Shown: positions 1 through 64,000 of the stretch, piece by piece
Position numbering within the stretch: position 1 is the stretch's first letter
Layout of the letters: the number at the start of each line of letters is the position of its first letter
Sequence record: MK250017.1
Direction: 5' to 3' (one strand)
Length of the DNA: 64,000 bases
Program-made: the position numbers and the translations under genes
The notes under the pieces: generated by a model
Database searches by the model: none
Seen by the model: the letters and a program-made list of their open reading frames with translations, nothing else
What the model was told of the DNA's origin: nothing

Positions 1-289
1 TTAGATTATTATCTGTTTTAATTACACTAATTATATTTGATATATTTGTACCTATTAGCATATCTTGACCATCAATTTTTAATGTTATATTATTATACAT
101 AATACCTTGATATGTATTATCATCATTTAAAAATGGTATTAATGCTTTACTATACTTATTTTCTTCTTTGTTTACAGTTTTCTGATAATTAATATATGCA
201 TTGCTTTCTAATTTAACAATCAATGCATCCTTATCACTTATATTGGTTCTTACTTTATCTCCTATATGTAAGTCTTCAATCTTTAACAT
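1..289 (-). CDS. Hypothetical protein, runs off the window start
   Basis: Manual translation: ATG at 289, MLKIEDLHIGDKVRTN..., open to position 1. Confidence 0.5.
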   Translation of the reverse strand, partial: MLKIEDLHIGDKVRTNISDKDALIVKLESNAYINYQKTVNKEENKYSKALIPFLNDDNTYQGIMYNNITLKIDGQDMLIGTNISNIISVIKTDNNL

Positions 290-1241
290 AATTTTTAATA
301 AAAATAATTTCTTTTAATAAAGATTCAGTTAAACATGAAATATATAATTCTTTATTTGAATCATCTAACCAATTTACTATAGCTTTATTTATATATGATA
401 TAATGTCTAATATTTTATCTTTATGTCGTTTATCATTTAAGTATTCTTTTAATACATTAAATATTACAGTATTATCATATTTGTAATTTTTACTGAATAC
501 GAAATCGATTAATGTTTCAAATGAATTAGTATCTGTAAATGTAGCAGTTTCTCCTAATATAAATTTAATAATTTCGTTAATATCATTTGTAATAAATTTA
601 TCATCTTCTTTTACAGTAACTGGATTCTTCAATAATCCTCTTTTTCCTTNNNNNNNNNNNNNNNNNNNNNNNNNACCTTTATCATATGTTAATGTATATT
701 TCCAGAAATCAGTTAATACATGATCATCATTATATACATCAGGTATATTAGTAGGAATAAAGCTTGCTAAATCAATTAACAAATTTGTTCTATATAAACC
801 TTTGAAGTTTGATTCGTTATTTCTGTAATCTGGTGAATGATACATGAATTTTGAATATTCTATATCATTAGAAAACATTAAATCTACCTGAATAACATCA
901 CTAACCCACTTAACACCAAAAGAAATAATATGGAAACCAGAACTAACCTTTATTTGAGGTTCATTATCAGAAAACGCTGGACAAATCTTATTACGAATAC
1001 AATTTTCTATTGCATTAATATTGTTATCAGAGAATTCAAGTTCAACNNNNNNNNNNNNNNNNNNNNNNNNCTCATCATCTTTTTTCTTCCCTGTTGAACC
1101 TAATGTGCATGCATTAAAATTCATTATATTTCCATCAGTATCTTTACAATTATGTGTTAAATTATCTATTACCATACTTGCTATATATACTGCATCAAAA
1201 TTTCTAACAGGCACAGAGCCTTTAATTGCCATACCACTCAT
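276..1241 (-). CDS. Probable Pol-beta-superfamily nucleotidyltransferase
   Basis: LGSTGKK motif followed by a masked segment where G-D-x-D is expected, then IQVDLM (third Asp strand); 321 aa. Confidence 0.5.
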   Translation of the reverse strand: MSGMAIKGSVPVRNFDAVYIASMVIDNLTHNCKDTDGNIMNFNACTLGSTGKKKDDEXXXXXXXXVELEFSDNNINAIENCIRNKICPAFSDNEPQIKVSSGFHIISFGVKWVSDVIQVDLMFSNDIEYSKFMYHSPDYRNNESNFKGLYRTNLLIDLASFIPTNIPDVYNDDHVLTDFWKYTLTYDKGXXXXXXXXXGKRGLLKNPVTVKEDDKFITNDINEIIKFILGETATFTDTNSFETLIDFVFSKNYKYDNTVIFNVLKEYLNDKRHKDKILDIISYINKAIVNWLDDSNKELYISCLTESLLKEIIFIKNYVKD

Positions 1242-1553
1242 ATTATAATTTAATTAAATATATTCATATTTTGTAATTTATAATAAACTTAATGCGAAAA
1301 GTCTTTTATAATAATAAAGAAAAAATAAATTTTAGCAAACTTATATNNNNNNNNNNNNNNNNNNNNNNNNNNNNNNNNNNNNNNNNNNNNNNNNNNNNNN
1401 NNNNNNNNNNNNNNNNNNNNNNNNNNNNNNNNNNNNNNNNNNNNNNNNNNNNNNNNNNNNNNNNNNNNNNNNNNNNNNNNNNNNNNNNNNNNNNNNNNNN
1501 NNNNNNNNNNNNNNNNNNNNNNNNNNNNNNNNNNNNNNNNNNNNNNNNNNNNN

Positions 1554-2897
1554 AAAGATATTGAAATTGATGGTTGTATAGTATGTCATTCTATTGAAGA
1601 TGCTATCAGTTATTCAAAAGAAATTAAAATGGATTCTGCATTCATTATTGGTGGTGGATCTATTTATAAAGAAGCAATTAACAAAGATCTTATTGATATT
1701 TTATATATTGATTTTTTAAATACAGGTTTATCTGATGAAGATTTTGATACTTATTTTGAATTTCCTCCTGTTGAACAAACATATCGTACATGTAAAAACT
1801 TAACTGATTATAATTCAAACGCAAATATTAATCCTGTTATTTCATACAGAGAACGTACATTTGTTACAACTGATTATGATTATTTGTCATTAATGAATAA
1901 AATTATTAAAAATGGAAAAACAAAACATACACGTGCAGGTGAAACATTATCTATTTTTGGTGAAATGCTTTCATTTGATTTAAGGAAAGGTTTGCCTATT
2001 CTCACAACAAAGAAAGTGTATTCAAAAGGTTGTATTCATGAATTGTTATGGATTTTACATGGTGATACAAATATAAAGTATCTTGTTGAAAATAATACTC
2101 ATATATGGGATGATGATGCATACAGATATTATTTACAGAAATTTGAATCTGATAAAGATGTAAAGACGACAAAAGAACAGTTTATTAACCGTGTAATTAA
2201 ACAGGATATTATTCATTATGTTGAAGATGGTGATATGAATAGCNNNNNNNNNNNNNNNNNNNNNCTTGGACCTGTATATGGAAAACAATGGGTTAATTGG
2301 AATGGTATTAATCAGGTTAAAGAACTTATTCATAAATTGAAAACAAATCCTGATGACAGACGTTTAATGATTTCTGCATGGAATGTCGGAGAAATTAAAG
2401 ATATGGCTTTACCTCCTTGTCATTACTTATCACAATGGTATGTAACTGAAATGAATAACTATGAAAGAAATGAAGAATATCATAAAAGATATAATATCAA
2501 TGTAGATGATAATAAACTTTTATCTGATGAAGAATTAGATAAATTAGGAATTCCGCATCAATATTTAAGCTGTATGTGGATGCAGAGATCTGTTGATACA
2601 TGTTTAGGATTACCATATGATTTATTGAGTTATTCTATATTAACTCATCTTATTGCACAGATTTGTAATATGGTTCCTTATGAAGTTAAATGTTCACTTG
2701 GTGATTGTCATATATATAAGAACCAGTTATCTGGTGCAATTAAACAAATTCAGAGAAATCCGTTTAAATATGAACCTGCACAACTTGTGCTTAATAAAGA
2801 AATTAGAGATATTAATGATTTTAAATATGATGATATTAAAATTGTAAATTATAATTCATATTCAACAGTTAAATATCCTCTTTCTGTTGGACTTTAA
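1554..2897 (+). CDS. thyA: Bifunctional dihydrofolate reductase-thymidylate synthase (start hidden in N gap 1347-1553)
   Basis: Frame is open upstream of the 1629 ATG (KDIEIDGCIVCHSIEDAI), then DHFR motif FIIGGGSIY; TS motifs FDLRKGLPILTTKKV, LGPVYGKQW, catalytic LPPCH, QRSVD. Confidence 0.9.
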   Translation, partial: KDIEIDGCIVCHSIEDAISYSKEIKMDSAFIIGGGSIYKEAINKDLIDILYIDFLNTGLSDEDFDTYFEFPPVEQTYRTCKNLTDYNSNANINPVISYRERTFVTTDYDYLSLMNKIIKNGKTKHTRAGETLSIFGEMLSFDLRKGLPILTTKKVYSKGCIHELLWILHGDTNIKYLVENNTHIWDDDAYRYYLQKFESDKDVKTTKEQFINRVIKQDIIHYVEDGDMNSXXXXXXXLGPVYGKQWVNWNGINQVKELIHKLKTNPDDRRLMISAWNVGEIKDMALPPCHYLSQWYVTEMNNYERNEEYHKRYNINVDDNKLLSDEELDKLGIPHQYLSCMWMQRSVDTCLGLPYDLLSYSILTHLIAQICNMVPYEVKCSLGDCHIYKNQLSGAIKQIQRNPFKYEPAQLVLNKEIRDINDFKYDDIKIVNYNSYSTVKYPLSVGL

Positions 2898-2903
2898 AAA
2901 AAT

Positions 2904-2937
2904 AAAGGTTGAAACATTCCAAAATGTTTCAACCTTT
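2904..2937. terminator. Perfect 15-bp hairpin between convergent genes (bidirectional terminator; possibly also a DGR target hairpin)
   Basis: aaaggttgaaacatt-ccaa-aatgtttcaaccttt. Confidence 0.75.
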
Positions 2938-2953
2938 TATATTTAAATATATA

Positions 2954-3847
2954 TTATACTTCTAAAGCTAAGAAACCTAAAGCACCGAGCTCGTAGTTCT
3001 TATTCTAGGTGGTGACCTGACCAGAATAGAAACTGACATAGTACTCATTATAACTCTAATACTAACTCTACCACTCTCTACTACTCCAATACTAGAAGTG
3101 ATCGAAACCTCTACCTTTTATAGCATTACGCTTTTCATTTATAGCTGCTTTATTTGCATAAATCTGATATAATTCACCTGGCATTGGTAAATACCAGTCA
3201 CCTGGTTTTGTACCAGGTGTTGAATAAACAACACAACAACATGCAGGTGCACAATAACCTTTACCTTTATTACTTGTCACACCATCACATATATTCTAAT
3301 CCTAATTTGTAGCATTAGATAAACATTGTTGTGTATTCCATTTACCTCCTATATATGATGCCTTATCTTCACTACCTTTTACATTACCTATTATTGTACC
3401 GTAATTACCAAAGTACATAACGTGATAAGCTTTATTTCCAGTTGTAGGTGTATCATAATCCATGTAATTTAAAGAAACGAATCTAGCTGTTTTAACAGCA
3501 CCTGTTGAATCATCGCCATTTTTAAAGTTTTCAGTAACCTCAGGAATTACACAAATAGCAATAGGTGTGTTATCAACACTATTAGTCTACGCATCAAGTG
3601 TAAGTTTACCATCAGCGGTTGAATAAAGAATATCTGCAACAGCAGGTTTCTTTTTACTAGATGAAGCATCCAATTTAACTGGTTCCATATTTACTGAACC
3701 TAACATCAAACAATTAGGTCCAGGATGTCTTTCATCTATAAATTTAGTCGTCTAAGACTGATATACAAATGCACCATCTTTATGATGAATCTATAAAGCA
3801 GCTTCATTCATTAATTCATCTGTTGCAAACTATTTAATGAATTTCAT
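2954..3847 (-). CDS. TAG-recoded C-type-lectin/DUF1566-like receptor-binding protein, probable DGR target (297 aa)
   Basis: ATG 3847 to TAA 2954 with 11 in-frame TAG; motifs TPIAICVIP, WYLPMPGELYQIYANK, YWSS.E, V.F.SG.V...K typical of Bacteroidetes-phage DGR targets. Confidence 0.8.
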
Positions 3848-3989
3848 AAATAATATAATTTTTTATTATATTTATACTGACAATTACTAACTTTTATGGA
3901 ATCTTATAACTTTATAAACATAACTAAATAGATATTTCATAATTAAGTTATATTTTCATAAAAACTTAAATAATTTTATCAATTTTCTA

Positions 3990-4493
3990 TTAATTTAATC
4001 CAATTTTCTTCAATTTTTCATATAAATTTTGATAAAATTTTTCAACCAGTATAATATATCTTGAATTACCTTTTTCATTTATAATTTCATTAAAATAATC
4101 AGAATATTTTTCAACAATTTGTTTTACATATTCACTTTCATTATTTTTATAAATTATATATTGAGCATCAATTTCTTGTTTTGCATTTCTTGGACAATTA
4201 GTCTTTGTATAATGAGAACATTCCCAATCAATAATAGTTGCTTCATAATCATAATTATCACATTTATGATATTTTCCCATTTGTAAAAAATAATATTCTG
4301 GATGATGTTTATTATGAAATCTATGAAATTTCTGTAATGTTTTATATGGTACTATTAATTTAAGAAATGGTTTTTCCATATCATGAAACAGATATTTAAA
4401 TTTCCAGCATTTTTGATTTAATGCAACCATATTAAATGAACACCAATGTGCAAACCAATATTTAAATGAACTTCTTTCTGCTTTATCAAACAT
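3990..4493 (-). CDS. HD-like protein (DUF5662-like)
   Basis: FHDMEK, HNKHHPEY and IIDW motifs. Confidence 0.5.
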   Translation of the reverse strand: MFDKAERSSFKYWFAHWCSFNMVALNQKCWKFKYLFHDMEKPFLKLIVPYKTLQKFHRFHNKHHPEYYFLQMGKYHKCDNYDYEATIIDWECSHYTKTNCPRNAKQEIDAQYIIYKNNESEYVKQIVEKYSDYFNEIINEKGNSRYIILVEKFYQNLYEKLKKIGLN

Positions 4494-4572
4494 AGTTTTA
4501 TATTTTATTTTTAAAAATTAAAAGGAAGATTCCAAATATATTACAATATTAGAATCTTCCTTTTATTATAAG

Positions 4573-4941
4573 TTAATAAACATTTTCATTTGTTATATCA
4601 GATAATTTAGCATCTGTTACAACAATATAAATTTTAGAATTAATTTCTTGTTCTGGATCCTCTATGAAATCATATCTAATTACCTTATATGGAATTAAAT
4701 TTGTTTGTGTTTCATTTGGACACCATATAATAGAATCTTGATTAGGAAGAGTATCAACATGGAAATCACAGATATGTATAATATCTGGTATATCATTATC
4801 TTCTGTTACTTTATATTTAATAATACATATATTTGTCTTATTTTGTAGACTTATATTATTATCAATAACTTCTTTTTCTATTTCTTCTTCCTGTTCTAAT
4901 TCAGTTTTTTTATTATTAAATAGTTGTTTAAAAATATTCAT
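4573..4941 (-). CDS. Hypothetical protein
   Basis: 122-aa ORF, co-oriented with neighbours. Confidence 0.55.
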   Translation of the reverse strand: MNIFKQLFNNKKTELEQEEEIEKEVIDNNISLQNKTNICIIKYKVTEDNDIPDIIHICDFHVDTLPNQDSIIWCPNETQTNLIPYKVIRYDFIEDPEQEINSKIYIVVTDAKLSDITNENVY

Positions 4942-4945
4942 TTAA

Positions 4946-5350
4946 TTAATCAACTGGTTCCCAAAGGATACTTTGTTTATTTTGATCTTCAATAATTTCC
5001 ATAAGAGGTCTTGCATGTTTGAAGTCAAGATTTGCAATAAATGAAACAATCTTATCCATTTCTTCAATAGGCATTCTATCGTACTTCTGTTCAATATATT
5101 TAACCAAATCAATAAGCTTAATCTGATCATTATTTGAATTCTTTAAAATAGTTGCATATGGAAGTGTATCAACAGTTTCATGGAAAAGTTGCATGAACTT
5201 ATTTGTACATTTGATAAGTTTTTCATATGACTTTGTTTCAGGTTCTGGCATATCTGAATCATCATCCATTACAATCATTTCTGGATCAATAGTATTATCT
5301 AATTTTGAAGGCTTTACTTCTTCTGCTTCAATGATTTTATCTTTACTCAT
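4946..5350 (-). CDS. Hypothetical protein
   Basis: 134-aa ORF, co-oriented with neighbours. Confidence 0.6.
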   Translation of the reverse strand: MSKDKIIEAEEVKPSKLDNTIDPEMIVMDDDSDMPEPETKSYEKLIKCTNKFMQLFHETVDTLPYATILKNSNNDQIKLIDLVKYIEQKYDRMPIEEMDKIVSFIANLDFKHARPLMEIIEDQNKQSILWEPVD

Positions 5351-5364
5351 TTTCTTTATATTAT

Positions 5365-5712
5365 TTAGATTTTTGGTATATTAAAATTTGGGGTTGGTAT
5401 ATTAGGTGGTTGATAACTATTTGTTAAACCTGATGGATTACTCATTTGATTTTTTAAATCATTCATGTTATAACGACTTTGCATATTATTCATTTGTTTT
5501 TCCATACGCTGATTTTCTTCTTTATTTTGTTTTTCTTGCTCTTCCATATTTTCTTTATAAACATCTAATATATCAAGAATTTCAAAAAAAGACATTTCTT
5601 TAATATCTTGAAAACTTAAATTCATTTCCTTTGAAAGAACATAAACAATATGCATTAAATCATCGTATGGAATTTTAAATAATCTGTGAATATCTGAGAA
5701 ATCCGTACATTC
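5365..5712 (-). CDS. Possible baseplate-hub/tail assembly chaperone C-terminal part (T4 gp51-like); 5' part in N gap
   Basis: Visible part LMHIVYVLSKEMNLSFQDIKEMSFFEILDIL resembles gp51-like helical repeat; adjacent to gp26-like gene. Confidence 0.4.
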   Translation of the reverse strand, partial: ECTDFSDIHRLFKIPYDDLMHIVYVLSKEMNLSFQDIKEMSFFEILDILDVYKENMEEQEKQNKEENQRMEKQMNNMQSRYNMNDLKNQMSNPSGLTNSYQPPNIPTPNFNIPKI

Positions 5713-6316
5713 NNNNNNNNNNNNNNNNNNNNNNNNNNNNNNNNNNNNNNNNNNNNNNNNNNNNNNNNNNNNNNNNNNNNNNNNNNNNNNNNNNNNNNNN
5801 NNNNNNNNNNNNNNNNNNNNNNNNNNNNNNNNNNNNNNNNNNNNNNNNNNNNNNNNNNNNNNNNNNNNNNNNNNNNNNNNNNNNNNNNNNNNNNNNNNNN
5901 NNNNNNNNNNNNNNNNNNNNNNNNNNNNNNNNNNNNNNNNNNNNNNNNNNNNNNNNNNNNNNNNNNNNNNNNNNNNNNNNNNNNNNNNNNNNNNNNNNNN
6001 NNNNNNNNNNNNNNNNNNNNNNNNNNNNNNNNNNNNNNNNNNNNNNNNNNNNNNNNNNNNNNNNNNNNNNNNNNNNNNNNNNNNNNNNNNNNNNNNNNNN
6101 NNNNNNNNNNNNNNNNNNNNNNNNNNNNNNNNNNNNNNNNNNNNNNNNNNNNNNNNNNNNNNNNNNNNNNNNNNNNNNNNNNNNNNNNNNNNNNNNNNNN
6201 NNNNNNNNNNNNNNNNNNNNNNNNNNNNNNNNNNNNNNNNNNNNNNNNNNNNNNNNNNNNNNNNNNNNNNNNNNNNNNNNNNNNNNNNNNNNNNNNNNNN
6301 NNNNNNNNNNNNNNNT

Positions 6317-6814
6317 ATAAAATCTGTCAATTTCTTTAAGGTCTTTCCATGTTGCCTGCCCAGTTGGAAATGAAATCTTCATACAACGTTCAATGATATA
6401 ACTTAATGCATCATCAATTGCACTTACATCTGTTTCATCTGTCATAGACCAGTGTCTAATATCACCACCTGATGCTGCACGTACAAAAATTCGTGTTCCT
6501 TCTGGATAGAAAATACCACCCGTTGGAAGAGACTCTAATGGTAATTCAAGAAATCCCATACCGCTGTCATGAATTTCTTTCTTCAATTCATCCTGACGTA
6601 TTGCATGTGCTTCTCTCATACTTGGACGCGCTTTTGCATCTGCAACTTGCTCTGCAAAATGTTCCTGAGCTGTTTGTACATTTTCTACACTTGGTGCTTT
6701 CTTTGTGTTTGCTTTTGTCTTTCCTTGTTCAATCTCTGCAAGATGTGCAGCGCCTTCTGCAGTCTATGCATACTGTGCAAGAACATCTTCTACTGTATGT
6801 TTCTAATCTGACAT
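6317..6814 (-). CDS. TAG-recoded T4 gp26-like baseplate hub assembly protein; 3' part in N gap
   Basis: ATG 6814, 2 in-frame TAG, joins track ORF at 6619; LPTGGIFYP motif. Confidence 0.5.
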
Positions 6815-6879
6815 AATTTCGAAATTATTGTTTGTTTTATTTTATACTAAATTATTTAACTTTTGTTTACTTTATTTTA

Positions 6880-9039
6880 TTAAGACTAGTATTCTACTTT
6901 TCCTTCATATAGAGTTGATTGNNNNNNNNNNNNNNNNNNNNNNNNNNNNNNNNNNNNNNNNNNNNNNNNNNNNNNNNNNNNNNNNNNNNNNNNNNNNNNN
7001 NNNNNNNNNNNNNNNNNNNNNNNNNNNNNNNNNNNNNNNNNNNNNNNNNNNNNNNNNNNNNNNNNNNNNNNNNNNNNNNNNNNNNNNNNNNNNNNNNNNN
7101 NNNNNNNNNNNNNNNNNNNNNNNNNNNNNNNNNNNNNNNNNNNNNNNNNNNNNNNNNNNNNNNNNNNNNNNNNNNNNNNNNNNNNNNNNNNNNNNNNNNN
7201 NNNNNNNNNNNNNNNNNNNNNNNNNNNNNNNNNNNNNNNNNNNNNNNNNNNNNNNNNNNNNNNNNNNNNNNNNNNNNNNNNNNNNNNNNNNNNNNNNNNN
7301 NNNNNNNNNNNNNNNNNNNNNNNNNNNNNNNNNNNNNNNNNNNNNNNNNNNNNNNNNNNNNNNNNNNNNNNNNNNNNNNNNNNNNNNNNNNNNNNNNNNN
7401 NNNNNNNNNNNNNNNNNNNNNNNNNNNNNNNNNNNNNNNNNNNNNNNNNNNNNNNNNNNNNNNNNNNNNNNNNNNNNNNNNNNNNNNNNNNNNNNNNNNN
7501 NNNNCAAATAGATTTACAATACATATTATTTCTTATTTGTGGTTTAGGTGTATATTTACATTTCCAAAATGAACCTTCTATATCTTTATTATGTTTTGAA
7601 TAATCGATTATATTAGTAAAACTTTCAATTGACTCTATTGCATCAGTTTCACCATCACTTTCTAATAATCTTGTATTTGGAACATAATTATATGTAACTG
7701 CAACTTCATTATAAATAATCCATTTTGCTGCATCATTNNNNNNNNNNNNNNNNNNNNNNNNNNNNNNNNTATTAGATAAATTATCATAAAATGCTTCAGA
7801 AACCAATGGAATCTCATTATTTTCTATTCTTCTCATAATGTCATCTGAAAGTTCAACTACATTATTTCCTTCACCATATACTGGATAATATACAATTTCT
7901 TTATTATCTGTATCTTCATATATTCTTACATTAAAGTAATCAGAATTCGACTTATATTTTATAGCAATCTAATTTATTGGATCTTGATGGAATGTACTTG
8001 CATATATATTAGGATCTGTTGATGTAAGATTACCTTCTGAAACTGTCGCAAAATTTACAATTAATGTTGGATCACTCAATATCTAATATTCTAATTTACG
8101 TTGTGTATTATCATTTGGTATTTTTCCATAATATTGAATATTAGTTTTCTGTACATCATTTTTATATGTAACAGTATTTTCTGTTCTGATTAATTCACCA
8201 TGTCCATATTTACTTTCTACTGATAAATTTAAATCACCATTTAATGACATATAATATGCAGATGGTACTAAAAATTCTATATATCTATCATAAAAACAAC
8301 CATTCTGATATATTGGAGATTTATGCCATTTAACAACATTATGAAGAATCAAACATTCTTTANNNNNNNNNNNNNNNNNNNNNNNNNNNNNNNNNNNNNN
8401 NAATGATAATTTTTCAACCTCAGTTTGTTTTGCATTGTTCTAATATGCAGACTATACTGCAGTTGGATTATCATTTGTAGTTGCAACATTATTATCATCT
8501 ATCAATATATATTCTGTTTCGAATATAGGATTATGATATTCATCATACATTTTATATGTATTACTATTAGGATACATTTTCTAAGAAGGTGTTAAATATC
8601 TTGCATTCGTTTTTACTTGTAATGTTATACCAGCTAATCTATCTAATGTAAAACCATATATAAAANNNNNNNNNNNNNNNNNNNNNNNNNNTTTACCACC
8701 TTTATGTTCTGTAAATGTATCAACATTATCTTTAATATTCAATAAAGATTCGTTACTATATACTTTACTACCATGTTTATCTATTACATGTTTATCTAAT
8801 ATTGAACTATCAACATTTAATGTATTTTGTTTTGTTAATCCAACAAATGTATATTCTGACATTGATTCATCTGGAAACTTAATAAAATACTAAGCATTAG
8901 AATATCTGTCATTATCTATATCCTATGGTTTTTCTGTATAATATACATTACCATCTTTACCTATATATACTGTATAATCTGTTGTTTTTTCATCAGGCGT
9001 ATCATTTGCATCATACTAATTAGCTACATATTCTAACAT
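6880..9039 (-). CDS. TAG-recoded 719-aa probable virion structural protein
   Basis: Track fragments 8581-8862, 8083-8352 and 6886-7836 are one frame from ATG 9039 to TAA 6880 with at least 9 TAG; ATG overlaps the upstream TAA by 1 nt. Confidence 0.7.
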
Positions 9040-9902
9040 TATCTGATTANNNNNNNNNNNNNNNNNNNNNNNNNNNNNNNNNNNNNNNNNNNNNNNNNNN
9101 NNNNNNNNNNNNNNNNNNNNNNNNNNNNNNNNNNNNNNNNNNNNNNNNNNNNNNNNNNNNNNNNNNNNNNNNNNNNNNNNNNNNNNNNNNNNNNNNNNNN
9201 NNNNNNNNNNNNNNNNNNNNTTGTAGGACCTATAGACCATTTTTTCTGTTTATAATATTTCTTCAAATATTTAGATTTTGACGGATCAAACATAACACCA
9301 TCCATATTACTGATAGAAATATATGGATTATCTGTTCTACCTATTAATCTAATTCCAGATTTATCTTCAATAATATCTAATGTTAAATTTGTATTCATAG
9401 TAAATTGATCTATATGTGTAGAAAATAATGAAAAGTCTTTTCTGACATCTGTTCCACCAGTAACTGCATAATATCCTTTTGGTTCATCAATATGCCATTT
9501 TAAATTATATATAGAATCACCATGTATAATTGTATCAGACTATGCATATACAGTATCAATTTTTGTATGCATCTTTGTCTATGTAATTACCAAAGGATTA
9601 TCTTTTAATGATTTTAATTCCTATGCTAATTCACAATTCTGATTTTGTAAATCTTTTATATTCTGTACATAGATTTTTTTTGATACATATAAATTCTTTA
9701 ATTTATTTTTGTAAATTTCCAATGAATCATTATCATATATTACCAATGGTGGTTCAATTGATTTTGATTCATAATGTCTATACTTCATATAACATACACA
9801 TGAAATCATTACAAATAAGATAATAACATAATCTTTAAATGTTAATTTTCTATNNNNNNNNNNNNNNNNNNNNNNNNNGGTATCTAATATCTTGGTTATC
9901 AT
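9039..9902 (-). CDS. TAG-recoded membrane-anchored coiled-coil protein (DUF6549/spanin-like)
   Basis: Fragments 9621-9902 and 9039-9398 join through 3 TAG; N-terminal TM segment, coiled coil, C-terminal KKWSIGP motif. Confidence 0.55.
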
Positions 9903-9906
9903 AATA

Positions 9907-10227
9907 TTATAAATTATTTTTTAAATTCATTAAAAATATTTCTCAAAAATGTAGACTTTTTCACAAAAGCCCAGTATAATAAATATCTTAGATGTTTAGG
10001 TTGAGATAGATATTATATATAATATGTAAAAAATTTAATTTTTAAGAAATAATTTTAAATATTTATTTTTGTTAAATATTATATATAATTTTTAATTAAT
10101 ATTCTTTTTAATTATTAATATTATTTAGAATTTGTATAAATTAATATATAAATAATATTGATTATCAAATAGTTATAAATTATTTTTAGTGTTTATTAAA
10201 AATAATTTGTAAAAATGTAGACTTTTT
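9907..10227. repeat. Degenerate ~55-bp direct repeat, 2 copies 266 bp apart
   Basis: ttataaattatttt-(n)-aaaaatgtagacttttt at 9907/9945 and 10173/10211, identical 38-nt internal offset. Confidence 0.6.
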
Positions 10228-11017
10228 TGAGAATANNNNNNNNNNNNNNNNNNNNNNNNNNNNNNNNNNNNNNNNNNNNNNNNNNNNNNNNNNNNNNNNN
10301 NNNNNNNNNNNNNNNNNNNNNNNNNNNNNNNNNNNNNNNNNNNNNNNNNNNNNNNNNNNNNNNNNNNNNNNNNNNNNNNNNNNNNNNNNNNNNNNNNNNN
10401 NNNNNNNNNNNNNNNNNNNNNNNNNNNNNNNNNNNNNNNNNNNNNNNNNNNNNNNNNNNNNNNNNNNNNNNNNNNNNNNNNNNNNNNNNNNNNNNNNNNN
10501 NNNNNNNNNNNNNNNNNNNNNNNNNNNNNNNNNNNNNNNNNNNNNNNNNNNNNNNNNNNNNNNNNNNNNNNNNNNNNNNNNNNNNNNNNNNNNNNNNNNN
10601 NNNNNNNNNNNNNNNNNNNNNNNNNNNNNNNNNNNNNNNNNNNNNNNNNNNNNNNNNNNNNNNNNNNNNNNNNNNNNNNNNNNNNNNNNNNNNNNNNNNN
10701 NNNNNNNNNNNNNNNNNNNNNNNNNNNNNNNNNNNNNNNNNNNNNNNNNNNNNNNNNNNNNNNNNNNNNNNNNNNNNNNNNNNNNNNNNNNNNNNNNNNN
10801 NNNNNNNNNNNNNNNNNNNNNNNNNNNNNNNNNNNNNNNNNNNNNNNNNNNNNNNNNNNNNNNNNNNNNNNNNNNNNNNNNNNNNNNNNNNNNNNNNNNN
10901 NNNNNNNNNNNNNNNNNNNNNNNNNNNNNNNNNNNNNNNNNNNNNNNNNNNNNNNNNNNNNNNNNNNNNNNNNNNNNNNNNNNNNNNNNNNNNNNNNNNN
11001 NNNNNNNNNNNNNNNNT

Positions 11018-11732
11018 TTGGAAATCTATAAATTCTATCAGGATTGAGTTTCTTTCTTGTATTAATTAAAAGTTCTCGATCTTCTGGATGTTCATTTAAA
11101 TGTCTTCCATAATCATAATAACAACCGTAAATATATTGCATATGACCTATATTACATAAACCGCAATATTCTGTATGCAAACCATAATCATTTAAAAATG
11201 TTAAAATATTAATTGAACCCTGACGTCTAAAAGTATATGTAAAATCAAGCGGTGTTTTTCTTTCTTTAATAGGATTTACAATTTTCTTATTAAGACCGCG
11301 TGCTTTATAGATTTGANNNNNNNNNNNNNNNNNNNNNNNNNNNNNNNNNNNNNNNNNNNNNNNNNNNNNNNNNNNNNNNNNNNNNNNNNNNNNNNNNNNN
11401 NNNNCTTCACCTATAATAAAATTATCATCTACAAATAACGCTTCTAAAATATTAGGATTTGCCTTTACAAGTAATGATATAAATTTATTAAGTTCATACC
11501 ATTTATTATCATTTTTTGAATCTGCGATTTCTTCTTTGTATGTATTATAACCAAGAAGTTCTTTAATTGAACAAATATAAATTCCACCTGAATCTTTATC
11601 ACTTTCTGGAGTATCTAGCCCATATGAAACCGAACCCCTGATATATTCAATAAGGAGTCTTCCATCTTTTCTGATTTTATCAAATTCAGGAATTCCAACT
11701 GTTTCTGTTTTAAAATTCTTATATGATTTCAT
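11018..11732 (-). CDS. PF10127-type (Pol-beta family) nucleotidyltransferase; 3' end hidden in N gap
   Basis: RGSVSYGLDTPESDKDSGGIY matches GSxxYGxxxxxSDxD; ANPNILEALF. Confidence 0.75.
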
Positions 11733-11743
11733 ATTTTATAATT

Positions 11744-12370
11744 TTATTTCTTTTCTCTATCTCTGACTGCTTTAAATAATGCTGTTGCCCATGTTTCAAG
11801 ATCTGATGGAACAACTGGAATAATATCTCTTGTTAACCATTGTTCTTCTGACATTCCTTCAATATTAATAAAATTATCATGCTTCAGATTTTTAACAACA
11901 TCTTCTGAATGTGTAATAACAAGAATACCATAATTATTTTTCAATATATCAGGAAATTTTTCATTCAGCATGTTACATACACCTGTTTGAACTTCACGAG
12001 ACATTCCGATTTCTAATTCATCTATAACTATGAATTTATTTTTAGCATGTGATAACATACCATTCAAAAGATTTATAGTTGAATCAGACGTTGAGCACCA
12101 AGGAAGATCATGGTTCATTTCAGAAAGTGCACTATATTCTGGTCTACTTTCTGTTCTTGTCTGCATAGAAACACTAATAACAGCTTTATTAACAGGAATA
12201 TCTTTTTTATTTGAGATATAAAAAGCCAACTGCTTTCTGATAAGAGATTTTCCTAATGCATTACCACCAGTTAAAATAGTTATTTTATCTACTGGAATAC
12301 TATCACATATATCAAGTATATGATTTATATGTTTATTTAATGTTTCTTTTGATGTATCTTTATAATCCAT
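11744..12370 (-). CDS. Small ABC-type/AAA ATPase
   Basis: Walker A GGNALGKS, Walker B IVIDE, H-loop VITHS. Confidence 0.75.
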   Translation of the reverse strand: MDYKDTSKETLNKHINHILDICDSIPVDKITILTGGNALGKSLIRKQLAFYISNKKDIPVNKAVISVSMQTRTESRPEYSALSEMNHDLPWCSTSDSTINLLNGMLSHAKNKFIVIDELEIGMSREVQTGVCNMLNEKFPDILKNNYGILVITHSEDVVKNLKHDNFINIEGMSEEQWLTRDIIPVVPSDLETWATALFKAVRDREKK

Positions 12371-12381
12371 ATAATTATTTG

Positions 12382-12579
12382 TTAATCATCATTATTATCT
12401 TTATTAAAAAATTTTCTCAATACATTGAAATAACAGTTAGTATCGATAAAATCTAATGCATCTTCATATTCTTTATCAGGCGTTGCTATTACTTCACATT
12501 CTCTACCACATTCTCTTTCAATAATTTCTTGAATTGCTGTGGTTGGTTCTTCACCATTCATATAAATTACATACTTCAT
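12382..12579 (-). CDS. Hypothetical protein
   Basis: 65-aa ORF in tight operon. Confidence 0.5.
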   Translation of the reverse strand: MKYVIYMNGEEPTTAIQEIIERECGRECEVIATPDKEYEDALDFIDTNCYFNVLRKFFNKDNNDD

Positions 12580-12597
12580 ATTTGTGATTATTTAGTT

Positions 12598-13197
12598 TTA
12601 TTGAACATAAAGCAGAGTAATTCCATCACTATGAATGTCTATAGATTTGAATGTCTTTCTAAATTCATTCATATCAAAACCGGTTGTTAATAGATGACAA
12701 CCATTTTTTGTAGGAACACTCATACGTACTTTTCTAAGTACATATGTTGGCTGAAGATTATTAATTGTAGAAACTACATCATTATAATCATCTGAACCAA
12801 TATCAATACCATCAAGATCTACAAGATATAGTTTATCATTACCATCTTGCTTTCCACATACGCCACATGCTGAATTAAGAGATTTTGACATATGTTTCCA
12901 ATTACCCTTTCTGATTTCCTGTGTAATAAGAGAAATCTGTTCAAGCATAACAGATTGTGCATCAAGACAATTCATCTTAATATATGCACGTGCATTATGC
13001 ATATTACACAATTCAATAATACGTTTTTCGAGTTTCTCATATTGTTCAATACTGAAAACATAAAAGCTTTCAATAGGAATTGAATATGCTTTCATTTCCG
13101 GGTTTTCCTTCTTTCTCTTCAAAATCTGAATGAAATAAAATGAGCGTTCATTTTGAAACTCAAGATGATTCTTAATAAGTTCGAAATTGTTTACCAT
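12598..13197 (-). CDS. Conserved phage protein, possibly AEP/primase-like fold
   Basis: LVDLDG and PTKNGCHL motifs resemble DxD and H motifs of archaeo-eukaryotic primase-like proteins. Confidence 0.35.
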   Translation of the reverse strand: MVNNFELIKNHLEFQNERSFYFIQILKRKKENPEMKAYSIPIESFYVFSIEQYEKLEKRIIELCNMHNARAYIKMNCLDAQSVMLEQISLITQEIRKGNWKHMSKSLNSACGVCGKQDGNDKLYLVDLDGIDIGSDDYNDVVSTINNLQPTYVLRKVRMSVPTKNGCHLLTTGFDMNEFRKTFKSIDIHSDGITLLYVQ

Positions 13198-13198
13198 A

Positions 13199-13489
13199 TT
13201 ATTTTTTATATTTAGAAAGTTCTTCTTTTAATCTGTTAATCTCATTTACCATATTATAGTATTCCTTATATGGTATAATTTTAAGTTTACCTTGATTTGA
13301 CTTTGTTGTAAATTTCTCTGTTTCAAGTCTGAAATGACTATTCACACGTTCTGCTTCTGCTGATGCATCTCTCTCATTTTCATTTAAAAATAAGCGGACT
13401 TTTTTTACATCTGCAACAGCTGTACTTTGATAATCGGTATCCCAATCATTATGAATGTAAGTATCGATTGCTACATATCCATATACCAT
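13199..13489 (-). CDS. Hypothetical protein
   Basis: 96-aa ORF just downstream of a TGTATCTTTG promoter. Confidence 0.6.
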   Translation of the reverse strand: MVYGYVAIDTYIHNDWDTDYQSTAVADVKKVRLFLNENERDASAEAERVNSHFRLETEKFTTKSNQGKLKIIPYKEYYNMVNEINRLKEELSKYKK

Positions 13490-13527
13490 ATTATTTCTTA
13501 TTTAATTATTATTGTTATTAACTAATA

Positions 13528-13537
13528 CAAAGATACA
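13528..13537 (-). promoter_or_regulatory. Bacteroidetes primary-sigma -7 promoter element (TGTATCTTTG)
   Basis: Matches TAnnTTTG; one of 9 intergenic copies of the same 10-mer. Confidence 0.7.
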
Positions 13538-13672
13538 TATTTTCCATGAAATAAAAAAAATAATATATATAAAAAATAAATATTTCTCCTGTATCGCATT
13601 ATTTTTAACTTACCTTAATACTTTACTATATAAGATATTTGGATGCGATACAGAAGAAATATGATATGAAAT

Positions 13673-13984
13673 TTAAGATTCTATGTCATCATCGTCATCA
13701 TCTACTTTAGATGTATCAACTAATTTGACATTATCAGTATTCATAATTGCAATAGTGTGAGGTTCTCTAAAATTACGACCTTTATAATTTGAATCATATT
13801 CACAAATAACAGGTTCTGTATTTTTATCTCGTGTGAATCTATTAGGCATAAAACATGGATCAATTCGTACTTTACCTGATGGCATAAATCCAACTACAAC
13901 TCCTACACGAGCCTCTGCATAACCTGGGTCACCATATGCCACAAAATCTCCAATTTTAATTTCTCTATCTAAAATATCCTTCAT
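13673..13984 (-). CDS. Hypothetical protein (SH3/KOW-like N-terminus)
   Basis: MKDILDREIKIGDFVAY, typical small phage beta-barrel start. Confidence 0.5.
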   Translation of the reverse strand: MKDILDREIKIGDFVAYGDPGYAEARVGVVVGFMPSGKVRIDPCFMPNRFTRDKNTEPVICEYDSNYKGRNFREPHTIAIMNTDNVKLVDTSKVDDDDDDIES

Positions 13985-14112
13985 ATAAAAATAATTTAAA
14001 AAATATTAAAAAATACAAACAAACACTGTGCTTTTCCCATATAATTAATGTTTGTTTGTATTAAATGTTTCTAATCTAAAAATATAATATTAAATTTAAG
14101 GTAATAAGGTAT

Positions 14113-14475
14113 TTATGAAATTTCATATTTATATTCTACCGTAAACTCAGATGATTCATAATCATTATCTAGTTTATCCCAACAATAAGGATTATCTGCA
14201 AAATCATCTGCTAAATGATGTTTACAATATGAATCTTTTAATGTTTCATTTGGAAGAATAATATTAATTCTTACATCATTTTCATCATCTGTATGTTGTA
14301 CATACAAATATGAACCAGTTTCTTTATGCATATAAAGAAGATTATTATACCATGATATATTATCACAATATACAAGTTCCTTTCGATTAATGATAATATT
14401 TGTACCTGCAGGATAATCATTACCATTAATTAATGCTCTAAGTAACTTAGCTAATGTTATAGTATTCATAATCAA
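14113..14475 (-). CDS. Hypothetical protein
   Basis: 120-aa ORF. Confidence 0.55.
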   Translation of the reverse strand: MIMNTITLAKLLRALINGNDYPAGTNIIINRKELVYCDNISWYNNLLYMHKETGSYLYVQHTDDENDVRINIILPNETLKDSYCKHHLADDFADNPYCWDKLDNDYESSEFTVEYKYEIS

Positions 14476-14483
14476 TTATTATT

Positions 14484-14702
14484 TTAACAATATTCAGATG
14501 CTTCATGTTCAGCATTATCATAACCATCATTATATGCTAAACCATAAATTTCAGAAACAATATTTGCTATTTTATCAATATCTGTTTCTTTAATTTTTAA
14601 TTTAGATAACAATGGTAACATCTCTTTATGAAACTTATCAGATGCTTCACATTTACCAAAGAAGTCACCAGAACCGATATAATATGTTTTATTTTTATTC
14701 AT
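14484..14702 (-). CDS. Hypothetical protein
   Basis: 72-aa ORF downstream of TGTATCTTTG. Confidence 0.55.
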   Translation of the reverse strand: MNKNKTYYIGSGDFFGKCEASDKFHKEMLPLLSKLKIKETDIDKIANIVSEIYGLAYNDGYDNAEHEASEYC

Positions 14703-14732
14703 AATTTATTTTATCTTTATTAATTTATATAA

Positions 14733-14742
14733 CAAAGATACA
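14733..14742 (-). promoter_or_regulatory. Bacteroidetes-type -7 promoter element
   Basis: TGTATCTTTG on minus strand. Confidence 0.7.
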
Positions 14743-14764
14743 CATATTTTATGAAATAAAAAAA

Positions 14765-14977
14765 TTAAATGATAGAATCATCTTCATCTTGTTCAACTTT
14801 ATATGTATATCTTGGGTCAAAAGGTTCTGCATAATTAAGATCTACACACATTGCATATATCATAATAAATGGAAATGGAATAATTAAACCGAGATAAAAT
14901 AATATCTGTTGTAAACGGTAAATCAATACATCATTCCATTTGTACTTTTGTTTGTTCTTTGTTTTTATTAGTCTCAT
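14765..14977 (-). CDS. Small membrane protein
   Basis: 70 aa, one hydrophobic segment. Confidence 0.5.
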   Translation of the reverse strand: MRLIKTKNKQKYKWNDVLIYRLQQILFYLGLIIPFPFIMIYAMCVDLNYAEPFDPRYTYKVEQDEDDSII

Positions 14978-15281
14978 TTTCTTCTTTCATCTTTTTCATT
15001 GCTACAAATATCTCACATAATGATGCAAGTTGATTTTCATGATCATGTTCAAATGATATAAATTCTCGGCATTCTTTTTCTTTAATATCAGGAAACATAT
15101 AAGAAGGTATTTCACCACCTAATTGTCTGGAAAGTTCCCATTTCCCTGTTGAATTATTAAATATAGGAGTATCATAAAATACATGAAGTTTCCCATATAG
15201 TTCTAATTCATCATGAAATTTAGGATGTTCACCTCGTTCATCACGTGCTAAATAAATTGATAGAACTTTATTTTTACTCAT
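14931..15281 (-). CDS. Hypothetical protein
   Basis: 116-aa ORF, IYLARDE start. Confidence 0.55.
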   Translation of the reverse strand: MSKNKVLSIYLARDERGEHPKFHDELELYGKLHVFYDTPIFNNSTGKWELSRQLGGEIPSYMFPDIKEKECREFISFEHDHENQLASLCEIFVAMKKMKEENETNKNKEQTKVQME

Positions 15282-15288
15282 AATTGTA

Positions 15289-15555
15289 TTATTTTAGTTT
15301 ACGACCACAAATTGGACAATAATTGATATTTAATTCAACATCAAAATCATAACTATATGCATTTGAATCATGGTGCATTATTAATGTATTTGTATCTGTA
15401 TTGATATGCATAGATGAAAAATCGTCATCACAAATTGTATCAAGTTGTATTACATCTATATTATCAACCATCTTATATTTTGGTAATCCTCTTCGACTAT
15501 AACCATCAAATACTTCTTTAAGACCAATCTTAGTCTTTTCACAATATTTACACAT
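15289..15555 (-). CDS. Small zinc-ribbon protein
   Basis: MCKYC ... INYCPICGRKL. Confidence 0.6.
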   Translation of the reverse strand: MCKYCEKTKIGLKEVFDGYSRRGLPKYKMVDNIDVIQLDTICDDDFSSMHINTDTNTLIMHHDSNAYSYDFDVELNINYCPICGRKLK

Positions 15556-15565
15556 TACTTATAAA

Positions 15566-15937
15566 TTATTTAGTCCAATTATTAATATATCCATATGTAT
15601 TTCTACATACATTTGAATATTTCTCATCTATATTTTTATGATGATTAATAAATTCATCTTCTGATAGAAATTCTGTTTCATACCAAAAATTACAATCATT
15701 TCCATCACTACACTGATAATGATGTTCAATCATATTTTTATCTGAATTCCATTTTAATGTATCACCATAATTATATAATGTTTTATTTGTTTTCTTTAAA
15801 TAAGAAACAATTTCTTCCCATGTTTTGAAACCTTTTGTTTTCCAAAACATTTCTTCTTCTTTTTTCTGCTGAATCTTTACTTTCTCTTCTTCACGATCAA
15901 AAGATTCCTTAAGCTGTGATAAAATAATATTATCCAT
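15566..15937 (-). CDS. Hypothetical protein
   Basis: 123-aa ORF. Confidence 0.55.
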   Translation of the reverse strand: MDNIILSQLKESFDREEEKVKIQQKKEEEMFWKTKGFKTWEEIVSYLKKTNKTLYNYGDTLKWNSDKNMIEHHYQCSDGNDCNFWYETEFLSEDEFINHHKNIDEKYSNVCRNTYGYINNWTK

Positions 15938-16139
15938 TTGTTACATTTTTAGATTCAACAATAAAACCGTTTCCGATTTCTCTTGCAACACGAGATGCAT
16001 ACTCAATGTTATTATATACGCCATAATACCAGTTACCATCAGGACATTCCCTTGCAACTGTATATCTATAATCATTAATATATTCAGAAAATCTTGCTGG
16101 AAGATTCTTAATAATATGTCTTGGATCAATATTTGCCAT
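15930..16139 (-). CDS. Hypothetical protein
   Basis: 69-aa ORF downstream of TGTATCTTTG. Confidence 0.55.
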   Translation of the reverse strand: MANIDPRHIIKNLPARFSEYINDYRYTVARECPDGNWYYGVYNNIEYASRVAREIGNGFIVESKNVTNG

Positions 16140-16168
16140 AATTTTATATTTTTAAATTTTTTATATTA

Positions 16169-16178
16169 CAAAGATACA
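16169..16178 (-). promoter_or_regulatory. Bacteroidetes-type -7 promoter element
   Basis: TGTATCTTTG on minus strand. Confidence 0.7.
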
Positions 16179-16200
16179 CATTTGTTTTTAAATAAAAAAA

Positions 16201-17142
16201 TTATTCTGGAAAAACTTCTATATTTTTTAAATTCCTAAAATCTGATACATTATATTTTAATGTTAACTTAATCACATTTCCATATAATACACAGTTACCT
16301 CTTGATATTTCTACATTTCTTGAACTTTGACAAAATATTCCAGCTCCATCATTATATCGTTCACATCTAATTAATCTTGCATGTTCACGTAATGCTTTAT
16401 CAGAATATAAACAATTTACAGTATTACCTAAATTATCTCTTAATATAAATGAGAAATAACCTAATCTTGTAATTGTGTTTACTGCTTCATTAAATTTATT
16501 AATCTGAAATTTAACATACTCATTTGACATATCATAATGTTTGTATGCATCGGACAACGCTTTATTATATACATTTTGAAATGTATTTTGCTGTATAATA
16601 TTATCTGTACATTTAATACTAATATTAAGAATTACTTTATTTCCATATATAACCGGTTCATCAACATCCAATTTATAATTATAACATTTTGTTGAAATAT
16701 CTGTAAGCTTTTCTAATATATGATTAAATGAAATATGTACACTTTCATTATTAGAACCTGTTACTTCATTATTTGCTATTAATGAAGAACCATTTATGGA
16801 AACAGATGAACCATGATTATTAACATATTTGTTTAACTTATCAACTGATACAATAACATTCAGTTTAATTGTTTTTGTTGATTCATTATATTCTATTTCT
16901 TTATATGACTTAATATAACCATTTGTGATCATTACAGTTTCATCTGTAAATAAGTCTTCTGTATTAATTGATGAACGTGATGATATATAAGTTCCATATG
17001 CATCTGCAAGAGCAAATCTCAATGCAGATAAAGTAGCTTCTTGTTTATTCTTACCAGTACCACAAGATTTTACCAAAACATCATTACAATAACAATTAAT
17101 ACATGTTATATAAAGAAATAAAAATATAATGAATCGTTTCAT
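16201..17142 (-). CDS. Exported protein, LPP20-like N-terminal domain
   Basis: Signal peptide MKRFIIFLFLYITC; GTGKNKQEATLSALRFAL motif. Confidence 0.5.
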   Translation of the reverse strand: MKRFIIFLFLYITCINCYCNDVLVKSCGTGKNKQEATLSALRFALADAYGTYISSRSSINTEDLFTDETVMITNGYIKSYKEIEYNESTKTIKLNVIVSVDKLNKYVNNHGSSVSINGSSLIANNEVTGSNNESVHISFNHILEKLTDISTKCYNYKLDVDEPVIYGNKVILNISIKCTDNIIQQNTFQNVYNKALSDAYKHYDMSNEYVKFQINKFNEAVNTITRLGYFSFILRDNLGNTVNCLYSDKALREHARLIRCERYNDGAGIFCQSSRNVEISRGNCVLYGNVIKLTLKYNVSDFRNLKNIEVFPE

Positions 17143-17146
17143 AACT

Positions 17147-17692
17147 TTACTTTTTTAATTTAATAAAATATATATAAATATCAGAATTTTTAGCTGATAC
17201 TTTCTTTAACATCTGCAAATGACTAACTTCACCCATTGATGTTTGAACAATTTCATCTGTAAATATATAATTATCAGAATTATGTGAATTTTCATTCATA
17301 TTAACTGATGTTACTGCATCAATATCAGAATTATCTGAATTATTATCATCGTTAGAATCTTCTGTATAGAAATTTGATTCCATATTTTCTATATTATATG
17401 TAGAATAAGATCTGTTTCTTGCTCCACGTAAAAATTCAATAACAGATCTTGTTGCTTTCATATGTGCAATACGATCACAATATTCAGGATTTCTGCTATT
17501 TGCAATTTTAACGACTGATACCAAAACAGGACCATTAGATGTTTTATATACAGAACAACCAGTTACATTATTTTCAACATATTCTGTTACTACTTTATTT
17601 CGTAGTAGAATTTTATTCTTTTCAGATAGAACTTGAGAAAAACTAAATGTAAAAGAAAATAAACAAATTAGAAATGATATAATATATTTCAT
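17147..17692 (-). CDS. Exported protein (LPP20-related)
   Basis: Signal peptide MKYIISFLICLFSFTFSFS; RIAHMKATRSVIEFL. Confidence 0.5.
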   Translation of the reverse strand: MKYIISFLICLFSFTFSFSQVLSEKNKILLRNKVVTEYVENNVTGCSVYKTSNGPVLVSVVKIANSRNPEYCDRIAHMKATRSVIEFLRGARNRSYSTYNIENMESNFYTEDSNDDNNSDNSDIDAVTSVNMNENSHNSDNYIFTDEIVQTSMGEVSHLQMLKKVSAKNSDIYIYFIKLKK

Positions 17693-17744
17693 AATCTTAA
17701 TTATAATTAATGTTATACTATGTTTTACTTAATTTTATTTAATG

Positions 17745-18422
17745 TTACTCATCATGATTAGGTTCCAAAGGAATTTCTACATTCTCTGATTTCTTCTTAT
17801 CAGACTGATACTTATCAAGTTCATCCCATGCATCTATCATATCTCGCTCAAATTCTTTTTCTTTCTTAAGAAGCTGTCTATCCTGTGATTTAATATTACT
17901 AATAATATTTTCTTTATCATATTTTACACAAACTTCATAACGATACATTTGCTTATATCGATTATAATACTTTTGACACTTTATAACATTGATACCTTCT
18001 ACAATACCCTTACATGCATTGACAACCTGTTCACGTGTCTTATTACTGATAGATGAACCATCATCTGTTTCAAGTTCATCATTATACATGTCAATACCAT
18101 AACGAATATACAACTCCATCTTTTTACGAAGATTAGCAGTTGCATGTGTTACTGCTTTATTATATGCAAACATCTCATTTCGAGATTCTGAAATACCATA
18201 TGCACGGATTTCACCTGTTCCTGTTTCAAGAGACAATTGCATAATAGGAGAAATATCTTCTACACTATAACCGTCTGATTGAGGACCATATTCCTCAATA
18301 TACTTCTGCAATCTCTGATTCTCTACACGAAGATTGTGAATCTCTGTTGTATCCTTCTTACTAGCATATGTAGTAAGTGTAACAGCAAACATTGTAACTA
18401 ATACAAAAATAAACTTTTTCAT
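17745..18422 (-). CDS. Exported LPP20-like protein
   Basis: Signal peptide MKKFIFVLVTMFAVTLTTYA; RAYGISESRNEMFAYNKAVTHA. Confidence 0.55.
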   Translation of the reverse strand: MKKFIFVLVTMFAVTLTTYASKKDTTEIHNLRVENQRLQKYIEEYGPQSDGYSVEDISPIMQLSLETGTGEIRAYGISESRNEMFAYNKAVTHATANLRKKMELYIRYGIDMYNDELETDDGSSISNKTREQVVNACKGIVEGINVIKCQKYYNRYKQMYRYEVCVKYDKENIISNIKSQDRQLLKKEKEFERDMIDAWDELDKYQSDKKKSENVEIPLEPNHDE

Positions 18423-18502
18423 AATTTTTAATAATTTTAATTAATATTCTTAATATACTCTTTTATATAATCTAATCTTTTTATCTTAATTTAGGTCTAA
18501 CA

Positions 18503-18512
18503 CAAAGATACA
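18503..18512 (-). promoter_or_regulatory. Bacteroidetes-type -7 promoter element
   Basis: TGTATCTTTG upstream of the exported-protein operon. Confidence 0.7.
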
Positions 18513-18583
18513 CCTAAAAATTTAAATAAAAAAATATATTCTATATAAATTTAATATAAATAAGAAAAATATTTTTTTGATGC

Positions 18584-19540
18584 ATGGAACGATTATATAA
18601 TAATTTAATTAAATGTATATCAATATCAGTAAAGTAGGCAATAGAAGAATCGATAGGAACATTACAAATAGATAATAACATTGATAAAATTTATAATGAT
18701 ATAGAAAATCATATATATAAAAATAATAAAATAAACTATAATGATTATAAAAATATTATATAGTTTAATGAACATGATAATTTATATATGTTAACATATA
18801 ATGATATATGTAATATAAAGAATTTATAGATTATTATATGTGAAAATCCAGATATTATGTATACAGAAGCAGCAGCATTAATAGATAATAAAGAATATAC
18901 AATTTTAGGTTCAGATGAAATTATATTAGCAACATTAATTATATATAATCCAGATGAATTACGGTTCTTAAAGAATCATTTATATCATGAAATAAGACAT
19001 TATTATGATACATTTAAACATATAAATTCATATAGCGGTTATGATAGGGGTATTAATTATCTATTAAATAAAGAACAGAAAGATAATAAAACATATAATA
19101 TTAATTTTTTGCAATTTAAAAAGATGTTAATGAATAATAATATACCATATCCTTTATTATAGCAAGCTATATTATCTCAATTATATTATCTAGATGAATC
19201 AGAAATTCGAGCACATACAGAAAATATGTTTGGTGAAATAGATGAGTATTTTAAACATAATAATATAGTAAATAATTCTTTAGAAAATATATCAGAAACA
19301 TATAATTTTTATAAATCAATAAAAGATGTTTTTACATATTACAAAGATAATTTATCAGAAACATATATTAACTGGTTAGTTAAAAATTTTGGTGATGATT
19401 TTTATGAAATATATTATGGTAAAATAGGACATCCTAAAAGTTTTAATTTTGTGTTTAAAAAAATTATTTATAATTGTAATAAGTTTTTTAAACATGCAGA
19501 GCAAATGAAAATATATTGTAAAAATAAGTATGAAAAGTAA
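18584..19540 (+). CDS. TAG-recoded putative zinc metallopeptidase (318 aa)
   Basis: ATG 18584; 4 in-frame TAG join fragments 18857-19162 and 19226-19540; HEIRH plus downstream ESEIRAH; TATAAATA at 18555. Confidence 0.65.
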
Positions 19541-19877
19541 TTCAATTATCATTGACTTTATAGGTGATGATTATATAGAATATTCAGATTTTTGGGAAAA
19601 TACATATTAGAATTTATCTATAGATTCTCAAATATTATATGATTCATTGCATAGTAATGTTATATACAATATATTTGATGAAATAAAATTATATATAAGA
19701 GAAAATATTGATCACCTTGATTTAACAATATATGATTATTATCTTTTACATTATTTGATTCCAGATAAAGAATCATTGAAGAAATATGTATTAAATAAAA
19801 TGGAAAATATAACAGATAATGTTATTGATGATGTATTTAATAAAATAGAAGAACTTAAAAATAAACAAGAAAATTAA
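19530..19877 (+). CDS. TAG-recoded hypothetical protein
   Basis: ATG 19530, one TAG, joins track ORF 19647-19877. Confidence 0.55.
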
Positions 19878-19932
19878 GCAATTTAATAATTAAGATATAT
19901 AATAAAAAGTAATTTTTGATTAAATAAGATTT

Positions 19933-21849
19933 ATGACAACAAAGAAATTAACGATTGAACAGAAGTATAAAAGTATGACAGAAGTTGAACATATCCTCCA
20001 GAAATCTGGTATGTGGATCGGTTCAATTAATAAAGAAGATAAGAATTTATATGTTTATGACAATGATAATTGTAAGATGATTATGAAAACAGTCTCATAT
20101 ATTCCAGCGGTTTTAAAGTTAGTAGATGAGATTATTTCAAATTCAGTAGACGAATATAGAAGAATTGATAATTTAGGACTTACAAACCTTGATGTGAAAA
20201 TTGATACAAACGGTTTTATTACTATTAGAGATAATGGTGGTATTCCTGTTGTAAAACATAAAGAAGCTGGTATTTATGTACCTACCTTTTTGTTTGGTTC
20301 TCTGCGAACTTCATCAAATTATAATGATGATGATTCACGAGATGGTGTAGGAACAAATGGTGTAGGTTCTGCTATTACAAACGTATGGTCAACACAATAT
20401 GAAGTAAGTACAGCAGACGGAAAGAATTCATATCATCAAACATGGTCTAATAATATGAATATAAATGATGATCTAGAAATAAAGAAATGTTCGAAGAAAG
20501 ATCATTATACAGAAACAAAGTTTAAGTTAGATTTTAAGAGACTTCATGAAACAGTAGATACATGTTTCTCTGAAGATTTTATTAATATCATAGAGAAAAG
20601 ATGTATTGATGCTGCTGCTGCAAATGTTGGATTAAATGTACATTTTTCATATACAGATAATGACAAGGTTATCAGAGAATCAGAATGGCATTTCAAAACA
20701 TTTGATGAATATATTGAATTATTTACTGATTATGTAGATACAGAACAAATGTTGAAATTCTCTGATTCTATTATGCAAGTATGGGTATTTCCTGATAATG
20801 GAATTAATGTCGGATTTGTAAATGGTGCTGAATGTTCAAGAGGAACACATATCAGAGCCGTTAGAAATGAGATTAACAATGCTATTTCTGCTTATCTTTT
20901 ATCTAAAGAAAAGATTGACATTACACCAAAGAATGTAGATGGAAAGTATTCAATGTTCTGTACATTCCATGTTAATAATCCATCATATGATTCACAGACA
21001 AAGGAATGTTTGACAACTGTTGTTGAGAAATTCAGTAATGATTCTAAATATACATTTAAAGTTCCTGATGCATTTATTAAGAATGTATTAAAATCTGAGA
21101 TTGTTGATATAGTAATTGATTGGTATAAGCAAAAATGTGAAGTTGAAGATCAGAAAACACTTCGAAAACTTAATAGGCAAGCAAAGACTAAGATTAGAAA
21201 TAACGATAAATTCATTGATGCAAATTCAAAACGAACAGCAGATAGAGAACTTTGGATATTTGAGGGTGATTCTGCACGTGCAGGATTCAGAGGTGCTCGT
21301 GACCCACAAACACAAGCGGCATATATGTTGAGAGGTGTTATTTTGAATGTTATCGGATTACCGCCAACAAAAATTATGGCAAATAAAGAGTTATCTGATT
21401 TGTTTAATATTATCGGTTTACAATGGGGTGAACCAATCGATGTAAAGAAACTTAATTTCAGTAAATTAGTTATTGCAACAGATGCTGATTTTGATGGTAG
21501 TAAAATTGCTGGATTGCTTTTAACATTCTTTAATTTATGGCCAGAATTATTTGAAGCAGGAATTGTATGTAGAAGTATTACACATATTATTACTGCAACT
21601 AAAGGTAATGATGTACAAGGGTTCTTTACAATGGAAGACTTCAAAAAGAAAGAAGATAAATTAAAGGGTTATAAGATCACATATAATAAAGGTCTTGGTG
21701 GATTAACAGCAACAGAATATAAAGAGATGATGCGTAATCCTATTTTACATTATTATACTAAAGATGATTTAGCAGATATGACTATTAAATCATGGTTTGG
21801 TAAAGGTATTGCAAAAACTCGTAAAGATATGCTTAAAAATGAAGTTTAA
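19933..21849 (+). CDS. DNA topoisomerase II, ATPase/TOPRIM subunit (T4 gp39+60-like, GyrB-like)
   Basis: GHKL motifs EIISNSVDE, DNGGIP, GTNGVG; TOPRIM IFEGDSA, TDADFDG, YNKGLG. Confidence 0.95.
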   Translation: MTTKKLTIEQKYKSMTEVEHILQKSGMWIGSINKEDKNLYVYDNDNCKMIMKTVSYIPAVLKLVDEIISNSVDEYRRIDNLGLTNLDVKIDTNGFITIRDNGGIPVVKHKEAGIYVPTFLFGSLRTSSNYNDDDSRDGVGTNGVGSAITNVWSTQYEVSTADGKNSYHQTWSNNMNINDDLEIKKCSKKDHYTETKFKLDFKRLHETVDTCFSEDFINIIEKRCIDAAAANVGLNVHFSYTDNDKVIRESEWHFKTFDEYIELFTDYVDTEQMLKFSDSIMQVWVFPDNGINVGFVNGAECSRGTHIRAVRNEINNAISAYLLSKEKIDITPKNVDGKYSMFCTFHVNNPSYDSQTKECLTTVVEKFSNDSKYTFKVPDAFIKNVLKSEIVDIVIDWYKQKCEVEDQKTLRKLNRQAKTKIRNNDKFIDANSKRTADRELWIFEGDSARAGFRGARDPQTQAAYMLRGVILNVIGLPPTKIMANKELSDLFNIIGLQWGEPIDVKKLNFSKLVIATDADFDGSKIAGLLLTFFNLWPELFEAGIVCRSITHIITATKGNDVQGFFTMEDFKKKEDKLKGYKITYNKGLGGLTATEYKEMMRNPILHYYTKDDLADMTIKSWFGKGIAKTRKDMLKNEV

Positions 21850-21917
21850 TAACAATATTGAAATTCCATATGTTAAATATAAAAAACATATGGAATTTTT
21901 AATTATAAAAATAAAAA

Positions 21918-21927
21918 TGTATCTTTG
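21918..21927 (+). promoter_or_regulatory. Bacteroidetes-type -7 promoter element
   Basis: TGTATCTTTG upstream of folD. Confidence 0.7.
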
Positions 21928-21948
21928 TAAAAATAATTTAGGAATAAA

Positions 21949-22824
21949 ATGAAGTTAATAGATGGAAAACAAGTATCTACGGAAATTAAACAAAATATAA
22001 AAGTAAAAGTAGATAATATTATTAAAAATGGTGGTAGACCACCACATCTTGTTGCGATTCTTGTAGGATATGATGGTGGTTCTGAAACATATGTTAAAAA
22101 TAAAGTTAAAGCATGTGAAACATGTGGATTTAAAAGTACAGTATTGAGATTTGATTCAACTATTACAGAAGATGATTTACTTAATGAAATTCATAAATTA
22201 AATAATGATTCTGCAGTAGATGGTTTTATTGTACAACTTCCATTACCTAAACATATATCAGAAGATAAGATAACAGAAGCAATTGATTATAAAAAAGATG
22301 TAGATGGTTTTCATCCAGTTAATGTAGGACGATTAAATATAGGATTACCTTGTTTTATTTCTGCAACACCATATGGTATTATGGAATTGTTAAAATATTA
22401 TAATATTGAAACAAAAGGTAAACATTGTGTTATTATCGGACGTAGTAATATAGTGGGAAAACCAATGTCTACATTAATGGTTCAGAAGAATTTTGGTGAT
22501 GCAACAGTTACAGTTTGTCACAGTCATTCTGAAAATCTTAAAGATATATGTAAACAGGCAGATATATTAATCGCTGCTGTTGGTAAACCAGAATTTGTGA
22601 CAGCCGATATGGTAAAAGATAATGCAGTTGTTATTGATGTTGGTACAACAAGAATACCTGATAATAATAAGAAGTCAGGTTTCAGATTATGCGGAGATGT
22701 TAAATTTGATGAAGTATCACCAAAATGCAGTTATATAACACCTGTACCTGGTGGAGTAGGACCAATGACAATTTGTATGCTTATGAAAAATACGTTATTG
22801 GCAGCAAAGCATGAAATTTATTAA
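21949..22824 (+). CDS. folD: Methylenetetrahydrofolate dehydrogenase/cyclohydrolase
   Basis: [41 protein letters not shown]. Confidence 0.97.
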
Positions 22825-22840
22825 TTAAAAATAATACATT

Positions 22841-23407
22841 ATGACAATTATATTTTCAAATATGTTAGATTCTGATTGTCAGGTTCTTAGATGTACATGG
22901 CAAAATATATCTGATGTTAATATAGTAGAAATTACACCAGATATGAATATAGATGAAGTAGAAACTTCTGTTAATAATGCAATTATAGCAGAAGATGATA
23001 CTATTATATTTTTAGGTCATGGAACTGAATATGGTTTATTATTTCCTGATTTCTATAAAGGACTATATATTTTGCATGATGAAAATGTAAATTTAATTCA
23101 TGCTAAAAATGTGATTTGTTGTTGGTGTCATGCATCTTCTTTTGTAAATAGACATAGTGATCATTTACATAATACATTTGCTACATCTATGTATATTTCA
23201 AATGAGCATGAAGCATATGATAATGCAATATATGATTATTCACAGAATGATATTGATTTAAATGGTATACGTTTTTATGCAAATATAAATCAATTACTGA
23301 TTGATAAAATACCGTTAGATCAATGGGTAATGATTTTAGGAGCAAAAATGGATATTGAAAATGAAATAGATGTTTTTAATAGACAAGGTCTATTTTATCA
23401 AGAATAA
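22841..23407 (+). CDS. Hypothetical protein, possible caspase-fold (CHAT-like) cysteine protease
   Basis: IIFLGHG and ICCWCHA resemble the His-Gly / Cys dyad context. Confidence 0.35.
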   Translation: MTIIFSNMLDSDCQVLRCTWQNISDVNIVEITPDMNIDEVETSVNNAIIAEDDTIIFLGHGTEYGLLFPDFYKGLYILHDENVNLIHAKNVICCWCHASSFVNRHSDHLHNTFATSMYISNEHEAYDNAIYDYSQNDIDLNGIRFYANINQLLIDKIPLDQWVMILGAKMDIENEIDVFNRQGLFYQE

Positions 23408-23447
23408 AAAAATAAAGGATAAGAATTTTAATTCTTATCCTTTTTAA

Positions 23448-24908
23448 TTATACTAATTTTCCTTTTTGTATATCTTCTTTTATAATATTAAATACTTTTT
23501 CTGCAAATGTATCCAAATCTGATACAACACAACTATAATATGCATCTTCATGATAACCAGAATATGTTCTGTCTGTATATGTAAATTCATATTCATCTGA
23601 AGCAGATAATGAAGTAAGATGGTTTAATGTATCTGTACTGTCTCTATCAGAACTTCCTGACTGCATATATACATGTATAAAACATTTACCATTTGAACTA
23701 TTATAATATAAATCTTTAATAGCACCACTCCAGTCATTATAATTACAATATATTTTCTTATCTGGATTATTTTCCAAAATTGTTTTTATCTATGATTTAA
23801 ACCATTGGAAATAATTAGATGGATTTGTTTCCATCTTATATTTTAATAATGTTTTTTCACTATTAGCTGCATTTTCAGATTCATTACCATTTAATTTATA
23901 TAAAATATATGGTTTAACAATATAAAGATAAACACCTTCACATAATACTTTAAATAAATTAGGTTTTTCATTAAAATATGAATATGATGTTAATGAATAC
24001 TTAAATAAGTTTGTCAATTCAAAATCTCTCTTAAAATCTCGTCTTCTTGCATCAGGTGCAAATGAAGCGGCTTCATATTCAACAAAACAATTATATGAAT
24101 CTGGATCAATTTCAAGATTAAAATATTGATCATAACCGTCATAACCTCTTCTGACATAACCTACATTTTTCCTAATAGCAAATAAATGTTTATCAGAAAA
24201 ACCAGTTAACTTATTAAAATTAATTATATCATCTCTTAATAAATCAACGAATTTAATAGCATCATTATGACATTTCTTTAATAAGCTATTAACATATGAC
24301 TCAATATCACTTTGACATTTTTTATATACTTTATTATATTCGCTTACATATGAAGCTGATTTTACATCAAAATCATCATATAATGAAGTAGGTATATGTT
24401 GTATTAATATTTCAAGTTTTGTAATATATTTTTTACTTACTTTGCTTCTTGTTGATGTTGTACGAGTTTTTCTAACAGGTTTAACAATATCTGGTTCAGA
24501 CTATACTACAGGTATTGACTATATAGGTTTAGTATTAGATGTAATACCCATATTTATATTATATAAGTCTTGTATTTCTGATATAGTTCCACCTAATTCT
24601 AATATTCGATGACCAAATAAATTAAATACCTTAATTTTATCCATATCTCTTTCTGTTTTTGGACATGGTTTCTTCATAATAATAAGAGCTGCAACATATC
24701 TTTCAATTAAATCCTATTTTGTTAATTTTTTCATAGGTTTAACGAATTCACATTCAGTCACTTTATTTCTTGAACAAACTGATGCAACACTTAACCATAA
24801 TTTTCTATCTAATGTTCTGTGATCTATTTTCTTTGCCATCTCATTTAAAATATTTCTGACAGAATATGTATATAGTTTTTTATTTATTGCTTTATCAAAT
24901 AATGACAT
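23448..24908 (-). CDS. TAG-recoded 486-aa hypothetical protein with RYVA-domain
   Basis: Fragments 24714-24908, 23790-24017 and 23448-23777 are one frame joined by 4 TAG. Confidence 0.65.
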
Positions 24909-24949
24909 AATAATATTATTCTTTTTTATAATATATTTATTAAAAATAA

Positions 24950-25708
24950 TTAACTATTAAAGACTGGTCTTATTGTGAATGCATAAAAACGTGGTTCCTA
25001 TATTATATGTGGTACTTCACTTTCATATTTTATATCATTTGAAAAATATAAACTTTGTGCATATGCTTTAATGTTATTTCTATATGTATTCATATATTTA
25101 GGATCTGATGTATTATAAGAAGTCCAGTAATTACCGTATCCATAACCAGAAAAACCTTCAGTAACACTTCCAGCAGCAGGTAAATATATAAATTCTTTAT
25201 TACCTCGTTTTTTAGATGTTATTTTATAACCAGGTATTATATTACCATTAGTATCACACCATTTCCAATTACAATATTTAATTAATTCTTCAAACTATTC
25301 CGGTGTTGGTATTTTATAATTTCCATTTGTTTCCTAATAAGCAGCATCATCTATATCTTCTAATTGGTAATGAACTTTATTCTTAGAATATTTTATAAAT
25401 GTTTTATTATTTCCAGATGGATTAAATTTTGTATAATCTGTTTTAAATATACGCTTAGCATGTACTGGTTCTGTATATCCCCATTGATAGTAATTACCTG
25501 GATCTGTTTCAGTTTCTGCACCTAGATTTTTAGTACACCATAATGTTCCAGAAGGTAAACCTAAATTTACAAATTTATAATTATTTGATATATTATCTAT
25601 TATTGTAGTATTATCATCTAATATAATATCATCGTCTATATCATCAAATAAACTTTCATATATTGCGGTTTTAATAGACTCTATTAATTTATTATATAAT
25701 AATGACAT
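24950..25708 (-). CDS. TAG-recoded protein with Bacteroidetes LGLPSGTLW domain (252 aa)
   Basis: VNLGLPSGTLWCTKNLGA, IPTPE(TAG)FEEL, IYLPAAG, YWTS, IRPV; 3 TAG. Confidence 0.7.
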
Positions 25709-25767
25709 AAAAATATAAAAACTTTTATTATTTATTTTATTATAATATGTGATTAATTATATTGAAT

Positions 25768-26640
25768 ATGAAGAAAATATTTAAGTTAAATAATAATATT
25801 TGTGATCAGATACTTAATGAAGCACAAATACATTTTACTAAAAATTGTTCAAACAGATGTCCTTTCTGTATTGATGCATTTAATAATGGTGTTGGAAATA
25901 AAAAACCAGATATAGATAAGATCTTTTTATCAGTATTAAACATAAAAGATAAAATAGATGATATTGCAATATCAGGTGGTGAACCAATGCTTTATATTGA
26001 TGAACTGTTACAATTAGTCAGAAATATAAAAAGATTTGCAAAATTAAATGTTACTGTTATTACATCAATGCCTATTACATGTTGGACACATAAAGAAACA
26101 TTTTTCGAAATAATAAAGATAATAGATCATCTTATTATTTCACCACAACATTATGATCAGGAAATTGGTGATAAAATCAGAGGTTGTAATTCATTTTATA
26201 ATAGAGAAAAATTATTCAGTGAAATACCATATAAAAATAAAGTTTCATTAACTATTAATATTATAAAAGGTTATTTCAATGATAAACAAGATATTATAGA
26301 TAATATAAAGTTTTTTGAAAAATTAGGTTATTCTAATTTCAAATTAGCAGAAATATTTGAACATGATGAACTTTATGTTTCCATAGAGGATTTATTAGGT
26401 TTTAAATTACCTTCTCCTTTTTCATATGGATGTTCAACAAAACATTTTGATCTATCTCCATATTTAGGATATAATTCAAATTCTGATTTTACTATTAAAC
26501 GATGCTGTTTTTATAAGACTCATAAACAACATGCGTCTATTAATGATTTATTGAAAATATTAATCAGACCATTTTTTGCAAAAAAATATTTTTTCTGTAT
26601 TATATATGAAGATGGAAAAATTGTCAGAAGATGGTTCTAA
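25768..26640 (+). CDS. Radical SAM protein
   Basis: CSNRCPFC (CxxxCxxC), ISGGEP. Confidence 0.85.
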   Translation: MKKIFKLNNNICDQILNEAQIHFTKNCSNRCPFCIDAFNNGVGNKKPDIDKIFLSVLNIKDKIDDIAISGGEPMLYIDELLQLVRNIKRFAKLNVTVITSMPITCWTHKETFFEIIKIIDHLIISPQHYDQEIGDKIRGCNSFYNREKLFSEIPYKNKVSLTINIIKGYFNDKQDIIDNIKFFEKLGYSNFKLAEIFEHDELYVSIEDLLGFKLPSPFSYGCSTKHFDLSPYLGYNSNSDFTIKRCCFYKTHKQHASINDLLKILIRPFFAKKYFFCIIYEDGKIVRRWF

Positions 26641-26661
26641 AAATAAAATTAGTTAATAATT

Positions 26662-27123
26662 ATGGATGTTAGAAAAATATTAGATAATATTACCAAATAT
26701 ATAGGTGATTATATTGCATCACATGCAGATAGAAATGAACTATTGAATAGTTATAATACTATAACAAAAATTGATAGTGCAATTAAAAATATTGATAGTA
26801 CATTGGAAACAATAGATGATAATGAATTATCAGATCGATTAAAAGAATATAAACATAAGAAGGAAGAAGAAAAAGAAAAGATAATGGATGAATTACTGTA
26901 TAAAGTATTACCTAAACCTTCTGTTATTGATATTAATGATTATTCAACAGATGGAAGTAATTATTATACATTAAATAGTAAGGAAAAAAATACACTAAAT
27001 TTTAAAGAAGTAATTAAAGAAAAACCAAAAGAAAAACCAATAACTACCAGAGATTATTATGAAACATATTCAGGTGGATGTGGAAATACATATGGTGGTT
27101 TTTCTCGTTCTGGAGGATGTTAA
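26662..27123 (+). CDS. Hypothetical coiled-coil protein with Gly/Cys C-terminal tail
   Basis: Ends SGGCGNTYGGFSRSGGC; adjacent to radical SAM gene. Confidence 0.55.
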   Translation: MDVRKILDNITKYIGDYIASHADRNELLNSYNTITKIDSAIKNIDSTLETIDDNELSDRLKEYKHKKEEEKEKIMDELLYKVLPKPSVIDINDYSTDGSNYYTLNSKEKNTLNFKEVIKEKPKEKPITTRDYYETYSGGCGNTYGGFSRSGGC

Positions 27124-27278
27124 ATAATAAATTCAATAAATTAATAAACTAATAAATTATGAAATTTTTATTTTTTATATTTTTTATGTACATTATTATA
27201 AAGTTATTTAATAACAATAATAATAATTCAAATTTAAGTTTAAATTAAATGAGTATACTATTTTAAATAAAGCACATT

Positions 27279-28214
27279 ATGACAAAAGATGATTTAATAA
27301 AGAAATTTCCTATACCACAATTTAGTAAGTTTCCTGATAACAAAATAAATGAATTAATAGATTTATGCCTTGATACAGCAAAATCATATCATCAGATAAA
27401 TGAGATAATTTATAATTATATCAAATATAATTTTGCACATTCAACATATTTGATATATGAAAGTGATACAGTTGATGGAGAACTGTCAAAAGATGAATTT
27501 GAAAATAATTTCAATTATGAAAGTTTTAATGCATGGTATTATGGATATTTGTCTAAAGATAATTATAATACATTGTTAAAGTATGGTGAATATTTAAATG
27601 GAAGAACAATAGATATTCCTACATATTCAATACAAGATTGGATTAAAGATGTTGAAATTTATTTTAAGTTAACACATAAATCTCATAGAACATTATTTGA
27701 TGCATGTAAACTTATTTCTGATATTGTATATAAAGATGTTTTTGATGAGAATTACCAAAGTCTTAGAACAAAGTATCATACTAAACAAACATTAATGCTT
27801 CAGGGATTGGGTATTCTGTTGAAACAGAATTCAATGTCGAAAGTAACAAATGAAAATAAAGAAAAGTTTTATAAAGAATTAATGAAATATTTCATGTATC
27901 CTAAATATTTTGGTTATATGAAAGAAAATTACAGATATTCATTATCAAAGAAAAAACTTCCAAAGAAGACAAAGAAATTTTTACATAATCCTATGGTAAA
28001 CAATATATCCGGTCGAAATAGATTTAATAAGATTAAACAGAATCTTTTTTATAATCGTATATATTCTGATTATGGACCATATGGAGAATTTCTTAATATA
28101 TTCAGAAACGCAGGAATATCAGATGAGATTGCAAGAAAAATTTGTCCTTGGAAAGAATCTGCTATGATTAATTTTGAGGATATGTCAGTTGTTGTAAATG
28201 GTATATATTATTAA
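27279..28214 (+). CDS. Hypothetical protein
   Basis: 311-aa ORF. Confidence 0.6.
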   Translation: MTKDDLIKKFPIPQFSKFPDNKINELIDLCLDTAKSYHQINEIIYNYIKYNFAHSTYLIYESDTVDGELSKDEFENNFNYESFNAWYYGYLSKDNYNTLLKYGEYLNGRTIDIPTYSIQDWIKDVEIYFKLTHKSHRTLFDACKLISDIVYKDVFDENYQSLRTKYHTKQTLMLQGLGILLKQNSMSKVTNENKEKFYKELMKYFMYPKYFGYMKENYRYSLSKKKLPKKTKKFLHNPMVNNISGRNRFNKIKQNLFYNRIYSDYGPYGEFLNIFRNAGISDEIARKICPWKESAMINFEDMSVVVNGIYY

Positions 28215-28215
28215 T

Positions 28216-29382
28216 ATGAATGATAATCAATAGATAAATGATGATTATATAGTTTCTTTATTTTTTACAAGTAAAACAAATCCAAATAGAATAAGGAAAA
28301 CAACATCATACATTATAGATAATAATGATGATATAAAAAATTATCTTATAAATAGGTTTCCTGATTTCAGAAATGATTTTAAAGAAGTTTTACACAGAAT
28401 AAAATATAACATAGAAGAAATACCAAAATGCCCTATATGTGGCAACCCATTAAAGTATTATGGTCTTTCTTCTATGTTATATGGTAAAACATGTTCTCGA
28501 AAATGTCAATATGAATATATGAAAACAGAAGAGTTTCAAAGTAAAATGGATTATACATCGTACATGAGTAATCCAGAAAATATTAAGCGAATACAAGAAA
28601 AAAGGAAACAGAAAATTGATGGAATAAAAGAAAAAACAAAAAGAACTCTTCTTGAACGATATGGTGATTCACACTATAATAATCGAAATAAATGTAGACA
28701 AACATGTTTAGAAAAATATGGTGTTGATAGTCCCATGTTATTAGATTCAGTAAAAAATAAAATTAAAGAAACTAATATTAAACGATATGGTGTCGAATGG
28801 TCTGCACAAAATAAAGAAATAAATCAAAAAACAATTAATACACAAATTAAAAAATATGGTGGTGTTTTCAATCCTGAAAAAGTAAAGAAAACGAATATAG
28901 AGAAATATGGTGTAGAAAAACCATTTATGTCATCTGATATACAAAATAAAGTTAGGAGTAAAATAGATATTATTTTACAAAAAGTAAATAATACTAAACG
29001 TATAAATGGAACATTTAATTCATCTAATACAGAGAAAATTTCTAAAACATTATTAATCGAAAAATTTGGTGTGAATAATGTAATTGAACAATATAAATCA
29101 GATTTATATCCATTTTATTGTGATTTCTATATTAAAAATTTAGATTTATATATTGAATGTAACTATCATTGGACACATGGTGGACATATATTTAATAAAG
29201 ATAATATAAATGATATTGAAAAATTAAATAAATGGAAGCAAAAGAATACAAAATTTTATAATAATGCTATAGAAGTATGGACTAAACGAGATCAATTAAA
29301 AATAAAAACAGCAAAAGATAATAATTTAAATTATAAAGCATTTTATTCATTAGACGAATTAAAACAATATTTAGAAATTTAA
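28216..29382 (+). CDS. Free-standing homing-endonuclease-like protein (zinc ribbon, KYGV repeats, C-terminal PD-(D/E)xK/Vsr-like nuclease)
   Basis: ATG 28216 with one TAG extends the track ORF; IPKCPICG...KTCSRKC; repeated KYGV; FYCDFYIKNLDLYIECNYHWTH. Confidence 0.75.
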
Positions 29383-29416
29383 TTATAAATATAAGAAATA
29401 AAATTTTAATTATTAA

Positions 29417-30841
29417 ATGAAAGTAACAACAAAGAAAGCTAAAGGTTTAGATGCACATATTATTAATGATAGTAATAAAAAAATAGTAAGAACTATAACA
29501 GATTTTTTAAATACAGATTATAAAGATTATACAAAGTATGTAATTGCAACACGAGCATTACCTAGTTTACTAGACGGCTTTAAAGTAGGCGCAAGAAAAA
29601 TTATGCATGCAGCTTTCCACGGAGGAATGAAAAACGGAAAGGAAATTAAGAATTTAAATCTTGTAGGTGATGTTTATAATTTAACTCTGTACATGCATGG
29701 TGACGCTAGTTTAACAAACACTATATTCACCCTTGCAGCAGAATTTCGTGATAATCTTAATCCTATTACTATAACAGGTCAGCATGGTTCATTACGAGAT
29801 GAAAAAGCCGTTTCTGCTCCTCGTTATCTTTTCTGTAAGTTATCACCATATGCAAATTTATATAAAGCAGATGAGGATCTTTTGGAATATGTGTTTGATG
29901 AAGGTACATATCTTGAGCCTGTAAATTATTGGCCAATTATTCCTACTGTAATTACATCTAGATCAGAAGGTATGGCACCTGGTTATAAATTCAGTTCATT
30001 TTCATATAATCCTGTTGATGTTATTGATGCATGTATTGAAATGTTGAATACTGGTGATATTAAAGAAACTGTGATTAGACCATATGTTAGAGGTATTAGT
30101 GAAGATAGGTTTACATTTGATACAGACGTAAATAAATGGTTAAATTCTGGTGTATATAAAGTAGATATTAAGAATGATATATTTCAGGTAACTGATTTGC
30201 CATATGATACAGGTTTTGATAAGTTTGAGAAACGTCTTAATGATATGGTTGAAAAAGGATTTCTTAAAGATTGGAAGAATTATTCACAGGATGATAAGTT
30301 GAATTATTGGTTAATTTTCCCTAAGAAACAACTTGAGCGTGAGATGAAACCAGATCGAAAAGATAAACTTTTTAAGAAAATAGGACTATATACATATGTA
30401 CCAGATGATTTGTTATATGTTCTTGATGAAAATAAGAAGGTAAAACATTTCATTAATAAAGAAGAACTTATAAAGTATTTTGTTAATATTCGTCTTAATA
30501 AGTATAATGATCGAAAAGATCGGTTAGTTACTGTTATGGAGAAACGATATGAAGATAACAACAATCTTTGTAGATTCATTGAATTGGTTAATAATGGAGA
30601 TTTGATTATTTCTAACAGAAAGAGAAAGGATGTTGTAGCAGATTTGAAGAAATATGATTTACCTGATTCTGTTTTACAAATTCAAATTTCTAAGTTAACT
30701 GATGAAGAGAAAAAAGAATTAATTAAGAAAAACAAAGAGATAGAAAAAGAGCTTAAGTATATTAAGAAAACAACCATAAAGGATATGTATCTTGATGATT
30801 TGAGGAATTTAAGAAAGACTCTTGAAACTGAATTTTGTTAA
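29417..30841 (+). CDS. DNA topoisomerase II, breakage-reunion subunit (T4 gp52-like, GyrA-like)
   Basis: RALPSLLDGFK, YMHGDASL, catalytic SAPRYL. Confidence 0.93.
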   Translation: MKVTTKKAKGLDAHIINDSNKKIVRTITDFLNTDYKDYTKYVIATRALPSLLDGFKVGARKIMHAAFHGGMKNGKEIKNLNLVGDVYNLTLYMHGDASLTNTIFTLAAEFRDNLNPITITGQHGSLRDEKAVSAPRYLFCKLSPYANLYKADEDLLEYVFDEGTYLEPVNYWPIIPTVITSRSEGMAPGYKFSSFSYNPVDVIDACIEMLNTGDIKETVIRPYVRGISEDRFTFDTDVNKWLNSGVYKVDIKNDIFQVTDLPYDTGFDKFEKRLNDMVEKGFLKDWKNYSQDDKLNYWLIFPKKQLEREMKPDRKDKLFKKIGLYTYVPDDLLYVLDENKKVKHFINKEELIKYFVNIRLNKYNDRKDRLVTVMEKRYEDNNNLCRFIELVNNGDLIISNRKRKDVVADLKKYDLPDSVLQIQISKLTDEEKKELIKKNKEIEKELKYIKKTTIKDMYLDDLRNLRKTLETEFC

Positions 30842-31644
30842 TGGAAAATTTATTTGATGACGATATTTTATTAAATGATGATAATGATGTTACTTCAGTG
30901 TTTGGTGATACTGCGGTAACATCATTATCTAATTTAGTTAATGATAATTTGAATTATCTTAAATTCAATAGTTATATAAATAATGATATTTATAAACGAC
31001 ATAATGCTTTTTATGCTTATATGGATTCATTTGAAGGCTATGGACAATATAAAAATTATTTTGACGTTGTGACATTTGATGTTAATAGTCCTTATAGTAT
31101 TTCATTGAATATAAAGGGATTATTAGGTGAAAAATATCACTGTAGACATTATAAGAATTGTTTATTAGGTGTTATAGATACTAATATAATTAAAGCTATA
31201 CCACATATTACAAATATTAATATAGAACCTTTATATGATTTTTATGAAGTAAATGAAAAATGTACGAAATTTTTAATATTCATGACATTATCAAAATATC
31301 GTGATAAAAATAAAAGTAATTTAATAGATGATGAATTTATTGAGAATATAAAAGAGTTTATATTAAATTTTAAAGATAATAACATATATTATGAATTAGT
31401 ATTTGAAAATGTAGTATTTGAATTTGAATCAATTAAAAAATTTAATAATTTATTACCATCTAATATAAAAATTCAAATAACAGGAGATTGTAAAATACAT
31501 CTACCAGATGATATTATTGCTAAATATAAACAAGTTCAACAAGATATGCAAATTTCATTATTTGCTAATACATATCCTGACTTTGATGATTGTGATAATA
31601 TTACATTTAATATATTTTCAGTACTTAAAGATTTGAGATATTAA
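30835..31644 (+). CDS. Hypothetical protein with LFDD leader
   Basis: MLMENLFDDDILLNDD start. Confidence 0.6.
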   Translation: MLMENLFDDDILLNDDNDVTSVFGDTAVTSLSNLVNDNLNYLKFNSYINNDIYKRHNAFYAYMDSFEGYGQYKNYFDVVTFDVNSPYSISLNIKGLLGEKYHCRHYKNCLLGVIDTNIIKAIPHITNINIEPLYDFYEVNEKCTKFLIFMTLSKYRDKNKSNLIDDEFIENIKEFILNFKDNNIYYELVFENVVFEFESIKKFNNLLPSNIKIQITGDCKIHLPDDIIAKYKQVQQDMQISLFANTYPDFDDCDNITFNIFSVLKDLRY

Positions 31645-31943
31645 AATAAAGAATTCGAATTAACATTATCATCAACAATTTCATATGCATGAGAAATAAA
31701 TGAATCAATATCAGTATCTTCTTTAAGGATAACTTTTGTTTGTAACATATCTAAATATCCTTTATTAATATTTTCATAAATAGGAATTTTATTTTTCTCA
31801 AAATCTTTATGAATAATAATATAAGGACAAAAGCTAAATTCTGATAAGTATGATTCTTGATAACCTATGTTATGGAGTTTAGATAATAGTTTATTTAAGT
31901 CAGATACATTATTAATATGAATATAGTATATTTTATAAAACAT
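31641..31943 (-). CDS. Hypothetical protein
   Basis: 100-aa ORF. Confidence 0.45.
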   Translation of the reverse strand: MFYKIYYIHINNVSDLNKLLSKLHNIGYQESYLSEFSFCPYIIIHKDFEKNKIPIYENINKGYLDMLQTKVILKEDTDIDSFISHAYEIVDDNVNSNSLF

Positions 31944-32001
31944 TTTATTTAAATTATTTATAAATTATATAGTTAAATTAACGAAAAGATTATAAAAAGT
32001 A

Positions 32002-32355
32002 ATGAAAAAAGACAAAACTCGACAATTATATAATACATATGCAGGAAAAGAGAAAATAGAATTATTTAATCGTTATTATGGGAAAATATATTTAGAACCG
32101 ATTTCAGAAGATTCATATCAATTAATTGGTCCAGAAAATATTTATACATTTATGAGAGTTGGATTTAAGGATTTAGGTAAAGCTCGTACAGATTATACTA
32201 ATATAGAGTTTATAGATCCAGATGGAGGTCCATATATTTCAGTTGGAAGTATTATAGGTACTCGTAATGAAGTTATAACAAATATTATATGTGTTAAAGT
32301 AGAAAAGAAAGCAGTTTATATTATAGAAGTAAAAAAGGAAGATCAAAAAGATTGA
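32002..32355 (+). CDS. Hypothetical protein
   Basis: 117-aa ORF; FIDPDGGPYISVG. Confidence 0.6.
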   Translation: MKKDKTRQLYNTYAGKEKIELFNRYYGKIYLEPISEDSYQLIGPENIYTFMRVGFKDLGKARTDYTNIEFIDPDGGPYISVGSIIGTRNEVITNIICVKVEKKAVYIIEVKKEDQKD

Positions 32356-32371
32356 TCTTCCTTTTATTATT

Positions 32372-33520
32372 TTAATCAAAAATATCATGAAAATGTTCTA
32401 ATGTTTCATCTGTTAACCTAACAATTACACATGAATCAATTTTATTACCTATACTATATCTATCAGTATTTTCATTATTACATTTACTAAGAATCTCAGA
32501 ATTAATATTTTTATAGAAATAAAATGTTAACCCATTTTTTGTTAATTCATATACAGCATTATTATTATCTTTTTCTATATCGTTTAACGGATATATATTT
32601 TTCTGTAATAACCAAATTAAAAACGTAGGTATATTATATTCTTTTGAATTTTTACATAAATTTACTTGACGTTTCCAATTAAAATAAACTATACCATATG
32701 GTTCATTTTTATCATCAATATAAAAACTATTATCTTTAATAACATTTAAAGTTCCTAGTTTTTTATAACGTGATTTTAAAAATGATATACGTTTATTTAT
32801 ATCTTTTGTTTTAATAATAATATCTTTCTAGTTATTATCATCTTTTTCTTCATATATAACTTTACCTGTTAATTTAAGAATTGCAGTAAATGTTGATTCA
32901 TTATAATTATATGGAATACCACATCCAGAAGGTGACTGATATGATAACATTATACCTTCATCTTCAGATAATAAAATCGTTTTATATGTTGGATCATTTC
33001 TAAAACACTCTTGAACAATTTCAGGCATTGCAGGAAATATTTTATTAACCCAATTGTCATATTCATGTTCTAATTTTAAATAACCACAATTTGCATATAA
33101 CTCACTATCTTTAGGTGGTAATCCTCGTGTAAGTCCAAGTGATTCCTTTTCTTTACATTTACCATCATAAAATGATAAATTATTAACAAATGCATAAGGA
33201 CAATTTGATACTCTATATACATTAAATTTTTTCTTTTTTAATGCATCCATCATATCTTCTAATGCTTTATCTGGATATAAAGAACCCTTTCTGCCTCTAT
33301 GTATAAGAACCTCTTTGTTATTAATCTTTTCATATTTCCAACTACGTGGTTTATCGATACCGAGAAGATCTACCACAATTGGTTTTAAATCATTTTCTGC
33401 GAATCGAGCAGATAAATCGGTATCGATTGAACCTGTAGTTTCATCGGATAATATATCATCATCAAATAAGTCTGAAAATGATTCAAATAATTTCAATAAA
33501 TTATATATATTCTTTTTCAT
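32372..33520 (-). CDS. TAG-recoded 382-aa protein with LFDD leader
   Basis: Track ORF ends at TAG 32828 but frame stays open to TAA 32372. Confidence 0.65.
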
Positions 33521-33550
33521 ATTTTTAATTATTCTATTATGATATATTTA

Positions 33551-36500
33551 TTATGCAAGAACTAACAAGATAGGAGTTAATGTAGCTGATTTCCATGTTG
33601 CATAATAAGTGACTGAACTATTTATAGTAACTGTACTTGTAGAACCACTTGTTGCAGTACTGCTTGTAGACCATCCGTTAAAAATATAATTATTGCGTGT
33701 AGGTACATAACTTCCTATATTAAATGTTCCTTTTGTATATGTAATATATGGATTTGATGTTGTATATTCTTTACCACTTACTGTTAATGTACCATTATTA
33801 GGGTTAAGAACAACTTTATAACTTGCTATTGTTAACTATAAATATACATTTGTTGGATTAGATGTTACAGTTGCTGTTGAATTAGATAATAAAGTACCAC
33901 CAGATGCTGCAGTATACCATGCACCCGTATATCTTATCGTATTATCAACTTTTCTAATAGGATTTGCTAATGGTATAGGAGCAGTTAGAGAACTATATTT
34001 TGTTCCATAAGCTACAGATGAACTTTTTGCTAATGTTACATCATCTGACCAAATAATAACCATTGAATCTGTATTATTCCAATTAATTGTACATGTATTA
34101 GCTGAACTTGTATATATAGCATAAAAATTAAAAGTTGAGATTGTTGTAGTTAATGTATATGGAAATGTAACTACATTTCCATTTGTTGTTAAAGACCAAC
34201 CTTTAAATTTATAAATCGTTGAGGTAGTTGCTGTTTTTGATGGACTTGATGAATATGCAGAAATAGAATCTCCATAATTTTTCTTTTCTGATTTCTATGT
34301 AGAACCATCACTGAAAGTACCACCGTTTGAATTCCAATATACAGTTTTTTGAGTAACTGTATACATTGCATTAAATAGTATAGGTGTCGTACCTAATGTA
34401 ATACTTACAGGAAATTTTGTATAATATGTACTATTATAATACCAACCAAGAAATGTATTACCTGTTTTACTAGGAGTATTTTTATAACCTATATCAGATG
34501 GCTAACATTTAATCGATCCAGGATTATGATAATCATATATTGCATTACTTGTTGATGTTCCGCCTGATGCTGGTGAAAGTTGTCCACCATTTGGATCCCA
34601 AGAAACTTTTACATAACCAGTAGAAGCGGTGCTCCAACGAGCATATAAATTTATATCACCAGTTAATAAAGATCCACTTGTTACTGCATTACCTGTTGTT
34701 GTTGTTGAATAGTTACCAAGGAATACATATTTTAAATTACTACCTTCTACCCATGTAGGTGTTTCATCTGGTATTAATCCTGTATATGGTGTATCTTTAC
34801 TAAATTTCTTTGTAATTGATTCATTACCAGTAGTTTTACTCCATTTCGCGTATGTATTGTTTTTATGAAATGTTACTGTATATAATGTTGTATTACCTGT
34901 TTGTGATGCTATTGCAGTATCTGAATAACTACTATATTTTCCAGTAAATGTATATGTTCTATTGGTTTTACTTGACTATATATTTGGTATTGTCGGTTTG
35001 TTACCTGTAAACGAAAATGTGTTCTGTTGTGTTTGTCCATATTCTCTATATGTACCAGAAAATGTTGTTGAACTTGTTACATTTGTATTTGTAGGATTTG
35101 TACTTGTAGCACCGGATGTCCATGTTACATTAAATTTTTTTATTAATGTTGCGGTTAAAGTAGCAGAACCACCTTTATAGTCAAATGAAGTTGGACTTAC
35201 TGAAACAGATAAGTTTGTACTTGTTGGATTTGATGCTTGTGTACCACTATTTCCCTATCTTGTTAATGTAACTTTTGATGATGCTTCTAAAAACTTACCA
35301 CTTGCATTTTTAACGTCATGCTATTTTCCATTATATGTATGCTTTAAATTTTTAATATCAACTGTAAAATTTGTATACTAAATATCTGCAGCTTTTGGCG
35401 TAGTTCCTAATGAATTTGCAGTAAAAGATGTTGGTGTAAATGTATACATGGCAGCAGTTAAATCATTAAATGTCCATGTAACTGTTTCTGTTACTGTCTT
35501 ATTTTCCATAGACGTATAAGTCCAGTCATAAGTACCTTTCAATGTACAGTCTGTTGCAGTTATAGTTTTACCAGATGCAGGAAAATGATAACCAGATTTA
35601 TCTTTAGTATAGCTATATTCTGTTATTTTCAGATTAGAATATATAAATGCTTTTGATTCATTTGGACCATCTAATTTCTATGAAACTGATACTTCATTTG
35701 ATGTTATACCATCATACGTTGTTTTGAACTTTATTGTTCTTGCTGAAGTAGATGCAGGAATTTTATATGATGTTCCTTTAGTTGATGAAACACCAGTTAT
35801 TCCAGTTATTGTATATGTCTAATTAGCATTAACTGCTTCAGGACCTTGATTTGCATCACTTCCACCACCAGATGTTGAACCAGATGTATACTAATAAACA
35901 ACTTTATTTAATGTATACTTTCTCTATAATGTAAATGTTACAGTTCCTCCTGAACTATATACTGTTGTAGGACTTACAGATAATATTACGCTGGTGGTTT
36001 TCTTTGATTCTGGTGTTTTAATTGTCTTAGTGTTTGCTGCTTGCTTAACTGTAAAACTAGGATGTGTTAATGTAACTCCATCAATTGTTGTTTGTTTCTG
36101 TGTTGTACCTCCTGCTGCTATAGTTTTAACATCAGTGACACCAGATTCTGTAGTGCCTTTTGTTGTAGCACTTACTGTAGAAAAGGTTATATTTTCTGTT
36201 ACATTTTCTGTTTCACCTGTATTATATGTTTTCCTAAAAGTTAATGTACCCGAACTTATATTTCCTCCGCTTGCAGGAATTAAATTTGTAGTAATACTTG
36301 CATTATCTAATTTAGTTACATACTTATTACGTTTTGTTTGCGTTACAGTAACTGTTATAGAATAGCTTCCAGTTTCATCTGTATATTGTGCAGTATCTGT
36401 ATATGTTCTGTCAGATGTTGCATTATCACGTTTTCCAAAAGTAAATGTAAATCCATCTTCTTTATTTCCTGTTGTATTTACTCTACAATCAGATGCTATT

Positions 36501-36778
36501 CCGCTAAATGATGGTATCAAATAATGTTTTTCAGTAACAGGTGATATAACAAATCCTTCTCTAACTGTATTAGTTCTTTCAACCCAACATTTACAGTTGA
36601 CTGTTGTTCCACCTTCCCATGATATAGATGGTATTGTTTGAGGCTCTTTATGTGTAGTCCATTTTCCATAGGAAACTGTTTTCTTTACATAGAAACGTCT
36701 GGAAGTTTTCTGTCCTTCCCAACACACATGTTGTTTTTTCTATACATCAACTGCTTTATTATTATTTTTTATAATCAT
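33551..36778 (-). CDS. TAG-recoded 1075-aa Ser/Thr-rich adhesin/fibre with Ig-like and InlB B-repeat (Listeria-Bacteroides repeat) domains
   Basis: Manual translation ATG 36778 to TAA 33551 with 12 TAG; repeated V.W(D/N)PNGG...P.KTG.TFLGWY and FNGWSTS...YYATW units. Confidence 0.8.
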
Positions 36779-36801
36779 GTTTATTAATAAATAATCAATT
36801 T

Positions 36802-37818
36802 TTAGAACTAATCTTTATAAGCATTGTATGTTGCTATAATATCTTTCAAATGAATAGTTGGGAATTTTTGTAGTTTTCTTAATATATTAATAAAATCTTC
36901 TTTACTACTCATATTAATACGATAACTACCATATCTTCCATATTGACGTGTATAAGTTTTATTATATATTTTACGTCCTAATATAATAGTTAATAATATG
37001 TCATCATTAAACTATAATTGTAAATCTTTTATATTTCTATTCTTCGCACATATAAATAAAGCTGCTAATCGTGCAACCATCTTATCTGCCTTTGTAATCT
37101 TATCAAAACCACTGAAATTTCTTGTATCTATACATTTATTCATACGGTCAATATCTTTCTGAACTACTTTATATACTTTTCCTGTACATGTTAATTCATC
37201 TGTAATTCTCTATGTATTAAATACTTGTTCAACAGATTCCATTAATACTTCACCTATCTATTTTTGATACTCATTAATATCAAAATATGTCTTATTATAA
37301 GATTCAATAAATTTATTAACTGGTGCAGTATAAGAAGAACTTTGATTAATACGTAAAACTATTTTATCATTAACATCAGGAAATTTAACACACCATGCAC
37401 GAAATTCTCTAGATTTATTTCTATATACTGCTTCGTATGGAATTATATAAATTTCAAATGTGAAACTACCACCAATAACACATTTAAAATAACAACTGTT
37501 CGCCCTTTGAACTGATATATTACGTTGTTCATTATTAAACTAATCACAATCAATAGTAAAAGGAAGTTCGCTATGTTTCTGAACAGCATACATTATATCA
37601 GTAATTGTATCCAATACATTATTAACAAGATTGTATTTATTGATGAAATATTCATTTACTTCATCTATATTATCACATTGTGCTAATGATGTAATTTTGA
37701 CATTATCATTAATCATTTGAGAAACTTCCTATGTATCAGAATCTGTATCATCAACATATATATCATTGAAATCATCATCAAATAAACTTTCGAGTAATTT
37801 CTTTATATTCTTATTCAT
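36802..37818 (-). CDS. TAG-recoded 338-aa protein with LFDD leader (absent from the ORF track)
   Basis: MNKNIKKLLESLFDDDFND; 6 TAG; TAA 36802. Confidence 0.7.
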
Positions 37819-37893
37819 ATAATAATTAAAATGTATTTTATTATTTATTTTAGATAATAATTCATGAAATATTTTTTTAATTAAAATATTATA

Positions 37894-37903
37894 TGTATCT
37901 TTG
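37894..37903 (+). promoter_or_regulatory. Bacteroidetes-type -7 promoter element
   Basis: TGTATCTTTG. Confidence 0.7.
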
Positions 37904-37933
37904 AGTCACATAATAATTAATGAATAATATAAT

Positions 37934-38308
37934 ATGGTATTAAATATAGACGATTTTGAAGTATTGAAATTTTATGGGTATACAAGTCTAATACCTATAA
38001 ATGCTCGTATTAATGAAGTGTCATCAATAGATGATAATCCTCGTGAACAGCTTCGTTATAAAAAGTTAGAATCCTTTTATAATAAGGTAATTGAAAAAGC
38101 AAAGGAAAAATGTACAAATAAAAGTTTTAAGTATTGCCATTTTGAAGATAATAAATGTGTATTTTGTTTATCACATATTAAAACAGGTCATATTATCTAT
38201 ATAGGTAAATATGATTTTGAAATATCGATTGGCCTTGATTTTAAACAGCGTTTTGGTCCATCATATAATTTTTTATTTAATAAAGAATCATATAAGAATG
38301 AAGAGTAA
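37934..38308 (+). CDS. Hypothetical protein
   Basis: 124-aa ORF. Confidence 0.55.
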   Translation: MVLNIDDFEVLKFYGYTSLIPINARINEVSSIDDNPREQLRYKKLESFYNKVIEKAKEKCTNKSFKYCHFEDNKCVFCLSHIKTGHIIYIGKYDFEISIGLDFKQRFGPSYNFLFNKESYKNEE

Positions 38309-38438
38309 AAAATTTTTATCTAATTTAAATAATATAGAAAATTGTAAGAATTCATTGTTATTTCTTGCTATCGTGTTTCTTATTATTTTAACATATGTAG
38401 GTATCATATGGTTTTCAGATTATTTGAATAATTATTAA
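38298..38438 (+). CDS. Small membrane protein
   Basis: ATG 38298, one TM segment. Confidence 0.45.
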   Translation: MKSKKFLSNLNNIENCKNSLLFLAIVFLIILTYVGIIWFSDYLNNY

Positions 38439-38450
38439 AATTAAATACGT

Positions 38451-38783
38451 ATGGTTATACATAAAGCAGAAAAATGTAATATTAATAATGTATCAGAAAA
38501 TAAAATACATGATAGTACATCAGGTTATAATAGTTTAATTATATTTTTTATCATTACTGTAATTACGACAGTTGTATATGCAATAACAGTTTATCCTGCT
38601 GCATGTTCAAGAGAATCTGTAATTACAAATAAAGATACAGAAACAAAATTTAAAATGATATTGAGAGACAAATATATTGATAATGTATTTCTTGAAAATA
38701 TTAGTCAAAATTCATGGAATTCAATAGAAGTATATGATTCAAATATGAAATCTCATAAAATTATTTGGAAAGAAGTAAAATAA
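38451..38783 (+). CDS. Small membrane protein
   Basis: 110 aa, one TM segment. Confidence 0.5.
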   Translation: MVIHKAEKCNINNVSENKIHDSTSGYNSLIIFFIITVITTVVYAITVYPAACSRESVITNKDTETKFKMILRDKYIDNVFLENISQNSWNSIEVYDSNMKSHKIIWKEVK

Positions 38784-38837
38784 TAAAGTAAAAAGAAAAT
38801 ATATTTAATAGTTATTAATTTTAATAAAAAATAAAAA

Positions 38838-40907
38838 ATGAAGAATTTTATTTTGTGTTTGCTCATTTCATTTGTGAGCGTTTTTAATTCTTATGCAGAC
38901 ACTGTAAATGATACATTGACTGCATTGAAGTTGAAGGAAGTTACCGTAACTTCTTTGTATCGAAATAATGTACAGACTGGTAGTATGATTAATACATCTA
39001 CTATTAAGATGATGAATCATGGTCAGGGTACAGATTATGTACTTTCTACATTGCCTAATATTTATGCATATAATGACAATGGTACGCAAATGGGTTATTG
39101 TTATTTCCGTATGCGTGGTATGGGTCAGGAACGTATGAATGTTACATTGGATGGAATGCCATGGAATGAAGCTGAAGATTTCGGATGTTATTTCAGTAAT
39201 TCTCCTGATCTTATGTCTAGTTTGCATTCTATTAAGGTAGAAAAGGGTGCATCAGTAACTAATAACGGTACAGCTGCATATGCTGGTAATGTTTCTCTGG
39301 AATCAGTAGATTTGAGAAAAGATACAGATTCGTGGTTTGACCTTGGTTATGGATCTTTTAATTCATCACGTGTGAGTGGAGTGTATAATATGGGTTTGAA
39401 GAACCATTGGGGATTGCATGTTCGTGCAACATCACAGCAAACTGATGGTTATAAGGAAAATACATATAATAATTCAAAGTCAATTACACTTAAGACTGGT
39501 TATTTCTTTAATGATAAGCATTCACTCGATTTCTTGACAATGACTGGTTATCATCGTAATGGTCAAGGTTTTATGGGTCTTACAGAAGATATGATTCCTA
39601 AGCATCCTACACCATTTAAGCAAATGAAGTCTGGTAATCGTCAACAGGAAACAGATGATTTCTTGACAACTTATAATAGATTTCAATATAAGGGAATTCT
39701 ATCAGATAAGGTCTTCTTGTCATCATCATTGTATTGGCAACATCAGACTGGTAATTATCGTATTGGATGGGATGATCCTTCACGACCTACTGGAAGTGTA
39801 TTGAATAATTATCATCTTAATTATAATCTTACAGGATTTAACACAGTAATTAAGTATTATCCAGCTAATAATCTTTCACTTACAACTGGTGTAAATGCAT
39901 ATGTTTATCATAGACGTCATAAGGGATATGATATTGCAAACTCTGATAGTATTATTACAGCATGGAAGAATCCAGGACTTACTCCTTATTATGATAATGC
40001 AGGAACAAAACCAGATGTAAATGTATTTGCAAATGTAAAGTATCAACCAATTAATAAGTTTACTATTGATGCTGCACTTCAATATCGTTATACATCACTT
40101 CATTATCGTGTAAATACACCAGCTATTGGTATTAATGGTGATTCTGATTTTAATCATGACTGGAATTTTATGAATTACAGTTTTGGACTTACATATGATA
40201 TTGATAAGTATTCAAAGGTATATGCACGTTATGCAGTCACAAACCGTGAACCTTCCAGAACTGATATGTTCGGCGGTGAATATCGTACAGATGAATCTGA
40301 AATGAATACAAAGTCAGAGCGCGTACATGATGTTGAACTTGGTTATGAAATTCGTAATAATAAGATTAATTTCAATATTAACGGTTTTTATATGAATTTC
40401 AGTAATGAACTTGTTGCAACAGGTGAACTTTCATCAATGAATGGTCTTCCTCTCCATAAGCAGCATGATTCATATCGACTTGGTTTGGAACTTGCGATGG
40501 ATTATAATCCTGTTAATACATTGCATCTTATTGCAAATGCTTCATGGTCAGAGAATAAGTTGAAGAACATTAATGGAAAGGAAATGAATCATACATTCTC
40601 ACCATCATCTACATTGTTTGCTGAAGCAAATTATTCTGTTAATAAGATTAAGTTCGGTGTAAATACGAATTTCCGTTCATCTATGTATATGGATATTTAT
40701 AATAATCATCAGCTTAAGGAAAACCTTACACTTAATGCATATGTTAATGCACGAGTATCAAAGATTGTAGAACTTAGTTTGAATCTTAATAATATTACGA
40801 ATCGTTTGAATTTCTCTAACGGATCAGTTGATATTCCATCAGATATAGCATATTATTTGGTTGATTCACCATTTAATATGTTTGCGACAGCTAAGTTTCA
40901 CTTTTAA
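38838..40907 (+). CDS. TonB-dependent outer-membrane receptor (vitamin/pyridine-nucleoside type)
   Basis: Signal peptide, TonB-box-like LKEVTVT, plug motif RMRGMGQERMNVTLDGMPWNEAED..VEKGA, barrel strands, C-terminal AKFHF; 689 aa. Confidence 0.9.
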   Translation: MKNFILCLLISFVSVFNSYADTVNDTLTALKLKEVTVTSLYRNNVQTGSMINTSTIKMMNHGQGTDYVLSTLPNIYAYNDNGTQMGYCYFRMRGMGQERMNVTLDGMPWNEAEDFGCYFSNSPDLMSSLHSIKVEKGASVTNNGTAAYAGNVSLESVDLRKDTDSWFDLGYGSFNSSRVSGVYNMGLKNHWGLHVRATSQQTDGYKENTYNNSKSITLKTGYFFNDKHSLDFLTMTGYHRNGQGFMGLTEDMIPKHPTPFKQMKSGNRQQETDDFLTTYNRFQYKGILSDKVFLSSSLYWQHQTGNYRIGWDDPSRPTGSVLNNYHLNYNLTGFNTVIKYYPANNLSLTTGVNAYVYHRRHKGYDIANSDSIITAWKNPGLTPYYDNAGTKPDVNVFANVKYQPINKFTIDAALQYRYTSLHYRVNTPAIGINGDSDFNHDWNFMNYSFGLTYDIDKYSKVYARYAVTNREPSRTDMFGGEYRTDESEMNTKSERVHDVELGYEIRNNKINFNINGFYMNFSNELVATGELSSMNGLPLHKQHDSYRLGLELAMDYNPVNTLHLIANASWSENKLKNINGKEMNHTFSPSSTLFAEANYSVNKIKFGVNTNFRSSMYMDIYNNHQLKENLTLNAYVNARVSKIVELSLNLNNITNRLNFSNGSVDIPSDIAYYLVDSPFNMFATAKFHF

Positions 40908-40912
40908 ATAAA

Positions 40913-40951
40913 AATGGGTGATTAAATATTCCTGATATTTAATCACCCATT
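40913..40951. terminator. Long hairpin terminator after TBDR
   Basis: aatgggtgattaaatat ... atatttaatcacccatt. Confidence 0.7.
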
Positions 40952-41014
40952 AATTATTTCATATTTATCAATAATTATAAATTAATTATAAATAAGATAA
41001 TGAAAATATAAAGA

Positions 41015-42307
41015 ATGATTTATTTAGAAAAAATGAGTAAATGGAAATTAAATGAAAATAGTATAAACGAATTTTTATGGACATGTGCAGGTGTTAATAA
41101 GAATATATTAAGATTATATCCGAGTGAATATGCAAAATATGCAGGTAGTGGAGGAACTATTTTATTTACTGCTATGATGGCATTTATATCAGGTAGTTAT
41201 GCAATGTTTTTTGTATTCAGTAATGCTATATTATCACTGATCTTTGGTATATTCTGGGCATTACTTATATTTAACCTTGACAGATTTATTGTTAATTCCA
41301 TGCATACTGATGGTAAAGACACATTAAGTTGGAAAAAGATTCAAACGGCAATGCCACGTATAATTATGGCTATATTTTTAGGTATTGTTATTTCAACACC
41401 ACTTGAAATGAAGATATTTAATGATAGAATAGAATCATAGTTACTAAAAGATAATATAGAACGAATAAATTCAGCAAAGAATGAATCATCAGATTATAAA
41501 ACAATATCATTATTACAAGCAGAATAGAACCAATTGACAAAAGATCGAAAACAACTGGTAGATGATTTACAGAAAGCATAGAAAGAACTGAAAGAAGAAG
41601 CAGAAGGAAATGCATTATCTGGTATTGCTGGGCATGGGACTATATATAGAGATAAAGAAACATATGTTAATCAATGTAAACAATCATTATAGGAATGGGA
41701 TCTTCTTCATAAAGAACGGTTGACAACTGTATAGAAACGTATTGATGAAGTTAATAAGCATATTGAAAAATTTGAAGGTAAAATAGATGGTTTAAGAGAA
41801 GATGGTTTCAGCGCAAGGTATGAAGCTTTTTCAAATCTTAAAGAAGCAAATAATTCATTAGCGATGGTATCATTCATGATAACAATGTTGTTCATTATTA
41901 TTGAAGTTACACCTACATTTTTTAAACTTATTATGACATCAGGGCCATATGAAGAACATTTATAGATAGAAAATTATAAAATAACCGCATATGTTACTAA
42001 AGAGAAAAATGGTATTGATACAGAATTAAAAATAGATGATTATAATAATAAAGAAAAATTAAAAGCTGTTATTAAACAAGATGAACCTATTATTGATGTA
42101 ACAGATGTATCAGTAAAACCTATTGTATATTCAGCTATATAGTCATTAACATTAGAATCAGAACAAGAACCTGAAGAAGTTCCATATATAAAGTCTAATA
42201 CATCTATTATAACAACACCTGTTGCAACAAAGAAATTAGAATTTAAGAAAAATGAGAAAGGACAAATTATGTTAGATTTCTCATCAAGACCTAAAAAATT
42301 AAATAAA
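41015..42307 (+). CDS. TAG-recoded DUF4407-like membrane coiled-coil protein (430 aa)
   Basis: FLWTCAG, IFNLDRFIV, PRIIMA..GIVISTPLEMKIF, IEVTPTFFKL; 7 TAG. Confidence 0.75.
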
Positions 42308-42372
42308 TGAAATAAAAATAATATCCATTAAGAAAAAAACTTAGTGGATATTTTTTTATATAAAGAATTATA

Positions 42373-42382
42373 TGTATCTTTG
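42373..42382 (+). promoter_or_regulatory. Bacteroidetes-type -7 promoter element
   Basis: TGTATCTTTG. Confidence 0.7.
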
Positions 42383-42418
42383 TATTGTAATTAAATAATA
42401 ATTTAAATAATAAAGAAT

Positions 42419-43426
42419 ATGAGTGAATTAATGTTTAAGAGTAAGAATGTAACACCACAGTTGAATACTTATGTTATTAAGGTAACAGGTAAGTATAATG
42501 ATCATCTACCATGGGAAACAAATATTATTAATGTAGAAGCAGATCGCATGAATAATTTTGTGTTGTTATTTCTTGCATATGTTGGTAACAGAAATTGGCA
42601 GCATAAATGGAAGAATTCTACATTCGGCGAGAATTTTAAGAAGGGACCACTGCAGACATATCTAGGTGCTTTTACCGAAGATACACATTATCCATGTATG
42701 GACCTTATGTGGAATGATGTTGTTTCAGTCAACATTAATTATGTTAATAATAATGGTACATACATTTTGTGTGAACTTCCTGATGTAGAAGAGCTGTATG
42801 ATACTGAGGAGGATTTCCTCAAGGAACTTAAGTCACAGTTTGATGAATTTAATAAGAATGATCCTCGTGATGTTTATGAAGATGAAGGAATTGAGATTGT
42901 TGATTCATATGAGCTTGAGCTTGTAAGAAATGTTCTTCGTTCTACTGGTAAGTGGGATAATGATGAAATTGATAATCTGTTTTGGGTTGATCGTGAGATT
43001 GGTTTTAGTTCATTGGTTGCACGTACTTCTACAGATGAAAATATTCTTAAAGTATGTAAGCAGGAACATGCTAAGAGTGCAACAGGTGTTGAGTATAATG
43101 GATTTAAACCAGAAACACTCGAAAAGATTAAGACCGCTATTAGTGGAACAAATCTTCCAGAGGAAACTAAGACATTTGTAATTGACATTTGTTCTAAGTA
43201 TAATTCAAAGAATATGTTGAGTGAATCTGAGAAGGAAGATCTTAAGAATATCATGGAAACATATAATTTGGTAAATTATTCATATGGATGGATTGGCCCA
43301 GATGGTTGGAGTGGTATTTACCTTGAGCATGTGATAGATCCAGAGATGATTGATTTCGATGATTATTCAGAGAATTCAGTTATTAAGTATGAGGGTGAAA
43401 CATATATTATTCATGAAGGAGATTAA
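42419..43426 (+). CDS. Hypothetical protein
   Basis: 335 aa, AAG/CTT-rich codon usage like the highly expressed genes. Confidence 0.65.
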   Translation: MSELMFKSKNVTPQLNTYVIKVTGKYNDHLPWETNIINVEADRMNNFVLLFLAYVGNRNWQHKWKNSTFGENFKKGPLQTYLGAFTEDTHYPCMDLMWNDVVSVNINYVNNNGTYILCELPDVEELYDTEEDFLKELKSQFDEFNKNDPRDVYEDEGIEIVDSYELELVRNVLRSTGKWDNDEIDNLFWVDREIGFSSLVARTSTDENILKVCKQEHAKSATGVEYNGFKPETLEKIKTAISGTNLPEETKTFVIDICSKYNSKNMLSESEKEDLKNIMETYNLVNYSYGWIGPDGWSGIYLEHVIDPEMIDFDDYSENSVIKYEGETYIIHEGD

Positions 43427-43429
43427 TTT

Positions 43430-43852
43430 ATGTTAATTATTCTATCAATAGTATTAATTATTGTAGGATTATTTCTTGGAATTTTAATAGGTACTTTAGG
43501 ATCATTTGGTGATTCTGAAATACCTATTAAAGAAGATAAAATAATCAAGAGATGTTTGTTATTTAATATAGCATCTCGGTGTGATAAAATTATACTTGTA
43601 TGTTGTACACCATTCGGATGGTTAGGAATTCTTTTATTATTTGTATGTTGTTTTGTATTTCAACATATTATAGGAATTATGTTTATTAGTCCTTTACCTA
43701 TGATGGAATTTCTTAATACATTTGAAGACAAAATATATAGTTTTGCACTACTATATTTAGTACCTATGTTTGGTGGTTATTTTATAGGTTATAATTATAT
43801 GAATAATTTTATTAAACGAATAGAAAAAGAAGAACATGAAGAAAGGAACTAA
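43430..43852 (+). CDS. Membrane protein (about 3 TM)
   Basis: Hydrophobic segments. Confidence 0.55.
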   Translation: MLIILSIVLIIVGLFLGILIGTLGSFGDSEIPIKEDKIIKRCLLFNIASRCDKIILVCCTPFGWLGILLLFVCCFVFQHIIGIMFISPLPMMEFLNTFEDKIYSFALLYLVPMFGGYFIGYNYMNNFIKRIEKEEHEERN

Positions 43853-44330
43853 ATTTTATGTTATATTAGGTTATAATACAGAAACAGAAGCCTGGTATGG
43901 ATATGTAGAAAATTCTTTTTCTATGGGTGCAGATAAAAATAGAATTAGAACATTTTCTACATGTAGAGCAGATTATCCTTGGAAAGATAGATCATTTTCA
44001 GAGAGAAAACGAATAGCGAAAGCATATTTGAAGAAACATGGTTATAGATGTAATTATGCTCGTGATTATATTATAGATGCAAAGATGAATCCTAATTCAC
44101 CAAATCAATGGATTTATTTTTATTTGCGAGATATTGTAGACAATCTTAATAAAAAACATTATAATAATTGTTATTGGAAAGTATATAGAGTAAATTCTAA
44201 GTTTTGTCCTATTAATGTAAATATGAATGAATATTACAAAACATTAGTAAATAAGAAATTTAGGAAGTCTCTTGACAAATTTCAATTAAGAAATCAAGAA
44301 TTTTCTGTAAAGGAAGTTTCAAAAGATTAA
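43836..44330 (+). CDS. Hypothetical basic protein
   Basis: 164-aa ORF. Confidence 0.55.
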   Translation: MKKGTKFYVILGYNTETEAWYGYVENSFSMGADKNRIRTFSTCRADYPWKDRSFSERKRIAKAYLKKHGYRCNYARDYIIDAKMNPNSPNQWIYFYLRDIVDNLNKKHYNNCYWKVYRVNSKFCPINVNMNEYYKTLVNKKFRKSLDKFQLRNQEFSVKEVSKD

Positions 44331-44337
44331 AAATATA

Positions 44338-44592
44338 TCGGTATGGCTCTAAAGGAGAGAGCATCATTTATGACTAATGATGACGAAGATTTGTTCGTAA
44401 GTTAATCTTTACTAAGAGAATATACAATATTTAGTTATATAGAAGTAATTTAATTGTTATAATGCGAAGACAATTTTATATGAAACTATATATGTCATTT
44501 ATGAGATTATAGTGAAGAATAGCATTTACAGTAACTATAATAAGATGATATAAACAATATAACTTCTGTGGTTCGATTCCACACGTACTGAC
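44338..44592 (+). ncRNA. tRNA-like RNA with 186-nt insert in the variable region (TGA at anticodon position)
   Basis: Acceptor tcggtatg/cgtactga, D stem gctc/gagc, stem tcatt/aatga with loop tatgact, T arm tgtgg-ttcgatt-ccaca. Confidence 0.65.
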
Positions 44593-44610
44593 TAATAAAC
44601 ATATAACATT

Positions 44611-44829
44611 ATGAAAGAAGAAATTAAATTCTTAGGTAAAACACCGAGAGAAATTGCAGAACGTTACTTCAATAAATCATATGAAGGTAAAGAACGATAT
44701 GATATTTTAGTTGAAGGCTTTATTGAGGGATTTAATTATCTATTTCCTCATTATGATATAGCTAATACTTTGGTTGAAACATTTGAACGAATTAAAGAAT
44801 TAGAGAATAAAGAGAAAAAAGATTCATAA
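44611..44829 (+). CDS. Hypothetical protein
   Basis: 72-aa ORF. Confidence 0.5.
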   Translation: MKEEIKFLGKTPREIAERYFNKSYEGKERYDILVEGFIEGFNYLFPHYDIANTLVETFERIKELENKEKKDS

Positions 44830-44854
44830 TTATTTTTTTAATTGAAATAAAATA

Positions 44855-44864
44855 TGTATCTTTG
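44855..44864 (+). promoter_or_regulatory. Bacteroidetes-type -7 promoter element driving the ncRNA island
   Basis: TGTATCTTTG; no ORF downstream. Confidence 0.7.
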
Positions 44865-44870
44865 TATTGT

Positions 44871-44974
44871 AAATAATGAACACCTATAAGTGTTAAGTAA
44901 CATAGGTATGGAAACCCTACGGTTCGTAAGTAGTAATATCGAATAGTCCGCATAATAGGAACATGTCATTATTT
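44871..44974 (+). ncRNA. Candidate ~104-nt structured small RNA
   Basis: 9-bp terminal stem aaataatga/tcattattt starting at the expected +1; internal cctat/atagg and ttcg/cgaa stems. Confidence 0.4.
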
Positions 44975-45014
44975 TAACATTTATATAAGAATATACTACA
45001 TGTCTTATATGAGC

Positions 45015-45355
45015 GTCAGGAGTATTGTAACAGAGTCGACGTGTTTACATTTTTAGAGGCGCAGTTTTTAAATCTGACTATTCTATGTAAAGTAGTGAAG
45101 TGCAAGATACGGCGTCAGTACAAGTCTATATAATAAGTTGCAAATAAAAATAGAAACTGTTAAAATTCGTATCTAAATTTGTCTGTATTTCACAATGGTC
45201 AATGAGGTACATGAAAAGTGATTTGGAAGAATCATTATAGACATATTATGATTAAGATAACGTTCAACTAAGCTATAGAATAATAGTAAGTATAGCGCTG
45301 AAAATATATGTTTATATGTATTGCGGTTGTGGTTCGAATCCACATACAGACACGA
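45015..45355 (+). ncRNA. ssrA: Atypical tmRNA
   Basis: gagtcgac (cf. GAUUCGAC), helix-2 pairing tattctat/atagaata, actaagctataga (cf. ACUAAGCAUGUAG), resume context taagttGCA, T arm tgtgg-ttcgaat-ccaca; about 340 nt. Confidence 0.7.
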
Positions 45356-45360
45356 CTTAT

Positions 45361-45860
45361 TAATGATGAAAAGTCTGCACTTAACAAAATATAAAAAACA
45401 TTTTAATGTACTGTTGATTATATGTTTTAATTTTGTTAAATAAGAGATTATTGTAAATTATAGAAATTTACAAATCGAGGGGAACGCATAACGGCAATTA
45501 TGTTAGTACTTGGCGTTTAATGAAATGAATATGTATATTTGCCGATATGCATATGAGTGACATTAAATGATAAAATTATAATAGTGTAGCGGTTCGCACG
45601 CCCGTTGGTAAAACGGGAAGGGTTTATGTTTGAAAGCATATTAGGGGTTCGACTCCCGCTTATAAACAATTAAATTACATAATGTTCTCACGAAGAGCGA
45701 GCATCGGAAGGTGAGCAATTTAGAAAGATGTTTAAGAGTGATCATATTAAATTGATTTCTAACAGAAATACGGTGACGTAGGAGCTGAAAAAGAACAAAC
45801 GTATGGTAATGTTAGCATTATGTATTTAAAAAATATTAGTCCTCACAGACTTTACATTTT
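45361..45860 (+). ncRNA. Candidate large ornate ncRNA with kissing loop and embedded cloverleaf
   Basis: Closing helix aaagtctg/cagacttt plus aatg/catt; at least 8 internal stems; loop-loop cggcaa/ttgccg; terminator follows. Confidence 0.6.
45575..45667 (+). tRNA. Degenerate class-II tRNA-like cloverleaf, Tyr(GTA) by loop centre
   Basis: Acceptor ttataa/ttataa, D arm gtgt/gcac, cccgt-tggtaaa-acggg, long variable arm, T loop ttcgact with only 3-bp stem. Confidence 0.45.
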
Positions 45861-45891
45861 TTATAACTTTAAAATTTTGAATTTAATATTA

Positions 45892-45925
45892 AATCCGATG
45901 CTTGTGGTAAGTATCGGATTTTTTT
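45892..45925 (+). terminator. Intrinsic terminator closing the ncRNA island
   Basis: aatccgatgctt-gtggt-aagtatcggatt followed by a T run. Confidence 0.8.
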
Positions 45926-45940
45926 AATTCATAAAAAATA

Positions 45941-45950
45941 TGTATCTTTG
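45941..45950 (+). promoter_or_regulatory. Bacteroidetes-type -7 promoter element
   Basis: TGTATCTTTG upstream of nadR. Confidence 0.7.
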
Positions 45951-45980
45951 TAATATATTAAATAATAATTAAATAATTAA

Positions 45981-47141
45981 ATGATTAAGAATATAGGAAT
46001 TTGTTTTGGTGGTTATTGTCCTATGCATCAGGGACATCTTGACCTTATAATGAAAGCAAAGAAAGAAAATGATATTTGTTATGTGGTTGTTTGTGGTTAT
46101 ACAGATGAACCACGAGGTAATGAATTAGGTCTTAATATTAATAATAGAAAAAGACTTATTAAAGAGTTTTTTAAAAATGATGAACTTATTCGAGTTCTTA
46201 CTGTAAATGATACAGAATTAGGTATTGATGAAAGTATGTCTGAACATAATTGGAAAGTATGGACAGATTATGTAAAATATCAAATTACAGATGATCTTCT
46301 AGGTGGAGGTCCGACATTTCCATTTAGTCCAGATGAAAGGATTAAAGCGCATGAATTGAAACTTACATTCTATGTTGGTGAAAAGTTCTATGTTGAATCA
46401 TTGAATAAATTAAATATTAATGCAGTGTTAGTTGGTTACGATGAGAATTCTCCATCTAATAGAAGTAATGATATATCAGCAACATATATTAGACAAAATC
46501 CTCAATATTATTGGGATAAGATTGTATCAACATTTAAACCTGCATTAACAAAGAAAATTCTTGTATTAGGTACAGCATCAGAAGGGAAATCAACACTTGT
46601 TAAAGATATTGGTAATTATTTTAATATACCATATACAACAGAATTCGGTAGGGATTATATGGAGAAACATTGTATGTTAGATCCTGATATTACTGTAAAT
46701 GATTTTGTTGAATTCCTTATTGGACAGAGACAATACTATTTTGATGCTTTGAATGATAAAGGAAATAAGGGCGTTATCATTTCAGATACAGATAATCTCG
46801 TTACACTTATGTATGCAAAAGCATATGTATCTGATAATAATATGCAAATTACTGAAGATGAATATAACAATATATTGAAACCACTTGCAAAATCATTACA
46901 AACAGGTGTTTCATGGGATGTAATTTATCTTATCAAACCGCATAATAAATTTGTTGATGATGGAACACGTTACATGAATCAATCTTCAATAGATGAGAGA
47001 ATGAAGAATTATAAAATTCTTTTATCATTACTTGAAGAGTTTGGTTTACTTGATAAAGTAATTGAATTGAATGGTTCTTATATGGATCATTTTAATTATG
47101 TTAAGGATTATATCACAAAATTATATGATAAAGAAAATTAA
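45981..47141 (+). CDS. nadR: NadR-type NMN adenylyltransferase / ribosylnicotinamide kinase
   Basis: FGGYCPMHQGH (HxGH), then Walker A GTASEGKST, EFGRDY, DTDNLVT, FVDDGTR. Confidence 0.88.
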   Translation: MIKNIGICFGGYCPMHQGHLDLIMKAKKENDICYVVVCGYTDEPRGNELGLNINNRKRLIKEFFKNDELIRVLTVNDTELGIDESMSEHNWKVWTDYVKYQITDDLLGGGPTFPFSPDERIKAHELKLTFYVGEKFYVESLNKLNINAVLVGYDENSPSNRSNDISATYIRQNPQYYWDKIVSTFKPALTKKILVLGTASEGKSTLVKDIGNYFNIPYTTEFGRDYMEKHCMLDPDITVNDFVEFLIGQRQYYFDALNDKGNKGVIISDTDNLVTLMYAKAYVSDNNMQITEDEYNNILKPLAKSLQTGVSWDVIYLIKPHNKFVDDGTRYMNQSSIDERMKNYKILLSLLEEFGLLDKVIELNGSYMDHFNYVKDYITKLYDKEN

Positions 47142-47790
47142 TAATATATTATATTCAGAGTTTATAGAAGGAAGAAATATTAATGAACATTTGTTTATGC
47201 TCATTGGTATTTTCCTTCAATTAATTGCATGGTATATAACTAAAGATTCATTAATTTCTTTAATATCGGGTGTAACTGGTATTATATCTGTTATATTATG
47301 TTCACAAAGAAAGATTTCATTTTATTTCTTTGGCTTTATACAGTTAGGAACATATATGTATCTTGCATGGCAGCAAAGATTTTATGGTGAATTAATAGAG
47401 AATGTATTTTATATTATTACTATGTTAATAGGTATTGTAGTATGGTTAAAAAATTATAATACTGAAGAACAAATAGTAGAATCTAAAAGACTTTCTGATA
47501 GGTTATTCTATATAATATGTAGTATAATGGTGTTTATCTGTGTATTATTTGGTTATTATATGAAATACTTTACAGATAATACACAACCATTTATGGATTC
47601 ATTTTCAACAGTACCTGCATTTATAGCGCAGACATTGTTAATGTTACGATATAGAGAACAATGGATATTCTGGATTATAATTGATGTTGTTTCTATATTC
47701 ATGTGGATGTTTGCTGATAATTGGATAATGGTTATTCAATTTATATTTTGGACAATGAATTGCATATATGGTTATAGAAAATGGAAATAA
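47125..47790 (+). CDS. pnuC: PnuC-family nicotinamide riboside transporter
   Basis: Multi-TM; SGVTGIISVILCSQRK, FMDSFST, REQWIFWIIIDVVSI; overlaps nadR. Confidence 0.9.
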   Translation: MIKKINNILYSEFIEGRNINEHLFMLIGIFLQLIAWYITKDSLISLISGVTGIISVILCSQRKISFYFFGFIQLGTYMYLAWQQRFYGELIENVFYIITMLIGIVVWLKNYNTEEQIVESKRLSDRLFYIICSIMVFICVLFGYYMKYFTDNTQPFMDSFSTVPAFIAQTLLMLRYREQWIFWIIIDVVSIFMWMFADNWIMVIQFIFWTMNCIYGYRKWK

Positions 47791-47805
47791 TAAAAATAAA
47801 ATAAT

Positions 47806-48051
47806 ATGACATTTGTTATTATAGTAATAGTTATTTGCTTAACTGTATATGGTATTATGGCATCTAAACATAATGCAGAAGAAAGTAAAGCATTTTGGGG
47901 TGATCATTCAGATTCATCTGATGTTAAGAAATTAAAGTCAAGAATGAAACTTTTGATTGATAGAGTAGATTTACTTGAGGAACGAATTAATAAGTTAGAT
48001 GGACAGAGTTTAAAATCAAGAATTGATAGAAAAACATTTAATAGCAATTAA
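47806..48051 (+). CDS. Small membrane-anchored coiled-coil protein
   Basis: N-terminal TM, heptad pattern. Confidence 0.5.
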   Translation: MTFVIIVIVICLTVYGIMASKHNAEESKAFWGDHSDSSDVKKLKSRMKLLIDRVDLLEERINKLDGQSLKSRIDRKTFNSN

Positions 48052-48054
48052 TAT

Positions 48055-48522
48055 ATGAAAGCAGAAAGAACAAATTTTGAAGTTTTTGATTGGATGAAAG
48101 AACATCAAAAAGAGTATAATTATAGTGATGAATTTATTAATGTATATAAGGACTGTTATTTTTTGAAACGTCTCGAAGGAAAAGTATTTAAAGGTGAATT
48201 TTGTGGATATAAAGTAACACCTGATAATTCAGATAAATCTTATTTTGTAGAAGAAGGAATTAGAGGATGTGAACGAGGATTTTTTACTGTACTTGATAAT
48301 AAACTTATTAAACTTGAATTTGATTCAGTACAGGATGAATTGTGGTTTAGTAATAAGTATAAGAAAAATGAGAATTCAATTATAGAAAAGTATATCAATC
48401 CTAAATTGAAATATCTTACAGAATTCTTGAAACTTGAAACACTTACAGATAATGAAAGAATGATGATTAATGATCATATTCAATCATTAGAGTTTATTAT
48501 TAATTCACTTTATAAAATTTAA
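48055..48522 (+). CDS. Hypothetical protein
   Basis: 155-aa ORF. Confidence 0.55.
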   Translation: MKAERTNFEVFDWMKEHQKEYNYSDEFINVYKDCYFLKRLEGKVFKGEFCGYKVTPDNSDKSYFVEEGIRGCERGFFTVLDNKLIKLEFDSVQDELWFSNKYKKNENSIIEKYINPKLKYLTEFLKLETLTDNERMMINDHIQSLEFIINSLYKI

Positions 48523-48720
48523 TTTTATTTAATATGAGTTTTCTTACATATTTTTTAATTGCTTATGGTATTATTTCAACCATTTCTATTTGTGTATTTG
48601 CATATGAAATAAAACATGCACGTAATATTGATTCTAATGCATGTTTTTTAAGAGGTGATATATCAAAAGATGCATTTAATAATAAAACAAAGTAATTAAT
48701 ATATTAAAATTATAAGATTC

Positions 48721-49482
48721 ATGGCGTATATAGATAAAACCTATATAGTTGATTATCAGCAGTTTAAAGAAGTTCGAGACTGGTGTAAAGGTAAGATTGT
48801 CGAACTTCCTAATGGCCTTAAATATCATGCAGAGAATTTTTTGAATGATAAAGATATGTCAGAAGAGTATTTCAATAATTGGAAGAATGAAATTATTGAA
48901 AATCGAATGAGGACTTATGGAGAGACATATGAAAAGGCATATAAAAATGCAGAAATTCCATTATGGAATACACCATATTACTTTGATATATGGCTTATAA
49001 AGAATTGTCCTATACAATTTATACAGGATCGACTTAAATATCAATATGATGATGAATATGAGCAGATTAAAAATGGGACATCATCATATGATACATATAA
49101 GAGAAATGGTCTTGGAAAGAATTTTCATTATAAAGTAATTCGCAAACCAAATTGGAACCCACGTTATAAATTCACTTATGTTGATCGACTCGGTAATGAT
49201 AAGTGTTATAAGGAAAATCAAAAACCGTGGTGGCTTATCACTATTGAAGATACTAAAACAGTAAATCCAATTTCATGGTGGGTAAATACTGAACATAATT
49301 ATTGGACATGTTCAGAAGAAGGACTTCCATTTAATAGTAATATGCTGGATATAAAGAGGAAGAATCTTAATATTCATGCTATCATCAGAATGATTAAGAA
49401 ATGGGATTTACCTGTCGGCTCACAAGTTAAGGTATTAAATAGATATTTCAATTACGGTTGGATTATTAATATTAAAAAATAA
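48721..49482 (+). CDS. Conserved hypothetical phage protein
   Basis: MAYIDKTY...LWNTPYYFDIWLIKNCPIQFIQDRLKYQY. Confidence 0.6.
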   Translation: MAYIDKTYIVDYQQFKEVRDWCKGKIVELPNGLKYHAENFLNDKDMSEEYFNNWKNEIIENRMRTYGETYEKAYKNAEIPLWNTPYYFDIWLIKNCPIQFIQDRLKYQYDDEYEQIKNGTSSYDTYKRNGLGKNFHYKVIRKPNWNPRYKFTYVDRLGNDKCYKENQKPWWLITIEDTKTVNPISWWVNTEHNYWTCSEEGLPFNSNMLDIKRKNLNIHAIIRMIKKWDLPVGSQVKVLNRYFNYGWIINIKK

Positions 49483-49562
49483 AATTAGAAGGATGTTATT
49501 TAGACGGTTAAATAACATCCTTCTTTTATTATAAATATAAAAAATGGGATTAATACTTATAT

Positions 49563-50612
49563 ATGAATAAACAAATCAAGCAATTGTTAGAAAATTTATT
49601 TGATGATTATGATGACTTAATATAGGATGATAATGATAATATTGAAAAAGATTCCATAGGTAAGAAAATAACTGATGAAGATATAAAGAAAAAAGTAAAA
49701 GAATGGTTGCGTTATAATATTGCATCAAGTCCAGAAAATAATAATATAGATAGAAATCTTACTTTTGAATATATTGATGACATACTTTATTGTAATTTAC
49801 ATTTTAATGGTTATATGACAGTATTTATGAGTGAAATACCTGATTATGTAAAGATTAATAAAATTACATGTAAAGATATTAAATTTAATAGTTTATATAA
49901 TTTACCGAAGGAAATAGATGGAGATATGCTTATAGATGGTTATAATCATACGAAATTAATTGGTAATTTCCCCGAAAAAATAGGTTGTTTAAAGATATGG
50001 AATTCAAAAATAAAATCATTGGAAGGACTCAATGATAATTGTGGTTCTATTGAATCATTAGAGATTGAGGCATGCAATAATTTCCAATATTTTATGGGTA
50101 TTCCAGAAAATGTAGGACGTGTTTCTATACAAGAATGTAATAAACTTCAAAATTTAATAGGATTACCAGAATCTGTTGATGATATAGAGTTAACAGATTT
50201 AAGGAAATTTTCAAGTTTAGAAGGATGTCCAAAAGAGTTAAAAGGAGATTTACGTATAACAGATTGTAAAAAATTATTATCATTAAAATATATTTCATCT
50301 TTAATCATAGGAGATTGTTCTGTTACGTATACAGGTATAGAACATCTTGATATGACTGAATCAAATACAAGAGTTATAGGAGACTTTAATGTTTCTAATA
50401 ATAAGTTAGTTGATTTAAGTAATGGACCAGAAGATGTAAGAGGTAATTATGATTGTGCATATAACTCAAAATTGACATGTTTAAATGCGCAAGATACACT
50501 TATGTCTGGATATAAGAAAACATTTGATTGTACGAAAAATAGAAGACTAAAAACATTATAGGGATTACCTATGATGATTAAAGGAGATATAATAGTAAAT
50601 ACAGATTTATAA
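49563..50612 (+). CDS. TAG-recoded leucine-rich-repeat protein 1 (349 aa) with LFDD leader
   Basis: Repeats IKSLEGL, LQNLIGLPE, FSSLEGCPKEL, LVDLSNGP; 2 TAG. Confidence 0.8.
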
Positions 50613-50699
50613 AAATTAAATACGTCATACAAATAATATATATGTTATAAGTAAACTATTTGATAAATATAAAAATTATATTAAACAATTTATATATGA

Positions 50700-51731
50700 A
50701 TAAACTTATTAGAAAATCTATTTGATGATTATGACGATATAATATAGAATGATAATGATGATATTGGAGATGATCTTATAGCTAAAAAGTTAAAAGAGGA
50801 AGAGTAGTAGAAAGTAAAAGAATGGCTTTGTAATAATATCTCAACTAACAAATATGAAGTGTTTCTTAATAATATAGATAAATACGTTACATTTGAATAT
50901 ATTGACGGTATACTTTATTGCAATTTAGAGTTTATTGATTCTATAACAAAATTTAAAAGTCCAATACCAGATTATGTAAAGATTAATAAAATTAAAGGTC
51001 ACGGTCACATTACATTTAAGAGTTCATATAATTTACCAAAAGAAATAGAAGGAACTATGTGTATAAAAAGTAATGAGACAAAAATTATTGGTCCTTTCCC
51101 ACAAAAAATTAAAGTCTTATGTATAAAGTGCCCAAAATTAAAGTCATTAAAAGGCCTTAATGATAATTGTGTTTCTATTGGTAAATTATATATAGATAAT
51201 AGTTTGAATTTACAAGATTTAACAGGTTTACCAGATTCTGTCAACTATTTATAGTTGACTTATTGCAATTTTCCAAATTTAAAAGGATGTCCAAAACAAT
51301 TAAATGTTTTAAACATACAAGAATGTAATAAACTTGAAAACCTTATAGGATGTCCAGAAACTATTGAAAAAATAGATTTGTTAAATTTAGAAAATTTTTC
51401 AAGTTTAGAAGGATGTCCAAAACAATTAGATGGATTGGATATATGTGGTTGTGAAAAATTAAAATCATTAAAATATATTTCTCCTTTAATAGGGAAAGGT
51501 GGATTAGGTGTTTCACGCTCAGGCTTAGTTGATTTAAGTAATGGTCCAAAAGAGATAGAAGGTAATTATTATTGCAATACTAATCCAAATTTGAAACGTT
51601 TAAATGCACAAGATACAGTTATGACGGGACATGAGACTGCATTTCATTGTTATAATAATGATAGCTTAAAAAGATTAAAGGGATTACCTAAGATGAAATA
51701 CAAAGATATAAAAATAAAGACTGATTTATAA
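50700..51731 (+). CDS. TAG-recoded leucine-rich-repeat protein 2, paralog of LRR1; ATG out of frame
   Basis: Same leader and repeats; 4 TAG; 11-nt deletion after ATGAATAAAC relative to LRR1. Confidence 0.7.
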
Positions 51732-51798
51732 AAAGAAATGAGGAATTAAACATTTTTGAAGTGTTTAATTCCTCATTATTATTTTGTTAATATATTAA

Positions 51799-52599
51799 TT
51801 ACTTTCCATAGTGGATGTAATCAATAAGTGCATTTGTATCAAGATTAGACTCAATTGCCTCCTGATCGTTAACTTCCTTAAGAGCTGCAATAACAGCCTT
51901 AAGCAACTTACTACGACGAGCAAGAAGGTCTGCACGCTGCTTCTGTGACCACTCACCAGTAAAACGCTGATGTGTATAATCACCAACCTCAACTGTCTTC
52001 TTACGCTGAACAACTGCTGCACGATAGTTTGCAGGAATATTAGCAGGGTCGATATTAGGATCTCGAAGAATTTCCTCAGTTGTTTCTGTTGTACGAGAAA
52101 CACCCTTTACAAGTTCATTCTCAAGAATTTCACGATTACCATATTCTGCATTATTTGTAGGTTTCCAAATTTCAGAATCTGAATAAACAGGGATTCTCTC
52201 ATACATTGTTACGAGTTCTTTTGATGTAAGAATACTCTTAAGACGCATAAGATCAAGAGCCGTCAACTCACCGAATGAATGACCATCTACAACAAGCTCA
52301 ACCTTACGAGCACCCATAGAGTTTGTAGCCTCAACAGAGAATACCTCATTAAGATAATTTGTTGCAATATTCTTAAACCAATCAAGCTGTTCTGATACAG
52401 TTGTCTGAACTGCTGTTACACCCTTCTTTGTAGGATCATCTGGATAACCCTCACGTGGGATATATGTCTTCTTCTCTCCGCGGAATGCGCCCTGTGCATT
52501 CTTAAAATACTGTGCATACTCATTTACCTCTTTTGCATACACTGATGCAGAATGGTCGACCTTTGCAAGGACGACATTCATCTTTTCTACTTTTGCCAT
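51799..52599 (-). CDS. Conserved phage helical protein (possibly DUF7873-like)
   Basis: FRGEKKTYIPREG, ELTALDLMRL, RRSKLLKAVIAAL; highly biased codons. Confidence 0.5.
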   Translation of the reverse strand: MAKVEKMNVVLAKVDHSASVYAKEVNEYAQYFKNAQGAFRGEKKTYIPREGYPDDPTKKGVTAVQTTVSEQLDWFKNIATNYLNEVFSVEATNSMGARKVELVVDGHSFGELTALDLMRLKSILTSKELVTMYERIPVYSDSEIWKPTNNAEYGNREILENELVKGVSRTTETTEEILRDPNIDPANIPANYRAAVVQRKKTVEVGDYTHQRFTGEWSQKQRADLLARRSKLLKAVIAALKEVNDQEAIESNLDTNALIDYIHYGK

Positions 52600-52702
52600 A
52601 ATTTACTAAAATTAAATGTTAATGTTAAAACTAAATTTATTATATATACATGTGTTATAGAGAAAAGTCTAATTATAAATAGAATAAAATTATATCTTAT
52701 AT

Positions 52703-53737
52703 ATGAATATAGATGAGTTATTACAGGAATTAACAAATAATTTATTATATGAAGTAAATGAATATGAAAAACATAAAGAATATAGAAAAGATTATCGTAG
52801 TAGACTAAGGTATTATTTTACATTAGAAGAACAATTAGGATTATATGTATATAATTATTATAAAGGATGTATATCATCAAGAAAATTAGTAAATATATCT
52901 GAATTAATTAATGATAATATATCAAATTTAAATGTAGATATATTCACACATTATTATATGAAAGTAGATTATAATAATAACATACCACATTATATAATAT
53001 ATCAAGAAAATAATGGTATACCTATTTATATACAATTATATAATAATTCAGAGCAACATAAAGAAGATTTTATAAGTAATAATAAGATTATAATTTATAT
53101 AGAGTTAAATGAGTTAAAAGAAAGTAAAGATACATTTATATATTATGCAATTAAATACCATTTTAAATATGTAATTAATAAAGTTTGTAAATATAATATT
53201 AATTATGTATTACAAAGAAATGAATTAAATAATATTTTAACATTATATAAAAATATTGAAACTAATAATTATAAAGATTTAAAAGAATATTTGCAAAATT
53301 TAAATAATAATGAAATAATAAAATATTGTGAGTATAAAGTATATTAGGATTTTATGATATATTATAATTATAATAATATTTTAAATACTTATCATATATT
53401 TGAATTTTATGTATATAAAATTAATAGATTATATGATAATTAGGATTATTTATCTATATTTCTATTAGGTAAATTATTATAGAAACAGTATTTAATATAT
53501 AATAAAGTAACAATAAATGATCAATTTATAAATCATTATATTGAATGTTGTAAAAAATCTGATAGAAAATCAAATAGTTATAAACATAAATATCAATTAA
53601 TAGCATTATATATTTGTGATATTCTATATATGAAAGCAAGCAAATATCGTACATATATCTATAATACAGTAAGTGATGTATTAACTAAAAAACATATAAA
53701 TTTTAATCCATTTAAATATTATGATAACAGTAAATAA
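52703..53737 (+). CDS. TAG-recoded hypothetical protein (344 aa)
   Basis: Frame open through 3 TAG to TAA 53737; TATAAATA at 52674. Confidence 0.55.
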
Positions 53738-54245
53738 GTCTATAGATATAAATAAGGAATCATATCCGAAATGTCCATACAGTAAAGAATTATGTGATCC
53801 AAATATATTGTTTAATGATTATGCTATTAATAAGAAAGATAAATGTATATCATGTAAATATTGGAGATCTAATTATGATTATATAGTTAATAAACATTTA
53901 GAAGATGTAAAGAAGAATCCTAATTCAAATTATAATATTATTGTTAATGAAGTAAACAGAAATGGAGGAAAGTATATAAAATTTGATAATGATGATATTG
54001 GGTTTTTGATTTGTGCGACATCTACAATAGAAGATTATTACTATATGTATATGGATAAAGACAGAAATATTAAAATGTCATCATGTGTCGGTGGATATGA
54101 AATTATAGAATCTCCAGAAACAATACAGAATCTCTCTGTATTGAGTTATATTCGCAAACATGATAAAATGTATATCAAAGAAAAAATAACGCGATACATA
54201 AAGAATTTGAAATATGATAAAGTAATAACTAATATATTTTATTAA
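53721..54245 (+). CDS. Hypothetical protein
   Basis: 174-aa ORF. Confidence 0.55.
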   Translation: MITVNKSIDINKESYPKCPYSKELCDPNILFNDYAINKKDKCISCKYWRSNYDYIVNKHLEDVKKNPNSNYNIIVNEVNRNGGKYIKFDNDDIGFLICATSTIEDYYYMYMDKDRNIKMSSCVGGYEIIESPETIQNLSVLSYIRKHDKMYIKEKITRYIKNLKYDKVITNIFY

Positions 54246-54322
54246 TAAATATTTAAATGATTAAATATAAGTTTTATATTTAAATAAATATAACAAATAA
54301 AAATATATTTTTAATTGTAAAG

Positions 54323-54769
54323 ATGAAAGTTAAAGATAAGAAAGCATTATATGAATCCATCATGATGAATGTATCAAAGATGGTTAAGAAAGCCATAAAT
54401 GAATATGGTGACGGTATTGATGCAGAAGATGAAATCGTTGATGACGAACCAATGGATGATGATATTACTGTATATGTCCCATTGGTTGGTTGTGAGTGTA
54501 AATGTATTCTTTGTAATGATGAGGATGGAAATTCATATTATGAGGTTCATGATGATAATGATGATTATGTATGTGAAGTTCATGATGATGTTGATCCAGA
54601 GGATGAAGATGCATTGGTTTCTGCTATTGAAGATAATTATCAGTGGGAAACACAGTCTGGTGATTATGAGGATGTAGATCCATTGGGACCTTCAGATGAT
54701 GATGAAGATTCTGATGATATGGATGATGCATTTGATGATTATGAGGATGAAGAAGATTATGATGTTTAA
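54323..54769 (+). CDS. Very acidic protein with KALYESIM..VSKMVKKAINE leader
   Basis: Asp/Glu-rich after INE. Confidence 0.6.
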   Translation: MKVKDKKALYESIMMNVSKMVKKAINEYGDGIDAEDEIVDDEPMDDDITVYVPLVGCECKCILCNDEDGNSYYEVHDDNDDYVCEVHDDVDPEDEDALVSAIEDNYQWETQSGDYEDVDPLGPSDDDEDSDDMDDAFDDYEDEEDYDV

Positions 54770-54773
54770 ATAA

Positions 54774-55133
54774 ATGAAACGGATTATTAATATAAGACCT
54801 TTATCAGAAGAAACTATGCGAAAATCTTTTGGTGCTTCAATGGAAGATAAGTTGAGGGAATTGAAAGATGAGATTAAAGACAGCAGGTTATTGGAAGATA
54901 CATTGTCATTTCCTATTGGGCGTGAAGTTTATGTTGATCCGACCGCGGGTATGCGATATAAGATGTTGGGTGGACATTTATCATATGCCGGTATGAGTCT
55001 CAATCAGTTGGATTAGCAGTTATATTCTGATTTGGTTTCCGGTAGACAAACTGTTGATGCAGTATTAGATACCTGGAAAAATAAAAGGGTTAAAAAAATG
55101 AACTTTTCTTCAGGAAAAATGAAGAAAAAGTAA
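54774..55133 (+). CDS. TAG-recoded hypothetical protein (119 aa)
   Basis: One TAG at 55014, TAA 55133. Confidence 0.55.
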
Positions 55134-55215
55134 GATAAAACTATAAAAAATTAAATAAAAATGAGAATTAATAAAATATACGAAATTTTATTAATTCTCA
55201 TTTTTTAATTATTAT

Positions 55216-56172
55216 TCAGAATAATGCATCACATTTATTCTCTTTTATCGGACACCAATTCTCGTTATAATTCCAATAACTATTTTCGTATATAGTATTG
55301 TTTTTAATAGCCATTTTTATAGCTAATTCTGTATATTGTTTAGTTTTCACACAAGCATGAATACTATTCCATATTTTTATTACTTTATAATCTTCATTAA
55401 ACTAATATATTTTTCTTGTACATTTTATTTTAGTTTTGTCTACATGTTCGAATTTATATACAGATGCTAATGTTTTACCACCACGATTATGCAATAATCG
55501 CTATATTGATGCGCTAGATATTTCATCTTTTAAATCATCATAACATTCCTTTAATGATTCATATTGTTTCATAAACACTCCATGCTTGTAATAGTTTATT
55601 TTTCTTAGATTCGCTTTTACTGCATTTAAATTATCTCTATGAATTCCTTTTTGTTTTGATTCATAATGTGTACCTATATACAAATTATGTAGTTTCTATT
55701 TATGATTATTTGATACTTTATGTCCTGGTGTACCGTCACCACCTATAGTTATATTATAGCCTTTTTCTCTATCTACTGTATTATATTTTTTAATAAAAAA
55801 TTGTTCTTTATCATTAAGTGTTTTTTTAATTAATCTTTTATTTTCTTTAGTATCTTCAAATAATTCACTTCTATATAAAACTTCATAATCAAAATTATCT
55901 TTTCCATATTTTGATATAGCCGCATAAATAATAGGTGTATTAGTCTGTAACAATTCTTCTTTAGAAAATGTCTGTCCTTTATGAATTTTATCCAATTCAG
56001 ACTACATACCTAAATGATTCTGATAATCATTATTTAATATATCATCAGAATCATTGTCTGTATCAGATTCATCATTAGTCTAATCATTATTCTAATTTAA
56101 TTCATCCTATTTCTATCTGATACTTTCATCAAAATTATTTGACATATCTTCATTTAATGATATAATATCCAT
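55216..56172 (-). CDS. TAG-recoded GIY-YIG/NUMOD homing-endonuclease derivative lacking the GIY-YIG motif
   Basis: ATG 56172 to TGA 55216, 8 TAG; AISKYGKDNF, EQFFIKKYNT, GYNITIGGDG, NUMOD1-like repeats. Confidence 0.7.
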
Positions 56173-56210
56173 ATATGTCTATATAAGTTTAACTATATAA
56201 CTCTTCATAT

Positions 56211-56678
56211 TTAAAGGAATATTTTTACAATATCACATGCTAATCCTTCTCTATCTTCAACAGGAATATAATTATAAATGATATAATTAAACATTACACT
56301 TTTAGAATATTCTTTCTTTTTCTTACTCTTATACATCATCAAATCATAAACCTGATTTTCATTCAGATAATCATCAATAAGCCAATCAACAACATTATCT
56401 ATATCATCTTTCTTAAGAAAAGTAACAATAATATCAAAATATGTTCCGTTCAACTCAATAGCTCTATTTGCAAATGAACTAAATCTCCCGAAATTCTTTT
56501 TCCTATAATCTTCAATAGATAAAGCTCCTTCACCTGTTAATATCCTACCTGCAACATATCTTCTAATAGCCTTACTGGAATCTTTAATAAGCTTGCACAT
56601 CGTTGAACCATCATCATTGGTATCGATAAGTTTCTGAACCCTCTTAAAATCCTTATTCTCAACTTCTGTATAAACCAT
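56211..56678 (-). CDS. Hypothetical protein with RYVA-domain
   Basis: KAIRRYVAGRIL...FANRAIELNGT. Confidence 0.55.
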   Translation of the reverse strand: MVYTEVENKDFKRVQKLIDTNDDGSTMCKLIKDSSKAIRRYVAGRILTGEGALSIEDYRKKNFGRFSSFANRAIELNGTYFDIIVTFLKKDDIDNVVDWLIDDYLNENQVYDLMMYKSKKKKEYSKSVMFNYIIYNYIPVEDREGLACDIVKIFL

Positions 56679-57002
56679 AATTATAAAATCTTTATTAGTT
56701 AAACAAAAATTAGCATATGAAAATTCATATTATTTATTAATAGAATTTTATATGTCTAATATATCATTATTTTATATAATATAATAATTAAAAAGTCAAT
56801 ATATAAATAAAGAAAATAATATTTCATATATGATAAAGAAATATCCTACAGAATTTTGCTTAAAATATTTAGTACCACATAATATACGAAGAGATAATAT
56901 TAAATATACTGTTCAAGATAGAAAATATCTACACATGTTATTAAATAAAATGAATAATAAAAAAGGTTGAATATTATATGTAATATTCAACCTTCATATA
57001 TA

Positions 57003-58907
57003 TTATAACTTCTCTATAATTTTATCTCTCTCTTCTTTCGTTATTATAATAACAAATTCCTTATTAGAACCAAAATGAGATCTGTTTGTCAATGTTTCTT
57101 TAATATATGGAACATATTTAGTAATCAAATCATCAGTCACAAATAAATATTTCTCACAATCATAATTCTTCAAACAAATATCTATCCAACCATCACAATC
57201 CCTATTAACAGACTCAACACCAGGCCAATTCTCAATATTCCCATATGGTGAACATGTCAATAAACACTGATACTTACCTGTATTCGTACAACAATCAGCA
57301 ATATCTAAATCACATGTAACATTACATAATAAATCAGAATCAATAACAGGTTTCAAGAATTCATATATTTCTTTACTTTCCTTCACACTCGATTCACATA
57401 AATCCCGACCTATATATGATTTACAACATGCCAATGTTCCTATCATTCTACCGCTATATCCAGAAAACGGATCAAATATTGTATCAAACTCATTAAGATA
57501 TTTCTTTATAAGATATTTTGCAAGATCAGGTTTAAAATAAGTAACAGTCTGAAACATCCTTGATGCATTCAATCCTATTCCATAAATAAAATCAGGAACA
57601 TAACATTCATCAATAAAATGTTTCCTTCCTTCTGATTTATACCAATCTGCAAACTTCAATCTGTTAACAAGAAGTTTCCTAAATAATTCCTTATCTGACT
57701 TGATTTTATTCCATCCTTCATATGGTGATATACTGTTATCAATATGTGCATATATAATAGACTTATGAAACTTCTTTATAATTTTAGAAGGTGTTCGCAA
57801 ATCTCTATCCTTTGATTTAATATATTCAAATTCTTTAATACATTCTTCATCAGTAACAGGATGTACAGTAGAAGGTGGAAAATATATATCCTGAATCTTT
57901 TCAAACTCTCTGTCTAAATACTTATCAACAACTTCATTACAATGTGCTGTCGTGCAATTCGCGCTCTTACATAAATTATCTTCTGTCTCTTCTTCACCGT
58001 TTACAATAACCGGTTTATATTTAGGTTTACTTAATAAGTCAGAAATATTAGTATATTTGTTAACCGATTTCTCTTTCTCTTTCTTATTTTCTTCAGATTT
58101 ATCTTCTTTTTTAACCTCTTTATGTTTAGTCTCTTTAACTTTCTTTTGTTCTTTAACTGGAAATACTTCTTGAATACTGGTTTCTACTAAATCCTGTTTT
58201 TCAATGATTTCATTTATATTATCATCAACAGTATATTTAACTAACAAAACAGGTTTATATTTAAAACGCGGTGCTTTACTGGCACAACTTGTAGAACAAT
58301 ATTTCGTATACAATTTTGTATTCTTTCCAATCCAAATAACAGGTTTTCCGCAAACAGGACATTTAGGTTTCTCATAAACACCTTTCCTTATTCGCTGAAC
58401 AGTCTCAAGAATAGAAGATGAATCATCAAATCTATTATTCAAATAATCTAATATAATAGGATTATCTATAAGTTCAACATACTTGTCATATATAATATGA
58501 TTAATAACAACATAATCATTCATATATTCAGAATTATCTATAGACTTCTGCCATTCCTTAAATCTATCATCTCGATGTTCTGCAATTTTAAAACTGTCTT
58601 TATATTGTTCTCTACATAATGAATTATACTTTGACTTACATATAGATGAATCACATGTTTCTTTATAACCGTTTCCTATTCTTCCACTCCATCTTGCTTT
58701 TTTACCACAAAACTTACATGTTACAACAGAATGCAAATCATGAATAACATAATATAACCTCTCTAATATATCTTCATGATGTGTTAAAAAATCCGTGAAA
58801 TCATAAACTTCTTTATTTACATCTTCATTATTTTTAACTATATAAATTAACTGTCTTAAACTTATTTCTTTATTATTATATTGTTTTAAATAATCATTTA
58901 ATTGCAT
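57003..58907 (-). CDS. Zinc-ribbon repeat protein fused to a DNA amino-methyltransferase-like domain
   Basis: CKFCG and KPKCPVCG..YCSTSC repeats; FDPFSGYSGR (motif I), YIGRD, TCSPY (degenerate motif IV). Confidence 0.7.
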   Translation of the reverse strand: MQLNDYLKQYNNKEISLRQLIYIVKNNEDVNKEVYDFTDFLTHHEDILERLYYVIHDLHSVVTCKFCGKKARWSGRIGNGYKETCDSSICKSKYNSLCREQYKDSFKIAEHRDDRFKEWQKSIDNSEYMNDYVVINHIIYDKYVELIDNPIILDYLNNRFDDSSSILETVQRIRKGVYEKPKCPVCGKPVIWIGKNTKLYTKYCSTSCASKAPRFKYKPVLLVKYTVDDNINEIIEKQDLVETSIQEVFPVKEQKKVKETKHKEVKKEDKSEENKKEKEKSVNKYTNISDLLSKPKYKPVIVNGEEETEDNLCKSANCTTAHCNEVVDKYLDREFEKIQDIYFPPSTVHPVTDEECIKEFEYIKSKDRDLRTPSKIIKKFHKSIIYAHIDNSISPYEGWNKIKSDKELFRKLLVNRLKFADWYKSEGRKHFIDECYVPDFIYGIGLNASRMFQTVTYFKPDLAKYLIKKYLNEFDTIFDPFSGYSGRMIGTLACCKSYIGRDLCESSVKESKEIYEFLKPVIDSDLLCNVTCDLDIADCCTNTGKYQCLLTCSPYGNIENWPGVESVNRDCDGWIDICLKNYDCEKYLFVTDDLITKYVPYIKETLTNRSHFGSNKEFVIIITKEERDKIIEKL

Positions 58908-59074
58908 AATAATACTTTATTATTTCTAATAATATTTATATGTTAAAAAAACTCATTTGTTTTATAATGTTAATGGATTTGTTTTCAAAGACTTTCATAT
59001 TAAACATATATATAATAAATAAGATGTAATCTTTATAATTTAGATATATATTATAAATTAAATAATTTAGACAA

Positions 59075-59680
59075 ATGAAATATGTAAGTGCAAAAGAAGC
59101 AAAGAAATATTTTTAGATTTCAGGTTAGACATTGAAGGTATGGAAAGATACTAATAAAATTTTAACTAAACAATTTTCATAGAAAAAAATTTTATATGAT
59201 ATTGATTCAGTAAATAATGATAATAATATTACAAATACCAGGAAGAATGTAATATATGCAAGAGTTTCATGTAGTAATTAGAAATAGTCATTAGATAATT
59301 AGATTGAATTAATTAAATCATATATGATTTCTAATGGTATTAAAGTAGATGATATATATTCAGAAATATCATCAGGTTTAAATGAAGATAGAAAAGAATT
59401 AGCTAGATTAATTCATGATATAGATAATGAATAGATTAATAAAGTGTATATATCATTTAAAGATAGATTAACACGATTTGGATTTAATTATTTTAAAACC
59501 ATGTTTGAAAATCATGGTACAGAAATTATTGTATTAGATGATAATGAAGATACAAATAAAGACTATAAAACAGAATTAGTTGAAGATTTAATTTCTATTA
59601 TACACAATTATTATACTAAATTATATTCTAATAGAAGAAAAGAATTAAAAGAAATAGAAAAAATTTTAAAAAATGAGTAA
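59075..59680 (+). CDS. tnpA: IS607 serine-recombinase transposase (201 aa)
   Basis: MerR-like HTH, IYARVS..N(TAG)K(TAG)SLDN(TAG), SEISSG, FKDRLTRFG; 8 TAG. Confidence 0.9.
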
Positions 59681-59731
59681 TTTTTTAAAATAATTTAGAT
59701 AAATATTATAAAGATTACAAAAGTTACAAAA

Positions 59732-61081
59732 ATGCAAGTATTGAAGATTAAATATCAAACAGATAAAGAATCATTAGATATTATACGGAATTATATGAGA
59801 CAATATAGTTCTGTATAGCATTTTGTATATAATAGGATATAGGAAGGTAAATTATAGAAAGATATAAAACAATAGATTAAGTTATTAAATAATGTAGATT
59901 TATTAGATAGTTGGTTTGTTTAGTGTAGTTTTTATAATATACCTAAAGTTGATAAAGTAATATTTGGTGGAAAGAAGAATTATTTTTAGAGATTAAAAAA
60001 TAATATATCTAAAGAACAGTTTAAATAGAAACGTTTATCCCCTATATATTCAATAGGTGAAGTTATAAACAAATCTGTTAAAGGAAATAGAAAATTTCAT
60101 ATAGAACAAGACTTAGAAAATATTATCTTTAAACCTAATAAATTAACTAAAATAAATTTACAACTTATTGGTTTAAATAAACGAAAGTAGATGTTATCTA
60201 AATTATATTAGAAACAAGAAAGAAAAGAAATAAAAATAGCTTATAAATTAGATTTAGAATATATCTATATAATATTTGAAGAAACTGATATTTATAATTA
60301 TGAAACAAAATTTATAAAAAATAGAGTTCTTGCATTAGATTTAAATCCAAATTATATTGGATGGTCTATAGTTGATTGGAAATCTGAGAGTGAATTTGAT
60401 GTTATTAAATCAGGTGTTTATTCAATTAAAAAATTGAATGACATAGATTTTGGTTTAAAAAATAAAGGATATAGTTCAGAATCTAATGAAAGAAAATATA
60501 TTTCTGTTAAAAGAAATTATGAGACTTTACAAATTGTAAAGAATATAGTGAATAAATCTATATATTACAAATGTCAGATTATATCTATTGAAGATTTAAA
60601 TATTAAATCAAGTGATAAAGAATTAGGTAAACGATTTAATAAGTTAGTAAATAATTCATGGTGTAGAAATGCATTTGTGAATAATTTAACTAAAAGATGT
60701 AATATTCATAATATTAAATTATTGAAAGTGAAACCTGAATATTCTAGTTTTATAGGAAATTTCTTATATAGAAGTTTAAATTTACCGGATATGATATTAG
60801 CTTCAATAGAAATAGGAAGACGCGGATATGAGTTTTATAATCAATATATAAGTAAAGTAAAAGAAATTAAAAAGAATATAGTAAGACCGAATTTAAGTAT
60901 ATTTCAAAAGTTGTATCTTAAGTCGTTGGAAGAATTTAATTTACAGCCGATATACAAGGATTTGATTGAATTATATTACTTCTTCAAAAAGTCGAAACTT
61001 AAATATCGACTTTCTATAGATTCATTCAATCTATAGTTTTCTAGCTTTTATTCGAATACAAGTTTAATTGTATTTATATAA
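59732..61081 (+). CDS. tnpB: TnpB RuvC nuclease (449 aa)
   Basis: RuvC I ALDLNP, II SIEDL, III LPDMILAS; 10 TAG; no CxxC zinc finger. Confidence 0.8.
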
Positions 61082-61097
61082 ATTATAATGTTTATAA

Positions 61098-62123
61098 TTT
61101 ATTATAATAAAAGTATTTAATAAATGTGGACATATAAATGAAATTACAAGACAAGCAATAAACTATTACTATAGGAATAGTAATCATATATATTGTAATA
61201 AGTGTGAATATAAAGAATTAACATATAGGAGTAATTTTGAAAAAGATGTTGTTAAAGAAATAGGAAATATTATAAAAGAAACTAACTATTCTATTATAAC
61301 AAATAAACATATTTATAATGGTAAAGAACATTTTGAAGTTGATATATTAATTCCTGAATTAAATTTAGCAATAGACTGNNNNNNNNNNNNNNNNNNNNNN
61401 NNNNNNNNNNNNNNNNNNNNNNNNNNNNNNNNNNNNNNNNNNNNNNNNNNNNNNNNNNNNNNNNNNNNNNNNNNNNNNNNNNNNNNNNNNNNNNNNNATG
61501 ATATTTATAAGAAAGACATTATATTAAGCCGTTTATCTAGTAAATTAAAATTAAATAAACATATATATGCAAGAAAATGTTTAATTAAAGAATTGACTCC
61601 TAAATTATATAGGGATTTCTGTAATGAAAATCATTTACATGGATCTGTTAATGCTTCAATAAAAGTAGGATTATTTTTTAATGATGAGTTAGTTGAAGTA
61701 ATAGGTTTAGGTAAATCTCGTAAATTAATAGGTAATAATAAAGAAGAAGTTTCATATGAATTATTACGTTTATGTACAAAGAAATATATTAACGTTATAG
61801 GTGGTTTTTCTAAATTAATGAATTATGTTATTAATAAGTTTAATATAAATTTAATATATAGTTATGCAGATTTATCATGGATAGATTTAAAAGGAACATC
61901 ATACATTAATAGTGGATTTTATATAGATAAAGTTATTGATAATGAATATTGGTGGGTTGTAAACAATATACGAGAGAATCGATTGAATTATACAAAGAGT
62001 AAATTGGTATCATTAGGGTATGATAAGCATTTAACAGAAATTGAAATAATGCATTCTTTAAAGTATTATAGAATATTTGGTCCTGGAAATTTAAAATTTA
62101 TATATAAAAAGAAAAGTCTCTAA
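61098..62123 (+). pseudogene. Hef-like homing endonuclease, apparently 5'-truncated (no ATG; partly masked)
   Basis: Open frame KCGH..CNKC..EVDILIPELNLAID in frame with FCNENHLHG, YELLRLC, GGFSKL, SYADL. Confidence 0.6.
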
Positions 62124-62145
62124 GAAATAAATCTTAGAGACTTTA
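62115..62145. terminator. Hairpin terminator between convergent hef-like and capsid genes
   Basis: aaagtctctaaga-aataaa-tcttagagacttt. Confidence 0.7.
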
Positions 62146-62172
62146 TTATATAATATTGTTTTGATAAAATTA

Positions 62173-64000
62173 TCAAAGTCCAGCAACGTCAACACAGAAT
62201 GTAATATACTGAGTTTCAGGATAGAAACCTGCGTCAACAAGAGCATATCTTGATTTTATCATCAACTTAGGGGACATTGTACCCTCTGCGATAATCTGTA
62301 CAGACTCAGCCATTACGTATGGACAGAAATGAACACCTGGCTCATCTTTACCACCCTTACGACCAACAAGTACACGGTTATCAGAACCACCCATGAGAGG
62401 ATCTACATAGATTGTTAAACCGAACATTCCACCGATAGGATAAAGTGAACCACCATTCTGTGAAATTGTGTTAGCAACAGGAGAGAATGTATAGTTAGCA
62501 TTGCTCTGAAGAAGAGTTGCAATTGTAATGTTAGTTACTGCGAATGTAGCTGCACCATAACGACCTCTCTGAAGAATCCAGTTAGAAGCTGCAAGGAAGT
62601 TAACTGCTAATCTCTTAAGAAGAGTATCACGGTTTTCGAAAGCAGCACCAGAAGGAATATACATTGGTTTGTAAGGAAGTGCAACGTTTACATAGCTCTT
62701 ATAAGCAACACCAGTAGGATCATTCTGTTCTGACTGAGGAATTGCAAGAGCAGGAGTCATACGAACACCAGAAGTTGCAGTATAAGATGGGTCAAAACTC
62801 AAGTTCAAGTTAGCTGCAGGACCTTCAACCTCAACGAGCTTGTAGTGGTTCTTCCAACCAAGAGCGAACAAACGAGATGTGATATGACGGTTAATAGTTG
62901 CAGAAAGCTCATTGATACCAGCATTTTCTACCATCTTAATAACATCAATACCCCACTGTTTCTGAAGGTCTGTTACCTGTTCCTGAGTTACAGCGCAACC
63001 AACCATGATTGTACCAACCTATACATGCTTTGTAAACAACTGAAGTGAAAGTTGACGAGCCATTGTCTGCTCACCAGTACCACGACTCATTGGTTCATAA
63101 AGTGTAGTACCATCCTGATATGTACCATACCATGCATCACGATCACGTTCACCAGCACCAGTGAATCCCTGGATCTGATCCTCAAGCATTGAGATAAGAC
63201 GAGGAGCGTGAAGTGTAAGAACTACATTTACTTCTTCAGCAGAACCTACAGGAGTATAAACTGCTTCAAAATCAAGTGCACCACCGTTGAAATATGCACC
63301 GAGTGACTGTGAACCAGAAACAACCTTGAACATAGGATCACCATCAATACGAGACCAACCAACGAACTCAACAACAAGTTTGGCTGCATTATGAGCATCA
63401 TCATCAAGTGCATCCATCTTTGATACAAGAGTTGTACCAGCAGGCATTGCAGAAGCACCCTTTAACATACGCTTAATCTGTGCAGGAGAAAGCTTAACAG
63501 CAGCAGATGAATCAGTTGTAGAACCATCAACAATTGTAGCCTCGCCAGGAGCGATAGAAGCCTTGAATGCATGAGGAAGACCATACATCTCAAAAGGAGC
63601 ATTTGACTGTGAATTTGCCATAGGATTCTGAGTTTTAGCAGAATATGCAGGTGTAGCACCAAATGGCTGCTTTGAACCAGAATATACATAATCCATATAA
63701 GGAAGAACACCAGTAGGACCATCAAGTGGAGTTGTATTTACAAGTTCGAAACCGATAGTCTTAGCAGCAACCTTAAGAGCAAGAGGTAACAAAGTAGGAT
63801 ACTTATCACCAGAACCAAGGTTCTTATTATCTGCGTAGTCAGCACCAGTTAAAGCAGGTTTGCCAGCAGGAACTGGATCACCAACACCAAGTGTGTTATA
63901 AAGGTTATTATATGGTTGATATGTTCCACCGAACTGTGAATATGCATTAGATGGCATTACAAATGCATCCTCATTCAACTTAGCTGTATTATGTGCAAGC
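62173..64000 (-). CDS. Major capsid protein (T4 gp23-like), single internal TAG, 5' end beyond window
   Basis: LPLALKVAAKTIGFELV..PLDGPTG, GRYGAATFAVTN, FCPYVMA, SRYALV; two track ORFs joined by TAG at 63019 (KHV-Q-VGTIMV). Confidence 0.92.

What the first reader, a model, noticed from the sequence alone, without database searches (positions are those of the whole stretch)
2981..3109. Probable DGR variable repeat that exploits TAG recoding (NNG codons, 5 TAG in 43 codons)
Seen: the last ~50 codons of the recoded C-type-lectin-like gene read GFDHF*YWSSREW*S*Y*SYNEYYVSFYSGQVTT*NKNYELGA (*=TAG). Of the 43 codons, only 1 ends in A, 12 end in G (5 TAG, 3 GAG, 2 TGG, CAG, AAG) and 12 end in C, unlike the A/T-ending bias of the rest of the gene. 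Established: DGR targets carry a C-terminal VR copied from a template with A-to-N mutagenesis. Templates favour AAC/AAT codons, which reach 15 amino acids and never a stop. Inference: this template also uses AAG-type codons. These would create amber stops in code 11 but are stop-free in code 15, and they add exactly the missing K, E, Q, M and W. Recoding would thus widen DGR diversification to all 20 residues. No TR or RT is visible in this window, so the target would be remote.
Basis: partly seen in the sequence, partly recalled or inferred. Interest (0 to 1): 0.9.

Follow-up and report, generated by a model that had tools for sequence, protein, structure and literature searches.

The report
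Orphan, decaying DGR variable repeat
The odd stretch is a genuine hypermutation-target repeat at the end of a lectin-like gene of the Prevotella megaphage Lak-A1, but this phage has lost the mutating machinery, and the extra TAG codons look like later ordinary mutations, not a recoding-adapted template.

Summary
On the minus strand, 2981-3109 holds 43 codons with 5 TAG. Third letters are T18/C12/G12/A1, and GC3 is 56% against 15% in the rest of the gene (p=3e-8).

The window is the last 64 kb of Prevotella phage Lak-A1, which reads TAG as Gln. The gene (2954-3847, 297 aa) belongs to a multi-copy DUF1566/Lcl_C-like family. Its C-terminus carries a clear DGR variable-repeat signature across more than 100 relatives.

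I inferred the template from that variation and found it, with zero mismatches, in a 553,716-bp Lak-like genome. There it sits in an accessory ORF-TR-RT cassette serving six or seven VRs. VRs next to that cassette differ from the TR at 16-26 of about 55 adenines and at only 0-5 of about 75 other bases.

Lak-A1 itself has no RT, no TR and no copy of the accessory ORF. The same holds for all 15 GenBank Lak genomes.

All nine recovered TRs use AAC/AAT at every variable codon. The only AAG encodes the conserved Lys.

The window's VR differs from the TR at 12 non-adenine sites, including third-position C/T to G changes, and holds a 12-nt tandem duplication. It is an orphan, drifting VR. The "AAG template exploiting code 15" idea is not supported.

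The parts
2954..3847 (-). Target gene: 297 codons plus TAA, with 11 in-frame TAG read as Gln. Member of a multi-copy Lak-phage DUF1566/Lcl_C-like family.
   Evidence: ORF and translation. Lcl_C hit at residues 216-284, E=5e-5, below cut-off. 1095 relatives found. A second copy in Lak-A1 lies at MK250017 352734-353627 and has 0 TAG. TAG alternates with CAA/CAG at conserved Gln columns.
2965..3112 (-). Variable repeat (VR): the stretch homologous to the Lak-clade template repeat.
   Evidence: 69% identity to the G002 TR. The alignment shows 22 of 55 adenine sites changed, 12 of 78 non-adenine sites changed, and one 12-nt insertion.
2965..2980 (-). Conserved 3' block TTAGGTTTCTTAGCTT, shared by every VR and by the TR. 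Homology ends here, so it is IMH-like.
   Evidence: the block is identical in the window, in the VRs of DGR-positive genomes and in all nine TRs. After it the TR reads ACTAA and the VRs read TAGAAG.
3047..3070 (-). 12-nt tandem duplication (TAGAGTTAGTAT / TAGAGTTATAAT) that is absent from the TR. It holds three of the five VR TAG codons.
   Evidence: The exact 8-mer TAGAGTTA occurs twice, 12 nt apart. The aligner places a 12-nt gap against the TR. The insertion is shared with P0002 and P0010.
3092..3094 (-). TAG codon 252. The TR codon here is AAT, so the third-position T>G is a non-adenine change.
   Evidence: The nearest relative, P0002, has TTG here.
3005..3007 (-). TAG codon 281. The TR codon here is AAC, so the third-position C>G is a non-adenine change.
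   Evidence: Other family members have TAC, AAC or GAC in this column.
2904..2937 (.). 15-bp perfect hairpin, 17 nt after the stop codon, between the two convergent genes. It is a terminator and possibly the hairpin that DGR targets need beside the VR.
   Evidence: Fold energy -15.7 kcal/mol, z=-5.8. A strong hairpin follows every VR of the family.

Best explanation
The stretch is the variable repeat of a diversity-generating retroelement (DGR) target, but an orphan one. The 297-aa protein ends in a DUF1566/Lcl_C-type ligand-binding domain. In Lak-like megaphages that carry the cassette (a 131-aa accessory ORF, a 140-nt template repeat and a 676-aa reverse transcriptase), that end is rewritten by mutagenic retrohoming. 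The template's roughly 21 AAC/AAT codons are copied with random bases at the adenines. Lak-A1 has no cassette, so its VR is no longer overwritten from a template. (Inferred:) it has since changed by ordinary mutation. The changes are 12 substitutions at non-adenine sites, including C/T to G at third positions, and a 12-nt tandem duplication. TAG means Gln in this phage, whereas TAA and TGA remain stops. For the Tyr-rich VR codons (TAY), a third-position change to G is therefore the only one that alters the residue without ending the protein. That makes TAG the expected outcome. Recoding makes these changes tolerable, but it is not used by a template.
For: The window matches Lak-A1 records at 100%. 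At family level, 21 columns have about 3 bits of entropy dominated by Y, N, S, D and G, interleaved with invariant YWSSRE..EY.V.L..G.I....K.....VLGFLALEV. About 96% of residues in those columns are reachable from AAY. I inferred the TR from the variable columns and found it with 0 mismatches in G002, beside an RT (RVT_1 31.6 bits, PHROG reverse transcriptase 2e-64, YVDD and GxxxSQ motifs). VRs in DGR-positive genomes differ from the TR at 16-24 of 55 adenine sites and 0-2 of 78 other sites; the weakest G002 copy shows 26 and 5. The G002 ortholog of this very gene, with the same DHFR-TS neighbour and the same hairpin, has 17/55 and 2/78. The window has 22/55 and 12/78 plus the insertion. Lak-A1 has no RT, accessory ORF or TR, and no GenBank Lak genome has an RT. 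All nine Lak-B genomes keep a relic of about 150 nt from the 5' end of the accessory ORF, which shows the cassette has been lost in this clade. TR third positions are C20, T18, A5, G4. Four Lak-A1 assemblies are identical across 2900-3900.
Against: The order of events (DGR writing first, then loss, then drift) is inferred, not observed. An unsampled TR variant in the Lak-A lineage cannot be excluded. All six third-position changes in variable codons go to G, which is more uniform than mutation in an AT-rich genome would predict. I explain it by the stop-codon constraint and by selection for new residues, and neither was tested. The other Lak-A1 copy (352 kb) has an almost pristine VR (2 of 78 non-adenine changes) although the genome has no cassette. 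So loss was recent, or VRs are exchanged or rewritten in trans. Reads from the Lak-A1 source samples could not be examined.
Confidence: 0.75

Rival explanations
1. One reading: an active DGR whose template carries AAG-type codons at variable positions. Adenine mutagenesis would then yield NNG codons, including TAG, which are harmless under code 15, widening diversification to all 20 residues.
For: 12 of 43 codons end in G, 5 of them TAG. DGRs do occur in TAG-recoded phages. The Lak RT gene itself holds 4 in-frame TAG.
Against: No TR or RT exists in Lak-A1 or in any of the 15 GenBank Lak genomes. Nine TRs from three RT clusters have only AAY at variable codons. The single TR AAG column is K in 116 of 120 relatives and never Q. 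VR pairs within G002 show no third-position differences. P0010 shares the insertion yet has T- or C-ending codons where the window has TAG, TGG and CAG. A hypothetical AAG-type TR pattern gave no hit in IMG/VR or JGI contigs, which is a weak negative.
Confidence: 0.03
2. The window's VR descends from a different, now lost or unsampled TR variant of the Lak-A lineage, one with the 12-nt insertion and some G-ending codons. In that case many 'non-adenine' differences reflect the template rather than drift.
For: The insertion and several departures are shared by three lineages that otherwise differ: the window, P0002 and P0010. TRs do vary a little between RT clusters (L043 differs at three codons). 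VRs with 3-nt indels exist even in DGR-positive genomes.
Against: TRs are nearly invariant across RTs as far apart as 82% identity. The window and P0010 disagree in third positions at most of the G-ending codons, which a common template would not allow. No such TR turned up in any collection searched.
Confidence: 0.12
3. The VR is still rewritten in trans by the cassette of a co-infecting DGR-positive Lak phage. Its 5' homology, 3' IMH-like block and hairpin are all intact.
For: The 3' block is identical to that of active VRs and a hairpin follows it. DGR components can act in trans (Wu et al. 2018). The Lak-A1 paralog at 352 kb matches the TR at all but 2 non-adenine sites.
Against: A homing event would overwrite the 12 non-adenine differences and the 12-nt insertion, yet these persist in the window, P0002 and P0010. 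Four Lak-A1 assemblies are identical here.
Confidence: 0.05
4. No DGR was ever involved: the end of the gene is hypervariable only through positive selection and recombination among paralogs.
For: There are indels among VRs and mosaic patterns; for example C1_493k and P0016 share a VR but differ elsewhere. Between the window and P0002, 6 of the 10 differences cluster in 62 nt and are not all at adenines.
Against: Third positions are fixed and first and second positions fully variable in about 21 columns. A matching TR beside an RT exists, and mismatches are adenine-specific (24/55 against 0/78 in L025).
Confidence: 0.02

Closest known systems
DGR targets with DUF1566/DUF823/Fib_succ_major-type VRs ('category d', CLec2; exemplified by Legionella LdtA) in Wu et al. 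2018 (PMC5758913)
   Same: The VR sits at the C-terminus, carries the YWSS...K motif and gives a weak Pfam DUF1566 match. The template is rich in AAC/AAT, with adenines at codon positions 1 and 2. Codon-sized indels lie next to AAC runs. One TR serves several targets.
   Different: This copy has no TR or RT in its own genome and has 12 non-adenine departures. The host is a 540-kb TAG-recoded megaphage. In the DGR-positive relative, targets lie up to about 350 kb from the RT inside one phage genome, a layout Wu et al. did not expect for phage DGRs.
Silent or degenerate DGR cassettes and frozen VRs in TAG-recoded gut phages (Zeta crAss-like phages, PMC12386605; infant-gut recoded phages, bioRxiv 10.1101/2023.08.07.552389)
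   Same: These are recoded phages with in-frame TAG in the RT and a C-type-lectin-like target. Some VR/TR pairs carry about 10 non-adenine substitutions on top of the adenine changes and are read as formerly active. One study observed RT loss followed by a static VR.
   Different: In those phages a TR, and usually an RT or a remnant of one, remains in the same genome. Lak-A1 has nothing left, and the template had to be recovered from a related phage.
Bordetella phage BPP-1 Mtd/Brt/Avd, the founding DGR (established knowledge; cited through)
   Same: The cassette order is accessory gene, TR, RT. Mutagenesis is adenine-specific. The VR lies at the 3' end of a receptor-binding gene, followed by a conserved 3' block and a hairpin.
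   Different: BPP-1 has one adjacent target and an Mtd-type CLec domain. The Lak cassette serves six or seven dispersed DUF1566-type targets. Its RT has a C-terminal extension of about 250-300 aa of unknown function. Its 131-aa accessory ORF gave no Avd (PF05635) match.

Membership tests
Active DGR system (VR with a cognate TR and RT) | A reverse transcriptase of the DGR clade in the same genome | tested here: not met
   PF00078 gave no hit at E<=10 in the whole of MK250017.1. The Lak-type DGR RT protein gave no hit in Lak-A1, C1, A2 or B7. The RT DNA is absent from all 15 GenBank Lak genomes. The same queries do find the RT in G002.
Active DGR system (VR with a cognate TR and RT) | A non-coding template repeat in the same genome that differs from the VR only at adenines | tested here: not met
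   The VR against whole Lak-A1 finds only the paralogous gene end at 352734-353012. The G002 TR against Lak-A1 finds only the two VRs. The inferred-TR pattern gave 0 hits in Lak-A1.
DGR variable repeat (by descent) | Homology to a bona fide TR, with mismatches concentrated at TR adenines | tested here: inconclusive
   The window VR has 22 of 55 adenine sites changed against 12 of 78 other sites, so it is enriched (40% against 15%) but not exclusive, and it carries a 12-nt insertion. Sister VRs show 16-24 of 55 against 0-2 of 78.
DGR variable repeat (by descent) | Variable codons with a fixed third base and free first and second bases across relatives | tested here: met
   This holds for the family. 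Pairs within G002 give 12/12/0 and 13/8/0 differences by codon position, against 19/9/48 in the rest of the gene. The window copy departs from the rule at 7-12 third positions.
DGR variable repeat (by descent) | A conserved 3' boundary block (IMH-like) and a nearby hairpin | tested here: met
   TTAGGTTTCTTAGCTT is identical in the TR and in all VRs, and homology ends there. A 15-bp hairpin lies at 2904-2937, z=-5.8. Function in homing was not tested.
DGR variable repeat (by descent) | Variation between or within populations confined to the VR in otherwise identical genomes | tested here: inconclusive
   Four Lak-A1 assemblies are identical. The nearest variant, P0002, has 6 of its 10 differences within 62 nt of the VR. 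Wastewater contigs replace 2980-3073 with other sequence but come from other strains. Reads from the source samples were not available.
Pfam PF07603 Lcl_C / DUF1566 (C-type-lectin-like fold) | A score above the curated threshold, or a confirmed fold | tested here: inconclusive
   The score is 23.9 bits against a cut-off of 34.9. 43 of 46 relatives hit below threshold. PDB profile hits 8q4e and 4eps are weak (E about 0.07) but align the DW.LP..EL...YWSS motif. The AlphaFold2 model has pLDDT 34.
Genetic code 15 (TAG = Gln) | In-frame TAG at conserved Gln positions, and an intact ORF only if TAG is read through | tested here: met
   TAG alternates with CAA/CAG in columns 87, 173, 174, 182 and 228. 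The ORF has 297 codons without TAA or TGA. Devoto et al. 2019 report code 15, a CTA-anticodon suppressor tRNA and RF2 for Lak phages. No suppressor tRNA lies in this window.

The most novel reading that the evidence does not exclude
Lak-A-lineage phages have, or recently had, a TR variant of their own that carries the 12-nt insertion and G-ending codons. It could be supplied from an unsampled relative or a co-infecting phage, so part of the NNG/TAG pattern would be template-encoded and viable only under code 15. A milder version: cassette-less Lak phages keep their orphan VRs current in trans or by recombination with DGR-positive relatives, as the near-pristine 352-kb paralog hints.
Probability: 0.08. 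Interest if true: 0.7.

Novelty: new member of a known kind. Interest (0 to 1): 0.4.

Why it matters
The headline idea, that stop-codon recoding lets a DGR reach all 20 amino acids, is not what happens here. It should not be carried forward.

What remains is useful at a smaller scale.

- **A DGR in Lak megaphages.** Some Lak-like megaphages carry a DGR that diversifies a six- to seven-member family of DUF1566-type proteins. These are presumably host-binding proteins. The copies are spread over about 520 kb of one phage genome.
- **Why it may have gone unreported.** The 15 curated GenBank Lak genomes all lack the cassette. I found no paper in the searched library that describes a Lak DGR.
- **A natural before-and-after comparison.** Lak-A1 keeps two orphan VRs, one nearly pristine and one drifting. 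This shows what happens to a VR once its template is gone, and how a changed genetic code alters which point mutations a Tyr-rich VR can tolerate.
- **A gap in annotation.** DGR scanners that require an RT will miss such targets.

Tried and rejected
- **Direct TR search in the window.** blastn with word size 7 found no near-copy of the VR in the unmasked window. Short VR matches elsewhere in Lak-A1 (MK250017 418190-418214 and 463500-463531) looked like possible TR pieces. The first lies inside a 737-aa structural-type ORF and was dropped as chance. The second was not examined, but later TR-based searches of the whole genome did not return it.
- **Avd family search.** PF05635 gave nothing, even for the G002 accessory ORF. 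The 131-aa ORF is called Avd-like from its position only.
- **IMG/VR protein scans.** These found few loci: 5 for the target and 1 for the RT. ENA and Logan contigs, reached through the look-up of encoding contigs, were more productive.
- **Pattern scans.** The TR-specific 3' junction occurs only in G002. A hypothetical AAG-type TR gave 0 hits. These collections hold few Lak phages, so the negatives are weak.
- **Reads.** Only wastewater and animal runs kept as contigs were offered. The best hold no more than 27% of the sampled words. They have zero depth at 3002-3069 and jump from 2980 to 3073. That shows other VR variants in related phages but says nothing about Lak-A1's own population.
- **Structure.** AlphaFold2 on a 46-sequence alignment failed (pLDDT 34), so no fold search was run.
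- I did not resend it anywhere.
- **Nearest IMG/VR record.** G001 is only 76% complete. It has no RT and only a degenerate VR.
- **Masked stretches.** I did not fill or look up any N run. Loci L002, L013 and L038, fetched automatically by the genome search, overlap masked parts of the window and were never read or used.

Full report
**1. What is at the coordinates**

The minus strand of window 2954-3847 is a 297-codon ORF if TAG is read as an amino acid; it holds 11 TAG. It translates exactly as written. It has 5 TAG in 43 codons and third positions T18/C12/G12/A1. The rest of the gene has T128/A88/G26/C12. GC3 is 56% against 15% (p=3e-8), and TAG is enriched at p=0.012.

**2. Where the window comes from, and the code**

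The region is 100% identical to four records of Prevotella phage Lak-A1. The coordinates place the window at the last 64 kb of MK250017.1 (541,724 bp). Devoto et al. 2019 showed that Lak phages read TAG as Gln (code 15), with a CTA-anticodon suppressor tRNA and RF2. Within this gene family, TAG alternates with CAA/CAG at conserved Gln columns. The code is therefore shown by the genome, not assumed.

**3. No TR or RT in Lak-A1**

- A sensitive blastn of the VR against the unmasked window found nothing.
- Against the whole Lak-A1 record, the only real match is the 3' end of a paralogous gene at 352,734-353,627. That gene is 299 aa with no TAG.
- RVT_1 (PF00078) and the Avd family PF05635 gave no hit at E<=10 in Lak-A1. 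RVT_1 also gave none in Lak-C1, A2 or B7.

**4. The family still carries a clear DGR signature**

The protein has 1095 relatives in metagenomes. In an alignment of 120 of them, 21 columns of the last 50 residues have about 3 bits of entropy. Those columns are dominated by Y, N, S, D and G. They are interleaved with nearly invariant columns: YWSSRE..SS..EY.V.L..G.I....K.....VLGFLALEV. About 96% of the residues in the variable columns are ones reachable from AAC/AAT.

At the DNA level, each variable column keeps a fixed third base (C or T) while the first two bases vary freely. Glu268 (GAG) varies only to G, V and A, which are changes at its adenine.

**5. Finding the template**

From those columns I wrote the expected template segment (CTC AAY AAY GGT AAC ATC AAY AAY AAY AAY AAG) and searched five Lak genomes. 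It hit once, with no mismatch, in G002. G002 is IMGVR_UViG_3300045988_166570, 553,716 bp. This appears to be the Lak-A1-like genome of the same length described by Nayfach et al. 2021.

The locus has three parts:
- a 131-aa accessory ORF;
- a 140-nt non-coding TR;
- a 676-aa RT, 50 nt downstream of the TR, with YVDD and IGNLTSQ motifs and 4 in-frame TAG.

The RT scores RVT_1 31.6 bits (cut-off 29.6) and PHROG reverse transcriptase at 2e-64. It is about 45% identical to thousands of ordinary RVT_1 reverse transcriptases of about 400-450 aa, probably the general DGR type. A target gene converges on the RT.

G002 holds six or seven VRs: at about 7, 8, 133, 218, 357 and 529 kb.

| VR source | Adenine sites changed | Non-adenine sites changed |
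|---|---|---|
| VRs beside or near a cassette (G002 and four other contigs) | 16-24 of 55 | 0-2 of 78 |
| Weakest G002 copy (218 kb) | 26 of 54 | 5 of 72 |
| L025 (adjacent target in G002) | 24 of 55 | 0 of 78 |

They are the defining pattern of mutagenic retrohoming.

**6. What the template is made of**

I recovered nine TRs from three RT clusters of 82-98% identity, from human and pig gut contigs. They are almost identical. Every variable codon is AAC or AAT. The only AAG is the conserved Lys. That column is K in 116 of 120 relatives, and never Q. TR third positions are C20, T18, A5, G4. That alone explains why the VR is C/T-ending and A-poor in a genome whose genes otherwise end codons in A or T.

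**7. How the window's copy differs**

Against the TR, the window VR has 22 of 55 adenine sites changed. It also has 12 of 78 non-adenine sites changed and a 12-nt insertion.

- **G-ending codons.** Four of the 12 are the template's own: TGG, two GAG and AAG. The other eight are not template codons. Six of them differ from the TR by a third-position C or T to G change in a variable codon. The rest involve the TCA codon and the insertion.
- **The insertion.** It is a tandem duplication (TAGAGTTAGTAT / TAGAGTTATAAT; the exact 8-mer occurs twice, 12 nt apart). This multiplies the TAG count.
- **The orthologous gene in G002.** It has the same DHFR-TS neighbour and the same downstream hairpin. Its VR is clean, at 17/55 and 2/78.
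- **Codon-position pattern.** VR pairs within G002 differ 12/12/0 and 13/8/0 by codon position. Comparisons that involve the window show 7-12 third-position differences.
- **P0010.** It shares the insertion, yet has T- or C-ending codons where the window has TAG, TGG and CAG. These codons are therefore not columns of a common template.

**8. Absence of the cassette is general**

- The G002 RT protein, the accessory ORF and the whole 4.4-kb cassette DNA have no counterpart in Lak-A1 beyond the VRs and an unrelated intergenic repeat.
- None of the 15 GenBank Lak genomes has the RT.
- All nine Lak-B genomes keep a relic of about 150 nt covering the first 40 or so codons of the accessory ORF (E=5e-14). 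This shows the cassette was lost in at least that branch.
- The nearest IMG/VR record, G001, also lacks the RT but is only 76% complete.

**9. Variation data**

- Four Lak-A1 assemblies are identical across 2900-3900.
- The closest metagenomic variant, P0002 (98% identical), differs at 10 nt. Six of these lie within 62 nt of the VR, and they are not all adenine-type changes. That fits selection on binding residues rather than wholesale re-templating.
- The only runs served were wastewater and animal contigs. They lose the window's VR core entirely and bridge 2980 to 3073 with other sequence. This is the community-level hypervariability expected of the family. Lak-A1's own reads were not available.

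**10. Interpretation**

Shown:
- The stretch is homologous to a bona fide DGR template.
- The family is diversified by adenine mutagenesis in relatives that carry the cassette.
- Lak-A1 has no cassette.
- The window's G-ending and TAG codons depart from the template at sites DGRs do not mutate.

Inferred:
- The VR was written by a DGR in an ancestor or was obtained by recombination, and has since drifted.
- TAG is the favoured outcome because, under code 15, TAY to TAG is the only third-position change in a Tyr codon that alters the residue without making a stop. TAA remains a stop, as does TGA for TGY codons. Tyr is also the commonest residue in these columns.

A lost Lak-A-specific template variant remains possible (about 0.1). 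Rewriting in trans is unlikely for this copy. It is an open question for the near-pristine 352-kb paralog.

**11. Comparison with what is known**

DUF1566-type VRs are Wu et al.'s category d, also called CLec2. That survey also describes AAC-rich templates, slippage indels beside AAC runs, and single TRs serving several targets. DGRs in TAG-recoded gut phages, silent cassettes with extra non-adenine substitutions, and VRs frozen after RT loss have all been reported.

The searched library holds no description of a Lak megaphage DGR. Iyer et al. 2021 reported finding no RT-diversified C-type-lectin (FGS) domains in jumbo phages.

The finding is a new member of a known kind.

Noticed in passing
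L032 (G002:353570-357979); VRs at G002 ~6911, 8059, 133586, 218006, 357219, 529120: A Lak-like megaphage carries a complete DGR (accessory ORF, TR, RT) serving six or seven dispersed targets, some more than 100 kb and up to about 350 kb from the RT within one phage genome. Wu et al. 2018 expected remote targets only for non-phage DGRs. I found no paper that describes a Lak DGR.
   Followed up: partly
L032:1501-3531 (RT, 676 aa): The Lak RT has a C-terminal extension of about 250-300 aa that the related RTs of about 400-450 aa lack (they cover only about 55% of the query). The extension has no Pfam match. The RT also has 4 in-frame TAG, so it can be made only when TAG is suppressed.
   Followed up: no
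MK250017.1 352734-353627 (L003/L018) versus window 2954-3847: The two Lak-A1 paralogs differ sharply in TAG use: 0 against 11 in-frame TAG (3.7% of codons, the highest density among the window's ORFs). The TAG-free copy has an almost pristine VR (2 of 78 non-adenine changes). This may reflect different expression timing or different age.
   Followed up: partly
MK250026.1 496150-496306, and the same place in Lak-B1 to B9: A relic of about 150 nt from the 5' end of the cassette's accessory ORF (67% identity over its first 40 residues, 53-aa open frame) survives in all nine Lak-B genomes, with no TR or RT beside it.
   Followed up: partly
L032:316-613; Lak-A1 at 128724-129024, 243467-243571, 421258-421397; several sites in Lak-C1 and Lak-B7: An intergenic element of about 300 nt upstream of the accessory ORF is repeated at several places in every Lak genome (75-86% identity). 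It may be related to the highly expressed intergenic regions reported by Devoto et al.
   Followed up: no
MK250029.1 (Lak-C1) ~284.2-285.7 kb (L021/L022): Two family modules, each with its own VR, are fused in one 679-aa ORF behind an unrelated N-terminal region of about 200 aa.
   Followed up: no
L023 (G002:132553-134028): In one VR the conserved Trp codon of the YWSS motif is TAG (a TGG>TAG change at a non-adenine site). It would be a stop under code 11 and is Gln under code 15. A 293-aa product from a 553,716-bp contig (P0006) matches this sequence.
   Followed up: no
L025, L044 and other VRs of DGR-positive contigs: One-codon insertions relative to the TR lie next to AAC runs. This is consistent with the RT template slippage described by Wu et al.
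   Followed up: no
window 45575-45667 (+): The only tRNA found in the window is a 93-nt tRNA-Tyr (GTA), which is long and may carry one of the introns reported for Lak tRNAs. No suppressor tRNA lies in this window.
   Followed up: no
window 1629-2897 (+): The convergent neighbour is a fused DHFR-thymidylate synthase gene (Pfam hits on the 516-aa ortholog in related contigs). It contains no TAG, and it shares the 2904-2937 hairpin as a bidirectional terminator. It contains masked stretches that I left untouched.
   Followed up: no
window 27127-27180: A 54-nt match (80% identity, E=4e-6) to the first codons of the G002 RT gene lies in an intergenic gap. It is AT-rich and probably chance.
   Followed up: no

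What the first reader, a model, noticed from the sequence alone, without database searches (positions are those of the whole stretch)
13528..45950. Promoter class predicts genetic code: host-sigma operons are TAG-free
Seen: nine intergenic copies of TGTATCTTTG (13528, 14733, 16169, 18503 on minus; 21918, 37894, 42373, 44855, 45941 on plus). The genes directly downstream have no internal TAG and end in TAA. Many TAG-containing genes are instead preceded by T4-late-like TATAAATA (3869, 18555, 40987, 49530, 52674) or T(A/G)ATAAATA variants. Caveat: TATAAATA is common in AT-rich DNA and also precedes the TAG-free gp52 gene. Inference: early genes are code-neutral and late genes are locked behind the code switch.
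Basis: partly seen in the sequence, partly recalled or inferred. Interest (0 to 1): 0.65.

Follow-up and report, generated by a model that had tools for sequence, protein, structure and literature searches.

The report
Two promoter classes track phage recoding
In the 542-kb gut megaphage Lak-A1, genes behind an invariant host-type promoter never use the reassigned stop codon TAG, while genes behind a T4-late-type promoter mostly do, and the phage's own late sigma factor needs TAG read-through to be made, so the change of genetic code appears to gate the late programme.

Summary
The window is the last 64 kb of Prevotella phage Lak-A1 (MK250017.1), which reads TAG as Gln.

TGTATCTTTG occurs 9 times in the window (0.34 expected) and 55 times in the genome. 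It is part of an invariant cassette: a T-tract, then a Bacteroidota-type -7 box (TAnnTTTG), then a leader. Of 49 genes directly downstream, 47 lack TAG, and the two exceptions carry TAG at their extreme 3' end. These are 49 unrelated protein families.

TATAAATA as written is not enriched. An unbiased k-mer search instead finds NATAAATA 18-38 nt before the ATG, mostly in front of TAG-containing genes. Motif-A versus motif-B first genes: 45/47 versus 29/115 TAG-free (p = 7e-18), replicated in Lak-B1 (p = 2e-18). CAR<->TAG turnover between the two phages affects 30% of conserved Gln sites in motif-B units and 2.5% in motif-A units, so TAG is actively excluded.

Motif-A units carry RF2, tRNA arrays, tRNA-repair enzymes, chaperones and metabolic genes. 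Motif-B genes include portal, terminase, tail tube and capsid. The gp55-like late sigma has three conserved in-frame TAGs ahead of its core.

Timing and sigma usage are inferred, not measured. The early/late code model is published; the promoter link and the recoded late sigma appear new.

The parts
13528..13537 (-). Motif A core (TGTATCTTTG), with its T-tract 12-23 nt upstream on the same strand. Drives 13199-13489 and three further TAG-free genes down to 11744.
14733..14742 (-). Motif A core. Drives 14484-14702, 14113-14469 and 13673-13984 (all TAG-free).
16169..16178 (-). Motif A core. Drives 15930-16139 and three further TAG-free genes down to 14931.
18503..18512 (-). Motif A core. Drives 17745-18422, 17147-17692 and 16201-17142 (TAG-free). 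It is divergent from the motif B at 18556 in the same 161-nt spacer.
21918..21927 (+). Motif A core. Drives FolD (21949-22824) and 22841-23407 (TAG-free).
37894..37903 (+). Motif A core. Drives 37934-38308, 38451-38783 and a TonB-dependent receptor-like gene 38838-40907 (TAG-free). Conserved at the orthologous site in Lak-B1.
42373..42382 (+). Motif A core, preceded by a hairpin and T-run. Drives 42419-43426, 43430-43852, 43836-44330 and 44611-44829 (TAG-free). Conserved in Lak-B1.
44855..44864 (+). Motif A core with no ORF downstream. It precedes an unidentified RNA and tRNA-Tyr. Conserved in Lak-B1.
44870..45667 (+). Non-coding stretch. About 44870-45010 is very abundant in three RNA libraries and has no Rfam match. 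It ends in tRNA-Tyr(GTA) at 45575-45667.
45941..45950 (+). Motif A core, preceded by a hairpin and T-run. Drives a NadR-like NMN adenylyltransferase/kinase gene (45981-47141) and TAG-free genes to 49482. In Lak-B1 the motif is kept although the downstream gene differs.
11744..18422 (-). Run of 14 TAG-free genes in four motif-A units.
   Evidence: 28 window motif-A-unit genes, 5,017 codons, 0 TAG
3869..3876 (-). Motif B (TATAAATA), 21 nt before the ATG of 2954-3847 (11 TAG).
18555..18562 (+). Motif B (TATAAATA), 21 nt before 18584-19540 (4 TAG). The unit continues into 19530-19877 (1 TAG) and the GyrB-like topoisomerase II subunit 19933-21849 (0 TAG).
24933..24940 (-). Motif B (AATAAATA), 25 nt before 23448-24908 (4 TAG).
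25728..25735 (-). Motif B (AATAAATA), 20 nt before 24950-25708 (3 TAG).
29384..29391 (+). Motif B (TATAAATA), 25 nt before the TAG-free GyrA/gp52-like topoisomerase II subunit 29417-30841. This is a counter-example to 'motif B implies TAG'.
33544..33551 (-). Motif B (AATAAATA), 24 nt before 32372-33520 (1 TAG).
37841..37848 (-). Motif B (AATAAATA), 23 nt before 36802-37818 (6 TAG). The unit continues into 33551-36778 (1,075 aa, 12 TAG). It is divergent from motif A at 37894.
40987..40994 (+). Motif B (TATAAATA), 20 nt before the DUF4407 gene 41015-42310 (7 TAG), which sits between two motif-A units.
49530..49537 (+). Motif B (TATAAATA), 25 nt before 49563-50612 (2 TAG).
52674..52681 (+). Motif B (TATAAATA), 21 nt before 52703-53737 (3 TAG).
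58933..58940 (-). Motif B (TATAAATA), 25 nt before 57003-58907 (634 aa, 0 TAG, no family match).
59698..59705 (+). Motif B (GATAAATA), 26 nt before 59732-61081 (10 TAG).
62173..64000 (-). Gp23-like major capsid gene, 5'-truncated by the window and record end. Its true start, just past the origin, gives a TAG at codon 11 that is conserved in Lak-B1, and a GATAAATA 54 nt upstream.

Best explanation
Lak-A1 runs at least two transcription programmes, and they coincide with two codon regimes.

(1) About 53 copies of one invariant promoter cassette drive short units that can be read in the host's standard code. The cassette is a T-tract over the -33 region, then the -7 box TGTATCTTTG (= TAnnTTTG-Y), then a 30-40-nt leader. 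It has the architecture of a Bacteroidota primary-sigma promoter, so host RNA polymerase can use it on arrival (inferred). These units encode host-takeover, chaperone and metabolic functions, and also the parts needed to change the code: RF2, tRNA arrays, a CCA-adding enzyme, Thg1, PNKP, RNA ligase and an ECF-like sigma. Selection keeps TAG out of them, because a TAG there would be a stop while host RF1 still rules (shown as constraint; the reason is inferred).

(2) NATAAATA boxes with no -35 element, 18-38 nt before the ATG, are T4-type late promoters read by the phage's gp55-like sigma (inferred by homology). They front most TAG-containing genes: portal, terminase, tail tube, protease, capsid, helicases, NrdD, homing endonucleases and TnpB.

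(3) The gp55-like gene lies behind the TAG-free DnaK-DnaJ genes. It carries three in-frame TAGs upstream of its conserved core, conserved in clades A, B and C. Active late sigma can therefore appear only once amber suppression works. The code switch is thus upstream of the late transcription switch. Late proteins are locked twice, by promoter and by codon: the capsid gene has a conserved TAG at codon 11.
For: Shown:
- Motif A is enriched, invariant and positioned. There are 55 exact copies and only 2 near-variants with a good flank. Distance to the ATG is median 36 nt (IQR 29-40).
- Lak-B1 has 55 copies versus 3 for a reversed control. Core and T-tract are preserved at four orthologous sites while the flanks diverge.
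- Association with TAG; replicated. It is independent of paralogy and gene length.
- Both A1 exceptions and the single B1 exception have TAG at codons 56/58, 358/380 and 135/135.
- Sparse TAGs in motif-A units cluster at gene ends (13/22 versus 12/51, p = 0.006).
- CAR<->TAG turnover is 13/520 in A units versus 440/1,451 in B units (p = 7e-50).
- The -7 consensus comes from PMC12632263 and PMC9723704.
- The composite motif is in promoter position in 24/43 Bacteroidota hits versus 4/37 others (p = 2e-5).
- Motif B was found by an unbiased k-mer search, has a sharp positional peak and has no -35.
- gp55 homology: phrog_234 at 9e-11, plus tblastn hits to annotated late sigma factors.
- TAG positions are conserved, and homology runs through them.
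- NATAAATA/TATAAATA is the late box of phages that carry g55 (PMC2984593).
- Functions.
- RF2 (SPY and GGQ motifs) and the ECF-like sigma are TAG-free inside motif-A units in both clades.
- An abundant RNA begins right after the ORF-less motif A at 44855.
Against: - No transcription start sites and no timing data. The RNA data were assembled contigs that cover both classes.
- The -33 region is a T-tract without the consensus G.
- The 10-mer is far more rigid than ordinary host promoters, and looser TAnnTTTG boxes are not enriched elsewhere in the phage. A phage factor could therefore be involved.
- The two CTA suppressor tRNAs (genome 176,652-177,631) have neither motif nearby, so their promoter is unknown.
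- 150 genes with spacers of 50 nt or more have neither motif.
- About 25 motif-B genes are TAG-free, including both topoisomerase II subunits.
- The gp45 clamp C-domain was not found.
- The gp55-like gene has a conserved terminator-like hairpin 16 nt before its ATG and no clear promoter of its own.
- Genes were called by my own ORF and codon-score procedure, not by a curated annotation.
Confidence: 0.65

Rival explanations
1. Motif A is not a plain host promoter. It is read by, or needs, a phage-encoded factor (the ECF-like or RpoD-like sigma, or an activator). On this view it marks a phage-specific 'middle' class rather than immediate-early genes.
For: The 10-mer is invariant in 55 copies and across clades, with only 2 near-variants. 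Host sigma-A promoters are degenerate (TAnnTTTG). Looser TAnnTTTG boxes are not enriched elsewhere in the phage. The phage encodes three sigma-family proteins. 102 TAG-free genes with long spacers have no recognised promoter and could be the true earliest class.
Against: The RpoD-like sigma has 4 TAGs in Lak-A1 and a motif-B box, so it cannot precede the switch. The ECF-like sigma gene itself lies in a motif-A unit, and ECF sigmas normally read different boxes. The motif matches the host-phylum -7 consensus exactly and occurs in promoter position in Prevotella and Segatella genomes. If motif-A genes were expressed only after phage factors and suppression were in place, there would be no reason for near-total exclusion of TAG.
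Confidence: 0.2
2. The TAG-free state of motif-A genes reflects origin, not regulation. On this view they are recently acquired host genes from a standard-code genome that have not yet accumulated TAG.
For: Many motif-A-unit genes are host-like: FolD, TonB-dependent receptor, ClpP, GrpE, CorA, RF2, NAMPT. DnaK, DnaJ and FTHFS are also host-like and TAG-free, though they lie in a unit my propagation did not assign to motif A.
Against: The same genes are present and TAG-free in Lak-B1 at only 68% mean protein identity, so they are old. Over that divergence 30% of conserved Gln sites in motif-B units switched between CAR and TAG, but only 2.5% did in motif-A units (p = 7e-50). Most of the 70 motif-A-unit proteins scanned have no Pfam family yet are TAG-free.
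Confidence: 0.04
3. TAG avoidance reflects expression level or translation efficiency rather than timing. On this view motif-A genes are highly expressed throughout infection and avoid a slowly decoded, leaky codon.
For: The most abundant late protein, the capsid protein, also uses very few TAGs: 1-2 in about 660 codons. Motif A looks like a maximal-strength consensus promoter.
Against: The capsid gene keeps a conserved TAG at codon 11, the opposite of avoidance where it matters most. In motif-A units, terminal TAGs behave as true stops. That makes sense only if TAG still terminates when these genes are translated. Avoidance is essentially absolute (2 in 8,723 codons) rather than graded.
Confidence: 0.1

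Closest known systems
Phage T4 temporal transcription: host sigma-70 early promoters, then gp55-dependent late promoters (TATAAATA; NATAAATA in cyanomyoviruses)
   Same: The phage has no RNA polymerase of its own (Iyer 2021, PMC7824862). A host-type promoter class fronts takeover, nucleotide and tRNA genes. A -10-only (N)ATAAATA class fronts portal, terminase, tail tube and Gp23-like capsid genes. A gp55 homologue is encoded.
   Different: The early class uses the Bacteroidota -33/-7 architecture and is sequence-invariant. No AsiA or MotA, and no gp45 C-domain, were detected. The NATAAATA class also fronts replication genes. The gp55 gene itself requires a change of genetic code to be translated.
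Stop-codon recoding as a regulator of late and lytic genes (Borges et al., bioRxiv 10.1101/2021.08.26.457843; patchy TAG use in Lak: Devoto et al. 2019, PMC6784885)
   Same: Same phage group and the same idea. Standard-code-compatible genes come first, suppressor tRNA and RF2 are supplied by the phage, and structural genes are recoded.
   Different: Those papers contain no promoter or sigma analysis: 'promoter' occurs 0 times in both, and 'sigma' occurs 0 times in Borges. Here the two codon regimes are tied to two defined cis-elements at single-gene resolution. Exclusion of TAG is shown to be under selection. A recoded late sigma places the code switch upstream of late transcription.
Bacteroidota primary-sigma promoter (-33 TTTG / -7 TAnnTTTG-Y)
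   Same: All copies contain TAtcTTTG followed by T. The position before genes is right. The same composite sequence occurs before genes in Segatella, Prevotella and Bacteroides.
   Different: The -33 element is a T-tract without G. The two 'n' positions and two bases 5' of the box are fixed (TG-TA-TC-TTTG) in every copy.
Mobile early-promoter/stem-loop cassettes (PeSLs) of T4-type phages (from memory: Arbiol et al. 2010; not checked here)
   Same: A repeated cassette, often of the form hairpin, promoter, leader, lies in front of unrelated genes: 49 distinct families. A hairpin with z < -2 lies upstream of 22 of 55 copies. Lak-B1 keeps the cassette at 45941 with a different downstream gene.
   Different: Mobility or recombination at these cassettes was not tested. 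Only some copies share the long leader.

Membership tests
Bacteroidota primary-sigma (sigma-A) promoter | -7 box TAnnTTTG(Y) | tested here: met
   TAtcTTTG followed by T in about 46 of 53 cassette copies; consensus from PMC12632263 and PMC9723704.
Bacteroidota primary-sigma (sigma-A) promoter | -33 element TTTG about 19-21 nt upstream of the -7 box | tested here: inconclusive
   A conserved A-TTTTTTTATTT lies at the right distance (-23..-12 from the 10-mer), but no G is conserved. Host copies of the composite motif show the same T-tract.
Bacteroidota primary-sigma (sigma-A) promoter | Lies upstream of and co-oriented with genes, in phage and in host-phylum genomes | tested here: met
   49 of 57 sites lie 2-101 nt before a same-strand ATG. 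In bacterial genomes, promoter position in 24/43 Bacteroidota versus 4/37 others.
Bacteroidota primary-sigma (sigma-A) promoter | Initiation by host sigma-A holoenzyme at about +1, 7 nt after the box | not testable with these tools
   Only assembled RNA contigs were available. An abundant RNA begins right after the copy at 44855, which is suggestive only.
T4-type late promoter (gp55-dependent) | (T/N)ATAAATA core with no conserved -35 element | tested here: met
   123 sites of ATAAATA at 18-38 nt from the ATG. Information content is about 0 upstream of the box. There is a conserved AA 4 nt downstream. Consensus from PMC2984593.
T4-type late promoter (gp55-dependent) | gp55-family late sigma encoded by the phage | tested here: met
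   phrog_234 'late sigma transcription factor' at 9e-11. Sigma70_r2 weak (19 bits). tblastn hits to annotated late sigma factors of Sinorhizobium, Xanthomonas and Synechococcus phages.
T4-type late promoter (gp55-dependent) | Co-activator gp33 and sliding clamp gp45 | tested here: inconclusive
   The gp45 C-domain (PF09116) was not found. gp33 was not searched. Iyer 2021 reports gp33 orthologues in the jumbo-phage group that contains Lak-B8.
T4-type late promoter (gp55-dependent) | Fronts virion structural and packaging genes | tested here: met
   T4-like portal, large terminase, tail tube and protease among motif-B first genes. The Gp23-like capsid gene has GATAAATA 54 nt upstream. Motif B also fronts helicases, an exonuclease, NrdD and topoisomerase.
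Recoding-as-timer model (Borges et al.) | Code-change machinery encoded in standard-code-readable genes | tested here: met
   RF2 is TAG-free in a motif-A unit in A1 and B1. Two tRNA(CTA) genes lie in a TAG-free gene run. tRNA arrays lie behind motif A. The suppressor tRNAs' own promoter was not identified.
Recoding-as-timer model (Borges et al.) | Recoded genes are expressed later than standard-code genes | not testable with these tools
   There is no cultured host-phage pair and no time series. RNA contigs cover both classes (Devoto 2019 reports the same).

The most novel reading that the evidence does not exclude
The genetic-code switch is not merely parallel to the late programme; it is its trigger. 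On this reading the gp55-like late sigma mRNA is made early, together with the TAG-free DnaK-DnaJ genes. It stays untranslatable, with three conserved TAGs before the sigma core, until phage suppressor tRNA (helped by phage RF2) overcomes host RF1. Only then does NATAAATA-dependent transcription start. That would be a translational checkpoint controlling a sigma cascade: a regulatory logic in which a change of codon meaning acts as the developmental clock of a virus.
Probability: 0.45. Interest if true: 0.8.

Novelty: new variant of a known kind. Interest (0 to 1): 0.62.

Why it matters
The idea that recoded phages use the standard code early and the new code late has rested on which functional categories carry in-frame stops. 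This analysis gives it defined cis-elements: two short motifs that assign most promoter-bearing genes of a 542-kb uncultured phage to a 'pre-switch' or 'post-switch' class.

It shows that selection, not history, keeps TAG out of one class. It also identifies a concrete molecular link, a recoded late sigma, that can be tested with reporters and in vitro transcription without culturing the phage.

Three practical uses follow:
- A rule for annotating Lak genomes: TAG is a true stop in motif-A units and is Gln elsewhere.
- A compact, apparently strong Prevotella/Segatella-type promoter cassette for genetic tools.
- A template for looking for the same coupling in crAss-like and other recoded phages.

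Tried and rejected
- TATAAATA as a bare 8-mer is not enriched (33 versus 37.6). Only the positional NATAAATA signal is real.
- An E. coli-type sigma-70 scan of the suppressor cluster showed no excess (132 versus 137).
- A looser TAnnTTTG is not enriched upstream of other genes.
- A search for a third motif among 150 genes with long spacers gave only ACTTTTT(A), which is the tail of intrinsic terminators.
- The suppressor-tRNA promoter was not found. Neither motif lies nearby, there is a strong terminator at about 181,500, and the syntenic Lak-B1 stretch has no tRNA, so no footprint could be made.
- Rfam found no family for the RNA after 44855. The ORF-less motif-A sites do not share a downstream RNA.
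- RNA libraries were available only as assembled contigs. They gave no starts, no strand and no timing, and both classes were covered.
- gp45 C-domain, AsiA and Gln/Glu-tRNA synthetase were not detected.
- Chance, gene length, paralogy and recent host origin were rejected as explanations.
- The apparent ATAAATA before gp55 in Lak-B1 lies in a hairpin loop and is absent in A1, so I did not count it as a promoter.
- No whole genome was held for the window. I rebuilt it from MK250017.1 positions 1-477,724 plus the window, so the masked N stretches of the window were never looked up. Lak-B1 was used only for genome-wide statistics and four named loci, none under a masked stretch.
- Read laying was kept under 6,000 letters.
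- The big protein searches, structure prediction and complex prediction were not needed.

Full report
IDENTITY. The window matches Prevotella phage Lak-A1 at 100% identity. Window position 33000 equals MK250017.1:510724, so the window is the last 64,000 bases of that 541,724-bp circular record. GC content is about 26%. Reading TAG as sense raises coverage by ORFs of at least 100 codons from 69% to 85%. This agrees with the published TAG=Gln code of Lak phages (Devoto 2019, PMC6784885). No genome was held for the window. I therefore fetched only MK250017.1:1-477,724 and joined it to the window. The masked N runs (650-11404 and 61379-61497) were never looked up.

OBSERVATION. TGTATCTTTG occurs nine times, at exactly the stated places and strands, against 0.34 expected. 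It is the core of a longer element: A-TTTTTTTATTT at -23..-12, an A-rich spacer, the 10-mer, then TAttGT. Genome-wide there are 55 exact copies, and 53 have the T-tract. Only two one- or two-mismatch variants have a good flank, so the core is essentially invariant. Forty-nine copies lie 2-101 nt (median 36) before a same-strand start codon. The others lie before tRNA arrays or non-coding RNA, or are the two chance copies inside genes. TATAAATA as an 8-mer is not enriched (33 versus 37.6).

THE ASSOCIATION. I called 576 genes with TAG as sense, by ORF and codon-score selection. Of these, 366 have no in-frame TAG and 210 do; there are 1,282 TAGs in all. Genes directly behind motif A are TAG-free in 47 of 49 cases, against 319 of 527 for the rest (p = 4e-8). 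That is 2 TAG in 8,723 codons against 1,280 in 150,921. The two exceptions have TAG at codon 56 of 58 and codon 358 of 380, where the extension would overlap the next gene. These are most simply true stops in the standard code.

An unbiased k-mer comparison of the upstream regions of TAG-containing and TAG-free genes returned two signals: motif A (depleted) and ATAAATA (enriched). ATAAATA is present before 90/149 versus 33/198 genes (p = 2.5e-17), and AATAAATA is the commonest 8-mer. ATAAATA peaks sharply 20-35 nt before the ATG. It has no conserved -35 region and has a conserved AA four bases downstream. I call it motif B.

First genes behind motif A versus motif B are TAG-free in 45/47 versus 29/115 cases (p = 7e-18). 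At motif-B TAG density only 10.7 of the 47 would be TAG-free by chance. When the class is propagated along co-directional genes, the densities are 2.7 versus 10.9 TAG per 1,000 codons. In the window, 28 motif-A-unit genes (5,017 codons) have no TAG, and 22 motif-B-unit genes (7,661 codons) have 66.

CONTROLS.
- Paralogy: the 49 motif-A first genes are 49 different BLAST families, and the family-collapsed test gives p = 1e-17.
- Residual TAGs in motif-A units are of two kinds. Some are single TAGs at the extreme ends of genes: 13 of 22 versus 12 of 51 in motif-B units, p = 0.006. The rest belong to TAG-dense inserted genes with 5-17 TAGs, such as GIY-YIG and other homing endonucleases lying in tRNA arrays and beside tRNA genes.
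- Replication: Lak-B1 comes from a baboon, shares about 79% nucleotide identity and was fetched whole. It also has 55 copies, versus 3 for a reversed control. The split is the same: 44/45 (plus 2/2 that carry both motifs) versus 30/116 (p = 2e-18). Its only exception has TAG as the last codon, 135 of 135.
- Footprint: at four orthologous spacers the 10-mer and T-tract are identical while the flanks diverge. At 45941 the downstream gene differs.
- Ancestry: I compared 456 reciprocal-best orthologue pairs. Conserved Gln sites in motif-B units are CAR-CAR 1,011, CAR<->TAG 440 and TAG-TAG 399. In motif-A units they are 507, 13 and 13, although those proteins are more diverged (68% versus 73% identity). 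The difference gives p = 7e-50. This confirms TAG=Gln and shows that TAG is kept out of motif-A units by selection.

WHAT THE MOTIFS ARE. Motif A contains TAtcTTTG-T. That is the Bacteroidota primary-sigma -7 box TAnnTTTG(Y), which lies at -12..-5 (PMC12632263, PMC9723704). The T-tract falls where the -33 element lies, but it lacks the consensus G.

Of the 80 hits listed, 43 are Bacteroidota, including Segatella copri, Prevotella and Bacteroides. These hits sit in promoter position (intergenic, with an ORF starting within 120 nt) in 24/43 cases, against 4/37 elsewhere (p = 2e-5). There is one copy per genome, so the multi-copy cassette is a phage feature.

Motif B equals the NATAAATA/TATAAATA late box of phages that carry g55 (PMC2984593). 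Lak-A1 encodes a gp55 homologue at genome 185,395-185,880(-) (phrog_234 at 9e-11; tblastn hits to annotated late sigma factors). According to Iyer 2021 (PMC7824862), Lak-type phages have no RNA polymerase of their own but do have sigma factors and gp33.

FUNCTIONS. Motif-A units encode FolD, a TonB-dependent receptor and a NadR-like enzyme in the window. Genome-wide they encode two ClpP proteases, GrpE, CorA, TelA, OmpA, PARG, NAMPT/NAPRT, dCMP deaminase, PNKP, RNA ligase, a CCA-adding/poly(A) polymerase, Thg1 and RF2. Two tandem copies (452,006 and 452,123) lead into the large tRNA array.

Motif-B first genes include T4-like portal, large terminase, tail tube, protease, helicases, a 5'-3' exonuclease, NrdD, TnpB/IS605 elements, homing endonucleases and an RpoD-like sigma.

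Motif B is permissive rather than prescriptive. About 25 more TAG-free genes carry it than chance predicts (32 seen, about 6.5 expected from flanking positions). These include the GyrA/gp52-like subunit, and the GyrB-like subunit lies in a motif-B unit.

THE CODE-SWITCH PARTS.
- RF2-type release factor (SPY and GGQ motifs): TAG-free and inside a motif-A unit in both clades.
- Two tRNA(CTA) genes with U1:A72 ends, typical of tRNA-Gln: at 176,652-176,724 and 177,557-177,631(-). They lie in a TAG-free gene run that includes FTHFS and are separated by a GIY-YIG gene with 11 TAGs. Their promoter is unknown.
- ECF-like sigma (316 aa): TAG-free and in a motif-A unit.
- RpoD-like sigma: 4 TAGs in A1 and none in B1, with motif B in both.
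- gp55-like sigma: its real start is MEDFSKV, because Lak-B1 has a stop just before it. Three TAGs follow, at codons 20, 33 and 46 of 128. They are identical in A1 and B1, and all 15 Lak records are consistent with them. All three lie upstream of the conserved core (...EDCIQTAM...YWRSFDPE...NPFAYYT...), and homology to other phages' late sigma factors runs through them. The gene follows the TAG-free DnaK and DnaJ genes. A conserved hairpin plus T-run lies 16 nt before its ATG.
- Gp23-like capsid gene: it runs over the record origin. Its true start gives a TAG at codon 11 in both clades. A GATAAATA lies 54 nt upstream in a fully conserved leader.

RNA EVIDENCE. Four metatranscriptomes were available only as contigs. 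They cover both classes, so they say nothing about timing. In three of them, depth rises 5-20-fold in the bin that begins right after the ORF-less motif A at 44855. In run X14 a 61-nt contig at 44943-45003 has depth 25,000. This fits an active promoter and Devoto's 'highly expressed intergenic regions'. However, contigs break at the repeated cassette, so the evidence is weak.

INTERPRETATION. Shown: two cis-elements, their positions, their conservation, their near-exclusive relation to TAG, selection against TAG in motif-A units, and a recoded gp55 homologue. Inferred: host sigma-A reads motif A early; gp55 reads motif B; and suppression must precede gp55 activity.

The asymmetry is what a timing model predicts. 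Genes translated before the switch must avoid TAG. Genes translated after it may or may not use it.

The main rival is that motif A needs a phage factor, which its rigidity suggests. That rival still keeps the codon logic. Origin by recent transfer, chance, gene length and paralogy are excluded.

NOVELTY. Patchy TAG use, RF2 and suppressor tRNAs in Lak phages (Devoto 2019) and the early-standard/late-recoded model (Borges et al.) are published. Neither paper mentions promoters, and my literature searches found no description of Lak promoters or of a recoded late sigma. This is therefore a new variant of known kinds: T4-type temporal promoters, Bacteroidota promoters, and recoding as a timer. 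It supplies a testable mechanistic link between them.

Noticed in passing
window 44870-45575: An unidentified, apparently very abundant RNA starts right after the ORF-less motif A. It has no Rfam family. It is partly conserved in Lak-B1, with substitutions. One RNA contig replaces 44872-45152 with 23 other letters.
   Followed up: partly
genome 185,781-185,846 (L004:35781-35846, minus strand): A conserved terminator-like hairpin plus T-run lies only 16 nt before the ATG of the gp55-like sigma, in both Lak-A1 and Lak-B1. The stem is kept and the loop differs. It may be an attenuator between DnaJ and the late sigma.
   Followed up: partly
genome 241,527-241,599 (L005:41527-41599, minus strand): A tRNA with anticodon TTA would read TAA, the phage's main stop codon (512 of 576 genes). 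It is most similar to the phage tRNA-Lys genes.
   Followed up: no
genome 176,755-177,525; 446,452-447,270; 449,618-450,508; 318,655-319,458; window 55216-56208: TAG-dense genes (5-14 TAGs) are inserted beside or between tRNA genes, inside otherwise TAG-free units. At least the first and last are homing endonucleases (GIY-YIG and HNH-like). They seem to be the only genes in those units that need the new code.
   Followed up: partly
window 38838-40907: The phage encodes a TonB-dependent receptor-like outer-membrane protein (Plug plus beta-barrel). It is TAG-free and lies in a motif-A unit.
   Followed up: no
window 18503-18562 and 37841-37903: Motif A and motif B are arranged back-to-back in single intergenic spacers. 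They drive divergent TAG-free and TAG-containing genes.
   Followed up: partly
many intergenic regions, e.g. genome 138,400 and 151,774 upstream regions: (G)ACTTTTTAT follows hairpins directly after stop codons. Intrinsic terminators seem to bound most units: 11 terminator-like sites versus 2.6 expected in the 16-kb suppressor cluster.
   Followed up: partly
genome 34,141; 64,556; 163,028; 427,200 and others: A subset of motif-A cassettes shares a near-identical leader of about 45 nt (TATTGTTAATGAAATAATAAACAATTAAAAAATAAAGATTATG) and the first codons (MNT...), although the proteins are unrelated. This suggests cassette spread or gene conversion.
   Followed up: partly
window 59075-59680 and genome-wide: A serine-recombinase/resolvase gene (7 TAGs) and several TnpB/IS605 genes are among the TAG-containing genes. 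A 10-member TAG-containing paralogue family has no recognised promoter motif.
   Followed up: no

Follow-up and report, generated by a model that had tools for sequence, protein, structure and literature searches.

Prevotella phage Lak-A1 is a gut megaphage with a TAG-recoded genome (TAG is read as Gln) and two tRNA-CUA genes. In a stretch of 64,000 nt of this genome (record MK250017.1; whole genome 541 kb), hereafter the window, proteins with dissimilar downstream domains begin with a similar acidic leader. What does this leader do on such different proteins? A first-pass annotation of the window had read it as a modular capsid-targeting and processing signal. Here we describe the leader, its distribution and its genetic surroundings, and weigh that reading against the alternatives.

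Results

The shared leader is real and far above chance. A six-frame translation of the window contains the tetrapeptide LFDD six times, as compared with 0.9 times expected from 200 Markov resamplings of the window (maximum 4). All six copies lie at ORF N-termini, each at most 40 codons past the preceding stop, and the six proteins to which the first-pass annotation had assigned a leader indeed have it at their gene starts when TAG is read as Gln. Genome-wide, 14-15 Lak-A1 proteins carry the leader, the six of the window included, and every copy is N-terminal. Scanning the genome with a leader HMM returned 14 members with scores of at least 18 bits (14/14 N-terminal), with the next best match at 9 bits; a second, independent tool again found 14 leaders. 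The pattern [LI].E.[LFIVMA]F[DE] matched the Lak-A1 proteome 13 times within the first 40 residues and twice internally, and the mean number of N-terminal matches in residue-shuffled proteins was 0.43. The leader is thus commoner at N-termini than internally, as had been expected, with an enrichment of about 34-fold.

The first leader gene of the window (24950..25708, minus strand) encodes 252 residues with three in-frame TAG codons. Its leader, MSLLYNKLIESIKTAIYESLFDD (25640-25708, minus strand), contains two L/I-x-E sites, LIE-10 and IYE-18, and is followed by an acidic linker and a C-type-lectin-like cargo domain (LGLPSGTLW...). The AF2 model has a helix at residues 2-20, pLDDT below 50 at residues 16-42 and a confident cargo, for which the top structural matches were all C-type-lectin-like (Z 6-7), including the Lcl C-terminal domain, a Bdellovibrio fibre tip, DGR variable proteins and Mtd. 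A search for a template repeat for the lectin-like genes found none, and there was no sign of DGR-type receptor-binding diversification.

Leader protein 2 (30841..31644, plus strand; 267 aa) has no TAG and an orphan cargo without a match in Pfam, PHROGs or NCBIfam. Its LFDDD is present as annotated, but the gene start previously given at 30835 did not hold: the most likely start, judging from the sequence, is an ATG at 30841 that overlaps the TAA of an upstream topoisomerase subunit gene (TAATG). This leaves a truncated leader, MENLFDDD (30841-30864, plus strand), with almost no segment before the Glu. The Lak-B5 orthologue begins MIDNLFDDD, without L-x-E.

Leader proteins 3 (32372..33520, minus strand; 382 aa, one TAG) and 4 (36802..37818, minus strand; 338 aa, six TAG) also have orphan cargos. 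Protein 3 starts with MKKNIYNLLKLFESFSDLFDDD (33455-33520, minus strand) and has 26 homologues, all from Lak-size contigs, whose overall identity is 47-91% but whose first 24 residues hardly vary. Its AF2 model has pLDDT below 50 at residues 1-41 and a confident core at residues 45-220, for which a structural fold search gave no match. Protein 4 has the canonical leader MNKNIKKLLESLFDDD (37771-37818, minus strand), which is 93% identical to that of its Lak-B5 orthologue, as compared with 44% for the rest of the protein.

Leader protein 5 (49563..50612, plus strand; 349 aa, two TAG) joins the canonical leader MNKQIKQLLENLFDD (49563-49607, plus strand) to a leucine-rich-repeat (LRR) cargo, the LRR matches of which in Pfam, PHROGs and NCBIfam were weak and far under the family cut-offs. 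The sixth copy (50696..51731, plus strand) and protein 5 are LRR paralogues with 48% identity. The leader sequence INLLENLFDD is present in the sixth copy at 50700-50729, as first noted, but not in the reading frame of the ATG at 50696. An 11-nt direct repeat at this place, TTATTAGAAAA, occurs once in Lak-A1 and twice in Lak-C1, where the orthologue has an intact MNKLIRKLLENLFDD. In-frame TAG codons, as annotated earlier, are found in five of the six leader proteins of the window.

Cargo types of the leader proteins comprise C-type-lectin-like domains, LRRs, one of them DUF285/PARCEL, and orphan folds. An all-against-all BLAST of the cargos with the leader removed found similarity only inside the LRR and lectin-like subgroups. 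The description of the six window proteins as unrelated therefore stands for the cargos, but the two LRR paralogues reduce six families to five. The tagged Lak proteins have 230-650 residues and very acidic N-terminal regions. In phages and bacteria, lectin-like and LRR/BspA-type modules are usually found on surfaces.

The leader itself has two parts. A short, slightly basic segment closes in (L/I)-x-E, the motif behind which prohead proteases of the T4 family cleave, typically MNKxIKxL(L/I/V/M)E, and the Glu is residue 10 in 7 of the 14 Lak-A1 copies; a hydrophobic-acidic patch, (S/N)LFDD(D), then leads into a strongly acidic linker. The charge is 0 to +3 in the segment before the Glu and -5 to -11 in the following 25 residues (background -0.4 +/- 2.9). 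AF2 models the leader, with low confidence, as a helix standing apart from the cargo, and the models point to one amphipathic helix followed by a disordered acidic linker of 20-35 residues before the cargo domain. All full-length leaders contain [LI]-x-E, and the truncated member (ME|NLFDDD; MIDNLFDDD in Lak-B5) is the exception. The best-conserved residues, L12, F13, D14 and D15 together with the acidic run, all lie past the putative cut. Because L-x-E overall is just 1.3-fold enriched at N-termini in the AT-rich Lak-A1 proteome, reading it as a cleavage site depends on the invariance that it shows inside the motif.

Other known signals were compared with the leader and rejected. The sliding-clamp motif QL[SD]LF does not fit leaders that read L-x-E-S-L-F, with the Gln missing at the equivalent position; Sec or lipoprotein signal peptides and double-glycine leaders do not fit sequences that have no hydrophobic core of at least 10 residues, no lipobox Cys and no Gly-Gly, and that are acidic after the Glu.

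Selection on the leader acts on the peptide and not on the DNA, as the codons and flanking DNA show. The Ser codon after the Glu alternates between AGT and TCN among the leader genes, and the DNA 5' of the leader ATG is not conserved beyond a short promoter-like element. Between Lak-A1 and Lak-B5 orthologues, identity is 80% in the leader and 47% elsewhere. In contig L003/G007, with a 94% identical capsid protein, the leader matches parallel those of Lak-B5.

The leader is also widespread among Lak-like megaphages. Lak-A1 and Lak-C1 have 14 copies each and Lak-B5 has 11. In two distant Lak-like megaphages the tag has diverged: a 673-kb relative (G002) has 31 copies of the form ..LNE(S/N)LL(D/G).V..DEV.D, all N-terminal and none internal, and a 380-kb relative (G003) has about 27 N-terminal copies of the form MK.Y.KILEA.NRGIQLALDDFED. 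Among the latter are 14 or more tagged lectin-like paralogues; leader protein 1 (P0001) is homologous to this leader-bearing family, and its Glu-10 does not vary in the alignment that links the two. Neither the Glu nor the L/I two positions ahead of it varies across three deep lineages. Leader genes are numerous, vary among strains and often stand in tandem arrays. The tag is modular, and the accessory, apparently late proteins that carry it in Lak-type megaphages form a changing set.

Lak-A1 encodes a gp21-family protease (Peptidase_S77, PF03420; 3e-16, 57.6 bits, above the cut-off). BLAST matches it to T4 gp21 (4e-9), and in the alignment GELDHP and VSSRAAG lie opposite the His and Ser motifs of gp21. 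At the N-terminus of the Lak-A1 protease itself stands TLNE|AFDS. A gp23-type major capsid protein lies at 62173..64000 on the minus strand (Pfam Gp23, 1.9e-32), with its first 54 codons beyond the window end. The KLNE that had been pointed out in its N-region is at 63970-63981, minus strand, and corresponds to L62-N63-E64 of the full 662-aa protein, the N-terminus of which was taken from the genome record. In 13 Lak-like capsid genes (61-100% identity), LNE-64 is conserved, as is a site of the form [ILV]-x-E|[AS]W.P before it. LNE-64 is a candidate protease site, which by analogy would be the counterpart of LTE-65, the cut of T4 gp23 (PMC5694885).

Leader genes carry what appear from sequence to be late-gene signatures, a promoter-like element and an enrichment in TAG. 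ATAAATA is found about 30 nt upstream of most of them. In the window it stands at 25729..25735 (minus strand), 27 nt upstream of leader gene 1, as a candidate late promoter; upstream of leader genes 3 (33545..33551, minus strand) and 4 (37842..37848, minus strand); and at the plus-strand leader gene 5 (49531-49537) and sixth copy (50663-50669). Between -46 and -22, 10 of 13 leader genes have the element, as compared with 99 of 498 other genes (Fisher p = 2e-5). An in-frame TAG is likewise present in 10/13 leader genes, against 41% of all Lak-A1 genes. The same ATAAATA element is found at the protease gene, a terminase-adjacent gene and the giant structural ORFs.

Discussion

We propose, by analogy with T4, that the leader docks proteins in the prohead and is cut by the protease while the cargo is kept in the head, a reading to which we give about an even chance. 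The tag would dock leader proteins onto the assembling prohead core, and the gp21-like protease would then remove the segment before the Glu. The cargo, with SLFDD and the acidic linker still attached, would remain inside the head together with the DNA, and may reach the host cell on infection. The tag may thus mark head-packaged proteins of Lak-A1, a phage that has never been grown.

In T4, a capsid targeting sequence of IPI, IPII and IPIII was reportedly described by Mullaney and Black in 1996. Like the Lak leader, it is a short N-terminal tag on unrelated, fast-evolving accessory proteins, in which residue 8 is L/I and residue 10 is Glu (T4 MKTYQEFIAE, Lak MNKNIKKLLE), and its carriers are expressed late, as the sequence signatures suggest for Lak. 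In the T4 record, IPII/IPIII begin MKTYQEFIAE|A and gp24 begins MAKINELLRE|S, and gp21 contains ...LLIE|T. Residues 8 and 10 of the T4 targeting sequence govern processing, and this sequence is all that the unrelated internal proteins share (PMC9026906, PMC3012670). Both phages combine a gp21-family protease with a gp23-type capsid protein that has L-x-E near residue 64-65, where cleavage is predicted in Lak. However, sequence homology between the T4 internal proteins and the Lak leader is undetectable; what the T4 tags share with it is the spacing and, in Alt, about eight residues, a likeness too short for statistics. The removed T4 decapeptide carries the targeting, whereas the best-conserved part of the Lak leader would stay on the cargo. 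The T4 cargos are small and basic, unlike the large, N-terminally acidic Lak cargos with their lectin-like and LRR members, and 11-31 tagged genes per Lak-type genome greatly outnumber the three internal proteins plus Alt of T4.

Alt, a head-packaged and injected ADP-ribosyltransferase, has the N-terminus MELITE|LFDEDTT in the T4 record. It is cut after ITE-6, so that the mature protein begins LFDED (PMC5694885). Its hydrophobic stretch, x-E and LFD(E/D)(D) recall the proposed …LLE|SLFDDD, although in the Lak leader one more residue (S/N) separates LF from the Glu and the cargos are dissimilar. This resemblance over about eight residues could be convergent.

Giant phages phiKZ, 201phi2-1 and SPN3US likewise have a gp21-related protease, which cuts many head-internal proteins after Glu, and SPN3US gp53 and gp54 are paralogous ejection proteins with identical N-termini (PMC5694885). 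Unlike Lak, these phages have (S/A/G)-x-E or A-x-E as the motif and, for the most part, far longer propeptides, and a single short tag common to unrelated proteins is not reported. In phage P1, the first 30 residues of DarB, an anti-restriction protein delivered to the host, suffice to send a heterologous protein into the capsid (PMC9024508). DarB thus has an N-terminal packaging signal, as the Lak leader putatively is, but no motif family is described for it, it needs other Dar proteins and its head is not of the gp21/gp23 type. Encapsulin cargo-loading peptides are also short tags that dock diverse cargo on the inside surface of an HK97-fold shell; they differ from the Lak leader in that they are usually C-terminal, follow another consensus, work without a protease step and do not come from viruses.

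The modular capsid-targeting and processing tag of the first-pass annotation is consistent with all computational tests: the protease, the L-x-E spacing, LNE-64, the late signatures, the constraint on the leader and the unrelated cargos all agree with it. Three facts fit its simple form poorly, namely that the best-conserved LFDD and acidic run lie past the proposed cut, that one member keeps LFDDD without L-x-E (MIDNLFDDD in Lak-B5), and that several cargos are lectin-like or LRR and would suit external adhesins too. Also to be counted against it are the coupling of the truncated member, which lacks TAG, to a topoisomerase gene, and the size and acidity of proteins unlike the small, basic T4 internal proteins.

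The main rival to head loading is that the tag anchors exchangeable lectin-like and LRR binding modules on the virion exterior, at the capsid surface or the tail, which we consider unlikely. The phage would then display an adhesin repertoire, and L-x-E would be part of a docking helix instead of a protease site. The cargo folds are indeed of adhesin or receptor-binding types (Lcl, Bdellovibrio fibre tip, DGR, Mtd; DUF285/PARCEL LRR), and the tagged lectin-like paralogues are many in G003, but the search of the lectin-like genes showed neither a template repeat nor a sign of DGR-type diversification. Decoration and fibre proteins, to our knowledge, attach by folded domains and not by peptides of 10-20 residues, which argues against such an anchor. 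In both models the protein would keep its LFDD-acidic part, and late expression suits one as well as the other; the L/I and Glu that are invariant over three deep lineages, however, match the capsid site and the T4 rule, and Glu-10 repeats the spacing found in T4's internal proteins and gp24.

Quite improbable, in our judgement, is that the tag is an intracellular short linear docking motif unrelated to the virion, with a phage or host hub as possible partner, for instance a chaperone, a platform resembling a clamp or SSB or, late in infection, a compartment or export route. Hub-binding peptides typically consist of an amphipathic helix with an acidic run, and the member coupled to the topoisomerase gene hints at a connection with DNA metabolism, but searches of Pfam, PHROGs and NCBIfam found a replication or metabolic domain in no leader member. 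LFDDDIL may loosely resemble acidic-hydrophobic tails such as the SSB C-terminus, yet the Gln of the clamp motif is absent, as are a hydrophobic signal-peptide core and a Gly-Gly leader end. Furthermore, leader genes share their promoter-like element with structural genes, and the likeness to T4 head-protein N-termini would have to be a coincidence.

Finally, the numerous, strain-variable and often tandem leader genes would fit frequent recombination, but that the leader is a functionless passive remnant, left by capture or shuffling of genes behind a common 5' segment or as a DNA or RNA element, is very improbable, as the DNA before the ATG is unconserved save for the short promoter-like element, Ser at one position comes from both codon families, the leader has, over long divergence, changed far less than the cargo, and the motif in G002 is N-terminal in all 31 cases.

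The leader in the Lak-A1 genome

The window matches Prevotella phage Lak-A1 (MK250015, 541,664 bp, from human faeces) at 100% identity. TAG was translated as Gln after PMC6784885, record positions are window positions minus 15,323, and whole-genome statistics combine the window, outside its masked stretches (650-11404 and 61379-61497), with the rest of the Lak-A1 record. The TAG recoding published for Lak phages (PMC6784885) is supported in Lak-A1 by the many fragments that become long ORFs once TAG is read as a residue, by two tRNA genes whose anticodon is CUA (outside the window, where these and one UUA tRNA gene lie at joined coordinates 240652-241631 and 305527-305599), and by an in-frame TAG in 41% of the genes. 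The UUA-anticodon tRNA raises the possibility of TAA readthrough at some stage as well.

Under this code, the six frames of the window contain six LFDD tetrapeptides against 0.9 expected anywhere, each just past a stop codon at the start of an ORF. All six gene starts at which the first-pass annotation had noticed a shared LFDD leader carry it: proteins 1 to 5 (24950-25708, -; 30841-31644, +; 32372-33520, -; 36802-37818, -; 49563-50612, +) and a sixth copy at 50696-51731 (+). Two of the copies required revision. The one placed at 30835 has LFDDD, but most likely starts at 30841, with an ATG overlapping the stop of a topoisomerase gene; the protein then begins MENLFDDD. The copy at 50700 has the LFDD leader, but its ATG (50696) is out of frame in Lak-A1; the leader of its orthologue in the related phage Lak-C1 is intact. 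The start of this gene is frame-disrupted at 50696-50729, where an 11-nt direct repeat (TTATTAGAAAA) is present once in Lak-A1 and twice in Lak-C1; the disruption may be genuine, as a slippage allele, or an artefact of the consensus.

When the whole Lak-A1 genome was scanned with an HMM of the leader, 14 members were found at 18-41 bits, all 14 at N-termini, and the next match scored 9 bits. A looser pattern added a fifteenth member (TLNESMFDDFDDD) and matched 13 N-termini versus 2 internal sites, a 34-fold enrichment per residue, so the motif is indeed commoner at N-termini; shuffled proteins gave 0.43 N-terminal matches. An independent genome search counted 14 copies in Lak-A1, 14 in Lak-C1, 11 in the related Lak-B5 and 14 in a 553-kb IMG/VR contig.

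Constraint on the leader peptide

The canonical leader in the alignment is MNKxIKxL(L/I/V/M)E(S/N)LFDD(D) leading into an acidic run, with the Glu invariant and the Leu-Phe nearly so. Its hydrophobic residues fall at i, i+3, i+4, i+7 and i+8, the pattern of an amphipathic helix, and in none of the 14 leaders does the helical hydrophobic moment (0.8-2.1) fall below the background mean of 0.78. Net charge up to the Glu is 0 to +3 in full-length leaders, and the 25 residues past it carry -5 to -11, compared with a genome background of -0.4 +/- 2.9. The Glu is residue 10 in half of the leaders (7/14); longer leaders have an extra helical stretch, and that of protein 1 contains both LIE-10 and IYE-18. 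For protein 1 as for protein 3, AlphaFold gives a confidently modelled cargo domain (the part after the leader), from which a helix at the N-terminus and a linker of low confidence stand apart.

Selection is on the peptide, not the DNA, as judged from the sequences compared. The DNA upstream of the leader start codons is not conserved, and the copies differ in the codon (AGT or TCN) for the Ser that follows the Glu; on these grounds a shared promoter or 5' cassette was rejected as a DNA-level explanation. In nine orthologous pairs of Lak-A1 and Lak-B5, the leader is 80% identical and the rest 47%; the capsid proteins of Lak-A1 and a Lak-B-like contig (L003/G007) share 94% identity. Members of the protein 3 family are only 47-91% identical overall, yet hardly vary over their first 24 residues.

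Proteins that carry the leader

The six window proteins had been described as unrelated apart from the leader. This holds for most of them, but the two LRR proteins (protein 5 and the sixth copy) are paralogues. With the leader removed, BLAST linked only three LRR proteins together and three LGLPSGTLW proteins together. One further cargo is an LRR of the DUF285/PARCEL type; apart from this hit, weak LRR hits and FISUMP below its cut-off, searches of the cargo proteins against Pfam, PHROGs and NCBIfam were blank. Proteins 2, 3 and 4 and most other leader proteins are orphans. Membership of the LRR cargo in the EspK/GogB family was rejected, as about 23 bits against a cut-off above 900 represents generic LRR similarity.

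The cargo of protein 1 was modelled as a C-type-lectin-like fold. All top structural matches are of that kind (Z 6-7) and include the Lcl C-terminal domain, a Bdellovibrio fibre tip, DGR variable proteins, Mtd and formylglycine-enzyme-like proteins; the list comes from an exhaustive aligner and counts as fold-level evidence only, and Foldseek returned nothing significant for this protein. Protein 3 had no fold match (Foldseek E >0.01; VIA Z <5). A search with the 3' ends of the lectin-like genes yielded no template repeat and so no sign of a DGR.

The leader in other Lak-like phages

Among 2.9 million IMG/VR contigs, the exact canonical pattern has 24 matches, all on eight contigs of 158-554 kb, six of which are those bearing a Lak capsid gene at 94% identity or more. 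More distant relatives have diverged leaders. In a 673-kb genome (G002, IMGVR_UViG_3300021431_000075; capsid 73% identical, GC 41%), 31 genes begin with ..(L/I/V/M)NE(S/N/T/D)L(L/F)(D/G).V..DEV.D, N-terminal in 31 of 31 and never internal. Many of the 31 form tandem arrays of 400-780-aa paralogues at 52-93, 208-226 and 309-326 kb, and BLAST found no relative of these paralogues in Lak-A1. In a 380-kb genome that is also TAG-recoded (G003; capsid 63% identical), about 27 genes begin MK.Y.KILEA.NRGIQLALDDFED, at least 14 of them with lectin-like cargo homologous to protein 1; a joint alignment of protein 1 with this family leaves Met-1, Glu-10 and Leu-20 as invariant leader residues. The Lak-A1 leader profile had no match in the distant contigs G003-G005. 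Since de novo counting of N-terminal words in G003 revealed the diverged leader, the blank profile search there reflects a limit of sensitivity. The presence of leaders across these relatives indicates that the architecture is old in the clade, its most persistent feature being the Glu with a Leu or Ile two residues before it.

Predicted late expression

The element ATAAATA, followed by four bases and then AA, is sharply placed 22-46 nt ahead of the start codon in 109 of 511 genes, and precedes 46% of the TAG-containing genes against 12% of the TAG-free ones. We liken it to the T4 late promoter TATAAATA, and the element is a candidate late promoter. It stands at 22-46 nt before 10 of 13 leader genes versus 99 of 498 others (p = 2e-5), and likewise before the protease gene described below and giant structural ORFs. 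TAG is present in 10 of the 13 leader genes, and one leader gene lies directly downstream of the large terminase. In the window, ATAAATA occurs at 25729-25735, 29385-29391, 33545-33551, 37842-37848, 49531-49537 and 50663-50669.

Between the genes of proteins 4 and 3 lies one for a 1075-aa Thr/Ser-rich protein (33551-36778, -) with 12 TAG codons and a Listeria-Bacteroides repeat. As this gene has neither a leader nor an ATAAATA element before it, the three may be a single late operon.

Head machinery and comparison with T4

The T4 prohead protease, gp21, cuts after (I/L)-x-E. The Lak-A1 genome encodes a Peptidase_S77 (gp21) homologue above the Pfam cut-off (BLAST against gp21, 4e-9), in which GELDHP and VSSRAAG lie opposite the gp21 His and Ser motifs and whose own N-terminus contains TLNE^AFDS (a caret marks the position after the Glu). 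In the 584-aa ORF at 187881-189632 (-) of the Lak-A1 record (locus L029), the protease domain takes up the first ~200 residues. The C-terminal part of this ORF is long, very acidic and weakly similar, in a local match, to the T4 scaffold gp22 (E = 0.17); the ORF may fuse a protease to a scaffold. The capsid protein is gp23-like, and its full N-terminus has L62-N63-E64 followed by DAF, one residue off the T4 gp23 cut at LTE-65 (PMC5694885). Capsid genes of 13 Lak-like contigs (61-100% identical) keep (L/V)-N-E and, before it, (I/L/V)-x-E^(A/S)-W-x-P; the Lak-A1 version of the latter is AIYE^S, five residues that recur in the protein 1 leader.

The corresponding N-termini in the T4 record are MKTYQEFIAE^A (internal proteins IPII and IPIII), MAKINELLRE^S (gp24), MNEPQLLIE^T (gp21), MLKEQLIAE^A (gp22), MEGLIE^A (gp67) and MELITE^LFDEDTT (Alt). 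The T-even internal proteins are diverse with a tag in common; in IPIII the first 10 residues suffice for head targeting, and residues 8 and 10 govern processing (PMC9026906, PMC3012670). Leu-8 and Glu-10 of the canonical Lak leader stand at these two positions, and LFDD(D), which follows, recalls the N-terminus of mature T4 Alt, whose cut lies at ITE-6 (PMC5694885). The best-conserved part of the Lak leader comes after the proposed cut, in contrast to the T4 tag.

The capsid-targeting and processing signal proposed in the first-pass annotation remains the best-supported reading, and we consider it about evenly balanced that the leader is a T4-style head-targeting and processing tag. Three observations fit a simple T4 model poorly. 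The LFDD-acidic half is better conserved than the segment that would be removed; one member has LFDDD without any L-x-E (MIDNLFDDD in Lak-B5) and is coupled to the topoisomerase gene; and the cargos include lectin-like and LRR modules, which are typical of surface adhesins. We therefore kept three alternatives. The leader may be an external anchor for these adhesin modules, which seems unlikely beside the match to the T4 processing positions; an intracellular docking motif, with the LFDD half and the topoisomerase-coupled member on its side, is quite doubtful; and a passive remnant is hardly credible for a peptide under selection.

Should the head-tag reading hold, the docking element is probably retained after cleavage, as in Alt, and the Lak scheme would be a variation on the T4 scheme, not a copy. 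More tentatively, Lak-type megaphages may have a dedicated loading system, in which the tag would put 11-31 diverse binding proteins per genome (lectin-like, LRR and orphan) into the giant head for delivery to Prevotella, with docking LFDD and acidic helix kept on the mature cargo, where they might also act in ejection or in the host; the injected proteome of uncultured megaphages could then be legible from sequence. Never cultured, Lak phages rank with the largest phages known and are common in the guts of humans and animals. Nearly all their proteins are unannotated, and the two primary Lak papers make no mention of a tag, N-terminal motifs, a protease or internal proteins. A head-loading tag would put a first functional label on 3-5% of Lak genes and carry the T4 capsid-targeting principle, in altered form, to a very distant TAG-recoded lineage. 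The tagged proteins, if head-loaded, would most likely be the first to meet the host and would be candidate counter-defence or takeover factors, and the tag might serve as a loading handle should Lak capsids be produced.

Other features

A second shared N-terminal class, K(K/A)LYE(S/N)IM..V(A/S)K.VKK.(L/I)NE, has two L/I-x-E motifs. It begins a dozen or more late proteins in Lak-A1, including those at 54323-54766 (+), 23448-24908 (-) and 18584-19540 (+) in the window, and at least 15 in the 380-kb relative. Protein 1 and the terminase-adjacent leader gene combine a helix like that of the second class with LFDD.

Other phage genes are those for a DUF4407 membrane protein (3e-70) and for a TonB-dependent receptor that has both plug and barrel (Pfam 6e-20), along with genes that by eye look NadR-type and PnuC-type; this set occupies 38838-40907, 41015-42310 and 45981-47790 (+). 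Two TAG-rich ORFs at 59075-61081 (+) appear by eye to encode a serine recombinase and a TnpB-like protein, and N-termini near-identical to theirs are found at two further genome sites (joined coordinates 100549 and 306119-307465).

What the first reader, a model, noticed from the sequence alone, without database searches (positions are those of the whole stretch)
38838..47790. Phage-encoded outer-membrane-to-NAD+ salvage route: TonB-dependent receptor + PnuC + NadR
Seen: an intact 689-aa TBDR, and 5 kb away an overlapping nadR-pnuC pair. All are TAG-free and lie downstream of host-type promoters, so they are translatable early. Established: PnuC imports nicotinamide riboside and NadR phosphorylates and adenylylates it to NAD+. 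Bacteroidetes pair TBDRs with Pnu-type transporters for vitamin uptake. NAD+-depleting defences (Thoeris, Sir2-type) are countered by phage NAD reconstitution pathways. Inference: a complete import-based NAD+ rebuilding pathway. PnuC/NadR are known in some phages; the TBDR component is the unusual part. The TBDR could instead carry thiamine or mediate superinfection exclusion.
Basis: partly seen in the sequence, partly recalled or inferred. Interest (0 to 1): 0.75.

Follow-up and report, generated by a model that had tools for sequence, protein, structure and literature searches.

The report
Megaphage three-gene nicotinamide riboside import route
A giant gut phage (Lak-A1, which infects Prevotella) carries an outer-membrane transporter, an inner-membrane transporter and an enzyme that together should bring in a vitamin B3 precursor and turn it into NAD+, and the three genes are neighbours in almost every related phage and bacterium examined.

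Summary
The window is Prevotella megaphage Lak-A1, which reads TAG as Gln. It encodes an intact 689-aa TonB-dependent transporter (TBDR, 38838-40907) and, 5 kb downstream, overlapping nadR (45981-47141) and pnuC (47125/47071-47790). All three are free of in-frame TAG.

- **Co-occurrence:** TBDR homologues lie within 6 kb of a nadR and/or pnuC homologue in 73 of 77 assessable Bacteroidota genome loci and 50 of 51 viral-contig loci. This includes the three largest published phage genomes.
- **Phylogeny:** the Lak TBDR falls in this NR-linked clade. Its sister clade includes a thiamine-type TBDR that has a TPP riboswitch.
- **Intact parts:** the model shows a plug and a full TonB-dependent-transporter barrel. 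NadR and PnuC keep their catalytic and family motifs. All three genes are under purifying selection.
- **Host:** full-length NadR is rare in the host family (3 of 170 species), so the phage probably supplies a route the host lacks.

PnuC plus NadR is already known as the phage system NARP3. The Lak TBDR has also been noted in the literature, but I found no paper that links it to NR. I classify this as a new variant of a known kind. The substrate, the expression timing and any anti-defence role remain inferred.

The parts
37891..37903 (+). Promoter-like motif ATATGTATCTTTG, which contains the Bacteroidetes -7 box TAnnTTTG. It heads the transcription unit that ends with the TBDR.
   Evidence: There are 9 sites with at most 1 mismatch in the window against 0.77 expected. 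All are intergenic and point toward a TAG-free gene, a tRNA or an ORF-free stretch.
37934..38308 (+). ORF of 124 aa, function unknown, first gene of the TBDR unit. Found only in Lak phages.
   Evidence: Homologues occur only in Lak-type loci. No family match.
38451..38783 (+). ORF of 110 aa with one hydrophobic segment ending in a Cys. It could be a membrane-anchored protein or a lipoprotein. Found only in Lak phages.
   Evidence: Translation. Conserved only in Lak-A and Lak-B. dN/dS is 0.60. The lipoprotein reading was made by eye and was not tested.
38838..40907 (+). TonB-dependent outer-membrane transporter, 689 aa. It has a signal peptide, a TonB-box-like segment, a plug, a full TonB-dependent-transporter barrel and a C-terminal Phe. 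It belongs to the TBDR clade linked to pnuC and nadR.
   Evidence: fold and domains. (gene neighbourhood). (trees). dN/dS is 0.14.
40913..40951 (+). Terminator-like hairpin with an 18-bp stem and a T-rich tail, directly after the TBDR stop codon.
   Evidence: A contig from an RNA library (X14) runs from 37943 to 40913 and ends there.
45938..45950 (+). The same promoter-like motif, about 30 nt upstream of the nadR start codon.
   Evidence: It is preceded by a terminator-like hairpin at 45891-45921.
45981..47141 (+). NadR-type bifunctional enzyme: an N-terminal NMN adenylyltransferase domain and a C-terminal NR kinase domain, with no DNA-binding domain.
   Evidence: TIGR01526 E 3e-56. PRK08099 aligns only to its positions 64-408 of 411. 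phrog_3462 E 6e-63. L. lactis NadR 6GYE E 8e-50, with the HxGH-type, SATxIR, Walker A and Walker B segments conserved.
47125..47790 (+). PnuC nicotinamide riboside transporter. The likely start is 47125; the longest ORF starts at 47071. It overlaps the end of nadR.
   Evidence: TIGR01528 137 bits against a cut-off of 42. phrog_1880 E 7e-42. N. mucosa PnuC 4QTN E 3e-25. The WxxW(x)3D motif is present.
41015..45980 (+). A Lak-specific insert of about 5 kb that is not part of the conserved module. It holds a 431-aa membrane and coiled-coil ORF with 7 in-frame TAG codons, four TAG-free ORFs (335, 140, 164 and 72 aa) and an ORF-free stretch with tRNA-Tyr.
   Evidence: The ORFs tested by tblastn (431 and 335 aa) have homologues only in Lak loci. 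In relatives the TBDR abuts nadR.

Best explanation
Lak-A1 encodes a route that spans the cell envelope and turns external nicotinamide riboside (NR) into NAD+.

**Proposed steps.**
1. The TBDR is inserted into the host outer membrane and is powered by the host's TonB system. It takes up NR, or a close pyridine nucleoside.
2. PnuC lets NR cross the inner membrane by facilitated diffusion.
3. NadR traps it by phosphorylating it to NMN, then adenylylates NMN to NAD+.

**Gene organisation.** The genes form two transcription units: ORF124-ORF110-TBDR and nadR-pnuC. Both units sit behind the same promoter-like motif, and neither needs TAG recoding to be read.

**Why the phage brings the whole route.** NadR-type salvage is rare in the host family. 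The phage therefore probably installs a route the Prevotella host lacks, which would explain why it carries its own outer-membrane component.

**Likely purpose.** The route would keep NAD+ high in the infected cell. This could refill pools drained by NAD+-depleting defences, as shown for the two-gene NARP3 system. It could instead feed the phage's own NAD+ users; I cannot tell which.

**Status of each claim.**
- Shown here: gene identities, the TBDR fold, intact motifs, purifying selection, conserved gene linkage and clade placement.
- Inferred: the TBDR substrate, its membrane location, TonB coupling, expression timing and biological purpose.
For: **Gene linkage.**
- TBDR homologues lie next to nadR and/or pnuC in 73 of 77 assessable bacterial loci and 50 of 51 viral loci.
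- In gut huge-phage relatives at 42-47% identity, the TBDR is followed directly by nadR and then pnuC, with the TBDR and nadR overlapping by 4 nt.
- The 735-kb, 642-kb and 635-kb uncultured phage genomes carry TBDR-pnuC-nadR.
- Two gene orders exist: T-N-P in gut phages and T-P-N in bacteria and environmental phages.
- The Lak NadR matches L. lactis NadR far more strongly (173 bits by phmmer) than it matches the NadR of the Bacteroidota operon, where tblastn gives 22-30% identity and E 1e-5 to 1e-18.
- This points to linkage that arose more than once.

**Neighbours confirmed.** In a Prevotella MAG and in Zobellia, the genes beside the TBDR are PnuC (above the curated cut-off) and a bifunctional NadR.

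**Trees.**
- The NR-linked clade has SH-aLRT 99.
- The Lak TBDR lies inside it, in an all-viral subclade with support 100.
- The thiamine-type clade is its sister.

**Integrity.**
- The TBDR model and Foldseek matches support a complete transporter.
- NadR motifs are intact, as is the PnuC family motif.
- dN/dS between Lak-A and Lak-B is 0.14, 0.17 and 0.20 for the three genes.
- All 15 Lak genomes keep a full-length TBDR.

**Host context.**
- Full-length NadR was found in 3 of 35 species of the reference MAG's genus and 3 of 170 species of its family.
- No TonB C-terminal domain was found in the Lak-A1 genome.

**Other NAD+ genes in Lak-A1.** The genome also has a NAMPT-like gene and an NAD-dependent ligase-like gene.

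**Precedent.** NARP3, a phage PnuC plus NadR pair, restores NAD+ against Sir2-HerA (PMC13464706).

**Expression hints.**
- Contigs from RNA libraries cover the TBDR unit and break at the predicted boundaries.
- A preprint reports transcription of the TBDR in a related Lak phage.
Against: - No ligand has been measured for any member of this TBDR family. Fold matches to solved transporters are at 12-16% identity and say nothing about the substrate.
- NR is small and might cross the outer membrane through porins, as it does in Haemophilus.
- The TBDR could carry NMN, NAD+ or another pyridine compound rather than NR.
- In Lak itself the TBDR lies 5 kb from nadR-pnuC, in a separate transcription unit.
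- Four bacterial loci with enough flanking sequence show no pnuC or nadR. Two of them are the top-scoring bacterial hits.
- TIGR01528 is also passed by the thiamine-linked Pnu protein (75 bits). NR specificity of the Lak PnuC therefore rests mainly on its coupling to nadR.
- Some IMG/VR contigs at about 30% identity may be bacterial rather than viral.
- The RNA evidence comes from assembled contigs and cannot prove transcription.
- The host-family survey was centred on one 'Prevotella sp.' MAG, not on the actual Lak host.
Confidence: 0.78

Rival explanations
1. The TBDR mainly remodels the cell surface. Once in the outer membrane of the infected cell, it masks or displaces host receptors, or acts as a decoy. 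This would block superinfection by other phages. Its position near nadR-pnuC would be incidental.
For: A 2026 preprint on huge-phage outer-membrane proteins proposes this role. It notes that Lak phages also encode OmpA-like and OmpX-like barrels, and cites lambda Lom as a precedent. TBDRs such as FhuA are common phage receptors and appear among the fold matches.
Against: An exclusion role predicts no specific gene partner. Yet more than 120 loci across bacteria and several phage lineages pair this TBDR clade with pnuC and/or nadR. Free-living bacteria keep the same pairing, and exclusion is not at issue there. The plug, the TonB-box-like segment and the barrel are conserved under purifying selection, as expected for a working transporter. 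A secondary exclusion effect is not ruled out.
Confidence: 0.08
2. The TBDR imports a different nutrient, such as iron or heme (its original 'iron complex outer membrane receptor' annotation) or thiamine, and is functionally unrelated to nadR-pnuC.
For: [quoted passage not shown] The best NCBIfam hits are weak matches to siderophore-type models, and the top fold matches are siderophore transporters. Bacteroidetes do pair a TBDR (OMthi) with PnuT for thiamine.
Against: - The family-model hits are partial and far below the curated cut-offs (35 bits against 800).
- The thiamine-type TBDR, which has a TPP riboswitch, forms the sister clade and does not contain the Lak protein.
- No TPP riboswitch was found in the window region or in 14 bacterial loci.
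- The conserved neighbour is NadR, an enzyme specific to NAD+ synthesis.
Confidence: 0.05
3. The three-gene route is real, but it supplies general metabolism rather than countering defences. It would sustain NAD+ for the long replication of a 540-kb genome, for example for the NAD-dependent ligase and for host redox metabolism.
For: Lak-A1 encodes an NAD-dependent ligase-like gene and a NAMPT-like gene elsewhere in its genome. Jumbo phages commonly carry both NAD+ synthesis genes and NAD+-consuming genes (PMC11662467). Bacteria keep the same operon purely for nutrition. NadR is rare in the host family.
Against: The two-gene version has been shown to rescue phages from Sir2-HerA (PMC13464706). 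The two purposes are not exclusive. Nothing in the sequence separates them.
Confidence: 0.45

Closest known systems
NARP3, the phage PnuC-like plus NadR-like two-gene NAD+ reconstitution pathway (Bas30_87/Bas30_86; Sci Adv 2026, PMC13464706)
   Same: It pairs an NR transporter with a bifunctional NR kinase and NMN adenylyltransferase that lacks a DNA-binding domain. The two genes are adjacent, with nadR before pnuC.
   Different: NARP3 has no outer-membrane component and is described mostly in phages of Enterobacteriaceae. The Lak NadR is only about 24% identical to those of T5-like Salmonella and Escherichia phages. The Lak clade and other phages of Bacteroidota add a dedicated TBDR.
OMthi plus PnuT, the thiamine uptake pair of Bacteroides thetaiotaomicron (reviewed in PMC6977713)
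   Same: It has the same two-membrane logic: a TBDR in the outer membrane and a Pnu-family facilitator in the inner membrane, followed by metabolic trapping. On the tree, the thiamine-type TBDRs are the sister clade of the NR-linked clade.
   Different: The thiamine loci carry a TPP riboswitch and no NadR. The Lak-type loci carry NadR and no TPP riboswitch.
The bacterial TBDR-pnuC-nadR operon of Bacteroidota (found here in Chitinophaga, Mucilaginibacter, Flavobacteriales, Saprospiraceae, Prevotella, Dysgonomonas, Porphyromonas and Capnocytophaga)
   Same: It has the same three functions. Its TBDR is 30-34% identical to the Lak protein over the full length and lies in the same clade.
   Different: The bacterial gene order is T-P-N. 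The bacterial NadR and PnuC are only about 20-30% identical to the Lak proteins. I found no paper in the held library that describes this operon or its TBDR.
Outer-membrane barrels encoded by huge phages (bioRxiv 10.64898/2026.10.24.761521) and the original Lak description (Devoto et al. 2018/2019)
   Same: These papers report a TBDR of this kind in Lak phages, evidence that it is transcribed, pnuC in Lak genomes, and, in passing, NMN-transporter genes near 22-stranded phage barrels.
   Different: In the passages I retrieved by term search, they do not assign a substrate, do not link the TBDR to NadR or NARP3, and favour a role in receptor interference.

Membership tests
TonB-dependent outer-membrane transporter | N-terminal plug domain (Pfam PF07715) followed by a TonB-dependent receptor barrel (PF00593) | tested here: met
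   A cluster representative 99% identical to the Lak protein carries both Pfam domains. The secondary structure of the model shows the plug followed by the barrel strands.
TonB-dependent outer-membrane transporter | Complete TonB-dependent-transporter barrel enclosing the plug | tested here: met
   The AlphaFold model has pLDDT 86.6 and pTM 0.84. Foldseek gives TM 0.74-0.79 and E down to 2e-41 against Fiu, PqqU, FyuA, YncD and FecA. I did not count the strands myself; a preprint calls the TBDR of a related Lak phage 22-stranded.
TonB-dependent outer-membrane transporter | Signal peptide, TonB box near the mature N-terminus, and a C-terminal aromatic residue | tested here: inconclusive
   By eye, the sequence has a hydrophobic leader, an L-x-E-V-x-V-x-S segment that also appears in the family consensus, and a final Phe. 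No predictor was run, and interaction with TonB was not tested.
TonB-dependent outer-membrane transporter | Transport powered by TonB-ExbB-ExbD | not testable with these tools
   No TonB C-terminal domain was found in the 541-kb Lak-A1 genome, so the host system would have to be used.
NR-linked TBDR clade of Bacteroidota and their phages (defined here) | Falls in the clade whose members neighbour pnuC and/or nadR, and not in the thiamine-type sister clade | tested here: met
   The clade has SH-aLRT 99, and the window's TBDR lies in an all-viral subclade with support 100. The 134-row tree agrees.
NR-linked TBDR clade of Bacteroidota and their phages (defined here) | pnuC and/or nadR within a few kb on the same strand | tested here: met
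   In the window, nadR starts 5.1 kb downstream on the same strand. In relatives the genes abut. Overall counts are 73 of 77 and 50 of 51 loci.
NR-linked TBDR clade of Bacteroidota and their phages (defined here) | Binds and transports nicotinamide riboside | not testable with these tools
   No member has been characterised in the papers I could search.
NARP3 (phage PnuC plus NadR) | PnuC-family transporter with the family motifs | tested here: met
   TIGR01528 137 bits; 4QTN E 3e-25; the WxxW(x)3D motif and the terminal gate Trp residues are present.
NARP3 (phage PnuC plus NadR) | Bifunctional NadR-like enzyme with intact kinase and adenylyltransferase motifs and no HTH domain | tested here: met
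   The alignment to L. lactis NadR covers both domains, with the Walker A, Walker B, HxGH-type and SATxIR segments conserved. The PRK08099 alignment starts at model position 64.
NARP3 (phage PnuC plus NadR) | The two genes form one operon | tested here: met
   The genes overlap by 17 nt (or 71 nt for the longest ORF). One promoter-like motif lies upstream of nadR.
NARP3 (phage PnuC plus NadR) | Restores NAD+ and rescues the phage from NAD+-depleting defence | not testable with these tools
   Shown only for Bas30 in E. coli.
OMthi/PnuT thiamine uptake system | TPP riboswitch upstream, and membership of the thiamine-type TBDR clade | tested here: not met
   No Rfam match in window 37700-48200 at E up to 0.1. 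The riboswitch-bearing TBDR of genome G002 falls in the sister clade.

The most novel reading that the evidence does not exclude
An undescribed family of TonB-dependent transporters specific for nicotinamide riboside may exist across Bacteroidota. Huge phages of these hosts appear to have captured it, or joined it to PnuC and NadR, more than once. The result would be a self-contained NAD+ precursor import system spanning both membranes. It would give the infected cell a pathway that most hosts lack, and would act as an outer-membrane-equipped NARP3 against NAD+-depleting immunity. It would also be the first phage-encoded TBDR with an assigned substrate.
Probability: 0.4. Interest if true: 0.8.

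Novelty: new variant of a known kind. Interest (0 to 1): 0.62.

Why it matters
- It gives a testable substrate and role for a phage-encoded TonB-dependent transporter. Until now these have only been catalogued.
- It extends the newly described NARP3 counter-defence logic from Enterobacteria phages to megaphages of the dominant gut phylum Bacteroidota. There, nutrient entry typically depends on TonB-dependent transporters.
- It points to a bacterial TBDR family for vitamin B3 precursors that I could not find described. That matters for understanding how B vitamins are shared in gut communities.
- It suggests that Lak phages change what an infected Prevotella cell takes from the gut lumen.

Tried and rejected
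- **Sequence search of the TBDR against solved structures:** no hit. Fold search was needed instead.
- **PHROGs:** no family for the TBDR or for most neighbouring genes.
- **Sigma-70 promoter scan:** no better than shuffled sequence (91 found, 94 expected).
- **Two-box Bacteroidetes promoter pattern** (TTTG, 17-21 nt, TAnnTTTG): also at chance level (5 found, 4.2 expected). Only the longer motif is meaningful.
- **Rfam on the region:** nothing found, not even the ARAGORN tRNA.
- **Neighbouring ORFs as module parts:** I tested whether the small ORFs upstream of the TBDR or the genes between the TBDR and nadR belong to the conserved module. They are Lak-specific, so I rejected this.
- **Pairwise BLAST of the Lak PnuC** against bacterial PnuC and PnuT: does not discriminate (24% and 22% identity).
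- **NadR homologue search:** returned only unnamed metagenomic relatives and did not reveal an origin.
- **Nicotinamidase (PncA) model:** not found in Lak-A1.
- **Whole-genome file:** none is held for this window.
- **RNA evidence:** limited to assembled contigs over 37850-43840.
- **Complex prediction:** not used, because no protein-protein contact is claimed.

Full report
**Identity of the window.** Positions 38000-48000 are 100% identical to Prevotella phage Lak-A1 (MK250015, 541,664 bp). They are 98% identical to Lak-A2 and Lak-C1 and about 80% identical to the nine Lak-B genomes. GC content is about 25%. Reading TAG as Gln raises coverage by ORFs of at least 100 aa from 66% to 87% and lengthens many frames. 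This fits the code reported for Lak phages. Masked N stretches lie at 650-11404 and 61379-61497, away from the finding. I did not touch them.

- The TBDR ORF (38838-40907, 689 aa) is open under the standard code.
- Direct NCBIfam hits to TBDR models are weak and partial. However, a cluster representative 99% identical to it carries the Pfam Plug and TonB_dep_Rec domains. Full-length homologues number in the hundreds (769 at E ≤ 1e-5; 1,301 at E ≤ 1e-10).
- A model built from 38 homologues has pLDDT 86.6 and pTM 0.84. It shows a plug followed by the barrel strands.
- Foldseek matches Fiu, PqqU, FyuA, YncD, FhuA and FecA at TM 0.74-0.79, but at only 12-16% identity.
- By eye, the sequence has a signal peptide, an L-x-E-V-x-V-x-S segment that recurs in the family consensus, and a C-terminal Phe.
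- NadR (45981-47141) matches the NadR model TIGR01526 (E 3e-56) and phrog_3462.
- NadR also matches the biochemically characterised L. lactis NadR (6GYE, E 8e-50). The nucleotidyltransferase, Walker A and Walker B segments are conserved. It lacks the N-terminal DNA-binding domain.
- PnuC matches TIGR01528 at 137 bits (cut-off 42), phrog_1880, and the N. mucosa PnuC structure (E 3e-25). It keeps the WxxW(x)3D motif.
- Lak-B homologues align from residue 18 and more distant ones from about residue 41, so the true pnuC start is probably 47125.

**Is the TBDR tied to pnuC and nadR?** This was the open question, and the evidence is strong.
- The nearest TBDR relatives outside Lak (42-47% identity) sit on contigs of 300-470 kb that look like phage genomes. 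There the TBDR is followed at once by nadR and pnuC. In two of the three contig families the TBDR and nadR overlap by 4 nt.
- A scan of one genome per prokaryote species returned 80 loci at 30-34% identity over the full length. Nearly all are titled as Bacteroidota. The few exceptions carry other labels and look misassigned.
- In 73 of the 77 loci with enough flanking sequence, a nadR and/or pnuC homologue lies within 6 kb. Both are present in 54 loci, and 53 of those have the order TBDR-pnuC-nadR.
- Family scans confirmed PnuC and a bifunctional NadR next to the TBDR in a Prevotella MAG and in Zobellia.
- In IMG/VR viral contigs, 50 of 51 assessable loci show the linkage.
- The three largest published phage genomes (735, 642 and 635 kb) also carry TBDR-pnuC-nadR.

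**Is it a thiamine or iron receptor?**
- In the Prevotella-like genome G002, the best match to the Lak TBDR (E 1e-87, full length) lies beside pnuC and nadR.
- The second-best match in that genome (E 1e-59, partial) lies beside a second Pnu-family gene and behind a TPP riboswitch (66 bits). It is therefore the OMthi/PnuT-type thiamine system.
- On an IQ-TREE tree, the NR-linked sequences, bacterial and viral, form one clade (SH-aLRT 99). That clade is sister to the thiamine-type clade. The Lak protein sits in an all-viral subclade with support 100. A 134-row FastTree agrees.
- No TPP riboswitch was found in the window region or in 14 bacterial NR-type loci.
- The original 'iron complex receptor' label rests on generic family similarity.

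**Origin of the module.**
- Gut huge phages, including Lak, use the order TBDR-nadR-pnuC. Their NadR matches Lactococcus NadR at 173 bits (phmmer).
- Against the NadR of the Bacteroidota operon, tblastn gives only 22-30% identity and E 1e-5 to 1e-18.
- The environmental huge phages keep the bacterial order. Their PnuC and NadR are 32-38% identical to the Prevotella-MAG proteins.
- I infer that the linkage was captured whole in some phage lineages and assembled from separate sources in others. Independent assembly is itself an argument for functional coupling.
- In Lak, a Lak-specific insert of about 5 kb now separates the TBDR from nadR.

**Expression signals.**
- The motif ATATGTATCTTTG contains the Bacteroidetes -7 box. 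It occurs 9 times with at most 1 mismatch against 0.77 expected. Every copy is intergenic and points toward a TAG-free gene, a tRNA or an ORF-free stretch.
- Copies lie at 37891 (heading ORF124-ORF110-TBDR) and at 45938 (heading nadR-pnuC).
- Hairpin terminators follow the TBDR (40913-40951) and precede the nadR promoter (45891-45921).
- 18 of the window's 57 genes contain in-frame TAG. If the three genes used TAG for Gln at the rate seen in recoded genes (36%), the chance of having none would be 5e-4, 0.018 and 0.012. They belong to the class readable with the standard code. That this means early expression is a hypothesis from the literature, not something shown here.
- In four runs recorded as RNA libraries, assembled contigs cover the TBDR. 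In one pig-gut run, a single contig spans 37943-40913, which is exactly the predicted unit. Neighbouring contigs break at the next predicted boundaries. Contigs cannot prove transcription, and DNA carry-over is possible.
- A preprint reports transcription of the TBDR in a related Lak phage.

**Selection and host context.**
- dN/dS between Lak-A and Lak-B is 0.14 for the TBDR, 0.17 for NadR and 0.20 for PnuC.
- All 15 Lak genomes keep a full-length TBDR.
- No TonB C-terminal domain was found in the Lak-A1 genome.
- Full-length NadR was found in only 3 of 35 species of the reference MAG's genus and 3 of 170 species of its family. The survey was centred on one MAG rather than on the true host.
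- Outside the window, Lak-A1 has a NAMPT-like gene (407 bits, apparently in two pieces) and an NAD-dependent ligase-like gene. NadR could therefore also finish nicotinamide salvage.

**Comparison with what is known.**
- PnuC plus NadR in phages is NARP3, shown in 2026 to rebuild NAD+ against Sir2-HerA.
- pnuC in Lak was noted in 2018.
- NAD+ gene clusters in gut jumbo phages were surveyed in 2024.
- The TBDR of a related Lak phage, its transcription, and the presence of NMN-transporter genes near some 22-stranded phage barrels were noted in an October 2026 preprint, which favoured receptor interference.
- Three searches of the held library found no paper linking a TonB-dependent transporter to nicotinamide riboside.
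- What is new here is the assignment of the TBDR to a specific clade coupled to pnuC and nadR. It makes a three-tier version of NARP3 suited to the Bacteroidota envelope.

**Verdict.** The substrate, the timing and the anti-defence purpose remain inferences.

Noticed in passing
window 44330-45980: This is a 1.65-kb stretch with no ORFs. It holds the one tRNA called by default (tRNA-Tyr, 45575-45667) and two more tRNA-like 3' ends with GGTTCGAnTCC T-arms, near 44571 and 45329, which were not called. With introns allowed, ARAGORN proposes an intron-bearing tRNA with anticodon tta at about 44946-45353. Rfam finds nothing here, not even the tRNA-Tyr. Two copies of the promoter-like motif (44852, 45529) point into this stretch.
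   Followed up: partly
window 13528, 14733, 16169 (- strand); 21915, 37891, 42370, 44852, 45529, 45938 (+ strand): A conserved promoter-like element: a T-run, about 12 nt, then ATGTATCTTTG, placed 28-36 nt before start codons. Every copy lies upstream of a TAG-free gene, a tRNA or the ORF-free stretch. It may mark the transcription class that can be read with the standard code.
   Followed up: partly
window 41015-42310: A 431-aa ORF for a membrane and coiled-coil protein with 7 in-frame TAG codons and a TGA stop. It sits between TAG-free units. The TBDR terminator lies upstream of it, and its own terminator-like hairpin (42320-42352) follows it. Recoded and standard-code genes are therefore interleaved at the scale of single genes.
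   Followed up: partly
outside the window: MK250015 209599-210870 and 207994-208290; 332963-334915: Lak-A1 has a NAMPT-like gene that scores above the curated cut-off but appears in two pieces about 1.3 kb apart, with one TAA inside the match. This could mean an insertion or intron. The genome also has an NAD-dependent DNA-ligase-like gene. Together with NadR, these would give a second route to NAD+, from nicotinamide, and one NAD+ consumer.
   Followed up: partly
L070 (Prevotella sp. MAG) and L081 (Dysgonomonas sp.): The TBDRs of these two genomes are nearly identical (tree branch lengths 0.019 and 0.032), although NCBI places the genomes in different families (Prevotellaceae and Dysgonomonadaceae). 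This suggests recent transfer of the operon or a misassigned contig.
   Followed up: no
L007, L024, L052, L075: These contigs carry TBDRs of this clade but are labelled Clostridia, Staskawiczbacteria, Marinamargulisbacteria and Thalassovita. L007 has Lak-like nadR and pnuC (about 50% identity) and is probably a huge-phage contig placed in a bacterial bin. The others are probably misbinned Bacteroidota or phage fragments.
   Followed up: no
L001 12399-12971; L003 6288-6887: Formate/nitrite transporter family genes (PF01226) lie within a few kb of the TBDR-nadR-pnuC cluster in two unrelated gut huge-phage contigs. These phages may gather transporter genes in one region.
   Followed up: no
window 49563-50612 and 50859-51731: Two neighbouring ORFs, each with in-frame TAG, give weak partial matches (E about 1e-5 to 1e-6) to EspK/GogB-type effector models and to phrog_2028. 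The matches are too weak to name a function.
   Followed up: no
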